In this document: one piece after another, positions 1 to 64,000 of the stretch
Position numbering within the stretch: position 1 is the stretch's first letter
Layout: every line of letters starts with the position of its first letter
Assembly: GCA_905178155.1 (NCBI GenBank)
Contig: CAJINV010000003.1
Span: 8,313,117 to 8,377,116 of the forward strand
From: Amoebophrya sp. A120
Lineage: Eukaryota; Protista; Dinoflagellata
Reading direction: 5' to 3'
DNA length: 64,000 bases
Translations under genes and position numbers: made by a program
Notes under the pieces: generated by a model
Seen by the model: the letters and a program-made list of their open reading frames with translations, nothing else
The model's database searches: none
Told to the model about the DNA's origin: nothing

Positions 1-37
1 TTGGTTTCACTTTTAGCATAACCAGATCCAGTAGCTC

Positions 38-3000
38 ATGGAAGCTTTCGCACGCGTAGCAGTGTCGTGCCGGCTGCGGCCGGCACTGGACCCGGACCTG
101 GCACTCGCACGGTGGGAACTGACGGACTCGAGTGTCATTTTGCCAACCCCGCAGAAAAGCATGAAAAAAGAGGATTTTGGACTTGTGCCCGCAAAAACCG
201 CCCCCAGCCGCGGGCATGCAGCGAGCACAAACAGATCTGGACCAATTATGGAGCGTACCTACTGTTAATTTTTCTTGTTTCATGTGATGTGAATGTTGTA
301 AATGTGTGAAATAGAAATACTATACTCATTCGTTCATAGCTTCAGTGGGAGCTGGGGTAGAAGATTTTACCTCTTTTTGGTGTCTGTGTTCCTTATTTGC
401 AGCCTCCAAACACGATGAAGACGTGGTCAACAACATGTTATATAAAAGACGGATCCGTATTCTCCAAAACAGATGTGACGGAGACGAAAATGGACCACGT
501 CTTCGGCGAGAAGATTAACACGAAGGATATCTACGAAACGGCGTACCGCCCGATCGTGGGCAAAGCGGTCCAAGGGCTGAACGGTTGCATATTGGCATAC
601 GGGCAAACCTCCTCAGGAAAGACATACTCGATGGTCGGTAACGACGAGAGCAAGGGTATTATCGAACACGCGTGCGAGGACGCGTTCCGTATGCTAGAGG
701 AATCCGGAAAGGTACCCGGCACCGGTGGAACACGCATTCGCTTCTCCTTGTGCGAGGTCTACATGGAAAAGTGCATAGACCTTCTGGCGCCGAGGACTCG
801 ATTCGACAATTCCCTTGCTGTCAAAGAATGTATACCTATACTTACAAGTCAGATTTTCTTTGTACGTCATAATAATGATGTCTTCTGATGCGGCGCTACC
901 GCATCATTTCACGTGCTAGCGCTTTGGCTTCGACAAGAACACCAGTGTCGTCGTTCGGTTTTCATTGTTACTCTATGACTATGTCTCTGTGCTGAAAACG
1001 CGAAAGACGAAGAGCCAATAAGCAAGCAGTCTCGTGTTTGCAGAGACACTTCGACTCTGTATTTGTTGACTACGTCTACTACTGCTTCAACTAAGTATCG
1101 ATGAGGACCATAAAACCTTCTCCTTGCTTGAACTTATTGTCGTCCCCTTTCAGGCCCTCCTCGTGGTTCGTCCGGGATGTCTGAATTTTACGTGGAGGGA
1201 CTCAGCGAGCACGATGCCTGGGAAGCGCGCGACGTTATGGAGAAAATTGCCTTTGCCGAGCGGAAGCGACGAAAGATCGCCCAAACTAAGTACAATGAGC
1301 AGAGCAGCCGAAGCCACACCGTGCTGACGCTCACAATTGAGGCGACAGACCAAGGAGAGATAAGTAGTAAGGGCACTACAAGTACATGCACAGCACTCTC
1401 GGTGGCCAACAACAAAGACAACGAGGATCTACATAGCGGCGGTGAGATAACAAAGGTCGGGAAGCTAGTGTTCGTAGATCTCGCCGGTAATGAGCGGCTG
1501 GACGAGAGCATGCAGTACCTGCAGGAGGGCAGCGCGATAAATTTGTCTCTGTTTTTCTTGAGCGAGTGCGTGAGCAAGCTCTCAGCTGCCGCTGGCATGA
1601 TAGAAGGGGGCGCATTTGCCGACGCGGACGAGGAGAGGCAACTCGGACTCAGTGCAGCCTGCGCAGGTACCTAAGTAATTTCAATTTGACACCTTATGGG
1701 GCTTACAATTAGAATCTTCTGTGGACGAAGCAGATCGCGGTCGTGCAAGTGTATTGATTTCAGGCTGGAGGTTCGAAAGTGGCCGATGCCGAGCGCAGGT
1801 ATCTTTTCCATGCATCAAGAATAGATCGACGTCAGTCGATGGATGCAATTCTGTATATTTCATAACAGATTTTTCTGAGCAGCTTCAGCGGTACAAGATA
1901 AAGCAAAAAAAGAAGAACGATGCCTCTTCAAACAGATGCAGCCTCGAGTCGCTACATCCCGTACCGAGATTCGAAATTGACCCGCATTCTTGCTGTGCAC
2001 CTCGGGCAGAACAGCCACACCGGGATTCTGGTGTGCCTACACCCCGCTGAGAAGTTCGTGGAGCAGAGTCTGTGTACGCTGCGGTTTGCGCAGAAGGCAA
2101 GCGAGGTGGTGTCGCGGGTCCGGCCCGTCTACCGTTCGAAAAACGAGGAGCTGCTGCAGAAACTTAGCATGAGGCCCATTGCCGCTGTGCCTCCGAATCT
2201 GCAGGAGGGCGGCGCTTTTTTCGCCAAAGTTCTAGGGCATGCTGGGGCAAGGCCAAAAGCCCGCACGCACACAGCCCTTGCCCGAATGGTTTCGCGCGCC
2301 TTTGCGGGAGCGGGTGTCGGTCACTGTACCTGGCCGGCGGCCGCCCTTTGCCAGAGTGCGCGCGGAGCGGTCCCTATGACGGCCGGAAGCTGCCTGCTGC
2401 GAGGACGGGCGGGGCGCCTTGCTCGCCGAGGTGCATCACCAAGAGCGCGCGCCCACGGCCTTCTCGCCTCGGGCCGACCACGGGTCTCAGAGTTATGGCC
2501 AGCAACGAGCCCCCGTCCGGCGACGATACATGAGAGAGCAGCGACCACACTAGTCGCAAACCCAGCGCGGAAAACCTGTGGGGACCCGCCCCGGGTGGGG
2601 TATGCAACAGGCCTGGCGACCTGCCGCGGCGTCGGCCTTTGCGCATGACCCTCCGGTGAATCAGTGGGCGCACGGCTTCTGCTGGGCCGCTGATTTTACG
2701 AAGGGCGGGCGGGGGGCCCTTTCCCACGAGGAGGCCCGTCGCCCGGTGCAGCATGCGGCCACGGCAGCCGCCTTTTTCGCCTAGCCGGCGGCACGGCAGC
2801 AAGGAAAGAACCTCACCCGGCGAGCGTCGGCACGGAAAAAGCTATGGCCGTTCCGCCACCCCCTTGGCCCGGCCAGCTTCGCACTTTGCCGCCGAAGAAA
2901 GTGCCGTGGCCCCGCGGCTGGGTCGGAAGGTCGGCCGCCACTTGGCATGGCAGTGGGGCGCTCCACAAGGCGGCGCGCCGCCGGTTTCTGGGCCTGCACG

Positions 3001-6000
3001 GCAAGGGGGCGGGGGCGGGGTGTTGCCGGCATGCATCAGGGGAACGTGGCGGGCGCCCCCCCGCCGCGGCGGGAATATTGCCCGCCTTGGCTCTAACTAC
3101 CGTTCGAAAAACGAGGAGCTGCTGCAAAAGATAAAATTGCCCGCTCGGGGCACAGCTCCCCCACCGGCCTTGTGGGTGTGCTTGGGTGGAGGCGGCGGCC
3201 GTTTCAACATCCCCCGCCGGCCCGGCCAGGTTCCGGGTGCGCCTGTATCCAAGGTCTTAGCCCGCGGCCGGCCCCGGGCTTCCGTGTGTGTTCCCGCAAG
3301 GCTTCGCGGTATGGAAGCTTTGGTTGTTGACCTTCCCAGGGTCGGGTCGATGCTTGTTCACCGGGCAAAAGCCAAGGCGCCGGCGAGCCATCGGCCCGAC
3401 TCGGCCTGTAGTTCAAAGCGCAGGCAATGCTAATGCGCGAAAGTGCTGGAAAGGGGCCACGCCCACGCGCAAGGGGGCGACGTTGCTAATTCACTGCCCT
3501 CCCACCGCGCCCGCCATCAAAAGCAAGGGCAGACATCAGCGGCGCCGGCTGCGGCCCGCTCCAACATTGACTGCATGCCGGCGCGGCGGCGGCCGGCGCC
3601 GTCCGGCTTGGGCGCGTGTGTTCTTTATCGCCAACAAGCTGGCGGGCGGCCAGCGAGCGCCTTCGGGCTGTGCCCGCGCACGTTCCTTCGTGCGGATTTT
3701 CGATGCTACCGCGAGGCGTCGCGATGTTGCGTTTCTGGGTCCCAAGCACCAGAAAGCACGCTTTTAGCACGTTCCGCAGGGTTCCGTTTTTGTACTTTGT
3801 CCCACCATACTGTCTACCGTTCGAAAAACGAGGAGCTGCTGCAGAAACTGCGAAAGCGGGTGCGGACGCTGGAAGACGAGCTCGAGGATGCGCGCGCAGA
3901 GCGGCTGCAGACCACGGAGAGTGGGCAGATCGTGTCGGGATCCAAAGAAACCGACCGCATTGTGCTCGCGCTCAACCAGGCAAACACAAACTACAAAATC
4001 GTGCTGACCCGGTACCGTAACTTCTTGCGGCAGCTCGAGCAGGACATGGCGAAGCGCAGCGATGACCTGGGGGGCGAAGAAGCAGGAGAGGGTGGCCAGC
4101 ACGCGACGAACAACAACAAGCAAGCTCTGGGCACGAAGTTTAGCGATCTGGCTGCGCTTGAGCGCGTGTGGAAGCGGTTTCAGGACCTGATGCAGGCTTT
4201 CGATAAGATCTCGGACTGTTCCCAAGGCGTGCGCCAGCTCGCCGGGGACGCGGCCAGGAAGCTTGCGCTCAGCAGCACTGCCCAGTCCGGCCAACATCCC
4301 GCTGCGAACTACGGCTGCTCTACCACTTCTGCTTCTCAACAAAGCACAATTGGAACCACTCCGAAAAATATTAACCTGTTGACCACGCCTGGGCTACTTG
4401 CAAGGAAGGATAGTCAACAACAACAAGATTCCGCTCGTGAAGATTCCGCGGACGTGACGAATGCGCGCCTCAACCGGCGCATCTTAGAGCTCGAAGCGCA
4501 GTTGCGCGGCGAGCATCGGCAGATGACAGGAAGCGCGGAGAGCTCCCCAGCGAAGTGGAGCCAAGCGTCTTCCCAAGTCGTCGGTACAAGTAGTGGCGTC
4601 CAGCACGCAGCGCCGGCCGCTGCGTCGTCTTCCACCTTCGCCAAGTTGGCCACGATGAATAATAGCTCGACCATATTGAGAGGAAAAATTCCCCCTCCCC
4701 ATATTGAAAAGGTATGTTTCCAAAAATTTGCGTTGCAGATTTGAGGCCACAAATCATATCTGTGTTGCAAGAAGACAAGGGCAGAAGCTTCCGCCCCATT
4801 ATGGAGGCGATTTGTCATGCTGTTGGGCCTAAAGGGGGTCCGTTTCCCATGCTGAACTGCTAGACCCGTACGCCACTACCCAGCCTGGGGATCTGGCCGC
4901 AGTGCCTCTCTGCAATACAAAGCTGATTTGTGGCCGCAAATCAGCATCACAAATTCGGCGAGATCAGCATCGCAAATTTTCGTTTTGATATGGGGAGGGG
5001 GGATGTTTCATTTTGATAGACCACGACCTCCTCGTCCCTGCGCACCACGCCCACATCTACGTTGCAGGCGCCCGGTTCCGCGGCCACCTCTCAAATGCAT
5101 GACCTCAAGGTGCAGAACATGCAGTTGCGGTCTCTAAACAAATACCTCTCGGGAGAGAAGGACCGCTGGAAGAGTGAAACGGAAACGGCAAAGACCGAGG
5201 TGGCTACTTTGCAAGCGCGCTCGTCTGAACTGCAGACCAAGCTGCGCCTCGCAGAAACTGCCTTAATATCGGAAGCACGCCAGGCCCAGAGCGGTCAGTC
5301 CAGCAGCACTTCCCGTGATGTGTCAACAACAGCATTGAACGTCGTAGACGAGGACCACGGACGGCAGGCTGGTGAGACTAGAACACGCACAAGCTCTTCC
5401 TTCGATGAGACGATGAAGGTCGAGGATCCGTTTCTTGCGTCTCCTGCAAAAACAGATAAGAATGTTCCAATGAAGAATTCGGACTTCAGCGACGCGCATT
5501 ACTTTTCCGGCAGAGTGCAGCAGTTGCTGGACCGCCAGCAAATGGAGAAAAAACGTGGTCCCACCTCTGCAGCAGGGTTCTCCTCGAACACGGCAGGAAC
5601 ATTTTTGCCAGACCGCAGCGAGGAAGATGATCAACAACAGTTGGATCATCGGGCGGAGCAAAATCGAAATGCAGCTTCCTTGTTCTGGAAGGAAGGCAAT
5701 CAGTTGGCTGCGTATGCGTCCAAGCAGCAGGCCATTGTCGACAAGCAGCGCGAAGAAATCGCAGTGCTGCGTTTGGAGCGGGAGAAGCTGGAACAGGACT
5801 TGCAGGAAAAGCACGTGGAGAGTAGTGAAATGCGCGAAAAATTGGGATCAGTAATGGCAGCGCGGCGCGACGCGGACCGGAACTACGCTCAGGCACAGAA
5901 GATGGTTTCTGATCTCGAGTCTCAACTGGCGCAGCAGCAGCGGGAATTCGACGAGAGCATGTGGATGAAGGGGGCGACGCTGCAGCTTGCAAAGGGGCTC

Positions 6001-7547
6001 AGTAGCACGGAGAGAGCAGCTGCGAGCACGAGCGGTGGTCACAACAACTCAACTGCGCATGGGGGCGCAAAGAATAAAGCTGGCCGGAGTAGTGCCTCCT
6101 CATCGACGACGGGTTCAACTTCGGGGGGCTCTTCTGCGTCCTCGTCGTCGGCCACCACGAGCGGCTCCAGTGCCTTGGTAAACGAGTCGCTGCAGAAGAA
6201 AAACGCTGAGCTTCTGCAGAGGGCCGAGGTGCTGCAGCAATCCGAGAAGAAGTCGCAGGAGCTCATGGCGCAGTTGCAGCGACGAATAGAGCAAGGAGCA
6301 AACACGATCAAGGCGAAGGACGGCGAGCTTGCGCGGTTTCGGCAAGAGTTGGCCGAACTCAGGAAAGCCTTGGTTCTGGCTCGCAAAAACGGGGATGAGC
6401 CTACCACCCGTGGCGGGCCCTCGCCTTTTCCGACGACGGCAACACTGAAAAAGTCTTACAATGTAGGTCAAGGTACTAGTAGCACAACAACTCCAGCCGG
6501 CGGAGGTGTGCTTGGTGGCCCTTCTGGTGCGACGTCAAACTACAGCAGCGCAGTAGTACGAGGACCGCAGGATTATTTGGGCAAGAAAGGACCTGACAGA
6601 ACTGATCCCGCGCTGGACGCGATGATGGAGTCGTGTGGGGGAGCGACGAAGTTGTCGCAGGAAAATTCTTTTCAAAATGAAAGTGCGAATTCGCGGCGCC
6701 CCTCTTCCGTGTCCTCCACGTCAGAAAACAGCGGACGACACCAGGCGCGGACGGGGGAAGCCTTCCGCAACGTAGGAGCGCAAGTGATGCTGAGCACAAA
6801 CAATCCACCCCGGGGCGTAGGACCAACGTCCTCGAGGAGACGCGGTGGAAATAATGCGAGCACAATTCTAGCCGGCGAGCCTACAGGCCAGAACTCGGGG
6901 GCTCCGCTTGTCCCATTGCAGAATACGAAGGTGCGCAGCTACAACTTCCCGTCATCCACAGCGACAAAGACAAGAACGACCGTGCTGCTGCTTTTTGCTG
7001 CGCAGTTTCTGCATGTTGACAATAATTGTAGTCCCGATCACGATCAGGATCATTTTGGCATGCAAACGGTGCCAAGAAGCAAAGTATGTTGACTTCTGTA
7101 CTATTCTGTCGATGAGGAGGAGGGGGAGTTGTTTGATATGCACTCGGATACACAACATCAACTACCTGTACTCAGAAAACGAAGCTCCTTCCCGCTCACT
7201 GGCTGCGAGTTGCCGCCGGGGTGGTATTATGCAATGCGAGTAATGTCTGAGTCTACGTCCTCTGAACAGGTGAAGCTTGTAAATGCAAATTGTAGATGAC
7301 AGAGACAAAAACTTGTGGTGCAAAAACACCAAGACCAACAAAGGGATTTTGGCACAACTTTGAATGTGCTTCTACGTGCATTCCAGACCATCTGGGTCAT
7401 CCAAAAGATGCATCACATTCATACAGTGCCAGTGGCCTCAGACATGTTTGCAATTGATACGCGGCATCGAACCTCCAAGCGCGGGTGCCGGCGTCGCGGT
7501 ACCCTCCGCATCCACCAATACAACGAGCGCAGGAACTTCCGGTCTAA
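38..7547 (+). CDS. Kinesin motor protein (N-terminal motor, kinesin-7/CENP-E-like P-loop) with long coiled-coil tail; multi-exon
   Basis: Motifs VAVSCRLRP, DHVF, AYGQTSSGKT (P-loop), NEQSSRSH (switch I), VDLAGNER (switch II, S>N), IPYRDSKLT, TLRFA. In-frame GT-AG introns at 255-472, 830-1153, 1667-1935 and probably 6931-7175. Non-canonical interruptions at 2165-3849, 4674-5023 and 7225-7464. The 3' end (stop 7545-7547) is less certain. Confidence 0.9.
2127..3849 (+). repeat. Three direct copies of a kinesin exon segment (YRSKNEELLQK) separated by GC-rich inserts
   Basis: GTCTACCGTTCGAAAAACGAGGAGCTGCTGCAGAAACT is identical at 2127-2164 and 3812-3849; a 30-bp core recurs at 3097-3126. Removing 1685 bp joins ORF 1920 to ORF 3443 in frame. 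Confidence 0.9.
4674..5018 (+). mobile_element. Introner-like non-canonical intron, family B, in kinesin
   Basis: TAT...ATA ends with long imperfect TIR (CCCCTCCCCATA/TATGGGGAGGGG; GGCCACAAATCA/TGATTTGTGGCC). TSD GACCA at 4669-4673 and 5019-5023. Removing 350 nt joins ORF 3443 to ORF 5062 in frame. Confidence 0.9.
7225..7459 (+). mobile_element. Degenerate introner, family A, in the kinesin 3' end
   Basis: Right end CAGACATGTTTGCAATTGATA matches family A ends (compare 35391-35410). Left end TATTATGCAATGCGAGTAATGTCTGAG. TSD eroded (GGTGG/CGCGG). Removing 240 nt preserves frame. Confidence 0.65.
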
Positions 7548-8514
7548 CAAATGTGATGGTGTTGCCGTCTATGCAATGTAAATTTTCCGTACATGTACAA
7601 AATGCATGACAAATTTCGCTAACTTGCAGTGCCCAACTCGTCATGCAGAGACTGCGTGTGTACGTGTACGGGAAATTTACTGTGGATATCGTCCCCGTCC
7701 GTTGGTATTGTCCAAGGAAATAAATTCGAGTAAGAATCAGGGAGAGGTGCAAGCCTGCACGTGCGTGCATCTACTCCTCACTGTCACTTCTACCGGTTTG
7801 CCTTTGCTCGTCGTGTCCTGTAGATTTTGTTTTTGATTTTGTTTTTCTGCCCCGATGAGTAAGAGGTGGTGTCAACCCTAGTTCTTAGCAACCTGATGAA
7901 CTATCACTTACATTTGGTTTTTATTGTGTAATGCTCGCAGCGCGCCCTAGATTCGACCGATAGATAGAATGAATGCAAAGCGGTCGCTGAGTTAGAGCTA
8001 CCTTTGCTGATGCATGATGTTGATGTTGTGATTTTGGTTTTGTACCCGAACAAACTCGATAAATTTTGAGCCGAAGCAACACGACCCGGTCAATCAAACG
8101 CGTACTTTCACTCCGCATCTTCAGATGTTTATCTATGTGTTTTAGGCGACGCGACGGTACACACAGTCAGGCAACGCAGTCTTTTGTAGAGGAAGGTGAG
8201 AAGTCCTGCGCTCGAGTCATGGTATGGGGGTGCGCACCACGATATGCCTACATGTTTTGGCTTTTGTAAATTACCGCCGATCAATAATCAAAGAAGCGAG
8301 AGCCGAACGAGCGCAGGGTCACAGGGACGCTGAGCGAGCGCATGTGTCGGTCGTGTAAGTACTAGATGAGTTCTCAATCCTCGAAAGATGACCTTCTCCA
8401 GTGCGACGTGTTCGGACGGTGCCCCCTCGTCAATATCATGAGCTAGCGGACCATCCATTTTCGGTAAGAACTTTGAGGCGTGCGATTATACTGGATGTAC
8501 GGAGACGAACTCCC

Positions 8515-9069
8515 ATGGCAACCTCACTGGCGGCCGACGCCGAAGCGGCACCCGGGCCACCCGAGGACATACACGCCCGGGCTTTTCCCTCGTGGCAGAA
8601 AAAGCCAAGTGGTGGAGGAACAGGGACAGATGCTGCATCGTCATCAAGTTGCAACAACCCGCAGGAGAGGATGCCGGAGGAGATTGGCCTTCTGCAAGCG
8701 CGCCGCGAGGGGTACCTGCACAAGCGCGCCGGGTGGTTTCGCTGGACCGTCCGTTACTTTCGACTGCTACGCGGGGAGCTGTGCTGGTGGCGCCCATCAT
8801 TTACGGAGCAGCTGCGGCTGCAACGACCGAAGAACCTCGACCCTGCTGCCATCGTGCGTTGCTTCACGCTTGCGGAGGACCTGCTCGAGGTGAAGCTCCT
8901 TCCGCCGCGCTTTCCATTCACCACCAGGCTCGTTTTGCGATTTCGGTGCGGATACAAGCTTGAATTGCGCGCGGAACGCGAACCCGCGATCCGAGATTGG
9001 TACGACAAAATCAAACTGTACGTCCAAGTGCCAACAGAGGAGGACGTCGTAGACCAGTTGGCGACATAG
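8515..9069 (+). CDS. PH-domain protein
   Basis: REGYLHKRAGWFRWTVRYFRL...ELCWW and C-terminal LELRAE...IRDWYDKI helix are typical of PH domains. ATG at 8515 within ORF 8401-9069. Confidence 0.8.
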   Translation: MATSLAADAEAAPGPPEDIHARAFPSWQKKPSGGGTGTDAASSSSCNNPQERMPEEIGLLQARREGYLHKRAGWFRWTVRYFRLLRGELCWWRPSFTEQLRLQRPKNLDPAAIVRCFTLAEDLLEVKLLPPRFPFTTRLVLRFRCGYKLELRAEREPAIRDWYDKIKLYVQVPTEEDVVDQLAT

Positions 9070-9774
9070 ATACAAGAATTGAGTGCAGTTCTTCTACCAG
9101 CGCAACCCTGGGGATTAAGAGAAGTGCCATTAAAAACCGAGGCTGGGGCAGGCGTTCCACCACGTGGAGATCACAGGCAACTGCCTTCTGTGCCCGATGC
9201 GCGCAATTGATATTGATATCAAATCGATTTCCAAATAAAGTATTTTTGCAAGTTCTGGAAGGTCATGGTCAAGATCCCCTTGTTGCAGCGATCATGGTTA
9301 CTGCTTTACAAGTATCTTGCCCCGGACAATTAAATTGACAATTCCAACTGGAAATACAGGAACGGAAGCACGCATTAGCATTACCACCCAAGATACCGTG
9401 CGAAGGCGCACGGCAATTATGAGGTTTTGCAAAAAGAATTTAAATGTGCCAAAGGGGGCACTTGTACGGCTACGGATACCCGTGCCTGGACCTGGGAGCC
9501 GCTCCTTCCCACGCACGGTATACGCAAACTCGGACGTAGACGTAGTTCTTGCTCCCCCCGTTCACCGGACCAATACGAAAAAGTAGAGTGCTATACCAAA
9601 TGTCGACGAATTTTTTTGTTCGTAGTACTGTATAAGCTAACGAAGGGGTCGTAGATGTAGATGTACGAGCAGCCAGTATTGCAGTCACAACTGAGAAGGG
9701 AAGGTAATGTAGGAAACTGAGGGGCCGGCAGAGCTGTTGGCGTCGGCAGAACTGTTTCACCTCAGTGAGCTTGA

Positions 9775-11159
9775 TGAAAGAACTTATGGCACCAGCGGCC
9801 ACAGCACAGAACGCTTCTGCTGAGCTGCTGTGCAGCGCGACATCGCTGGCTGTTTGCGTGGGTTGCGGCGCAATGCGGCCTCGCCATCGCTGCAGCGGCT
9901 GCAGAAAGGCACGCTATTGCTCTCGCGAGTGCCAGCTGCGGGACTGGAAGCGCGGCCACTCCCGTGAGTGTAGTAGAAACACGTATAATTCTTTAAAGCT
10001 AACGAGTTTCGCAATAAATAATAAATAGGCTTCCTTTTCTTTCGCCAAAAAACGCAGTCTTGCGTGTAACCTACACGCTTTATAAAGTTTTTCTCATGAA
10101 AACTTCTCAACAGCTTCTCAACAACTTCTTCACAAATATCGCTACGAACATCCGACCAGCTTCGCTAATTTTTAAAGGCGTCATGCAATTAAGGGGTTAT
10201 ACGAGGAATGTTCGTGACGCCTCCAAAAGATCACTTGCAGGAGACCGAAAGCTTTCAGCGGTAAGGCGCGGCCGAAGTATGCACAGCCAAACTTATTCGC
10301 GACTGCGCACGCGGCCACGAATCGAGACTCAAGAAACCCTTGAGGCATCGCCTGCGGGCTGGTAGAGAAATTGGCGCGCCCACAATTCAAATCCGCATCA
10401 ATTCCCCGAACAAACCCAGTCGCCGACTCCCGGCCGCCAACTTCTCAGCAGCGGGCTGGGAAGTTGGTGAAAAGGTTGGGGAGAGGTTGGTGGGAAGTTG
10501 GTTAGAAATACGCGAGAAGCTCAAGCTGGTGAGAAGTTGGTGAGATGTTCGATGCAGAAAAAAGCGGGATCTATACGAGTACGATACTTTTGCACAGGAT
10601 ATGCCAGCTGCGGGACTGGAAGCGCGGCCACTCCCGTGAGTGTAGTAGAAACCTTTGCGGTAGTACGGGGACGTTGGAGCTGCGGGAACGATCTGATAGC
10701 TGTCGCACCACGAATGTAGTACGCAGAACGCAAGATGAGCGCGCGAGTAGTCGTGACCCTCCTGGCGCCGATTCGGCAAGCTCGTATGCAGTGGAGCGAG
10801 AGGAAGCTTGGAAAATGATGGAGCGTCTGGTGGCGGCGCAGGAAGAAGGCGATGTTGCGGGCAATAAAATTCGCACGGACGCCGATGTCTATGTTGCGGA
10901 GACGCTGAAACATGCACAGGAGGAGCATTTGGGCAGAAAAAAGACCAAGAAGGTGGAACTTGAGCTACCACGACACAAAGGCGGAAGGCATGCGGATGAT
11001 AATTGTGCGACGGCAGAGCATCAGCATTGCGATTCGCCCAGTAACATTCTCGACGAAATTGGAGACGCCAGCGATCTCAGTAGCGAAATGTCACCTGGAG
11101 GCGATCTGCTTCCATTCTCCCCTGTCCCATCATCAGATGAAGAGAAGGCAGTCTTTTGA
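9775..11159 (+). CDS. MYND-type zinc finger protein, two exons
   Basis: CVGC..RCSGCRKARYCSRECQLRDWKRGHSREC matches the MYND consensus. Removing 672 bp between two 51-bp direct repeats joins ORF 9765 to ORF 10545. Confidence 0.85.
9930..10652 (+). repeat. 51-bp perfect exon duplication flanking a composite insertion
   Basis: 9930-9980 is identical to 10602-10652. The insert ends in a family C TIR (TACGATACTTTTGCACAGGATA, to 10601) and carries inverted CTTCTCAAC / GGTGAGAAG-type repeats. Confidence 0.9.
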
Positions 11160-11944
11160 AAAGACGCGACCACAACTTGTTGCCCATTGAAACTTTTGAA
11201 ACTTCTACCTATAATGCGGTCCTCCTTTTTGCCACTTGATGCAAGACATTCTTCCGCGCGTCGTCGTGTCGTCAGTCACTTACTTACCACACTAGTGTAG
11301 ACACCACGTCCATAGCTGTTGTGTACTCGTATCATTCATCGGTGCCGCTCAAATTAATTGAAACTTGTTATGACTGTGAGCGTCGAGGATTAAAAGTTCA
11401 ACAGCCAAGTCAAGGTTGTCTGTAATGATGCCTAATGGGCTATTTTGCTTCTGTCTTCCAAAAATACGGTCAACAAAGGTCGGTATGTCATGGTGTAAAA
11501 AATCTTTTTTATCATTGTTAGCTCCTTCTCCAAATCCAGATCGACTGAAGTGCATCGATTGCACCGACTACAAGCTATCGGTTCCGCTGCTTTCGATATG
11601 TATGCATTGGCTCCATTAATAAAATCTCGAACCGTTCCACGCTCTAGTACACCATGAACGCCGGAAAAACTAAAACTGCACCTTCCCGAATCCGGTCAAG
11701 TGAAAAATATTTGCGCTATATTCATACATGAGCTTTTTCGTAGAGGTGGTGGATGATGTTGATGACTTCGTACAATTCTTGCACACAGGATTCGACCTTG
11801 AACAGAACACAGTCGTAATCAAGCCTGTGCCCATCCTTTATTTGGCTTCCAAGTAATGGCTCTATGTTAAATTTACTTTTATTTCTCCGAAGAAAAAAAG
11901 AAAGGGAAAAGGTGGCTTACCCAGTCGCCAGTAACAAGTACTGA

Positions 11945-14380
<2,436 letters not shown>

Positions 14381-15689
14381 TTAACTATCTCCTACCCTAC
14401 GAGATGAAAGCGGCTGTTTCCTTCGAGAAAGCGGAGGCACCAAGGACACCGTAACGGATACTGCGTCATTATCGTTGGCACGACAGCGACAGCGTTTCCG
14501 TTTCGCTCTCTTAGGGGAAAGATAGACTTGGAGCATATCACTAGTCAGGGGAAGCGAACAGACAGAGCTGCTTCTTTGCGCTCGATTCCTGCAGGTAGAT
14601 GGCGCGCTGCCGCAGAAAGCTGTAGGTTACAATCGCAGGCTCGACCGTTCGGTCTTCAGTGACACAATGTAGGATTTACGCTGTATCAAAGCAATCGAAG
14701 TTTCTGCTCTATGTCGGATTTGCCGTTCTTAGGAAGTCGAAGTGCGCATGTGCAGCGAAAATCTAGCTGGCAGTTGTCAGCTTATTTTATCGTCTGCATG
14801 TCATGGTCATCGACTACAAATAAAGAGCTCAGTCATAGATGAAAGCAGTTGTCGGTTTGACTTGACTCTCGATCCTGACGAATTCCGTATTTGCTCCTAA
14901 GAAACAAAGGCATAGGTAGTCTTCGTACCATAAATACACGGAACGTAAATAGGAGAACAGCCATGCACCGTGTTGCGCCACATCCACGACGCGAAGAGGA
15001 AGAGTGTTCCGGTGCTGAATACAACTGTTAGTCGCATGATTTTGATAGCGTTTGGTTCAGCTGTTTGGCTTTGCTGACGTCACGACTAGCATTTATCGAC
15101 TTGAGGCCACAGCTCCTTGCTTCCATTGCATGGAAGTAAAGATTTCCGAGGGACAGAAGAATTGACACGATCCGCTACATATAACAGCAAGGAACTGAGA
15201 AAATCAAGCACAGAGGATCCGATCACAGCTAGATCCTTGTTATTAGGTGAAATTCACTGACAAACGCCAGGCGATCCGTCCTTATTTCTGATATTGTCCT
15301 AATATGCGTCACAATCACATCAATTATACGCCAATGATCATCCAGGCCCTCCCACAAGTGAATCGCCACATGTTTTGCGCTCACTATTTGTTCCATTTTG
15401 GTTTTTTGCGCGTTCTCTTGTGAAGATCTATTTTTGTACGACCACGACAATTCGCGAACGTCGATTCATTTGCGCCGTGTTTTTTCCACGCCTTGCGAAT
15501 TGTAGCACTGTGAAGAAGTATATTTTTTACATTCTGGGTAATTGACTTCATTAGTGGTCATCCGATCGCGTTTCATTTTTCCGTATTCGCGGTCCATTGT
15601 CACAATTCGATTTCCCTCCGTGGTCTATAGGTGAACAGAGAGTTACCGCAGAGTTTCGACTGTAACACTGTTAGGCTCGAGTTACCAAG

Positions 15690-18600
15690 ATGTTGTCAAA
15701 ATTGCTTTTCGCTGCTCCGCTTCTCGCGGCAGCGAAGGAAGTCATTGTGGGTACGAAAGACAACTTCGACGAATTGATTTCGACGAACACCGGAGGTAAG
15801 AGTTTTTGTCTTTTGATTTGTCTCCGACCAGCAAGTTCAGGTGCAGCAGCGGGTTCGTTATCGAACATACTACGAGCAAGATCAAAGGAATAAAGCAAGC
15901 TCATTTGTTGATGTTCCAATGCTCATCCATATCAACAACATCCCAGGTGTCCTGGTTGAGTTCTACGCGCCATGGTGCGGGCACTGTAAAAAGTTGGAGC
16001 CGGAGTACGCGAAGGCAGCAACGATGTTGGCAGACGAAGAGATTAAAGTGCCTCTCGTGAAGGTCGATGCCACCGTGGAGACCAAGCTCGCATCAGACCA
16101 CGGCGTGAACGGGTACCCCACCCTCAAGTGGTTTGTTGGTGGCAAGCCGAACGACTACGACGGTCCGCGCGACTCCGCGGGCATTGTGACCTGGATCAAG
16201 AGCATGACCGGGCCGGCGGTGGTCGAGGGGGAGCCGAAGGAAGACGACAAGCTCTCCGTCACGTGGTATGGTCCCGACATGGCTCTGTTCGAGGAGGTTG
16301 CCTCCGCCAACCGCAAGAAGGCCAGCTGGTGAGGACATTATTATAAATAGAAGGACTATAAGGGAAAAAATCACCACAACCTTCAGAAGAAAATTCTTCA
16401 GAAGAGCCCTCAGAAGAATGAAAAAATCTTCTGAAGGTTCAAAGATAGGCACTTCTGAAAAAAGAGAAAAATGAAACGGACGCAGGTGCTGTTTCAGAAC
16501 AAATGATTTGTTTTTTCAAACTGCAGAAGGTTTTGTCGATTTTGGACCTTCAGTAGGTGTTCAATAACCTTCAGAAGCTTTTTGATAAACAAAAGCTTCT
16601 GAAGGTTGTGACGCAGCTCATTTTTGACCTTCAAGAAGGTTTTGACCTTCTGAAGGTGAAATTGTGAAAACCTTCTGAAGGCTGAACAAAAAAACTGGCA
16701 TTTTTTTACAAAAAATATGCAAAAAGTGGCGCGTCATTTTTGGACCTTCAGAAGGTCAAAAAACCTTCCTGAAGGTCTTCTGAAGGTTGGCATTCTTCTG
16801 AAGGTGCGAAAACCTTCTGAAGGTTTTCTGCAGCTTGCAAACCCAAAGCGCGCTTTTTTCGACTAACGCGCCGCGTGGAAAGAGCGCGACTGGGCCTCGT
16901 TCGCGTTTAGATGCTTCGCGCACTGCTGTCGCGATTCCCGTCGCTCAAGAAGCGCCTGGCACTTTGACAAGAGAGCAAAGCTGCCCGCTTTTGTAAAAGC
17001 AAAAAGCGAGGCCTGGCTAGGTAGCGGACAACAGGCGAGCTCTTTCCTGGTTTCTTCCTGATCTGGCCGGGCCTCCGAAATAAAAAAAAGCCGCCAAAGC
17101 TGCCAACTATTGCAAAGCAAGAAGCGAGCTCGTTGCTTGTTTGTTAGTCGGGACCTCAGAGGCGAAGCCAAAAGCTGGCCGTCTTTGTCTTCTCCCGAAT
17201 TTGGCCACTTCGAGAGAAGCCAAACGCGGCCACTTTAATTATTAGTGCCGACAAAGTCGAGCGCGAAAAATTTTCAGGACGGACTGGCATTGAAATGGGG
17301 CCGACGCTGAAGAGTTTTTTTATTTTTTCCCACGCGGCGCGCGCCGCGTGGATTGGTTCTTATACATTGGCATCTGGAGTTCTTTGTCTTGAGTGCTGGA
17401 TCATGCTAGCTTGCTTCTTTCGTGATCCATGGCGCGGCCAGCGATCTTTTCTTGTGTAGTTCACTACTTATTTCTCATTCTCAGCAGTCTTCTGCGTCAT
17501 AACCGATTGATATAAAGTAAATCTAAATATGTACTTTTCTGCGTCAGTGGAGTACTGTGTTTTTTGATTTATTTCTCGCGATACTGGAAGCAACATATGA
17601 TCCTATTCATCTCGTGCAGGTATCACGTGAAAGCGGATGCCCCGAAGTTGGTCATCAAACACTTGGGCGAAGACGCGGTCGAGAGCACTCCGGCCACCAA
17701 GGAAGAGATTGAGAAGGCCTACAAGGATTCCAGCTTTCCGCTGTACGGCGGCCTTGACGGCGAGACCTTCGGAACGTACATGGAGCGTGGAAATGGTAAT
17801 AAAACTAAAATCACTATATATCTTTGGAGGTTGTAAGTGACCTGTACGTACTAGTTCTAGTCGAGGTTGCCTGCATCCCAGCAGAAGATTCTCGTGCCTT
17901 AGCGAAGCGAATTTTTTACTGTCTTCCATGAAAGAACAGAAGAAACACAACTACAGGCATGATCTGGACCCTGTTGCCGATGACAACCGATACCATGAAG
18001 TCCGTGGTCGAAGAGTCCCGGGCCAAGATGACCAAAATCGCCAAGGAATTGGGCTCCGACTTCTCTGTCACGTGGACCAATACCGACGAATTCGGCAAGG
18101 TCTTGGAGTCCATGTTTGGCGTGACGGAATTCCCGAAGGTTGTCGTTCAGCTGAAGGTACAGTACTATGGAAAGAGATAAAGTCATCTTTGCTTTTATGC
18201 AATACAAATTTCCCGTACATGTACAAGATGCATCACAAACCTCACCAACTTGGGGTGTAAAGCTTGTCATGCTAAACTAGGATCGAAGCCAAGTTTTGTC
18301 TTGCAGAGACCGCATAATTTGTGCGTGTGCAGGAAATCTGCTGTGGACAGCTTTTCGTTGTTTCAAGTCGTCGCTCGTGCGTGCCACATGCCGCAGCGTC
18401 TAGAAGGAGAAACCCGAGGACTCCGCTTGTTCTGTCCCTGCTAGTACTTCTAGGGCGCAGGAGGCGAAGAAGAAAGTTGTATTAGGTGTAGTTCCTCTGC
18501 CTAGTTCGTCGTCAAGTTGGTGTTTTTTTTTCGATGAAAAAAAATAAGTGAGCCGAAAAAAACTCCTCTGTCATCTCACTCAAAACAGACCGGCGACAAG

Positions 18601-19462
18601 AAGAACTTCATTTATGACGGCGAAATGACCGAGGACGCTATCCTGGACTACATCAAGAAGGTCAAGGCTGGTGAGGTGGAGCCGCACCTGAAGTCCGAGG
18701 AAGTCCCGGCAGAGCCCCAGGAGGAGCCAGTGAAGGTCATCGTCGGAAAGAGCCTTCAGAAGATGGTACAGCTGCCCACTAGTCGTGTGTCTGGCTTGAA
18801 TTCTTTTCTTAGCTTATTGCTGTTTTTGGACGACGATCCGATCTTTGGAACTAAGAGGCATTAACTGGTGGTCGTAAGAAGTTTATTCTTGTTCTTGCCT
18901 CTAGAAGCTTGGTTCATTCTCGACACGACTCCTCATGATCTTCTCCCGCTACGTTCAATCGTCGCGCAATGTCTAGAAGCAGTTGTGCGAAAGACATCCG
19001 CATGATTGGCCACGATCTAGGAAATTTGTTGGGTGAGAACCTCCCGGAATTTGAATTCCAATACACGGATCATACACACAGGTGTTCACCGAGGAGAAGG
19101 ACGTGCTGCTCGAGATCTACGCCCCGTGGTGCGGTCACTGCAAGAAGCTGGAGCCGGAGTACACCAAGGTCGCGAAGAAGGTAAAGAAGGAGGGCTTCGA
19201 GGACATCTTGACCATCGCGAAGATGGACGGCACGCAGAACGACTCCCCGGTGGAGTCCATCTCCTGGTCCGGCTTCCCCACCATCTACTACGTGAAGGCC
19301 GGCGCCTCCGAGCCCACCAAGTACGACGGGGCCCGCGACGCCAAGGGCATCTGGAAGTGGATCAAGAAGAACCACTCCAAGGCGGACCTTATCAAGGAGA
19401 AGCTGGCCGCCAAGTCCTCCAAGGACGAGGAAAAGAAGGAAGACAAGAAGGAGGAGCTGTAA
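15690..19462 (+). CDS. PDI: Protein disulfide isomerase (a-b-b'-a'), ER-resident
   Basis: Signal peptide, two APWCGHCK sites, C-terminal KEEL. Exons 15690-15795, 15947-16328, 17620-17795, 17957-18156, 18589-18765, 19082-19462; all five introns are GT-AG and in phase. Confidence 0.97.
16378..16830. repeat. Cluster of palindromic (AA)CCTTC(A/T)GAAGG(TT) motifs in PDI intron 2
   Basis: Roughly 15 perfect or degenerate copies with irregular spacing inside the 1291-bp intron. Confidence 0.85.
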
Positions 19463-20615
19463 GCAAGCAGCAGTTTGTTGTTCACGACAGCAACTTTTTT
19501 CGGACCCGTCATCAAGGAAAGAAGTCGCTCCATTTTCAGCGTACCGCTCACCTTCGGCGCGAGCAGCACATCAGAGGGTCTACAACTTTGATGGCCGCGC
19601 TTCTGGCCTTGCTCTTCTTGAGGTCACGAAGCACAAACTTTATGAGTACTTTGACGTCGCAAGAGGAGGACACAGCGACATACTGTAGTGGAGGAGACGG
19701 ATGATCCCTGGCACTTTTCTTTCCAGCGTCAGGAGCAGTGGACACGAAAAATGTACTCAGAAAAATGTACCTTAGAAGCGTTGTCATATTTATCACCGTG
19801 ATACTATTGTCCTTTACAATTTTTCATCTACTTCTGTATATCAGTCTTCACATACATTTCCTATAGTTTTCTATTGTTCAAGTCCTCCGTTGGACACGAA
19901 TACGCATTTGTGGTTCGTTTTCTCCTTTTTCGCAACATGGAGCCCCTAATGTCTGCAAGAAGTTGTAAAAGTGCTCCACCTATTCGGACGTGCGTAAGTA
20001 TCAATGTGGCGCTACTAAATTGAGCACAAGCGCACATGCCGCAAATCATGAAATGGCCCCGAGACGACCTGATTTGTGGTTGATGATGTGGCCGAGCCTC
20101 GGACTGGAAGAATGAGCCACACGTTGAGAAGGCTCAACATCTCTTGATGTGGTGCGTCGTAAATTTTACAGCTTCTTGGCCTTGTATTCTGCTCCTTTCC
20201 TAGAAAGCAAGGTTAACCCAGCAGGCCACAAACACCCTAATCGAAGAGCATCGCTCCTGTACCGTCCAGACTGTGGTTTAATTTTTTGGGTCTCGAGGGC
20301 CGCACAGGCGAAAAGCAAGAGGAGTCTTACTTTGCAAAGGTAACTACTTGCCTCCTCAAATAATCTCGTCGAAGCTAGATACATGTTCCCACTGTCCGAG
20401 TCTGATATGTCACTTGTTACGCCGCAGTCTGTCTTTGAATGGGAAGATTGAGTGGCGTTCTCAGACGAGAGAGTGGTGCGAAGCGCTGCATGTATTGAAT
20501 CGCCGCGAACGGCTCACGCAGTTCGCTGAAGCCGTAAAGCAGAAGAGAGACGAGCATGTTTGCGTCTTGCGCGAGTGATTCCATAAAGTTTTTTCGTAGG
20601 TCCATCAATCATTGA

Positions 20616-21348
20616 GTGGTACATGAGTCACCATTAATAACAGCCGCAAAGTACATAGCGTTCTCGCGCCTGATGCTAGAAAGATCATCATCATCCCAAT
20701 CAGTTTGTCGTGGCAGTGTATCGGTATCGCTACTTGCGTTTTCCTTCCTACGTTGGACTCTTTCCCGGAGAAACCGAAAGAATGCTCGGCGCGTCCAGAA
20801 GTTCGTCTTCGTCCTTCCTGATCAAGAAGCCAGGCAGCGACGAAGTGATTACTGCCGAGCTGTATCAAAAGTAAAAATATCTGGGTCTGGAAGAATGCAA
20901 GATTTGTCATGCATATTTCTCATGACCCATGATGCCTGTGGCTGTGCTGCATGCCCTAGCATCACAATTTTTTTGAGGGATTCTTGATGCCCATTCCGCA
21001 TGACAAATGCCCTCTTCGCGTAGCAAAAATTAGACCCTGTTTGCTGCTCATGCAACACAATTTTTTTAGTCATCGAAACGCAGCATCACAAGTTGCATTC
21101 TTCCAGACCCAGACATTTTTGCATTTGATGAGCTGAAAGACAAGTTGATACTATGACAGAAACACCCCCCCCAGCGAACCGACGTCGACTCTCGTGCCCG
21201 CCGGGGGACAACCAGGATTGTCCTAGTAAAGAGATGCGTGGCGTGTTTCGGAGATGAGAAAACAGGCTCAATAAAGGGATACGCAGGGAGGTATATGCAT
21301 GCGTGCAGCAACACTGTATTTTTGCCTGGTTCCATCATTAAGGTATAG
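20616..21348 (+). CDS. Hypothetical protein (partial model)
   Basis: ORF 20616 continues in frame (DYCRA|ERQVDTMTE...) after introner 20863-21130 is removed. No recognisable domain; boundaries uncertain. Confidence 0.35.
20863..21130 (+). mobile_element. Introner, family A
   Basis: TIR TATCAAAAGTAAAAATATCTGGGTCTGGAAGAATGCAA / TTGCATTCTTCCAGACCCAGACATTTTTGCATTTGATG. TSD AGCTG at 20858-20862 and 21131-21135. Confidence 0.92.
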
Positions 21349-21574
21349 GTAACATTTTAGGTCTGCGCAGCACCTCAGAAGCTTTGTTTTCGCCGATTTG
21401 TAGCTACTAAGATAGAAGGACGGAACTATTAGCGCAGATATGCAGTCGCCTAATGCGATGTTGAGATAGATTCGCGCACGTATGCTGCAGAAGCACCAAG
21501 ACATCAGCGGCGAGAGTGCGGTTTAATAATCGAGGGTTTGAGTTGCATAGCGAAATGACAAGCTAGCTCTGGAG

Positions 21575-23331
21575 ATGGAGGACGATGACTACGATGACGG
21601 CCTTGATTTTCTGCTGAAATCAAAGAAAAAATCGATCAAGGAGATATGGCTTGCTCATATGTTGCAATCTCAAGCGTTGCAATAGAGTCTGGAATTTGTC
21701 CTGCATCGGCAGTATGAGTACCATACCGAGACTTGGGCTTTTCGCAGTGCAAATTTAGCCAGAATCGCATGGGATTTGGAGCTCGTTGCAGATCGTGCAA
21801 CGCGACAGCTTCCAGACTCTATTGTAACGTTTTACGTTGTAACCTCTGAGCGGGTTATAGGCGAAATTCATGAAGGAGAAGGAACAGAAGAATGAGAAGA
21901 CGAAGAAAGACAAAAAGGGGAAGCATGGTACATTATTGGATGCCTGCCGCGTGCGAGTAGTTGGTTTCACTAATAGTAATATCAGTTTTGAAGATCAGTA
22001 CTAAACAGGAGAGACCATTATACGGCAGAGCTCCGTGATGGAGCTTTGTGTTTAAAAATGTTGAGGTGACTGATCAGGGCGACGCCACAGTTCTTGTATA
22101 GATGTTGAGTTGACTCACGAAATGAGTGAACACGCCTACGCCACCATCAATCCTTAAAAAGCAAAAACGCGGGCTGACCGAGCGGGGCTGATATTTCCGG
22201 TGGGACGGATACACACCCTGCTGAAGAACAAGGTTCCGGCTCAAGCACGGGTCGGAGGAACTGCGGCAGTGTTTTATCAATGTGAGTAAATATCCCTCCG
22301 CCATACTGCGACCTGATCTGTGTGGCACGATATCCGCACATCTCAGCTAAAGCTTAAGCCTCTTGACGGAGGCATCAATGCCTAGCTGCTTGACATAAGA
22401 ACAGGAGCGTTTTCATCTGTTGATTGAACAATCTTAGAGACCAGCCATATTCATATAGCGCCCTCGCTACCATTTTTTTTGTGTGCGCAAATCACATCAA
22501 TCAGCAACACAAATTTATTGCTCTTTGAGTATGGGGCGAGGGGACTTTTCCTCACAATATGTTTCAGGCCGCTGTCATGGAATATATGATGGCGGAATTG
22601 CTGGAGCTCTCTGGTAAGTTTTATCGCGGCCGGACTTGTCGTTGTCGCTTACTTATACTTGGTTTTGATCGCAAAGTCTTCGCCGCCACCACAACGATAG
22701 TACTGAAGTAGAAGGCCTCAAATTTTCAGAATCCTCTTCATAATGTGAAATAACAAGAAGGCACAAAAGTCGACCATGCCAAAATGTTGAACTCGATACA
22801 CATACATCTCCCTTATATGTCACACCAGGCAACCATGCGAAACAAGCCAAGAAGAAGGACCGAGCACGCATTACGCCACAATTTCTGACTAAGGCCATCA
22901 AAACCGACAAGGAGTTTGACGAGTACTAGGATCTCTTACAACTAATTTTATTTTGCGAATTCTCCTCGTCCTCCTTGCATGATGTTGAAGGAAACACCAA
23001 CTTCATAGTGAATCCAGGAGCCGAATCTTCACTATGTATGAAAGACTAAATCAGATTGCTGTCTCGCGCTATGCTTTCCGGAGGAGGCGTGATCCCGAAA
23101 TCTGACAAAGATCTGAAGGACATCTACGGCGGGAAGAAGGGTGCTGCGGGTGCCAAATCAGGAATGAAAATGCCAGCGTCTGAGGAAAACAGTAAGGCGA
23201 TGGGGGGCACCTTCCTGCCAGGGGCGCCCGCGGAACTCCCCGGTGGCGCAGTCGCGGGGGTAGACATGCTCGGCAGCGTGACCACAATTGGAGGCGTAGC
23301 TTCTGTGGGGCAGATGGGACCGGTTTCTTGA
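21575..23331 (+). CDS. H2A: Divergent histone H2A with long N- and C-terminal extensions; six exons
   Basis: Spliced translation reads [92 protein letters not shown]. Exons about 21575-21644, 21865-21927, 22162-22274, 22565-22613, 22829-22922, 23055-23331. Three GT-AG introns and two introners; the first exon is less certain. Confidence 0.9.
21645..21859 (+). mobile_element. Introner in the H2A N-terminal tail
   Basis: TATGGCTTGCTCATATGTTGCAA pairs with TTGTAACCTCTGAGCGGGTTATA. TSD GGAGA/GGCGA. Removing 220 nt is in frame. Confidence 0.75.
22275..22559 (+). mobile_element. Introner, family B, inside the H2A histone fold
   Basis: TATCAATGTGAGTAAATATCCCTCCGCCATACT / AGTATGGGGCGAGGGGACTTTTCCTCACAATA. 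TSD TGTTT at 22270-22274 and 22560-22564. Removal restores [11 protein letters not shown]. Confidence 0.9.
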
Positions 23332-24258
23332 GCAGGGGCTGCTCGGTGGTGCAGCGGTGCAGGAGAAAAAAGCGAACAGGAGTTGCTTATTACGATTTTG
23401 TCGTACATCGACATGCACGGATACATCATGCATCGCTCTGCGACTTCGAATTCCGTGCGAGTCTAAGGGTACGTGATGAATCCTCAGCGTAGAAGATGTA
23501 GCAGGTCAATACCATTTTGCTTTTTACTTATTTTTGTAGAGCTGTTTCTTTTATTACTTCTTTGTGGCTCATTTAAGATACTCGCCTTTTTTGCGACTTT
23601 TCTAATTGGAGAATGTGTTGTAGTAGAACAGTTTGTCTACAGTCAGAAAGATGAGTAAAGATACTCGGGGGTGGAATTTTGGTATGTATTGCATCTTTGA
23701 TTATGTGGACCACGACCTGGGGCTGGGCGAGGAGCTGGAGCGGTACAGAAAAAGAAGGCGTGTTTTCCTAGTTCACGCTATCATTATCAACCCACGCAAT
23801 GCTGGTTGCGGGGGAAAAAATGATCAGAGTTGACTGAAAACAGACAGCAAATATCTGTATACGTTTTCTTTCTGGATCTGGACGGAGATGAAAGTGGTTC
23901 CTGAGCCGTTTGGTGAGGGTGAGCCCTCTCGAGCAGGCATGGTAAGAGTGGCCCCGGGCTCTTCGGGCGATTAATGTTGCTGCTCCGCGTAGGTTTCGAG
24001 CCTAGCATTGAGTCCTTTGTTAACTACTAATTTATCGGAGGTAACTACGCGGTCGCGTTGCATGCTTGATCAATATGAAGCAATTTGGGGGAGCGCTAAC
24101 TGAGTCCTTTAGTCACAGCCCCCCGGTCTGAACATCTTCATGTATTTATTACTACTTCGTTCTAAAATATTTATACGTATACCTTCGTGCTGACAGAGAC
24201 TCGTGGCAATGGGAAATAAATGAATTTTGCGCAGATGACCAGCAGTATATAAGAGATC

Positions 24259-26928
24259 ATGGCAGTGAATCCAGGAGGGAAAAGTCCTTACATGGACCCT
24301 GTGCGTCTGTTGGCTCGTGACTACCTCAGGCTCTTCCGGACAAAGTATCGCGATCATGCGCGGCCTGGTGTGGTGTTTCGTCTACCGTGGGCAAGGTTTC
24401 TTCCCCCAATCATTTTTCGTGACTACAGACTGGTTGCCGAACTGTGTTGCCGCGGACCGCTGTATGCAGTAAAGCAGTTCCTCTTCCGCTCGAAGTTGTT
24501 CGGGCTGGTTGCGCAGCTCGTCCTGCTGATTCTGCTGGCCTTTCCCCGCGAAATATTGCAACTAGTGTTGCCTTATCAAATGCAAATACTTGTAATATGT
24601 CTGGGTCGGGAACCATAGCGACCCTCTTCGTTGGTCATGCATCGTTCTGCGCATCATGAAGCAATGGTCCTCGTCGAAAGCATGACAGGTTTGGAAGAAG
24701 CTTCGCGATGCCTGCTAGCCCGCATGAGAAACTCGCTTTTTACATGGCAGTAAAGAAATGGGATGGAGCTATTCCTGGGGCTCATGCACTAGAAGAGCTT
24801 GACCTAAACCTAATGTTCCCGAGATCGTGCACCATCAAGGCATCGGTCGCAAAGTGGATGATGCATTTGTGGGCTGAGGTGTAAAAAAATTGCCGGCGGT
24901 CACGCAATTATACTGATTCTGATTTTGCTTTTCCTTTTTGTGTGATCCGGACGGGACTCAGCACCACAGCTTTGCAAAGCATTCTTCCAGGCCTAGACGA
25001 CCTATTTGCGAAAATGCATATGCCGTTGGTGGAACAGACTCTGCAGTCGCACGTCTCAGCGTACTTACAGCAGTGGGTGCAGTCTTCCCCTTGGACCTCC
25101 AACGCTGTGGCACGGTTTGCGGGCAACCTGGGCTTTCGTGTCTTTCACCGCATGAAAAACTTCGTGGAGCGCAGCGCCGACTCACTCGACGAGCGATTGG
25201 GGCGTTCGAAATATTTTGCAAGTGACCTGGTCGTATCAAATTCAAATGTAAAAATGTCTGGGTCTGGAAGAGCCATGCTGCTTTTGCACGACACAGAAGG
25301 TCTGGCATGGAAGCTTTAGCATCACAGGTTTCGAGAAGCTTCCGCAATGCCGAATCCGCATGACAAATGCCCCATTTTGGTGACAGAAAGCGGGCAGCTT
25401 TTTCTGCCTATGCATGAGAGATTTTTATGTGTTGTGAAATGCGCATCACAGGTTGCATTCTTCCAGACCCAGACATTTTTTCATTTGATAGGTCGCGCGG
25501 GTGTTTCATGTGGACGACGACGCAGCGGATACCGCAAATTTTTTTCTGCACAACCTCCACTGGATTTGTGCGTCGACCTCCGCGGTCGCGCTGCTGGCTT
25601 GCGACGCGGTCTACAACACGTTTTTTTTTGCATATTGTGACCGCGACCTTTCGACTTTTCTGCGTGAGACTCTGCTCTCGCTGGCCGTGGTGTGTGGAGG
25701 AGGCGGTACGTTCGTTGTCAGAAAGCTCTTGGCGCTGTTCGTGTCGCACCTGCCCGCAGGCAGCACATCTTCACGACGACCAGAGGAGCGGACAGCGACA
25801 AGTGTCGGAGGAGCTGTAGTTGAAGAGGACAAGGCACAGCCTCGCTTGTTGGTGGAGGTGGAACAACCAGGAACCGATCATGCGCGAAAAGTAGAACCAG
25901 CAGAGATGAACAAAATAGCATCGGCGACATCGTCAAAGCGCCCGCCGGGGGGCGAGAGCGGTACCACTGCCACCAGCAGCAGCTCTTCGGAAAATTATAA
26001 ACAGCTAGAACAACCGAAAGGCCAAGTAGAAGATGCCTGGCGCGCCGCGAAGAGCAGCGCAACAGCGACGCGGCTCCAGCAGTCTACGTTGTTCACGACG
26101 ACACATCAGCAAGACGAGCAGCTGGCTTGGCATGCCAAGACATCGCGGCGCAGGAAGGCTACATTGAAAGACTTCGAACCTGACGAAGCGGAACCAGATG
26201 CGGAGGGGACCGAAGAAAAAGAGCAGTCCCCGGCGTCGTCTAGCTCTTTTGTTGACGTGATGGAGCCTATTGATCTGTTCCAAGTCGGCCTGACTGTACT
26301 GAGCACGTGTGTGGGAGGCTTGATCGGGCTGGAAGCCGGAGAGCGGTGCTTCGACGGCGTCTTTGGCGACCGGCAGCAGCAGCGCGAAGCGAAAGATTAT
26401 CGCCTGCTTGGGCTGCCAGGGGGCAGGTGTCACGCCACGACCGCGGAAATACTCAGTCAGTACGTGAAGGAAAGTGAAAAAGTTGTCTCGCTGGACGAGT
26501 ACGTGAGGGAAAGTGAGAAAAGCTTGTCCACCTCCGGTGGTAGATCCTCGCCAAGAGCTTCGAGCAGCGACACGACGGATGAAGGTGGTGCGCAAGCCAC
26601 AGGTGGTAGTTTAAGTTCTGGGGAGAAAGAAGTCATCGAAGATTGTGTGTCTACTGCAGCGACAACGACCTCGTCTTCAACTTCATCGTGGGTACGGGAG
26701 TTCGACGACAGTGGGCCATCCTCCGGCTGCTCGGGATGCCAGGTGGCGGCCCGCCTTCGGTTTATTGACCTCAGTTCTGCAATGGAGCGAATCGGTGCGG
26801 AGCGTGGATTGTTTCTCGAGGGTGCCGACGTCCTCCCGTTTACGATACCGGAGGGTGGAAGAGCGGGCAGATCAGGAGCCCCCGGTGCTGGTCTAGCTAA
26901 GGAACGCATGATACTTTCGAAACTCTGA
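24259..26928 (+). CDS. Hypothetical protein with hydrophobic segments; three exons
   Basis: ORFs 24259, 24942 and 25501 join in frame after two family A introners are removed (LVLP|FCVIR and SDLV|ARVFH). The 5' end may extend upstream. Confidence 0.65.
24574..24930 (+). mobile_element. Degenerate introner, family A
   Basis: Left end TATCAAATGCAAATACTTGTAATATGTCTGGGTCGGGAA; right TIR eroded. TSD TGCCT/TTCCT. Removing 362 nt is in frame. Confidence 0.65.
25234..25490 (+). mobile_element. Introner, family A
   Basis: TIR AAATGTAAAAATGTCTGGGTCTGGAAGA / TCTTCCAGACCCAGACATTTTTTCATTTGATA. TSD GGTCG at 25229-25233 and 25491-25495. Removing 262 nt is in frame. Confidence 0.93.
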
Positions 26929-27775
26929 AGCGGACAATCAATGAGATTCCAAACGAGTATGATCATGTCGTGCCGCACGCAGCGGCGGGGGCGTCGTGCC
27001 TGCTAATTGCACATCGCCCACCTGCAGCGGCTTGTTCGTCCACGTGCAACCGTGTTTCTAACTCTCGGTAGGATCAGTACCTCATCATCAGATCATTTTT
27101 ATTTCGCGAAACGTGGACGACACCGGAACCGGATGCGGATCTCCTCTTCAAAATTCAACGACGAGTGTCGCCATGGCGAACTGAACCATGATCACCGTGA
27201 GATTTGTATTAAAAAAGAAGAAGTAGAACAAGCAAAGCGGATTCATTGCATTTCTCGGTCTCGTCGTGCGTGGATGCGTCTACATACTGTGGATGTACTA
27301 TCTTTCAGTAATGTATTAATGTCGGTTTTGCGATTGCGTTGGATCATCTTCATCGTCATCGATGGAGCTTGCCAAAGTTCGCAGTAGGATATTAAGCGAA
27401 TGAAAAGGAGAACTCCAAACGATCATCCTTATTTTATGAAAAGGTAAAGGAGAACTCCTATTTTAGATCTCAATCTCTCTCTACCTGCAAGAGGCGAACG
27501 CATCAGGGTAGGTACTCAAACAAGGTCGTGAAGTTCGGTACGTCAAGCAGCAAAGCGAGGATATTATCAACCATGATACACAAACTACTTTTTTTGATAG
27601 AATACAAACATGGATTGCGAAAGCATAGTTTATTACAGCAAGAAAAAATAGACGGGACAATGAGACCACAAGTTTCAGAAAAGCTGAATGAATTTCCGGG
27701 TGAACACGAAGCGCAGGAATAATTCTCCCACATCTGGTATTTGCTTCCACCTGAGAATATTATTGGTGTAGAAGG

Positions 27776-30700
27776 ATGGCGCCTCGTAAGAAGCAGCGTT
27801 TAATATTTCTTCTGCGCAAGAAAATGAAAAAGAAGGGAGTAAGCCTAAGCCATCAGACTCAGAGAATTACAACTACGTCGCCCCCGCGGCTGCCACATCA
27901 TCTACATTGGAAGACCCCCTCGCTCTGCAGAGAGGCCGCTACTGCTCTGCCCACAATCTCAATCTGCAGGCGGACCACGACTGGGCTCCGAGGTGGACGA
28001 GAATTTTGCTCTCCGTCGAGGTCAGGCGAGACGAATTGGAAGGCTGCAGCAGATAAGTGTTGGGCGCTCGCTAAACAAATATCAACCTTGCAAGATAAAG
28101 AAGTAGCCACTCAGCACCGTGAGGCGAACAAAGAGCGTCAATCTGCGGAGGCGTATGTCGGTGAGATTGCCGAGATAATACAGCAACTAGCAGTAGAAGT
28201 ACCATGCTATCGATACGCTCGTGTTCGTCCACCTGGACGCGGCCCGACCGCCAGACATGGACATCAAATAGCGGAAAAGAACACAGTTTCTTGCTCTATT
28301 AAAACGCTGGGCGCGCGTCTAGTGTGCAATTTGGTGTGGGCGGTCTCCGTTGCTGCGGAGTGGTGTCTTGTCTCGAGCGCCCCCGCCTCGGCTTCTTCGG
28401 TGCTGGTCCCTGAGAAAATTAGAGTCGACAAGAACCACGTGCTTGAACAAGAATATTATGAGACAAGACCAGTCCGTCTCCGTGTCCGTCTGGCGTTTTT
28501 CTTGGGCTGGATGCGAGAGATGCATGACGATTGTGTGAAACACCGCTTTCTCGGTGTAGGACGATTGCTCTGCGAGAGACGCAGCAAGAGGACCGTTTTT
28601 GCCGGATTCGAGGTTGGCCGACAGCACGAAGAACAAGGGGCACGGTCTTTTTTCTCGCCCGCACAAATGGCCACGATTTGCGAATCGTATCAGCGATTCG
28701 CACCTGAACTTGATGATTTGCTTTTAGACCTCGCAGCTGAGGTGACTAGTGCCTGCGATTTTGTGCCGACGTCCACCCGGGATGAGCAAGCGAATGCGCG
28801 CCGGTGGAGCAATAACTCATGCGACGCACCAGAGCTGGACCTCCTGGACGCGGATGCGGATCAGGGTGAAGAAAGACCCGTTCTTGATGCCAAGGAGATA
28901 TGTATTCGGGAGCGAAGCGAGCCTTCCGCTTCAGGACCGACAGCACGTCGACTCAAGGATGGGCAACATCAAGCAGATGAAACTGAAGGTGAAGCTGCCA
29001 ATCGTGCAAATACATATTGTCGCATGTCGCTGTGCTTTTTGAAGGCCGCCGGACGTCTCGCCAAAAAGGGAAGGGTGACCAAAAACGCGCTGGGTACGAT
29101 TTCCCGCAAGCTGATGGTGCAACTTTTACTAGGCTGCTCTAGGACTACCTCTATTGACGTATCAACACATCAGCATATTGTTCCAAAAACAAAATCCGTT
29201 TCTCGGTCGTGCCTTGGCCTTGTCCGGCGCAATAATCGGGAGTCGACGCGCACTACCGGTACTGGCGAGGACTGGCGAACAAGTAGTTTTCGGCTACAAC
29301 CAGCGCGTAGTACAATTTTTGCAGGCACAGAGTCAGAGGGAGCAAGTTTCTCCTTCTCGACTCCCCTTCTTCAACGCGCGAGTCAGCGTCACCTGACGCT
29401 GCTGGCGCATGCTCTGGCAAGCACAGGCGTGGTGTCGAACATTGTGTTGAGAATCGTGGTTCCCTGCTTTGTATGAACTGCAAACGCATCGCACTACGTA
29501 GTAATTGCAATACAAATTAGCTCAGCCTCAGCATTATAAATGGAATCTGTCATGCTGTTTTACCGTTGAGATGGAGATGCATGGCTGCGATTGCTACGAA
29601 TGCGATACTTTTGCACAGGATACTTTGCGTACGAGCAGATGGACGGCCAGGGGTTGAGCAATGCCCTCTGGGCGTGGGGGACTGCACTCCGCTACGAGGC
29701 ACAGGAGGAGATGGAACGAGATGGCAGCGGATTTATTCCGGTACGTCATACAACTGGAGATCTTCAAGATGATCCTCTTTGTCAACATAGTAAGACTAAC
29801 AAGTGCTCCTCTGAACAAGAAGAGGGAGATCATCCACAGCTGGAATCTTCTGCGTCATCGTTCTACATGACAGAGAAGCATGCTGAGCTTGTGCTATCGC
29901 GGTTGCGCCGCGGTTTGAAGATTCCAGGAGGACGGTGGTCGTGCAAAAATGCCGTGGTGCGCGAAGGCTCGGGGTGGAGAACAAGTTTTTCGCCTGTCAG
30001 TGTTTCTTGTGCTGGTCCTCGTCCTCGCGCTACACCACTGGTCGTGTCGCCACAAGGGCTGAGTAATATCGCTTGGGCACTGGCATACTTGACAAGAGCT
30101 GCGACGGGGTGGCATGCCGACGATTTTGGCGGAAAGTTTTCCGTGGAAGTGCCGCCGCCACCCCGGGTGAACAAGCGAAAGTCTGCCTTACTGACGAAGA
30201 AACAGGACGCCTGCAGTTCTGCGGTCGAGGAACTATTTGTACCGCCCGTTTTGATTGGTAGCCTGGTGCAGACTCTCTGTGATCTGGCGGGGCAACAAGC
30301 GCAACAAATAAACTCGCGGCAACAAGAACAGGCTTCGGCTGCACCGTCAAATAAAGAGGTCCTTTGGCAGACGCAGGAGCTGAGTATTTTCGTTTGGGCC
30401 ATTGGAAAAATGGCCGTGCGCGCAGCTGTTTCGCCCTCGTCGCAGGTACTTGCTACTAGGGTCGATAGAAACTACTGTCCCGATGGAGAACGAACAAGTT
30501 CAAGTGTTGTCCGGGACGCGGGATCCTTGGCTAGAAGTATCCGCTTTGCTTTAACTGCCCTGTTGTGTGGTTCTACAGCGATTGCAAGTACTTCCACTTC
30601 GAGAGTGACAAATGCGGCTGGCCCGGACAACCCAGCCTTGTTCTGGTCTGCGCAGAGCCAGGCAAATTTGCTTTCTGGTTGCACAGCGCTGTCCTTTCGC

Positions 30701-31285
30701 CACAGCTGTTTCCTTCGTCGTTTTCTCCGAGAGGTGGTGTTGCCTTTTTCGTCCCCTGGAAGCAGTACTAGTTGTGCAGAACGAAGTCTCCGGGTCTACT
30801 GCACAGGAGATCATGAAGAACGGAATGCACACACGACTACTGGTCGTCCTGCTATGGAAGGAGGTCTACTGTGTAATTCCCCACCGACGCAAACCGCAGC
30901 GCCAGCCCGAGTTGTGAGCTCGCTGTACACTGCCAAGGAGCTTGTCGTCATATTGCACGCCTACGCTCTCTGGATGGCTGAACAAGGTTACTTTCTTTGT
31001 GACGACGAGAAGATGTTTACTACAGCTCCATGTAAGCAAAACGCAAGAGGAGCCCGCTCACGTTCCTAATTACCAAATGCGTCCTTTGGCTGGCAGCTGC
31101 TTGTTATTCGATGCTTTATCATTTGTTGTGTTGTATTTGTAGGTCATGGCTCGGCAAAGCTACTTGATCTGGGGGAAGAACAAATGATGAGGATTGGACG
31201 ATCAGAGTCAGAGCCCCGAAAAAACTTTGATTCCACGCCCAGGCGCAGGAAGAAAGAAAGAAATAAAGACGATCACAGTCGCTGA
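27776..31285 (+). CDS. Helical-repeat protein with FASTK/RAP/OPR-like repeats (putative RNA-binding)
   Basis: Repeats QGLSNALWAWGT, PQGLSNIAWALAYL, TQELSIFVWAIGKM, AQSQANLLSGCTAL, AKELVVILHAYAL. Introner at 29472-29622 and a probable GT-AG intron at 31032-31142. Start uncertain. Confidence 0.7.
29472..29622 (+). mobile_element. Introner, family C
   Basis: TATGAACTGCAAACGCATCGCACTACGTAGTAATTGCA / TGCGATTGCTACGAATGCGATACTTTTGCACAGGATA. TSD CTTTG at 29467-29471 and 29623-29627. Removing 156 nt is in frame. Confidence 0.9.
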
Positions 31286-31854
31286 CTTTCCTTACAACTG
31301 ATCCAAATGCAGCTAATGCTCAAGCCCATATGTAGGCTTAGTGTATGAAGAGACAAAACCCAGAGCGCTCTTCGATGTTGATCTGGGAAAATGTTGATCT
31401 GCTGGGAAAAATACCCCTGTCGAGTAGAAACCCGATGATCATGATAGATTCAGCCAAATCAACGAGCTGGTATACTATATACGACATCTGAGGGCAGAAG
31501 GTGAAGATCATGATCTTGATCATACATGACGTGTTGTTGTGGACAGCGATGATGATCAGAGCAGTGCCACAGGATCATTTCCCTCCATCATAATCATTCA
31601 GTTCAGGTCATTCCCTAGGGATAAGTTCCTGGAACTTTGTTTACAGCCCCGGTGGTCTTGTGAAGATAGAACCACCATTCATTTACGTAAAGGAAGAAAG
31701 CGCTTTATTGAATTCATCTTGATCTAGATCTTCTCGCATTTTTTTACAACAAAGCAAGACTAATAACGAGCACTGAAACTTCTTTGACCACAGAGCCACT
31801 TGCTGTTGATTACACTAGTATCCGACGAAACATTTTTTATCTGAAAAAACCAGA

Positions 31855-32662
31855 ATGACAACCAGCGAAGTCCCAGTAGCAGCCACGGCCGCGGCGCCAT
31901 ATGTGTCGCCAATTGCGCAGCCATTGGTGAGCGGCAAACTGGAATCGAAGTGTCTGAAGATGTTGCGGAAAGCCTTCGGGGCCAAGGCAGTCAAGCGAGG
32001 TATCCCGGAAGTGACGAAGCTGGTGCGCAAAAACAAAAAAGGTATTTACCACCAGTGCCTTTTTTTTTTGTTTATTATTTCGGAATTTCAACATCGGAAT
32101 TGTGGGCACGGCCGAGTTTATCGTTTGTTCAATTTTTTGACACCAATTATTTGAGTAAGAATCGTGGTGCTCTTCATCTTCATGCCGGGGAAGATATACT
32201 TTTACAGAAACTGATACTGAGGCAAGAAGTTGTCAGACCAGCGGCATTTTCTTCAATGACGTCTTTTATATCGCAGGTGTGGTGATTTTTGCAGCTGATG
32301 TTTTTCCCGTTGATTTGGTGGCGCACATGCCTCTCCTGTGCGAGGAGAAGGACGTGATGTATGCCTACTTGTCTTCCCGAAAAGCCTTGGGCGAAGCGAT
32401 CAATAGCAAGCGCGGGGTCAGTGCCGTGTTCGTGCCAGAACCGACCAGCGACTCGCCGCACGAGAGCGCCTATTCGCAGCTGATGGCTGCGTTGAAGATC
32501 GTCCACCCCTACATGGGAGAGGGAAAGCCGATGGAAGCGGAGGAAAGCAACAAGCGGGCTGCAACAACGGAAGTAGAGGGAGCAGCGGCAGATGAGTCGG
32601 GGGCAGCGGACGAGCCGGCCAAGAAAAAGAAGAAGAAGGAAAAGAAGGAAAAGGCGGAGTAA
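31855..32662 (+). CDS. NHP2: L7Ae-family protein, NHP2-like H/ACA snoRNP subunit
   Basis: SPIAQPL, VKRGIPEVTKLVRK, VIFAADVFPVDLVAHMPLLCEE, YLSSRKALG; Lys-rich tail. GT-AG intron at 32042-32276. Confidence 0.85.
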
Positions 32663-33924
32663 AAGGAGATCACCAAAGAACCCCACAAATAGTCCACGGA
32701 ACAAGCCGAGGACAGTGTGCGTGATCAACAAGATACTAGCGATTATATCACGAAAAAATGCAACTAGAATCATTGGATATCACACGGTACTATACTACAT
32801 CATGAAGAAGGAAAGGTCAGAAGTCAATCATGAGAAGAGACGATGAAGATGACGCAGATGTTTATGTTTTGCTTTTGCGCACGACATGCCTGTTGGAGTC
32901 AGCGATAAGGGTTGCACCAGCAGGGTCTGCAGGGATTTGAAAAAATAAAAGATAGAGTGCAACACGTGAATCCTATTTACCGCAGCGCAGCATAACAATT
33001 ATTCCGACGAGGAACCAGCACAGGCCCACGGGTATTTCTGAGCCGCGATTCTTCCTGTTTCCGTGTTCACTTTCCTTTATGGTTGCCGTCGTCTTTTCGT
33101 TCGTAGAAAGTATCAGAAACTTCTGATGATCTTCGACGCGCCGCTACGCTTGCGCCACCTTCGGTCTGTGCGTCTTTGTCGTCTAGGCTTCGTCACAATG
33201 CGTCCCTAGTTGACGTACGGTTACTGCTGTGTCAGACACCGAAGTCGTCAGTCGGGAGGATTTTGATGATTGCTTTGTACACGTCCTGCGTCGTGGTTTT
33301 GTATAACCGCCACGAATGCCGTCACGAACAGTACTCTCGTCCTTCACTGGTGGGCACAAGCTCAATATTACATTCGTGCAACTACAATCTTGTCGTTCCC
33401 GCATCGTCCAACTTTCGTGCGTTCTTTTCTGTAAACCCGTCAGTTGGGTAAATCATTCACTCATTCGTTTCTTGTTGGAGTTACGCCGACGTGGAATAAA
33501 AGATATACGGTATCTCTTCCTTTTTCATTTTCGTCGACAAAACAGGCTCAGTTTTCCCAAGGTAATACCCGAAACAAGGGTCATGATATATTCGTTTCTT
33601 ATTTAGTAGATGAATTTTAGTAGCCAGCAGGAGTTTAGTAAATCTATCAATTTTCGGAATCGAGCCACTTGTTGCGGTCTTTCATCTTCAGGGGGGCCCG
33701 TTGTGGAGAAGTACAAGTGAATAGAAGAAAAATAGTCTTAATTGAAAATGAAAACTTCAGTTACCAGCAGGCGAAGGAACGGGCTTCACTTATTATGTGA
33801 AAGCGCTTTTGTGATTTGTGATATGTCAATTGATCGTCTCCGTGCCGACTTACCTCGTCGGGCAGCACCAGCACTCGATACGCAGCAGGCGGTGCGAAAA
33901 TACACCTAGACCACCAGCGCGGTC

Positions 33925-36900
33925 ATGTCTATTGCAGACATTGAAGGGTTTCTGGCCCACTGGGAGGAGATCCGAGAAGTTCGCTGGGAACTTCCGGTCG
34001 CGGAGCGTGGGCGTTTGCTCCGGTATTTTCCGCATGGCTACCACGCTACGGCAGATGACTTTCGATCGGTCCTGAAAAATCCAGGTGGAGCAGCCCGGTC
34101 CGCCGCATTCCAGCGCGAGCTGAGTACCCGAAGTAGTGCAGCGGAAGATCGAGCTCGGCAAGAACAAGATGAATCCTCGGGCGGCGGTGCGCGAATAACA
34201 CATGCGGAGCTGGGAGAGGCCGAGCGACAGGAACGCAAATTGCGGCGCGAGGCGAGGGACGCGGGTACAGAAAGGCTGGCGAGTCTGAGCAGCGAAAGAG
34301 ACACGACGAGGGCGAGCGTCAACAGCAATTTTAAGTACACCAGCAGCGATCTGGAACTGCTTGATGAAGAGAGGGACTCTGAAAGCGACCCTGATTTAGA
34401 TGAAGACAGCGCAGAAGTTCTCCCGCCGCTGCCGGGCGCAAGAACGGAGGAGGCAGATCGGCTCCGTCAGCAGCGGCACCAGCGCGCGCTGCTGGCGCGA
34501 CACCAAGCCCTGCGAAATCGGAGCGCGGCGCCGTGGAGCCCGCTCGTGGTGGCGTTTCTGGAGGACGGGGTCCAGTACCTGGATCGGCATGCCGAGTGGC
34601 TCCCGAAGAACGCGGACGGCGAGGCTACGGTGCGGTGGCGGACCTACCTCCACTACCAGTCGCGGGAGCGGCAGGGCTTCTTTGAGCGGCATGAGTGGGT
34701 GGCTCACGTGATGGTGATCATGCTCCTGTTCGCCCTCGCGCCGGTAGTGTTCTGCGTGGAGAGCATTGCTGACTACGTGGGGGAGGAAAGCCTCTGCAGC
34801 AGAGATGAGGCGATTGCCCTCGCGGGTGGAAGCGAGAAGATGACCCCCATTGGAGGGGTGGCCGGGGTGAGGCGAGTCATGTACTGGGCCTCGGTCACCT
34901 TGGCGGCGGTGGGCTTCGGAGACGTAACGCCGAAGTCCCAGTTTGGGAAGTGGTTCACGGTCTTCTTCATCCTGATTGGCATCAACCTGCTCGCCAACGC
35001 CATCCTGCGCATGATGGCAGACCTCCTGGAGAAGACGGCCAAGACGGACGAGGACAACCGGCGAGCGCAACGCTCGAATCGCCAGGTCGCGGCGAATATG
35101 CATTGCAAAATATGACTTGGTCTGCTGGAAACATTAACATCCCAACTTGATGTGATGCCGAGTCTGGAGTCGACGTCGAAAATGTGTGTTGCTTAGTCGG
35201 CTAGCAAAAAGTGTGCGCTTCTTGTCTCCACCTGCAGACGGCATTTTTCATGCAGGCTGGCATGCAGATCGACATCGATATCATGCAGAAGCCCCTGCGG
35301 ATCTTGTCATGCTCTGTGTGCATTTCGATTTCGGACGACCTTTTTTTGTTTGTCCACACATCAATGTAAATTCTGCATTCTTCCAGACCTAGACATATTT
35401 GCAGTTGATAGCAAAGCGGATCCAGGAGGCTCTGCAGGGGGGGCGGAGCACCGCGGTGGCCGGTGTTTGGCTCGAGCACACGGGTTCCCCCAGGGACATT
35501 TTGGAGCAGCGCGATTTGCTCGGTATTCCGGGCGCGGAAGTCTTTGTGGACGCCGACGACGGATCAGGATCTTCATCCGCGAACGATAATATCCTCGCCA
35601 CCAGTGCGGGGGAACAACAACAAGGGGGGCCAAGGGAGACCCCAATCAATATAAACGGTTCATCTCCACCTTCTCCACCCACCTCGCTGCAGTCGTTTGA
35701 TCAGCAGCACGCGACGTCGGAGCCACATAGTACGCAGCACTCACACGACGATCATCAACCGCACAGCAAGATGAACTCTGCCTCCACCAGTGCTGGAACA
35801 AGGAGCATGATCTTCAGCACGATTCATGATCGCGTGGATCGTGCACAACAGCACATACTGCACGTGCAGCACGAACATTTGCAACAGCATCATCAAAGTG
35901 GTGCCCATAATTCAACATCTGCCTCGACGTCGCCCTCGCCGGGTACCAGTGCGCACGAAAGCGATCTTATCGCAAGAAAAAAGCGTTACAGTTACACATT
36001 GTGTTGCACGCCAAGCAAGACAGACCAGCTCTGTTATGCCGGATACGCATAGAAGCCTCGTTTCATAGGTGTTTTCCCGTAGGATTTCTGCATTACAAGT
36101 TTTCTCTCTCATGCAGAGAAATTTGTGTTGCTGAATTGGCTACAAATGTGTAACTGTAACACTTTTTTCCTTGGATAGATCTCGATGCGTGGTTTCATCA
36201 TAGGAGTCACACAAGGAGCGACTCCGCGTCCGCCCGGTTCACCAACCCGACCGCGCGGTCTGGATTTATTTTCGGGGGAACGTCGCGCTTTCTCGCGGGA
36301 GAGCGAGACGAGACTACTTCTGCTGCCGCTCCGACCCCTCCGGCGGGGAACAGCGGACTAGTGTCCCTTCTCAAAACTGAGACGGATAATTCTTCCGAAG
36401 CGAAGTCGGTGAATTTTGCGAAGTCGGTGAATTTTGCGGCGGCGTTGGAAGAGTCGCAAATGATCGATGCAACTTCTGCAGATTTGCTACAACCTTCGGA
36501 TCCGCAGCTGCGTCAGGACGAGCAGGACCGCGGGGAGCGAGAGCAAGGCGCAACTACAGATGTTGACCATTCTGTGCAAGAGGGCGGGGTTCCTCGGGTT
36601 CGGAAAAAGGGGCTGCAGGTGCGAAGAGCGCCACGGCCTCCGGTAGGCGATCTGGTTCTGACTCGCATCAGCCGATTCTTGACCAGTACTGACAAAGTGC
36701 CTGCTCCCAAGTGGTTGGATGCATCCGATGATGAGGACGACGGGATGGAAAAGCGGCACAACCACGACCCAGAGGTGCGGCATGCTGAAGAGGAGACCCA
36801 GATGAGAATATCGGCGGGGGCATCAACTTCAACGGCAAGTGTGACGATCAGGACCACCGTGATGAACTTCGTTTCGAGAAGTGTGATTCCTCTTCTTGGA

Positions 36901-39869
36901 AGATTTTCCTCGAACAGGACGGAAGCCGATCAACATCCCGAAGACGATGCGGGGGCTCCCTTCTCGTCTACTACACCGGATGAAGAGGAGGTAGTAGGAC
37001 CACGTGCAAGAACAAGACCCGAAGCTTCTGCCGTTTCCACAACATACAGCAATTTAGATTTTTTGGTAGGCCGCCCCTCGGAGGGCTTGGACAGTATGCC
37101 AGACTCCGTGTCGTCGACGCGCTCCTCTAGTGTGAGAACACGAGCCACGGCAACACGGACGACCACCCCGCACGATCATCTATCGCGGGAGACCACAAAG
37201 AGGATAACTGGCGGGTCCTCTCGCGTAGAACCGAGTAGACCACAACTTCGAACCGGAATGTCAACCGTTCGGACGCTTCGGACCACTAACACGGTCCACC
37301 GAGCGTCAACTACAGGTGTGGATCCCCGTGGCGATTCATCTTCAATGCAGCGCCATAGCTCGTCGGACGGTGGAGCAGCCACGGCATCTTCTACAACCAC
37401 TGGGACGTCCTATGTATATCATGAGCTGCAGGACCAGTTGGCGGGGACGTCGATGAAAAATGGTTCGGATCTGGATAAGATAAACATTAACATCATGTCC
37501 CCGCGCGGGCTCCACCTCCAAGAACGTTCGCCGGTCGAAATGCAATTACTGCCACCAGCAGTGCGTCTTGTGCCAGGCAGCACACGACCCGGTGCTGCAG
37601 GTGGTGCACTTGCTCTAGAAGGCACGACGACCTCCAGCGCTGGTGCCCAGTTGTACCCTCGAAGTACTGTCGAGGGCCAGTCATCGGGACCCGGAGCAGC
37701 GGGAGCAGGAGCACCAGCATCATCTTCAGGAGCAGGTCAGGCGAGGAGCAAGAAGAAGATTGTGAACAGGACCGCGCGGAAGAACGTGGCCATACGCCGG
37801 CTGGAATTGCTCTCAACTCGGTTGTTGCGGTTGGTTCGCAATTTTGTGCTGGGCGACACCCCTTATCGGCGGCGCATGTCTTGGATCAAGATTACCAAGA
37901 TCTCCCAGACCGCCGTGCTTCTACTTCTGCCCATCGTGCTGGGTGCCGTGTTGGTACACTACATCGAAAGCTTCGACTTCACGGATAGTGTGTATTGGTC
38001 TGTGGTGGCGCTTTCCACCGTGGGCTACGGGGAACAGGAGCTGCGGAACGAGGGGGGCCACTGGGTGTGGATGCTGTTCCTCCCCTTCGGCTGCCTCATG
38101 TTTGCCTTCGGGTACACGAACCTCATCCTGCTCCACCGGGTACTGCGGCGGGAGCAGAAGCGGCACCTGGCGCTCGGGAACGACCACATCCGGCAGTCTG
38201 TCGCGATGCTCGACCGCGGGTCCGGGATCGACCTCTTCGAGTACATGATCGCCAGTTTGCTCGTGTCCGAGTTGGTGCACCCGTCCGACCTTTCCGACAT
38301 CATGGACGCCTTCTCACAACTCGACGTTTATGCAAACCAAATCAATAAAACACACCCACTCAATCAAAATCTTCAAATAAAAAGGTTTCTACTAAGTTAT
38401 GTTGCGATGTTGGTGGACTACAATGATGTGAGCATAAGAGCATCAACATATCAACAGTAGAGGCGTGAGCCGCGTGACGATATGGACACCCTACCTTGCT
38501 GCTTGGTGTCAAGAGGTCAAATGTGGCGTCCGACACGCCAGCGAAAGGCCAGGCATGCCTGGCCACCCATTTTTAAAGGGGGAGCATTCCCAGATCTCAG
38601 AATTGCGCTGATGAAGATGATGATAATGAAGATGATCATGATACTAGGCATCTTCACTGAGAAGAAAAGACACTTAATTTATTTTCGGGCTGCTACCGGA
38701 AAAGCAAAAGGTTGCGGCGCCCTTAAGGTGGCGTGTAGAACGAACTCGTTGTTGGCATGACAAACCGAAACCTTGGATTTTGTTTTTCCTTGAATAAAGA
38801 GTTTGGGTTTTTCTTTGTGATACGTGTGACGGTACGGGGCTGGTCACCCGGGAAGACGTCGATGCGATGCACCACCGCGACGACCCGCATCTCAGTCTAC
38901 CCCGCAAGGGCGCTCCGAGCCTCCCCGCACTATCTTCACAGCCGCGCGCCATCGTGTCATCTTCCCCTGTGATAACATCAACGACTAGTCAAGGCGCAGG
39001 GTCGGATCCATTGTTCTCGAGCGTGCAAGCTGATCATGCAACAACACGAACGCAGCCTGGCGCAGGCCAGGTGCCGGTCGGCGGGGAGGTGGAGCATCAA
39101 GCACTTGGTACTAGTAGCAACTACAGCACTGAACAAGGAGCGGGCACTGCGCTCCGTGATGAAGTCCGAGATCCTCCCCCGCCCCTGCACGAGCATTCAA
39201 CTAGTACCACGTCATTCTCCTTTCCCGCCTCCGTTAGTGGACCAAAACCGGTCGTTATCCAAGAAAAAAACGCTGTTAGTGTAAATTTGTGATGCGGAAC
39301 ATGCAAGATGATTGCGTCTGTCATGCTTGGCATGCATTGTAGGGTCCACTAGCGGGCGTTTTCACTTAGTATCTGCGCATGACAGGTTTTTGCTGTCATG
39401 CCAGACAGATTTGTAATGCTGGTCCTCCAAAAAAGTTACATCTACATTGTTTTTTTCGTGGATAGTCGTGCCGTCGACAAGAAGCCGGGCGCAAAACTTT
39501 CGCAAAGCGCCATCGCTGACCGTGGAGGACATCGAAGCTCGTCGCAGGGAGGCGCGGAGCGCAGCTGCGGAAAGGCGCGCACTGGAGCTGCAATTGCATC
39601 AGAACAAGAGCCACGTAAATGTGTTCAAGAACGTGGTCGTGAACACGACCCATAGCAATGCCACCGGGGGCGATCTACTTCTCAGGGGGCCTCCGTCCGT
39701 AGGTAGCAACGCGACGACAGGTGGAGGACAAGCAGTGCATGGTGGAGGTGCTCAAACAAGCATGCAGCAGCAACTTCTACATCTAGCACCTCCTTCGGGA
39801 CCGAGCGTTACCAAGTACCCCGCATCATCGCTTGCTAGGATATTCTTCAAGCCCGCCGACTCCAAATGA
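33925..39869 (+). CDS. Two-pore-domain K+ channel (TPK/K2P-like) with C-terminal EF hands
   Basis: P1 YWASVTLAAVGFGDVTPKSQFGK and P2 DSVYWSVVALSTVGYGE, each flanked by TM helices. EF loop DVDGTGLVTRED appears after splicing. Five exons joined by four introners, all in frame. Confidence 0.85.
35097..35410 (+). mobile_element. Introner, family A
   Basis: TATGCATTGCAAAATATGACTTGGTCTG / TGCATTCTTCCAGACCTAGACATATTTGCAGTTGATA. TSD GCGAA/GCAAA. Removing 319 nt is in frame. Confidence 0.88.
35968..36177 (+). mobile_element. Introner, family D
   Basis: TATCGCAAGAAAAAAGCGTTACAGTTACACATT / AATGTGTAACTGTAACACTTTTTTCCTTGGATA. TSD GATCT. Removing 215 nt is in frame. Confidence 0.93.
38329..38822 (+). mobile_element. 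Degenerate introner within an EF-hand loop
   Basis: TAT...ATA ends, weak TIR, TSD eroded (ACGTT/CGTGT). Removing element + 5 nt gives FSQLDVDGTGLVTREDV. Confidence 0.72.
39256..39464 (+). mobile_element. Introner, family D-like
   Basis: TATCCAAGAAAAAAACGCTGTTAGTGTAA / TTACATCTACATTGTTTTTTTCGTGGATA. TSD GTCGT. Removing 214 nt is in frame. Confidence 0.9.
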
Positions 39870-41007
39870 AAAGGCAAGATGTACTTACTATCAAGAACTA
39901 CACCGGTCTTGTTTTCGCATGGGGCGCTCACACCCGGTGTGTGTGTATGCTGGAGAAGCAGGGCAAGAATTCATTACAACCAGAGAACAGATGAGAACTC
40001 GACTTCTATCCTTAATCGATTTTTCTGGAACCTAGATCCCATTTCAAATTTATTTTGTAATCGGCGCAAGTTTAAGTTGTGCACGTCCACGTTGCTGACG
40101 GTCGCCGGTACGATAGATGTTGATTTGCGTGGGGTGGCAAAGGGTATTGAGTTTAGATCTATTTCTCTGTCTTAGTCTTTCGATTTGTACAAGCGCATAC
40201 AAGGGCATTGGTGTATCTAGACAGTAACAGAATTTCATCAGCATGCATTGATTTGTTCTTCATTCGACACCATGATGAGCGCCAATTTTGGGCTTCGAAA
40301 GGTTGTTGCATGAGCATCCGCCTGGTGTCAGGGTATCAACTTGGAAAGACAGAAGTTGGTGTTGTTCTGAAAATGTCGGTCTTTGGTGTGACTTATTTTT
40401 TGCAGTCGAGGACGAGGGAGGGTTGTACAGTCAAGCTCAAGTTGTAGTGCTAGCTGGTGATGGAGAATGCGGCCGGAGTCTTACAAGCCCGAAAGCGGAG
40501 CCGGGAGCTATCGTTAATGCTGATTAAAACTTCCGGAGGGGAACATATAATTTCTTTGTAATGGAAGAGAAAGAAAGGTCATTCTTGATACAGCCGACAG
40601 GTGATTTGAGTCACACTTGGTGAACGAAGATCAAAATTGATAGATCATAGAGATTCCGATCGGATTCTTTTCACACAGGCGTTCGTTGAGAATAGATAAT
40701 TGCGTCATCCATAGTATCGTCTCCTGACTACTGCGCTATCTATATAAGTAAATATCAAATGACGCAATGCACGATTGATGGCGTGCTCTTGTCCGCCTCA
40801 TAACTTTCAGCAAGATCGCAGTAGTAGATAAGAATTCATTTTTTTTTGTTCTTCCAAAGAAAAGAATAGAGAGTTAAAGTCAGTAAAGGAGCTGAAGGTG
40901 AAAAGAACTTACTTAGACTTGGACTCGGGCCACAATTACTCCTCCAAAAGAGCTAAACCGTTTGGACTTTTCGCCGTCGTTCATAAGGCACTCGCGTGCG
41001 TTGCAAT

Positions 41008-44000
41008 ATGGGGTGGAGTATTCGTTTTGATCACGTATACGTTCTCTGTCTGCTTTGCTTGCACTCCTTCGCATGGTACAACAGCACTTTCAACAGTGGA
41101 GGTTTCTCTGCTGGTTTCTGCCCTGCTACTTTTGTTGCGCGTGCAGCGTCGGTTCAGCAGCCCGAGAGACGCGATGGTGAGTCGCAGCGCCCGTTCAGAC
41201 GAAGCAGCAATGTTAGAAGCACGACTCGAGATGACAGAGAGGGACCGGGTGCTGCTGACGGAACGGCGGAAGAGCAGCAGGTTGAGGATCGATGGCTAGC
41301 TGAGCACCTGCAGCAGCTGGAAATAAACGACGAGGCTGTGCTGGCGCATAGAGCAGGCAGAGCCTACGCAGCGGATCATGTCAGCGGTCGCTCATCATCT
41401 TACGCTCCTGTTGAGATGTATGAAGACGATCAGCTAGATTCGCTCGTTAGGGGCAATGGCACCTCCGACCCCGTGATCGTCCCGGGAGGGAGTCTTCTGA
41501 CTGAGTTTCAGGATGCTTTGTTCCAGTACTTTTTTCGAGATATCGAGGACATTCTCCAGCAACCGGAGGGAGGCGCCGGGACAGGAGCAGGAGGTGGAGA
41601 CAGCAGAATCACGAACGAATCCTCGGTGCAAGACTTGGAAGACCGAGCTCCACTTGCCTTCCATGTGGGCGATTGCACACAGTGTGTGATCTATCGTTCG
41701 AAAAAAATGTTCGACTGGTGTAAGAGTTTTGCACGATTTGCATCCGACGTTTGTTTTACATGACACCAAAGGTTGTTCCGGAGGAAAGACACGGCCCAAA
41801 AAGGCTCATATTTAAGTTTAACGACATTTTTTTCTTTCGATATGATCTGTATCGGAGAGTTCCCGGAGCCCAAGGAGTTCCAGAGTTCATCATGCAGTTC
41901 GGCGAACGGCAAAAATGGTTCGACTTCGAGTTCGACACGAATCCTGGCCGACTTGGAGGAAGACGAATGCTGTCGGTCCGAGGCTGCCGCCCCTGAGGGC
42001 GGCGATACAGCCAGTGAAGCAGCTGCAAAAGGTGTGTCCGGCTCTGGCAAGAAGACATGCTCCTCCTGCCGAGTACTAGGAACGACTCCGGGAAACACAA
42101 ATAAAGGGCTACAAGTAGAAAAAGAGGACCACCCGCCGCCCAAATCGCTTAGTGCCGCAAAAAATGTGAGTAGCCTACGAGATGACCACGTCGATGCAGC
42201 GGGCAGAACCAGAAGCTCCTGCTCCAGCAAGGCAGCGATAAATTTCTACCAAGATGTCACGTCAGGACGGCCTGAACCGCCGGTCGCGAGGAGTCCGAAG
42301 GGCATCAGTAGTACAGATGGAGTTCTTGCTTGTCCACTTGCAGCGACGTCCGGATTTTCAGAGGTGGACGAAGAAGACGCGGCTTCGTCGCCGGGAGCTG
42401 GGCCCTCCAGCAGTACAGCGGCGAACCCAGATAAGTTCAAAAAAATGATTGACCTGCGCTGCATGCCGGGTCGCCCCGGTCACCTCTTCCATTCGGAATG
42501 CCTGTACACGTGGCTCCACAAGTGCATCGAAGAAGAGATGAGCCGATACAATGCACAGGCCGACGAACGGCGAGGGTTCTTGGAAACGACCACCGCACGT
42601 TGCCCGGTATGCCGGCAGCAGATTTCCCGGGAAGCGACCGTGGACCTGCTGGACCTGGCCCATGCAGAGGGCCGCCAGAAAAAGGAGTTTCGCGAGGTGG
42701 AAAACTCTTTCCTGGAGGAATTTTGTCTGAAAGAAGCGGAGGGTCAGCTGGCAGCCGTTGCGCAGATTGACGCGCAGCTGACGGCACTAGCAGCGGACCA
42801 CCAGAGCACCTCCGGCTCGTTGCTACTAGGAGGTGCAGCTGGGTCCACAGGGGCCTCTTTCGCGAGCTCACGCTGCAGTGGCAGCGGCCGTGGCGGGTCA
42901 TCTTTTTCCGCGGCGACGCTTCCATTGCCCTACAGCTTTTGTGGCACAAACTACACGACTTCGGTGGACGGTGCGGCTGCACCCATGATATCCAGTCGAC
43001 AGCAGCATTTAGGGCGGAAAAATCGGCAAATAGCATCATTTTTGTGAGCGCGCATTTTGGGGGGGCAAAAAAATTATGGCTGTTGGGGGTGTCGCTACTG
43101 CTTTTTTTCCTGTTGGCCATTTAGATGCTGGCGCCACTCTTCGTTGCCACGGTCCGCCATCCGGCCCCCCCCTTTTTGAAATAAAACCACAGCACTTTGT
43201 TGCAGTTGCACAGGCCTGCGGCCCTCTGGCGCCGGAAGCCGCGCCCCCTCTCCCACATCCAGTTCCGGACGCGCCCAGATATCTTCTCATCTTCCCTCTC
43301 CGGCCGGATATTGAGAAGGCGGACGCGCCAGCAGTCAAGTGCTTCCGGGGGGGGGTGCCGAAGGGGGGGGGTAAGGGGGTCCGCTTGGGCTGCCTCTGGG
43401 CTACCATTTTGGGGCACGCAAAATCGGCAGTTTCCAATGGGGATTAGGGGGTCGGCATAGGCTACCGAAAGGGTACCCGGAAGGGGTACCCGGAAGGGGT
43501 GTCCGGGAGGGGCAAAAATGCACCCCCCTGACCACCCCCCCTGGCCGGGCCTCCTTTTCTGGGCGAAGGGCCTCGTCGAGCCCCGGTCACGGAGGCGGCC
43601 CGGCCACTTTTCGAAGAGCGGGCCCAAGACAAAGCGTCCGGCCATCTGAACGACAAGGCACAGAACGAAGGCGCTGTGGCCTGCTTCTGGTCCTGGTGTT
43701 GCGGCATTTCCAAAGCTCAGCCATCATGTTTCCTGTGGAAAAGATGAAGTGACACGCGAGGCGTGTCGGCTTCCAAGATGTTGCGCCCCCAACAAAAAAA
43801 AAGTTTTTACCCCCCCAAAAAGTGCGCTGGCAAAAATGATGCTATTTGCCGATTTTTCCGCCCTAAAGCATGCTGCTGGTCTCGCGCAACAGCAGCGGAT
43901 GAGAAAAACGGTTCTCCCGAAGTACCGGAACGCGCTGCAGTTCTTCAAGACGAGCCTGAAGTACAAGAGCGGTGGCCGCACGCGGCGGCGGATTTGCGAG

Positions 44001-44231
44001 GTTGTCTTGGATGCCACACTGTGGGCCTGTCGCAACGGGCAGGAACGCGACGGGATGGAGCTTCTCGACGACCATTTACTAATGGCGAAAGAGGTGGACG
44101 CCGAGGCTCTGCGGTGGCAGTCCTTTCTGCGGAACTCAGTCGCCTACGCAGATCGGTTCGAGGATGCGCGGGAACGGTGTGAGGCCGCCGTGGAGTTGCG
44201 CACCAAGAAAAAACTATCGACGGGGAAGTGA
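41008..44231 (+). CDS. RING-H2 finger protein (putative E3 ligase) with hydrophobic N-terminus
   Basis: CVICIGEF (after splicing) ... LRCMPGRPGHLFHSECLYTWL ... CPVCR. ORFs 40996, 41773 and 43749 are joined in frame by two introners. Confidence 0.8.
41692..41842 (+). mobile_element. Introner splitting the first RING CxxC
   Basis: TATCGTTCGAAAAAAATGT / ACATTTTTTTCTTTCGATA. TSD TGATC at 41687-41691 and 41843-41847. Removal restores CVIC. Confidence 0.92.
43009..43866 (+). mobile_element. Long introner/MITE with TTA...TAA ends
   Basis: 36-bp perfect TIR TTAGGGCGGAAAAATCGGCAAATAGCATCATTTTTG, imperfect out to about 85 bp. TSD AGCAT at 43004-43008 and 43867-43871. Removing 863 nt is in frame (SRQQH|AAGLAQ). 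Confidence 0.93.
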
Positions 44232-44750
44232 GTGGTCCTCTTTCCGGCTGCTGCTAGTCCTAACAGAAAAGCCAGGCAGCTCTCTTGTGGATTTCCCTGA
44301 AGATGTGCTGTTCTTTCTGTGATGCAAAACGCCCGACCAGCAAAAATCACTCCAGACTGCATGGAGTTGCGTGATCTTCGGTGTGCTTTTTGCATGACAA
44401 AACAGCAACAGTGGATCAACGCAAATCTGCACGGCAGGCTTTGACTTTTTCTTGCTAGAAGCAGCAGTGCCTCGTCCAGTCGCTCGCTTTCCCTCTATAA
44501 AAGCACCTCGACCAGCTCGTCGAAAATGCAGAATATCAAGATGAAAAATCTCCTTCCCCATATTCAAAATGGGAAAGTCTCTAAATTTGTGATGCAGGTT
44601 TGTGCACACGAGTCGTTTTGCAGCGAAGCATGTTTGATCTTGTACGGATGCGAAGCCTGCGTAGCTAGTACAGTTCCTTCTAGCTGCTCTTCGCCATGCC
44701 AGATGCCTCCGCTGTACATTTAGCCGAGCGCATGACCTCGCTTTCCCTTT

Positions 44751-47700
44751 GTGCACTGCAAGTTGGCTTGCCTACGCGAAGGCAAATACAGCAGCAGAGC
44801 TTTATTCCTTCTGAGTAGGTTGGGGAGAAGGATTTTTTCTCCCGATGCCGAGGCTATTTTCGCAAAATACGCCGCGAGGGACGTGCGGGCGGCTATGTTG
44901 ACGCTGCGGCTAGCACACTTTCTTACCCCGGACGAGGCTGCTGAAGGGCCGCAGCAGGCGCGCGGGTCGGTAACCTCCCGCCGACCTCCTGCACAGGACT
45001 CCGGAGTGGGACCTCGAGGCAGTGGCGTAAACCTTTCTCTTGCCGATCATGATAATCTTCATGGCGTACTACAGCACCCATGGCACCATCAGCAAGACGA
45101 AGACAGCTTGCCAGCAGAGGACGCCGGCGACACAATCTTTGCCCAGGAGGAAACATTCGTCACAGAAGCGCAGCAAATGGCAACGACGCTAGATGCAGTG
45201 GCTTCTACCGAAGTCGAGCTTGATCCCCGGACGAGGGGGATCGACCTGCCATCCTCTTTTGCTCGATCCACCTATGGTCCTTCGTGGGAGGGTTCCGATA
45301 GCAGCTCCGCAGAGCTGCTACAGGATGTTGCTGGAGGAGGGGCACCAGCTGCAGCGGCAACAGCATCGGTCTACTCTGCAGCAGACCGTAGGTCAACACA
45401 AAAGGAAAACAGAGTTCCGATCTTTACGATTGGTGTTGACGACAGGGAGGACCACGCGGAGGACGAAAGCTTTGATGACCAGGCGGGAGCGCAAGCCGTC
45501 GCGGATGCGTTTGTTGCTGATGTTGCTTCCAACTTTCCCCACGCGATCCGCCATAGTATGGTCGAGGAGACTACAGCTACACCAGATGAAGAAGTGCGAG
45601 CGAGCATCGTGAGCAATCTGATGAGTCACGAAACCGTGCCTGCATCGTCGTACCTTCCTCCAGGAGCAGTGAAAAATAGTAGTTCCACTCTTTTTACTGG
45701 TCGTGATGGGCTTGTTGGCCTTGACCATGCGCTTCCTTTTACGCGGAGCGTCAGTGCGGAAACTTCGAACCCAGGCGGGGAGCCCGGTGCCATCACAAAA
45801 AAAGGAAACTTGCAGCAGGTGCATCGGGTGTTTTCGGCGCTTCTACTGGCCTTGGAAGCCCCCAGTTCAACGGAGATCCCCAGCATTCTGACCGTGCAAC
45901 TGGCCGCCAGGGTACGGCTCGCGCTTCTAGAACACACCGACGCGGTCCGCTTCGAGGCCGAGGGACCGCGGTCCGCCAGTAATATGAAAGCGAAGTGGGC
46001 CAGAGAGACGGAGATCAATCAGCAGTCGTTGGCAAATTTTCGCGATGCCAATAATTGCACGGCGAGTGGTGCTGGCGCTACTTGTTGGGCGGAGAGCGCC
46101 CGTTGTGATGCCTGCGATGGATCCGCAGATAGTCTCGCTCGAGGGGTAAGGCCCTCAGAAAAGGACGCATGGTTACGAAGTCACACGACCAGGCGCATGT
46201 ATGGCGGAAACAGCGTCGTGGCGTCTGCAGCTGAAGAATTCCAAGAATGGTCCTCTGCTGCGGACCGTATCGAGGCAGACTTGTGCGGAAGAAGTTCGGA
46301 ATCCCTGTCGCCAGCCGGAGCCAGATGTAGTCGGGCGGCTGGTGCCCCCGCTGCGGCACCAGCAGCAACCACGCAGTCCTCCGCATTGCGTCTTGATCAC
46401 CGTCGACGAGGGAGCACAGATGAAGAAAGCGTAATGCACGAGTCTGCTCCGCGTCCGCTTGGGAGCACCAAAGACAAAGAAGGACGCAAAGACGGTGGGG
46501 CCGCGGAAATGCCGAGCGGGCGAGTGGTATGGCAGTGTCAGGTGGGAATAAGTCGTCAAATTTTTACAAGAATCGTGAAAAATAAAAAATGTGGTGTGCA
46601 ATCATGATGCCTGTCGGCTCCATAATTTCTATACCGGCACATGACCAATTTTGATTGTTGACACTCGGAGCGAGTCTGCCGCCATGGTTCTTCTGTGTGG
46701 AGCAATAAAAGGGGCTTCTCCACCATCTAGGATGGTCTTTCGAGACCCCATCCTGGCCCGTAGTCGGGGTTGCAATCGGCCTCCTTGCTTTGCCTGCTGT
46801 GCTTTCCAATATTACAAACATTTTGTGAGCATTTCCTCGCGATCTTCTTGTGGCATGACCAATGAATCGCAGAAAGATGCTGTGCGGGTTGCGTTTGTTG
46901 TGGCGGTCGGTTTAGCATGGCGGCTTCTATGTGTTGTTCGATGATTTTCCGCCTGGCGCTTTCATAAACCGCGAGCAAGAATGCCTGGGTGTCGGAGAAG
47001 GCGGCCTCTCAGAGCCCGGATAGTTACCAGGATCGTCAGACTTTCTTTCTCGAAGCCAGGGCCAAGTACGAAAAGCTCATTGCGAGGTATAAGGAGCTTC
47101 TGCACGGAATTGAGTCGTCCCCACAGGCTGCCAGGCCGCTTTTCAATTACGATCCGGAAGACGACCGACCCGGTCGCAGCCTCATCCATCAAGTTGGAAA
47201 CTTTGTAAAGGGCGCAGCTGCGGCCGCGGATGGACAGGGCGCATTCTTTCTCGGCCGCACCGAAAGCCGATCGTCCGCATGTCGGGGCTTCGCTAGTACG
47301 CCCACTACAACATAGATAAAATCATGCTCCTTTCACTTTCTAAGATGCCTGTAGAACTTGCTGTGTGAGCGTTCCTTCGGTGGGCAAGTGTCGTTGGACA
47401 GATTCTGTTCACTTTGATTGGTTTTTGGAAAAAGATCATGTCATCGTCATCTGTATCACCCACAACTTGAAGAAATCTATGGCTATGCAAACAGGGGGAT
47501 CTCCTCCAGCAGGTGCAGGAGCCAGTGCGGCGGGTGGATTCTCTCTGAGTTGCAGCGGTGCAAGCGGAAACCGAAGTGGTGTGTCATCGACAAATTGGTC
47601 ACGACAAATTACGCCCGATGATCGATTGCCGCTGGCACGAAATGCCGACGGTTTGCCCAGCTGGTTCGGTTTTTCGGCTGGCAAATTGCGCCTCGCGCTA

Positions 47701-47922
47701 GAGCACGCCGAGTTTGAGCTTGAGCGGCTGATTATCAGCCGCGTGGCCGACACTATGGAATATTCGCAAATGCTTTTCGAAAAGGCCGCTGACCTGCTAG
47801 CGCAACTTCCACGGGTGCCACAATTGGAGAAGGTTCTGATTGGTGCTGCCCTGATACATGATTTTTACTGCTTTGAAGTCTTCTTCATACATGAACACGC
47901 TCTATACAACAACGCTTGTTAG
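44751..47922 (+). CDS. Hypothetical protein (multi-exon)
   Basis: The 618-aa ORF joins ORF 46989 in frame via introner 46528-46966. The link to ORF 47365 is unresolved and the start is uncertain. No domain recognised. Confidence 0.55.
46528..46966 (+). mobile_element. Old introner (TSD lost, stem kept)
   Basis: TATGGCAGTGTCAGGTGGGA pairs with TTCCGCCTGGCGCTTTCATA (14 Watson-Crick + 5 G-U of 20). Element + 5 = 444 nt, in frame. Confidence 0.78.
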
Positions 47923-48088
47923 CCGGTGATGTGAATTACAATCACCTACTTAGTTACATACATGTGTAAATGTAATAAAAATAATGTCGTGGATGCCGAT
48001 GCGAAATGTAATAATGACGTGTGTCTGTCCTACGTCCGTGTCCTGACACACACCAGACGTTGACATACTGTGTCAGTCACAGTCCTCC

Positions 48089-50665
48089 TTGACCAACAAG
48101 AAAGGAAAAAATGAACCTCACCAGATGCCCTCGCAAGAGATGCATTTGATCATCGAGGAGGAGCCTGTCCCGCTATGTGGCGGCACCAGCGCGCTGACAT
48201 CGCGGGGGAGCAGAGAGTTGCAGATCCGGGATCCGGAGGACGGTGCAGTGCTTCATCGGATGCCCTTCTCGACCTCCGAGTCGAGCGCGAAGACGCACGC
48301 ACGGTTCGCGCTCTCTTTCAACGTGGACCAGATGCGAGAATCTTATGAAGAGCAGCAAGGGCGGGGGGGGCACGAGGACACTGGATCTAGTCCGTCGTTT
48401 CTGCCTCCGACAAGAAATAGTACTGTGCATGAAGTAGGTGCTGTAGTCGTGTCGGGGGTGTCGACAGGAAATCTTGCGGGCGGTGTACCAAATGACGCGG
48501 AGGCAGCCGGAGCAAGACCAGCGACGGGTAGTACGTTGTCGATACTAGGTGGAGCGAGGAATCTTGACTCGCAGGGGGCGGGAAGTACTAAGTACCCGTC
48601 ATCAAGTCGTAATATGGCAGCCGCCGGTGTGATGGCATTTATTGAAGGAGAAGACGAGCAGCTTGAAGGTAACCACACGCTAAGAACAGCCACAGCAGCA
48701 GCACCAACGCGTAGGGCAGTAGGTAGCGACAACCGGCGCAACTCGAATGCGACTAGTGATAACTCTGCTTATTACACGGACATCGACATTGACCTGGACG
48801 ACAACGATCGCACAGCGGGTCAGCACTCGGTGTCTGTTGCGGACCACGCAGAACTAGATCGCCGGTCGGGGGCGCTGCCATCACACCAGACAGCCGCGTT
48901 ACGACATCACCGGGAGGAAATGCGTGAGCTAACTGTGTACGAGGCGGCAAATGCGCTGGCACAGAGCCTGTATGCGGAAACGTACAGGACTCTTAGCGAT
49001 ATTCGGTTTGACGAAGTGGAGCAAATAGCGGTGGCTCGAGCCAAGCGCGCCAAGCAGAACCGGAACCGGGCCGCAAAGCTGCGCACCCCGACGTCAAGCT
49101 GCCGCACGCCGCAGTCCTGCGCTGGCAGGACCCCCGGCGCGAGAAGCGGCCGCTCCTCCGGGGCGCAGACGCCGCGCGGTTCTTTCTCCTCGCGTTCAGA
49201 GATGTACCAGAGTCAGGCTTTCGCACAGAGCCGTGGCGCGGTGGATGGTGGAAGTGTTGTACAACAGCACCTGGGCGGCGGCGCACCTAGTACATCGACC
49301 CTGCTTGTTTCACCCCCGTGGGACGGGGAATCTTCGTCACGGTCTCCAATCCTAGTCGCTGCGGAGCATGACGAAGCATCTGCCGGGAGTTCCGGGAACG
49401 TGATGAAAGCGGATAGTGTTGAGCTGCAGGAGGAGCAGGTGACTACAAAACCGTGCTATAATAATCTGGCGGAGGAGGTTCTTGCCGACGAGGAAGAGTC
49501 CGTGGAGCTATCCCTAGTCGGATTGAACAGTCCGGGCGGCACCTCGACCTCGGGTTTTTCATCCGCGAAGCAGAGCCCCGCGTTGGAATCAACTGACGAG
49601 CAGCTCCCTCATCTACCACAACCCGCTCGCCGCGCGGCGTTACTAGGGGACCGCAGAGGGACCGGTCTATCAAGCTCGAGCGCCATTAATATGCCCGAGC
49701 TAGTTTTGCCGGCACCACTCTTGTCGAGCTCCCCGCCGCCCACTATAGATCGCAGAATCAGAAGTGCAGCCGCAGAGAAGGAGAGTCAGGAGGAGCGAGG
49801 CATCAACATCATCTCCACCAAGCCCAAGGCGGGAAGTTTGCGTGGCCCTTCTTCATCTACTTCCAAAGACCACTTTTTTGGCGGGGTGCTGCTGAATTTC
49901 GACGAAATCAAAATGCAGATGACCTTTCGGGTCGTCGTACAATTCGAGGCCTGCGTGGGTGCGGGAAAAGCGGCTTTCGCCGCCAGCATGTACGCAGAAA
50001 GTGTGGAGTGGTGGACCCGCGCGGAAACGATCGTGTCGCAGACGTACCGTATGAGCATGAGGGGCGCGACGCGCGGCCCGGTGCTCTACCCCCCTTATTC
50101 CCTGCAGGCAGTGTCCGAGAAACTGCACGACGCCACCTCCTTGCGGCGCGTGCTTGTCGAGCAGGACCGTTTGAATCGCTTGGAGGCGGAGCGCGCAGAG
50201 CGACACAAACAGGAAGGATCCTCCCCCGCCTTGCTGCAAGCAGAGACATCACCTTCAGAGAGCGAGGACGTAGATGCCGGTAACTGCACGCCCGAAGGCA
50301 GTGGCAAAGGTCTCCTTCTAGAGGGTCGTCCACCCCGGGAGCAGGACCATATGAATACCGACGATGGAAGCTACTCCTACCAGCGCCAGCTATCGACGAC
50401 TCGCCAGACAGGCTCTCTTCTTCCCGTTTCAGATGCAAATACAAATAGTGCTGCAACTTCATCGTCTCCTGGCGCCCGTGGAGGGGGAGGACCGCAACGG
50501 CTCAGCCATGAAGTGGATGATCAAGTACAAGACGACTCCACCGTTCACTTCCCCCAGCAGCTGTTGCACAATGTTCGGCAAGCGGAACAGTTTTACCTTG
50601 ATGTGGATGACGATTATGATAATGCGCGGAGGGCCCCCCTACGCCTCCATTTTTCCAAAGGGTGA
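48089..50665 (+). CDS. Hypothetical low-complexity protein
   Basis: 858-aa ORF with the same Ser/Gly/Ala-rich style as its neighbours. First in-frame ATG at 48125. May splice on to 50714-52182. Confidence 0.6.
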   Translation: MTNKKGKNEPHQMPSQEMHLIIEEEPVPLCGGTSALTSRGSRELQIRDPEDGAVLHRMPFSTSESSAKTHARFALSFNVDQMRESYEEQQGRGGHEDTGSSPSFLPPTRNSTVHEVGAVVVSGVSTGNLAGGVPNDAEAAGARPATGSTLSILGGARNLDSQGAGSTKYPSSSRNMAAAGVMAFIEGEDEQLEGNHTLRTATAAAPTRRAVGSDNRRNSNATSDNSAYYTDIDIDLDDNDRTAGQHSVSVADHAELDRRSGALPSHQTAALRHHREEMRELTVYEAANALAQSLYAETYRTLSDIRFDEVEQIAVARAKRAKQNRNRAAKLRTPTSSCRTPQSCAGRTPGARSGRSSGAQTPRGSFSSRSEMYQSQAFAQSRGAVDGGSVVQQHLGGGAPSTSTLLVSPPWDGESSSRSPILVAAEHDEASAGSSGNVMKADSVELQEEQVTTKPCYNNLAEEVLADEEESVELSLVGLNSPGGTSTSGFSSAKQSPALESTDEQLPHLPQPARRAALLGDRRGTGLSSSSAINMPELVLPAPLLSSSPPPTIDRRIRSAAAEKESQEERGINIISTKPKAGSLRGPSSSTSKDHFFGGVLLNFDEIKMQMTFRVVVQFEACVGAGKAAFAASMYAESVEWWTRAETIVSQTYRMSMRGATRGPVLYPPYSLQAVSEKLHDATSLRRVLVEQDRLNRLEAERAERHKQEGSSPALLQAETSPSESEDVDAGNCTPEGSGKGLLLEGRPPREQDHMNTDDGSYSYQRQLSTTRQTGSLLPVSDANTNSAATSSSPGARGGGGPQRLSHEVDDQVQDDSTVHFPQQLLHNVRQAEQFYLDVDDDYDNARRAPLRLHFSKG

Positions 50666-50884
50666 TTAAGTATCAGTATGTAACTAAGTAAGTACGTAGC
50701 ACCAGAAGCCACGATGGGAGGTATCATGTACCTGCATGATCTCTTGTACAACTTGTTGCGCGTCAACTTCAACAAGACATCTGCGGCCGCGGTGCACGAT
50801 GACATATGGCACTGCTTCCGGGCGGCAGGTTGTTACTTACAACATGACTCACTGGCTCATGGTGCTATTGAATAAAAACAGCAG

Positions 50885-52182
50885 CATCTGCATGATCTGG
50901 TGGAAGGGTGCTTGCACTTTTGCATCGAGGATGGGGGAGCTGATGTGCACTTTGATAACGATGACCTTTCTTCGATGGCCTCGTCACCGGGTTGCCTATC
51001 CTGCGCAAAAGTATCGTACTCCTCGTATAATGATGTTCAACAGATATTTTTGAAATCTACAGGGTCGCTAAGGTTGTGTGTCACGACCATGCAGATCCAG
51101 ACAGATGCATGTTCATTCTTCATCGTGGTTGACTTTTCGTCCGTGTGTGGGTGGTACACTTTTGCATTGTACACCGTGTGACTCCCAGCGACTTCGGGGC
51201 CTGGTCCCGACAGATTTCACCGGGCCTGCAACCAGAGCTGCAGCTGTCTGCTGGTCATTTATTTCTCGGTGCTTCCCCGAGTGCGGGCCGCGGAACAGCA
51301 CGGGTAGGAGGTAGCGGACGATCCTTCCCTGAAGAAACTGGTACCCATTTTTTGCCATCCCCCCCTTCAGTAGAGGTGTCTTCATCTGCATCTCCCGCAG
51401 ATATTGATGCTCGGAGTACTACATCACCGCAAGAGGCCCCCGTCTCCTCAGCAGAAGTACAGCACCGAGCGCCCCCGCGGACTGCCTTGTCGTGGTTCGG
51501 AGCACTGCTCGGCCGCGGACGGCAGGAACCACTGCCTGCGAGTTCCCCATCTTTAGAAGGAAGAGCAGCCGCGGATCGAGTGGAAAATAGTACGCAGCAG
51601 TCTGTTGATGTACAACCGGCCACGAATCCAGCAACGGGGACTTCTGCATCGAACAACGCTGGTGTTTGTCGAAGCGGTCTACTTTTTGGGCGTGGCACGC
51701 TGGGTCGGGGGCCTCGTGGTGCAACTACATCCACGGCCGAAGGGACGACGAGCGCGGCCACCGCCACCAACTTGCGGAGAACTACAAAAAAGGAGCGGTT
51801 TTTGCGGCGCGAAGCGGAGCGGCGGTCCCAGAGCAAGTATTTGGTGCGGCAGCTGCTCGAGCAGATTGGCAAGCGCGTGGTCGAAGCCAAAGATATGCAG
51901 TATTTGCGAGCCGGCCTCAACTTGTTCGAGCATGCGATGGCCGCCAAGCCCTTCTCGAACTTCCAAGAGGACGAAGACTACCCGAAGCTGCTGCCCCTCA
52001 TACGCGAGCGACTGCGGGCAAACGGCGGTAATGTGGACGAGTGCATGGTCTGGCTGGGCGAGGTTGACAGCCTAATCGAGGACACAAAAGCGCCCTTTGA
52101 CGTTGTACTGTCGGTCCTCGAACGCTTTGGGGGGAACTTCGAGCAAGCAGAGCAGTGGCTAAATAACGCACCGGAATTTTGA
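50885..52182 (+). CDS. Hypothetical protein, 3' exons
   Basis: ORF 50900 joins ORF 51145 in frame through introner 50997-51173. Helical C-terminus (VLERFGGNFEQAEQWL) is UBA/CUE-like by eye. 5' end unresolved. Confidence 0.5.
50997..51173 (+). mobile_element. Introner, family C
   Basis: Left end TATCCTGCGCAAAAGTATCGTACTC is nearly the reverse complement of the ends at 10601 and 29622. Right end GTACACTTTTGCATTGTACA. TSD eroded; removal is in frame. Confidence 0.72.
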
Positions 52183-52364
52183 CCTCGGCTTCTATGTGCG
52201 TGGTAGATGAAGACTCGAAGCCGAATCAATAGTACGAATCATTATTGTAGATAGACGAGATCGCGAGTGCCATTCTCATCGTAGAATCGTAGACATTGAC
52301 ATAGTGATGCTTGACGGTCGGGGTCCTTTTAGCACCAGCACTTCGGAGTAAGTAATTAGCTATC

Positions 52365-52671
52365 TGTTAGGCAAGATATGAAATCCACCAGGATCATAAG
52401 CCAAGCAAATTCCCTACGACCTAAGTTGAATGCTCATTGAAATCAGGCTCTAAGTTTGTCGTTCAAATTTGGATCCAATGTGAAATCAGCATGTTCATAC
52501 AAATGAACAAGAATGAACTTCATTTTTGTTCATTTGTATGAACATGCTGATTTCACATTGGATCCAAATTTGAACGACAAACTTAGAGCCTGATTTCAAT
52601 GAACATTCAATTTAGGTCGTAGGGAATTTGCTTGGCTTATGATCCTGGTGGATTTCATATCTTGCCTAACA
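52365..52671. mobile_element. Foldback MITE: 307-bp near-perfect palindrome, intergenic
   Basis: 153-bp arms around C52518 with 3 mismatches. Termini TGTTAGGC...GCCTAACA. TSD CTATC at 52360-52364 and 52672-52676. Confidence 0.95.
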
Positions 52672-53119
52672 CTATCCTTATTGTACTAGAGAAGATGTTG
52701 GTTGCAAAAAGAACTCCCATGAATCTTGATCGTGGGAAGCCTTTAATTTTTTCTGCGGGCTGGAAAACTGCTGCGAGGTTCATTGATTCACAAAGGAAAT
52801 TGGGCGTGGGCTTCACTCACGACGGTTTCAGCCTGATACAATTTTCTAGAGACTACAGACAAAGTACATCAAAACTACATCGAATTTTTTCAGATATCAT
52901 GCAATAGGTATTAAGAAGTCAACATCAAGAATATCCATATCGGAGAAAGTGTTTCACCGTAACGACTAGCCTTATCCCGCTTCCCGTGTCCAGTAGCCTG
53001 CAGACTTAATAGTATTCCGCTAGATGAATAATAGCCCTCAGCGTTTCTCTGTGGAAAATCGTCGTCGGTGCTTCAGCACAGGCAGGCCCATCTGCCTGCT
53101 ATTTTCAAAGCGCCAGAAC

Positions 53120-55641
53120 GGCATGGCCACGATCCGGCACCGGCGCGGCTGGCAGGTTGGCCCTTGCCGCCATCTTGCATGCTGGTACTGGCGGGGCCGC
53201 GATCTGGCGGCGGGGGGCGGGCATGATCGGGCACCGGCTTGGCCAGGGTCTGGCACCGGCTTAGCCAGGGCCTGACACCGGCGTGGCCAGGGTCCGGCAC
53301 CGGCTTGTTGGCTGGCCTGGCCATGATCTGGCACCGGAAGGCCGGCAGGCTTGGCCGTGTATGATCTGGCACCGGCTCGGCTACAACCTGGCACCGGCTT
53401 GGCCATGATCTGGCGCCGGCTTGTCCACGACCTGGCACTGGCTTGGCCACGACCCGGGGCCGGCTTCGCTTGGGCGTGATCTGGCGCCGGCTTGGCCATG
53501 ATCTGCCTGGCACCGCCTTGGCCGCGACCCGGCACCGGCTTGCCTGGCAACGACCTGGCACCGGCGTGGCCATGATTTGGCACCGGCTTGGCCATGATCT
53601 GGCACCGGCTCGCTTGGTCGCGACCTGTCTGGCACCGGTTCGGCGATGATATGGCGCCGGCTTGGTAACGACCCACCTGGCACCGGCATGGCCATGATCT
53701 GGCAACGGCCTTGCCGCTACCTGGCACCGGCTTGGGCGTGATCTGCCTGGCAACGGGTTGGCCATGATCCGGCACCGGCGGGCCTGGCCACCAGAATCAC
53801 TCGGAACCGGCCTGGCCATGATCTGGCACCGGCGGGCAGGGTGGCAGACGGTGGCAGGCGAGGGCATGATCTGGCACCGGTTTGGCCACGGCCTGGCGCC
53901 GGCAGGCTTGTTTGGCCTGGCGGTTCGGACCGCGTCCCGGCGCCAGCGACCCGGGCCATGATCTGGCACGCACCGGCAGGCTTGGACACGGACGACCTGG
54001 CGTCGGCTTGGCCACGCCATGATCTGGGTGGCACAGGCTCGCCCATGATCTGGCACCGGCTTTGTCATGATCTGCCGGGCACCGGCCGGGGGGGGGGGCT
54101 TTGCCCCGATCTGGCACCGGCCGGCTAGGCTTGGCCGTGTATGATCTGGCATCCATCGGCAGGCTTGGTTTGGCCATGATCTGCCACCGACCGGCCTGGC
54201 CACGACCGGGCACCGGCAGGCTTCGTCAGGAAGGATCTGGCACCGGCTTGGCCGCGGCCTGGCATTGGCTTGGCCAAGATCTGGCACCGGCTCGGCAATT
54301 ATGATGTGGCGTTGGCTGGCAGGCTTGGCTGGCAGGCTTGGCTGGCAGGCTTGGCTGGCAGGCTTGGCTGGCAGGCTTGGCTGGCAGGCTTGGCTGGCAG
54401 GCTTGGCTGGCAGGCTTGGCTGGCAGGCTTGGCTGGCAGGCTTGGCTGGCAGGCTTGGCTGGCAGGCTTGGCTGGCAGGCTTGGCTGGCAGGCAGGCTTG
54501 GCTGGCAGGCCATGGCCCGGCACCGGCGGGCTTGGCCATGACCTGGCACCGGCAGGCTTCGCCACGACCTGGAACCGGCCCGACCCTGATCTGGCACCGG
54601 CGCGGCCACGACCTGGCTCCGCTGCGGCTTCGCTGCGGCGTTGTTACTTCGAGGCCGCGCTGCTTCGAGGTTTTATTTGTTGCGGCTTCGAGCGGCCTGC
54701 GCTGCGGCTTCGAGGCTTCGCTGCGTCTTCGGGGCTTCGCTGCGGCTTCTAGGCTTCGCTGCGGCTTCGAGCCGTCGCTGAGGCTTCGGGGCTTTGCTGC
54801 GGCTTCGGGGCGTCGCTGCGGCTTCGAGGCTTCGCCGCGGCTTCGAGACTTCGCTGCGGCTTCGAGGCTTCTATCTTCGCTTCTATCCTCGATTCGGGGC
54901 TTCTTTGCTTTAGGGCGCCTCTCTTCGCTTCGGGGCATCTCTCTTCGCTTCGCGGCTTCTTTGCTTCGGGGCTTTTATCTTCGCTTCGGGTCTTGGCCAT
55001 GGTTCGGCTTGGCCATGCTGAATGGCCCGGCACCGGGTCGCCTCGGCCATGGTCCGGCACCGGCTCGGCTTGGCCATGCATGCTCCGGCACCGGCTCGGC
55101 TTGGCCATGCATCGTCCGGCACCCACCGGCTCGGCTTGGCCATGCATCGTCCGGCACCCACCGGCTCGGCTTGGCCATGCATGGTCCGGCACCGGCTCGG
55201 CTTGGCCATGCATAGTCCGGCACCGGCTCGGCTCGGCCATGGTCCGGCACCGGCTTGGCCTTGCCAGGGTCCGGCACGCACCGGCCCGGCCTTGCCATCC
55301 ATGGTCCGGCATGCACCGTCTCGGTCTGCTCATGGCCCGGCACCGGCTCGCCTTGCTTGGCCATGGTCCGGCAGGCACGCACCGGCTCGGCTTGGCCATG
55401 GTCCGGCACCGGCCGGCGCGGCTTCGTCGAGGCTTTACTGCTTCGGGGCCCCGCGGCTTCGGGGCTTCGCGCGTTGTTTCGTACGTTGTTGCGCCGTGGC
55501 TTCGTGCGTTCGTTGCTGCTTCGAGGCTTCGTATGTTGCTGCCTCGAGGTTTCGTACGTTGCTGCCTCGAGGCGTCGCGCGCTGCTGCTTCGGGGCCTCG
55601 CACGCTGCTGCCTCGAGGTTTCTCACGCTGCTGCCTCGAGG
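53120..55641. repeat. GC-rich compound satellite
   Basis: Degenerate ATCTGGCACCGGCTTGGCC units; a 13-bp GGCTGGCAGGCTT tandem of about 14 copies (54313-54510); GCGGCTTCG units; CATGGTCCGGCACCGGCTCGGCTTGGC units. Confidence 0.95.
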
Positions 55642-55741
55642 NNNNNNNNNNNNNNNNNNNNNNNNNNNNNNNNNNNNNNNNNNNNNNNNNNNNNNNNNNN
55701 NNNNNNNNNNNNNNNNNNNNNNNNNNNNNNNNNNNNNNNNN
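55642..55741. other. Assembly gap (100 N)
   Basis: Run of N. Confidence 1.
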
Positions 55742-55900
55742 CATTCTTTGTTTTCGTTTTTCGTTTTCATTCTTTGTTTTTATTCTTTGTTTTCGTTTTT
55801 CGTTTTCATTCTTTGTTTTCGTTTTTCGTTTTCATTGTTCGTTGTCGTTTTTTGTTTTCGTTTTTCGTTTCCATTGTTCGTTTTCGTTTTTTGTTTTTAT
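55742..55900. repeat. T-rich simple repeat (TTTTCG / TTTTCATTCTTTG)
   Basis: Directly visible tandem units. Confidence 0.9.
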
Positions 55901-56926
55901 TGCGGAATACTATTAAATAATGGGTTTTCTGACTTTTCGCTAGTCATGGTAGAGATTTTGCGAGGGTTGCGCCGCTGCCACAAGCTTTATTTCTGCATGA
56001 CAAACAAAGAGATGAAAAGAAAAAAGACCTAAAAGTTATTTTTGCTTCCCACTGTTGATTCGAGCGCTAGGACGAGCTCCTGTTCGTGTAGTACTTTGAG
56101 TTTATTACAACTTCTTGTTCTCATACTTGGAGTTTCACCTCAACAAAGGGAAGAGCATGAGCTTCCCACATACTGATTAACTGCAACTTTGACTATAAAT
56201 GAATCACCAGAAGGTTAAGTTTTCGTTTTGGCGTTACTGTTGGTTGCACGGAAAAATTGTGTTTACTCGACGAAGACGAACTCCACATAAATTGTGATGT
56301 CTGAGTCTGATAAGCTGCTCTTATACTTTACAAAAAAGAAGAACCCCTTTCCCTTGCCTCTGGCTCTGACGGAGAGAGCCGGCGCTGCGATGCATGGGCG
56401 TAGCCGTAAGTTTCTTAGTAATTAGAAATTGACTATGATATTAGTGCCACCTCGGTCGTGGCATTAATGTGAAGCAGGGATGAATAGGTGAAAAGTTTGC
56501 ATGATCAATCCCATGATGACGAGAACTTCATTTGTTTGATCGCAATTCGAATTGTACTTGTAGATCATGCTACTTCTTTTTTGAGATCGAATCGTGGTTG
56601 TTGGTGAAGCAGCAGATGCTAAGCAGATGCTAAAGAGGAGGTAATTGCAGCGAAAATGATTAGTCGAGAAGTTTGTTGTGTTTGGATTGATGGAGATGAG
56701 ATGAGGGTGAGTGGCACCAGAGTCGATTAATCGTCTGTCATTCTTGATGTGTGATCGTTGGTAGGTGAGTGTAGTGAGTGTCAGAGTGTATACCTAATTT
56801 AAGTACTTAAAAGGGCAAGGCGAATGTATGAGGTCGTGATGTGCAGAGTTCTTCTGATTCTTCTGAACAATCTCAGATGGTGATTGGATTTGCAGCTGAG
56901 GCGGCCTGCAAAGAAGTTACGCAACT

Positions 56927-59900
56927 ATGCAGTTCTTTTCACGCAGACGCAGCAGACACATGACGGATTTTGGGGACGATGACGTTGACGATATGATCAG
57001 AACAAGGGACGTAGTAGATAAACAGCGGCAGAAGTACGCGGATTTGTCACCTCCTAGCAGCAGGATCATAAAGAGAACACGAGCGTCAGAGACGCCAGCA
57101 CCTCCTGCGAAGATGTCCACTACAGCTGCACGGCGTACTAGCAGGTGGTCTACTTCTAGAAAGTTTTCATCTTCGGCTTCACCTAGTAGTATTTTTGCGG
57201 CTTCACCCTGCAGCGGTGCCATGGCGGCGCTGCTGGGAGTGAAGGGCTCCGTCTTGCTGTGTGCTGGGTCGTTTTCGTCACTTCTCATGAGAGCCGTCGG
57301 TGCCGTCTTCCTCCAGGAATACCAGACGTCTTTTCGACCCCAGATGCGGCGGGATCTGTCCGACCCTGAGGCAACGGTGCCCGTGGCCCAATTCTACGGC
57401 ACAGTTACAGTGGGAAACCCGCCACAGGAGTTTGAGGTGGTCTTTGACACGGGGAGTGGCAATCTGGTGATTCCATCGGACTACTGCGTCGAGGAGGCCT
57501 GCACTGTGCACCACCGCTTTTCGCCCGCGGCTTCAACCTCCTCCGTCCAACTGCTAGACCTGCAGGGAACCGTGTTTGACACGGATCGCGGTACTAGTTC
57601 ATCCTCCGACGGCGCGGACGAAGCTGATGATGCGACCGCTGCTGGCGCGAGCCCCCTCGAGGCGTCCTCTTGGTTCCACTGGCCCGGTACTGCTAGTGTA
57701 TCCAGCATGCTCTACGACTCATCATCTTCATCGTCAAGTACATCTGGGAACATCAATTCTAGGAGCAAGCCGCGGTCGGCCTTACTCGCAGGAACAAGCG
57801 GAACATCATCAACTTCCATTGGCTCTACTAGTGGCTCGTCCTCGTCCGGCAGCGAGGTGACCCTCGCGCAGAGAAGCATGGACGAGAAGAGTAGCAAAAA
57901 AAGGATCGAGTCTCCGGGACAGAAGTTGGCCCGTGATCGACGTGTCGCTCAGTTGGAACGCCTCCGGGACACGTATCGTAGAAATAAATCTTGTCCACCC
58001 CTGGGCTCACTTTTATATTCAAACACCGATTTCTATTTCTTGCGCTGTACATTTTTCCTGCATAGATAACTCAAAGATACAGAGGAATCAATAGCAGGAG
58101 GGCGTCTGTCTCTACAACTTCTGCTCTATGTTAAAACGCATCTTTTTTACAGATGGCCTGCAGCAAGCACCTTGTTCTAGCTCAAGCTCTTTCTTCCCGC
58201 CTAAGCAGGCCACAAACTCTTCTGCATAGCAAAAAACTCTCCGTTTGTGAAGTACTTTTACGTGATGTGTCATGGGGTTGGGGACCACGAGGGGGGAATT
58301 TTCCTCACAATAACGCGACGACCATCACGTACGGAACCGGGAAGATTACCGGGAACTACATGCAGGACGCCCTCTGCCTGGGCTCTAGCCACTGTACTCC
58401 AGTGGCTTTTCTCGGCGTGAAGGAGGAGAGTCGGTTTCCCTTTGGGGATCTGCCGTTTGACGGAATCCTCGGCTTGTCGCTGCCGGAGCTCAGTGCCAAC
58501 GCTAAGTTTAACGTACCAACCTATCCTGAGGAAAAACCCACCCACACCAGAGTTGTAATGCAGATTTGCAAAGAGAGGAAGACTTGTAATGCGCATCCCC
58601 ATGAGAGCCATTTCCAATCGACGTGTTTTGGAATTTGTGACGCTGTGAACAGGATGAGCAGATGAATCTGTGATGCGGCTGCACTTGCTAGCCTGCACTA
58701 CACTGCATAGCGCAACTTGTCATGCGTGACTCACAAAACTCCTAGGCTTGTGTTGCAAAATCCCCATCCTGACTCTGGTGTGGGTACGTTTTTACTCAGG
58801 ACACAACCGCCTTCGCGCCCTCGCACTTCACTTTTCTTCTCGGGATGCAGAAGCCAGAAGTCCTGGTACTGCCAGCATTCTCTTGCTGCATATTTCATCG
58901 CACTTTATACAAGAAGCAATTAGTCGTGAACTGTGTTTCGCTTCAGACTTACTAGTCCAAAAGAACATATGTATCAAAATTTCACCGGACACCTTTGCTC
59001 AGGTTTGCATTTCGACAAAGTCAAATGAAAATACTTTTACTTATGAAAATCTTCGGCATCGTCCATGGATTTACGAAAAAAATGTACTAGTTGTCAGAGA
59101 ATTATAAAATGCATCACGTAGCTAGATGTAGATGTTGCTCTTTGCAGGTACAAGTGAAAAGCAAGCAGTTAATAGAACAAGTGATGTGCAGGATCCATTA
59201 AACGCAGTAGCTTCTGTTTTCACAACACAGATAGACCTCGAACAAGCGCAGTCGTGTTGAATGAGCAGCGAATGCAATTTGTTTGATTTGAAGGTAAACG
59301 AGTTGCCTGATGAGGAGCGTCACCTAGAGGAGGGGTTGGAGTGGGCGCCGACTCTACCCGACGCAGCTGGGTACTGGGCCGTCGGCGTACAGAAAGTTCG
59401 TGTGGGTGAACAAGAGCTTCAGAATCCCGTCGCATCTCGCATCGCGTTGGACACAGGGTCAAGTCTCTCGATGGGCCCGACCAGCGACCTGGGGCAGCTG
59501 CTCGAACTGATCGGGCCCTGCCACGCGTCACGAGGAGGTTTGAAAACGCTTTCGACCGTGGAGTTTGTGCTTGACAGCGGGTATCATTTGGTCGCTTTGG
59601 TTTTCGTTTCTTTGAATGACAATGTAAGTACGTAGTTTCTTGTTTGTGTCTTCGTCTTGAATTTGCATCTTCATTTTCCCAACATCCTCAACATCGCACC
59701 AACAGCCACGTTGTGAGTTGTTGCGTCAAGCGATGAAGGTGCGAAAAGTAAGAATGAGTTTAAAATCATTTATTCAAACAGGAAAGTGATATCTTTGCCA
59801 CCGGAAGCGTACGCATTCGAGAGCGACAAAAATGGATGCGGTCTGGCGTTGCACAACATCGACTTGCCTTCGGAATTGAAACCCATGTGGATATTGGGTC

Positions 59901-61038
59901 AACAATTTTTCCGCCACTATGCAGCGGTTTTTGACATCCAAAACCGTCGCGTCGGACTCGCTCCGCTGAAGAAGGACATGAAAATGGCACAACGGGACCT
60001 GTTCTTCGGTATCGGTACGACTACGACAGGACAAGACCCACCTCCGGCGAGTGCTACCTCCGGGACGACTCCGGGGACAGCTAGCCGCTCCTCGACCGCA
60101 ACTGCCCGTCGCGGCCAGGTTGGTCACCCCAGTTCGTCTCTAGTTCAGCACGCACTCAAACCTCGGCTTGCACCCGGGCTAACCTATGCTGAAGATGTGG
60201 TGAGCTCCGCGAGTACACCTGGTGCAACAGGGGCGGTTTCCGGGATAGATATATCCCGCAGAAAAACAGTAGCACATGGACGATTTACATTTTTTCTAAA
60301 AATGGTTTGCACGAAAAGAATCACACACACGCTATGGCGATACAAAAGATACTTTGCATGATCGCGGAGATGAAGAACAACGGGGGCGGGGCTGGGCGTA
60401 CCATCTTCAAATCAAACGTGCTGGAGAATGTATGTGTTAGCTGTTTTTCTTTATGATGCGGCAAAGGCTTCTTGACCATAGCCGACGAGGTGCAGGACGA
60501 CGAGGGGAATAGGCAGGCTACCTCGCCTGTTGAAAGTAGTAGGAGTGCTTCCGCTTCTTCGCGTAAAGCTTTAGGGGGCTCTCGCGGCCGGGGTGCGCGA
60601 GTGGGACCACCGCCGAGAAGATACGTCACGCGCCCGTCTTCAGCGTCCGCCCCGACCTTGGGGTCCTCGTACAACAGTCCTGCCCAGGGTAGGGCGAGCA
60701 TGAGCAAAGCCAAAGTCGGGCTCATTGGATTAAGCAACGGTTTGGCGGAACTCGAACGAAACGCCTACGGATTGACCCATGCGCTGGCAGAGAGCTGCGA
60801 CTCCGGAAAGCCGATTGGTCGAACTCCCATGCCGAAATGCCAATACTTCTCCACCTTCGATTTTTGCAAGCGTGAACCTGCCCTGGCCTTCCATTTCTGC
60901 GCGCGCAGTTGCGGACTCTGTGGCGAGGAAAGAATACCCCCAAAAAAAGTTGTACACCCACACCCGCCAGATGAACAAAATTCAACTAAAATTTGTGTTG
61001 CTCAAAAAGCTAAAGTTGTCCTTTCACTAAAAACTTAA
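56927..61038 (+). CDS. Pepsin-family (A1) aspartic protease with C-terminal ShKT-like domain
   Basis: QFYGTVTVGNPPQEFEVVFDTGSGNL, flap TITYGTG, FDGILGL, second catalytic IALDTGSS, WILGQQFFRHY..FD..NRRVGLA; tail C..C..C..CARSCGLC. Introners at 57974, 58522 and 60252; GT-AG introns at 58866-59293 and 59581-59781. Start and extreme 3' end uncertain. Confidence 0.88.
57974..58312 (+). mobile_element. Introner, family B
   Basis: Right end GAGGGGGGAATTTTCCTCACAATA is shared with the ends at 22559 and 4674. TSD ACACG/ACGCG. Removing 344 nt restores D(T/A)TTITYGTG. Confidence 0.85.
58522..58803 (+). mobile_element. Introner
   Basis: TATCCTGAGGAAAAACCCACCCACACCAGAGT / ACTCTGGTGTGGGTACGTTTTTACTCAGGACA. 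TSD CAACC at 58517-58521 and 58804-58808. Confidence 0.9.
60252..60458 (+). mobile_element. Degenerate introner
   Basis: TATCCCGCAGAAAAACAGTAGCACAT / ATGTGTTAGCTGTTTTTCTTTATGATG. TSD eroded. Element + 5 = 212 nt joins ORF 59786 to ORF 60472 in frame. Confidence 0.65.
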
Positions 61039-64000
61039 ACTTCGTAACGTCGCGGAGACCAAATCCAAAGAATGGCATTTTTTTGGATGCAAAATGGAAT
61101 TATCAGATTTTGATTTTGATTTACTTATATCCAACATATCATGCATGCACGTGCTAGCTGGCTAGCGACTAGAGGGGTATCGAAAAAGTTTTCCATGCTG
61201 AAGAGCCAAGAAAACGAAAAGCAAAAGCATAAGAAAAAAAATCGCATATGCAAATTTGTCTGCATTTCTGATTCCTGTGGTGGCATCCTGCCAATGGATT
61301 ACTGAAACAATTGTTTGCATGGACCCCCTGCTAGGTTTGCGCGCACAATTAGAAGTGCGTAACCTGTTCCACTTACGTCCGAATGAAAAAATGCACCGTT
61401 GACAATGTTTAGGTTACGTGGCAACACAAATATGAATTTGTATCATGCCTAGTAGGCATGATACAAGTACAAGCAGTACTTGTACCTGTCCTGGTAAGTA
61501 GGGGTGTAGGGGTACTTTTCTGGAGGATAACGAAGCATTTCTCCGAAAGGAATGAGCAAGGAGATTCAGATCTAATCGGCACGAGTGACGAACCAATTGT
61601 AGAGCATTCTGGTCTATTATCAGAACTAGATCTTCATCTTGAAGAGCGAAACAGTCTACTGAATTTCGCTCTAGGTCGTCTAATTCTAACTCTAGAATGC
61701 GACTGCGTGCAGGCCGGTCTCAACTCACGGCAATCACTTCGATCGAACTAAAAGAGGCAAGAATGGTATTGCGCTAGTATGTACGACTACGATATCGTCT
61801 CCATCGGTAGATAGATATAATTGAAGTGGCCTCGACCTGGCGCATAAAGAAACCGCGATCGGATGATGAGCTGGAAGAGGAAAAGCACTTTTGTAACGTA
61901 CATTACAATTTTCTTCTTCTTCTGCAGATTATGGTGGTCTTGCTGGTGAATGGTCGAAGTGGTAGTGAGGTTGTTGCTCATCTGCCTGGGATGTTCCTGA
62001 CAGAGTAAAACAAACTAGGCGCGGAGTTGCTAGGTGCTTCGTCTCGAAGACAGAACGACATCGAAAAGCTGATGAGAACATTTTTTTCCGAAACGTCGAA
62101 AAATATGGTGGCAAAAGAAACCACTTTTACGTTTACCATCATCAAAGATTGGCTGCAGGCAGAGCCGGGGCTGGGCCTCTCCGTTTCTGAAGTTTCAGTT
62201 GAGTTGTTCTGAGGGCTAGCCACTTGTGCTGTTGTTCAGATCATGAAGCACGACCTAAAAGCAGGAATAAACGCAAACACGAACACTTGACGCAACAAGG
62301 TCTGTTTGACTCTTTCTGTTTACAGCTTGATCGCCGGTTCTTCCAGGAAAGGACCTACTACCAGTTCACACACTACGACAGAGCTCCGAGGTCAAGCAGA
62401 GCGCCTAGAGCAGGTCTTATCCGTAGTCATTTTTCCACAGAGGAAAAACACAATATTAGAACGAATACGATGAAATCAAAATGCTAGTTGTACTCTTTTA
62501 CTTTTTTCATTTCATCATCGTCAAAGTCAAGGCGATCACCACATTTATGTGTGTGAGCGAGGGAGTGGCGTCTGTGCAAAAAGCTACTCAGTTGTCGTAA
62601 TATTATCGAGATCCAAAACTACAGAAAAGCAATCATTCCATCTTTATTTCTGACAACATGACCAACGCAGCCGATGATATTTGATGATAATAATTCTGAT
62701 TGAGTATTCATGCTAGAGAACCACCCAGCTGGAGGTCTTTGCCGTTCATCGGATCCTACAAAGTGGTAAAAATCAGGAAGCTCAACATGCATCTGAACGT
62801 GTTGTTGTGCTCTGCAAGAGAAGTGAAGGATCACAATCTAATGAGCACGACCAGCACGAATTTGAACTTTCGATTTCGAAAAGCAGCGCCCGCCCCTGGT
62901 GGGAAGGGAAGTCGTGACAGGGGCCTTGTGCCCAGATGCGCTACTAGAAGTAGACGCATCGAATCGCGCAAACTAAGCGGCAATACGCCGCTGCTCCTGG
63001 CGAGTGAAGAAGGGCGGCGCCCGCAATCCTGCGCGCGATCCCCCTACCCCTGGTGGGTGTTCTCTTCTTGAAGAAGAGCCCCGCTCTGGAAGCGGGCGAG
63101 CCTTGCAGGCTCCTGGTGAGCAGGCGAGGCGCCTCGCCGTCTCTTTTGGGTGAGATGGTTGTGGGGCTTCGGCCGGCTTAACCTGAACAGCCCAGCGCCA
63201 CACCCTGCCCGACCACTCCGAGGATGGCCCTCGGGTGTGTTGCCGCGTCGTGTGCAAAGAGGCCCGGCATGGTGTGTCCCTCTCGGCCTTCGGCCGAATT
63301 AGTGGGCACGCTCGCACCGCCGTAAGCCCTAGCGCCCTACGCCGCGCGCAGCAGCTTGCGGCACTTCCCGGGGATGGAAGGAAGCGGTGGGGCCTGCGCT
63401 ATTCGGGAAAGCCGCGGCGGGCACCCCCAGCCCCCTGGCGGGGCCGGCGCCGCCCTTCTTGACGAAGGGCGCCCGCCCGCGCGCGCGCCGCCCATGGCGG
63501 AGAAGGGCCGCGCCCTTCCCGCACAGATAGTGTCCGGCCTAAAGTCAGACGACAATTAAAGGACGCGCCCAGGTAGCGCGAATCGGGATCCTTTCGCCGT
63601 AGTATAATCAATCTGTGTTGCCCACCTGGTGTGCGCCCTCTGATTCATTGGTGCTACTATACGGAACGAGTGCAAGAGCCGGTCTGCCAAGGCCACAAAC
63701 CTCCAGCGCGCTGTTCTCCTCCAGCTCTCGCCACTTGATGTGGCGACTGCGTAGGAGGGTTACGTTTCGCCGGGCCTCCACAGCCTCGCTGTCCGGCGGG
63801 TTGCTGCAAGTATAGCAGGGCTAAAGAGCGGGCGCCGCGTCTGTTTGAAACAAGAGCGGATCAAATACAATACAATTTCGAAAAGCAGCCGCCACGCGTG
63901 AAACTACAATTGGCGTCTCACGGTCTCATTTTTCTGGTTCATGTTATAGTTATACATACCTCCAAGACCGCACAGTTTCACACATTGTACGCGAGTTTTC

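Follow-up and report, generated by a model that had tools for sequence, protein, structure and literature searches.

Introner transposons of the Amoebophrya sp. A120 type are probably cut at a fixed -1/+4 register and carry a small G-U excess in their terminal stems

How are hairpin transposons removed from the transcripts of a marine parasitic dinoflagellate whose introns mostly lack canonical ends, and does their terminal stem define the splice sites? According to the passages of the A120 genome study used here, more than 60% of the introns lack GT-AG, no U1 was detected, and the route of removal was stated as open (PMC7789003). I analysed a 64,000-nt stretch of contig CAJINV010000003.1, called the window below. 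An initial annotation of the window had proposed that old elements keep their terminal stem through sense-strand G-U pairs instead of A-C appositions, and that this bias reflects selection on the pre-mRNA hairpin.

As listed in Table 1, the window elements are TAT...ATA introner MITEs with 5-nt target site duplications (TSDs), matching the introners of Amoebophrya A120. In Farhat et al. 2021 (PMC7789003), the A120 introners likewise have terminal inverted repeats (TIRs) starting with TAT, seven variable bases and an A run, 5-nt direct repeats and a hairpin proposed to join the exon ends; they are 150-450 nt long, form many families, have ends other than GT-AG and occur among co-oriented genes. 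The characters of this type, namely an inverted repeat joining the intron ends, direct repeats of 3-5 nt across the exon/intron boundaries, families and non GT-AG excision, were all found here. A protein search brought up no eukaryotic relative, and it is the anatomy of the elements that assigns them to the A120 type. The plus strand is the sense strand, as six GT-AG introns lie on it and a codon model gave 25 plus-strand ORFs vs two minus-strand ORFs, the latter in repeat arrays. The exon around 22275..22559 presumably encodes an H2A-like protein, while a Pfam search of its 35-aa piece gave no match.

Table 1. Introner elements of the window, with their introns and contig joints
Position	Strand	Feature	TSD	Intron or basis	Joint and contigs
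21645..21859	+	introner MITE TAT...ATA, long hairpin	GGAGA/GGCGA	21644-21863 by -1/+4 rule; removal restores frame	21642->21863, 220 nt, slides 2; X3 and X5
46528..46966	+	old introner, without relative among loci	decayed	46527-46970 (GT...CC)	46526->46971, slides 1; X4
29472..29622	+	introner, large family	CTTTG		29466->29623; one X5 contig, depth 2.8
20863..21130	+	introner TAT...ATG, same gene as 21645 element	AGCTG		20862->21553, 14-nt exon between; X5
21152..21549	+	old introner, weak stem	lost		21149->21553; minor contig retains intron
22275..22559	+	introner inside histone H2A-like exon	TGTTT		22269->22560
24574..25020	+	old introner, weak stem	TGCCT/TGCCG		24568->25021, X5 only; main X3 contig retains intron
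25234..25490	+	young introner, largest family	GGTCG		25228->25491
35097..35410	+	putative introner	one mismatch	inferred from stem, TSD and frame restoration; without RNA cover	
35968..36177	+	young high-copy introner	GATCT	DNA depth far above single copy	
39256..39464	+	young high-copy introner	GTCGT		
41692..41842	+	introner	TGATC	inferred from frame restoration	
50615..50957	+	old introner	ACGAT		50609->50958; X3, X4, X6
50997..51173	+	introner TAT...ACA	none	50996-51177 (CT...GT)	50995->51178, slide 0; X3, X4, X6

The two elements on which the annotation was built were recounted on the plus strand by ungapped end-to-end pairing, and its numbers were exact. The 21645 element has 16 Watson-Crick, five G-U, no A-C and two U-C pairs over 23 positions (38, 8, 0 and 4 over 50 positions), and the 46528 element has 14 Watson-Crick, five G-U, no A-C and one C-U over 20. 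The TSD of the latter is indeed gone, its flanking 5-mers AGTGG/AACCG differing at three of five positions. A third element, 29472-29622, is mixed as described; depending on the alignment, it has two G-U and one A-C or five of each. In the computed folds, the 21645 and 46528 elements are both real hairpins, of different strength (z = -6.6 for 21645 vs -1.7 for 46528).

RNA-type contigs lack both elements. The joints come from contigs of runs X3-X6 of one sample, whose RNA nature is presumed; a DNA-like X1 contig is continuous across 43838-52300, including the 46528 element. All ten non-canonical joints of the window drop the element plus 5 nt and fit N|TAT...ATA|N4. The joint around 50996-51177 is non-slidable and lies exactly at -1/+4, while the 24574 joint allows a cut at -1 or anywhere to its left and the 46528 joint one at -1 or 0. 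These limits agree with the -1/+4 register of the non-slidable joint. In contrast, the legend of Fig. S23 of the A120 study gives a splice-site position of 1-5 nt (PMC7789003). For 25234..25490, a GT-AG cut would yield an identical mRNA.

Is this common outside the window? I collected 672 elements with a gapped end-anchored score that has a near-zero null; an initial ungapped 20-nt scan did no better than shuffles and was abandoned. After 62 elements were dropped (orientation absent or conflicting, or nested) and 107 were set apart as "other", 503 exon-splitting copies were counted. Almost all of them come from one related assembly without RNA, chosen via the motif of one family, and were oriented by the codon model. 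That motif had no match in the viral contigs or prokaryote genomes searched. Families reach 113 copies; the 21645 element has partial relatives and the 46528 element has none among the loci. A perfect 5-mer direct repeat flanks 474 of the 672 elements, although detection favours perfect 5-mers, and the A run after TAT plus 7 nt is evident from A at positions 11, 12 and 13 in 438, 462 and 468 of the 503 copies. Of 586 copies, 388 regain a coding junction when the element plus 5 nt is removed, vs 8-14 for plus 3, 4, 6 or 7 nt; the codon model cannot choose between the TSD copies, so that the register itself rests on the few window joints. Insertion orientation is balanced (187:182). The fixed cut is a stronger result than the G-U bias.

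On the sense strand of the 503 exonic copies, G-U and A-C pairs number 739:611, a ratio of 1.21 (CI 1.07-1.37; sign-flip p=0.003). The ratio is 1.19 without the window, 1.24 without the largest family (1.09 in that family alone), 1.23 when orientation is balanced and 1.15 in a strict orientation set (p=0.04). The sense strand also gives the more stable terminal 25-nt duplexes, with a mean difference of -0.6 kcal/mol (p=0.003). Thus, the direction of the proposed bias holds and its count test gives a value above 1, but the size suggested by the two elements (10:0) does not; the other eight RNA-supported window elements have 11 G-U vs 14 A-C ungapped, or 34:31 gapped. The annotation had itself warned of a small hand-picked sample. 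The two elements are extremes: at least five G-U with no A-C over 23 nt occurs in three of 503 exonic copies and the mirror case in none. Among the five terminal G-U pairs of the 21645 element, between one and three also occur in its relatives, and an exonic copy in the opposite orientation has A-C at the same place. The two elements probably represent the tail of a weak bias together with arm asymmetries inherited from the family.

Could a ratio near 1.2 be an artefact of one assembly, of family structure or of orientation calls? The use of a single assembly picked by one family's motif, the position profile, which is uneven with reversals at 37-39, and the modest p value of the strict set would fit this. 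However, detection scored G-T and A-C alike, orientation was taken from the flanks only and was blind to pair type, and the unoriented total is nearly even (922:875). The ratio exceeds 1 on either contig strand (1.27 and 1.15), and mis-orientation would shrink a bias rather than make one. An artefact is very unlikely.

It was also considered whether the terminal RNA stem alone sets both splice sites, old elements exchanging Watson-Crick for G-U pairs with A-C excluded. Both highlighted elements are spliced and free of A-C, and there is a tendency with age: rare copies have 220:157 (1.40 vs 1.14, p=0.10), copies with a decayed TSD 1.39 vs 1.14 (p=0.10), and copies with one TSD mismatch 182:116. 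G-U exceeds A-C by at least four in 25 copies, vs nine for the reverse extreme, and retained-intron contigs were seen for two weak-stem elements, 21152 and 24574. On the other hand, 611 A-C pairs stand in exonic stems, the eight other window elements show no bias, and the ratio is flat across classes of stem divergence (1.20, 1.19, 1.21, 1.26). At terminal pair 3, 11 copies tolerate C-A and none has U-G, which points to base identity as well as pairing; that "structure defines the splice sites" does not follow from the bias. As a strict rule, this reading is largely refuted, and a role of the stem alone is very improbable.

Stems were also compared with interiors. The overall stem/interior contrast is 1.06-1.25, every CI including 1, and is not significant. 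The interior ratio of G-U-type to A-C-type changes is 1.03-1.08; the neutral expectation is thus not exactly 1. When G-C pairs were split off, a post hoc choice made after looking, C>T/G>A on the sense strand was 1.5-2.2 in stems vs 1.08-1.23 in interiors (ratio of ratios 1.41-1.78; at three of four frequency cut-offs the whole CI exceeds 1), with an odds ratio of 1.8 (p=0.008); A-U pairs have no bias (0.90-1.05). Non-CpG rates per 1000 are 16-21 in stems vs 23 in interiors for C>T, and 9-11 vs 18 for G>A. The stem reduction of G>A, about one half, resembles that of transversions.

Transcription-associated deamination favours C>T. The G-U excess may be mutational, arising from non-template C>T or from strand-biased repair of DNA hairpins that arise during transcription, with splicing by a terminal motif plus spacing and the long stem a transposon leftover. 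Since the overall contrast is non-significant, mutation bias retains some probability. The interiors lean to C>T on the sense strand and are slightly skewed to G>C (p=0.009). Only C>T carries the bias, which is stronger beyond the terminal 20 positions (C>T:G>A 61:24) than within them (27:16). The weak-stem elements 21152, 24574 and 50997 are spliced nonetheless, and exonic copies do not differ significantly from non-exonic ones (1.05, CI 0.84-1.33; p=0.32). A clean non-exonic control gave 19:23 (CI 0.39-1.67; 17 copies only, false elements possible), and 42 degenerate old candidates, about half likely false by wrong-length decoys, gave uninformative ratios of 1.03-1.17. The element 58522-58803 (two G-U, four A-C) was tried as a control lying inside a canonical intron; a junction test made it exonic, and it is a counter-example instead. 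Against a mutational origin, C>T in stems stays close to the interior rate and G>A drops by about half, a pattern that resembles A-C loss rather than C>T gain; the stem/interior odds ratio points the same way, and interiors have no keto skew (p=0.70). A mutational origin is rather unlikely, though it is the most serious rival of weak selection on the hairpin.

It seems reasonably probable that hairpin transposons are cut at the fixed -1/+4 register, their ends being recognised by a short terminal motif joined by an RNA hairpin, and that the small G-U excess reflects weak selection on that hairpin. A TAT...ATA transposon would insert in an exon and make a 5-nt target duplication. Pairing of the arms in the RNA would bring the copies of the short terminal motif side by side to mark the ends, and the cut would fall 1 nt ahead of TAT and 4 nt behind ATA, as in every joint seen. 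After insertion, purging would hold changes that break stem G-C pairs (G>A giving A-C, and transversions) to about half of their interior rate; C>T, which yields G-U, would mostly pass. As the motif lies on both arms, either orientation would show N-UAU at the 5' and AUA-N4 at the 3' end, and an insertion anywhere in an exon could therefore be removed with the mRNA unchanged.

Two bases, U(+2) and A(-7), show strand-specific conservation by identity and not by pairing. T at +2 is present in 502 of the 503 exonic copies, changed once vs nine times for its mirror A(-5). A(-7), no more than a candidate branch point, is unchanged in 503/503, vs 13 changes of its mirror T(+4). In the published Table S4, each of the nine predominant non-canonical sites of A120 begins with N-T (PMC7789003). 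The sections and supplement passages of that study covered here hold no G-U vs A-C test, orientation count or strand-specific conserved base. Tentatively, Amoebophrya may possess its own orientation-blind code, N|UAY...AUA N4|, read by a U1-less spliceosome in which the hairpin replaces U1 and the 3' splice-site factors, U(+2) is the donor mark and A(-7) a candidate branch point.

A similar case is the nonconventional intron of Euglena, with the code 5'-N3CDG...CH'G N5-6|R (Nomura et al. 2025, PMC12501133), for which knock-ins showed a need for base pairing as well as for a terminal motif with fixed spacing. Both systems have paired triplets at fixed asymmetric offsets with a stem behind, slidable direct repeats, a suspected MITE origin, and a role of both sequence and pairing (PMC12501133). 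However, Euglena has CAG/CTG with spacers of 3 and 5-6 (PMC12501133), vs TAT/ATA with 1 and 4 here. The N3-CDG...CHG-N5-6 motif was not found in the present elements, although predicted folds place a stem joining the intron ends. The purine of the Euglena exon start is not strict here (294/503), U(+2) corresponds to the U of a GU donor and is absent from the Euglena code, and the lineages are unrelated. Release as full-length circles instead of lariats is a further trait of euglenid nonconventional introns. The TIR/TSD introners of Aureococcus, Symbiodinium, Polarella and Florenciella (Gozashti et al. 2022, PMC9860276) are likewise MITEs whose removal takes one TSD copy along and does not alter the mRNA, but they carry or co-opt GT/GC/GA and AG. 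In contrast, a U2-type pair of ends is rare here, GT standing at the -1/+4 cut in 151, AG in 40 and both in 10 of 503 copies. An Rfam search of the window gave no hit at gathering score and hence no group II ribozyme core (domain V/VI), and the elements are only 150-450 nt long.

The fixed -1/+4 register and the two identity-held bases turn "variable splice sites" into a short testable rule, by which gene models would be corrected. A first, modest hint of selection on the hairpin as RNA comes from the G-U excess, to be quoted as about 1.2 and not as exclusion of A-C. If Amoebophrya does have its own code, a DNA transposon could land anywhere in an exon, in either orientation and free of cost, and the code would have converged on the Euglena one.

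Elements in the window start with TAT and end with ATA (at times ACA or ATG), with 5-nt duplications on both sides. According to the available portion of PMC7789003, the introners of Amoebophrya A120 have inverted repeats starting from TAT, followed by 7 variable bases and then a run of A. The window elements share this anatomy, which makes Amoebophrya the probable host, and belong to a known kind. I examined 16 joints, where transcript-type contigs skip sequence, among the matches listed for runs X3-X6, which come from one sample and are presumed to be RNA; three joints were taken from contig pieces. Six of the 16 are GT-AG introns. In the other ten, a TAT element is missing along with 5 nt; these include the joints of both elements highlighted in the initial annotation (21645 and 46528). 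A DNA-like contig runs through 46528 without a break. All ten non-GT-AG joints are compatible with an intron starting 1 base before TAT and ending 4 bases after ATA. This -1/+4 register is pinned by 50995->51178, a joint with no room to slide; the 24574 joint permits a start at -1 or further left only, and the 46528 joint at -1 or 0 only. In the part of PMC7789003 covered here, all nine predominant non-canonical A120 sites of Table S4 begin with N-T, in agreement with the register, although the sites are called variable there. Contigs that retain one or the other of the two weak-stem introners are listed in the table, and there are hints that stem strength affects splicing, with the proviso that contigs give no levels and DNA may be present.

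The family motif gave 126 loci in one metagenome assembly, merged to 117 loci (755,690 bases), which carry the window's families at up to 95% identity. A scan scoring G-T and A-C equally, with a shuffled null near zero, yielded 672 elements (659 in the loci and 13 in the window). Of these, 503 were oriented as exon-splitting by a codon model from the flanks alone, 107 were oriented via neighbours only, and 62 were dropped. Cutting out the element plus 5 nt restored the coding junction in 388 of 586 cases (other lengths, 8-14), and GT and AG are both present in 10 of the 503 exonic copies. Neither GT nor AG is needed at the intron ends. Since families are inserted equally in both orientations (187:182), a position and its mirror would be expected to vary to the same extent if the RNA were not read in one direction. 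Instead, of the 503 copies, 13 have a changed T at intron +4 (to C in 11) and none a changed A at -7, its mirror (p=0.0002), while T at +2 is altered in one and its mirror in nine (p=0.02). A triplet-unanchored scan of 342 copies, an overlapping set, showed the same trend (8 vs 1 and 2 vs 6). At the +4/-7 pair, C-A is tolerated and U-G is not, the opposite of the proposed favouring of G-U over A-C. A(-7) may be a branch base, which would resemble the fused branch/acceptor motifs of similar length in Giardia (PMC10711314, in part). Alternatively, A>G may be purged there since a cryptic G/GTA donor results.

The initial annotation claimed that the terminal stems of 21645 and 46528 keep G-U pairs and lack A-C. 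Its counts are exact for both, and 29472 is mixed, as it had cautioned. The window genes read on the + strand, which is therefore the sense strand. Over the terminal 20 positions, ten window elements picked by presumed-RNA support, blind to pairing, have G-U 21 : A-C 14 (p=0.31), and the eight left without the two highlighted elements have 11:14 (gapped 34:31). Six more inferred elements have 7:5. Relatives of 21645 have arms that differ from each other. Its position-4 G-U also occurs in the same-orientation metagenome copies L038:2393 and L072:4400, while an opposite-orientation exonic copy (L020:3334) has A-C at the equivalent position; the G-U pairs at positions 7 and 8 are likewise common to relatives. 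The pairs at positions 5 and 20 look derived. Thus, part of its 5:0 was inherited rather than produced by ageing.

Across stem positions 4-60 of the 503 copies, G-U 739 : A-C 611 gives a ratio of 1.21 (CI 1.07-1.37; sign-flip p=0.003). Leaving out the window gives 1.19, and leaving out the largest family 1.24 (1.09 in that family alone); the ratio is 1.23 when orientation-balanced, 1.15 (p=0.04) under strict orientation, and 1.40 in copies belonging to no family of four or more. It is level across stem-divergence bins; the 107 neighbour-oriented elements give 1.05, with no significant difference from the 503. The excess is real, about 1.2, and far below the 10:0 of the highlighted pair; the initial annotation's reading of selection on the RNA hairpin is partly supported.

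Weak selection at the RNA level probably underlies the excess, more so than mutation bias. Transcription-linked mutation could mimic the signal because sense-strand C>T and A>G each make G-U, and strand-biased repair of DNA hairpins is a possible mutational source. Changes were scored against family majority bases in 349 exonic copies from families of six or more. G-U-making to A-C-making changes stand at 1.14-1.30 in stems and 1.03-1.08 in interiors; the ratio of ratios is 1.06-1.25 and every CI takes in 1, which leaves room for mutation. The loci are a small genome fraction, and many differences come from unsampled parents and are orientation-blind, so both stems and interiors show any post-insertion bias in diluted form. 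By pair type, A>G/T>C stands near 1 whether in stems or in interiors. For C>T/G>A the stem value is 1.5-2.2 against an interior value of 1.08-1.23 (odds ratio 1.8, p=0.008). Relative to interiors, stems have roughly half the G>A and transversion rates but a similar C>T rate, a pattern for which a CpG effect does not account. It is consistent with disrupted G-C pairs being purged from the RNA stem, although the pair split was made post hoc and the signal is weaker within position 20 than beyond it.

Features of the window
Position	Feature	Observations
2127-3849	GC-rich insertion, 1.7 kb	Within kinesin-like gene; bounded by 38-nt direct repeats, third copy internal at 3095
7570-7688	Short TIR element	Related to 18196-18349; both have 82% relatives among metagenome loci; possible transcribed controls not defining splice sites
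9931-9980 / 10603-10650	Direct repeat, ~48 nt	On both sides of 620 nt that contain inverted repeats and a segment similar to the 50997 element arm
18196-18349	Short TIR element	Within apparent GT-AG intron of a presumably disulfide-isomerase-like gene; 3 G-U, 4 A-C
21152-21549	Introner, weak stem	Retained by minor contigs
21645-21859	Introner	16 Watson-Crick, 5 G-U, 0 A-C, 2 U-C across 23 positions; predicted fold a long hairpin, z -6.6
24574-25020	Introner, weak stem	Retained by main contig of run X3 (23055-25228), which yet skips strong-stem 25234
29472-29622	Introner	G-U and A-C mixed
32042-32276	GT-AG intron; may be an old introner turned canonical	L7Ae-family gene; also reads G/TAT...ATC/GCAG, flanks AAAGG/GCAGG
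33431-33466	36-nt sequence	Common to long contigs of X3, X4 and X6; also in 146-149 reads of run X15 with flanks from elsewhere; no match in an Rfam search
43000-43875	GC-rich repeat, ~880 nt	90-nt inverted arms, without TAT/ATA ends; breaks a coding stretch; multi-copy in DNA-like run
46528-46966	Introner	14 Watson-Crick, 5 G-U, 0 A-C, 1 C-U across 20 positions; predicted fold weak, z -1.7
52365-52671	Foldback element of another kind, or very young	Intergenic; 153-bp palindrome (98%), perfect 5-nt duplication CTATC, TGT...ACA ends
53090-55910	Tandem arrays	Units of 13, 19, 22, 23 and 31 nt; adjoining 100-N gap

No test of G-U versus A-C on these introns was found among the papers listed in literature searches, and the portions of PMC11282704, PMC12130899 and PMC12005148 covered test neither register nor pairing; the register may also be addressed in Roy et al. 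2023 (Curr Biol) or in the Farhat et al. figures. Other TIR introners, as described in part of PMC9860276, use or co-opt canonical sites, unlike these. More is gained from the fixed register and from the two bases conserved by identity than from the G-U excess. The geometry parallels the nonconventional introns of Euglena, in which knock-ins required both a fixed-spacing triplet pair and the stem behind it, while motif and spacing differ (PMC12501133, whose available part does not mention Amoebophrya). By this analogy, the window introners would work like the Euglena class without belonging to it.
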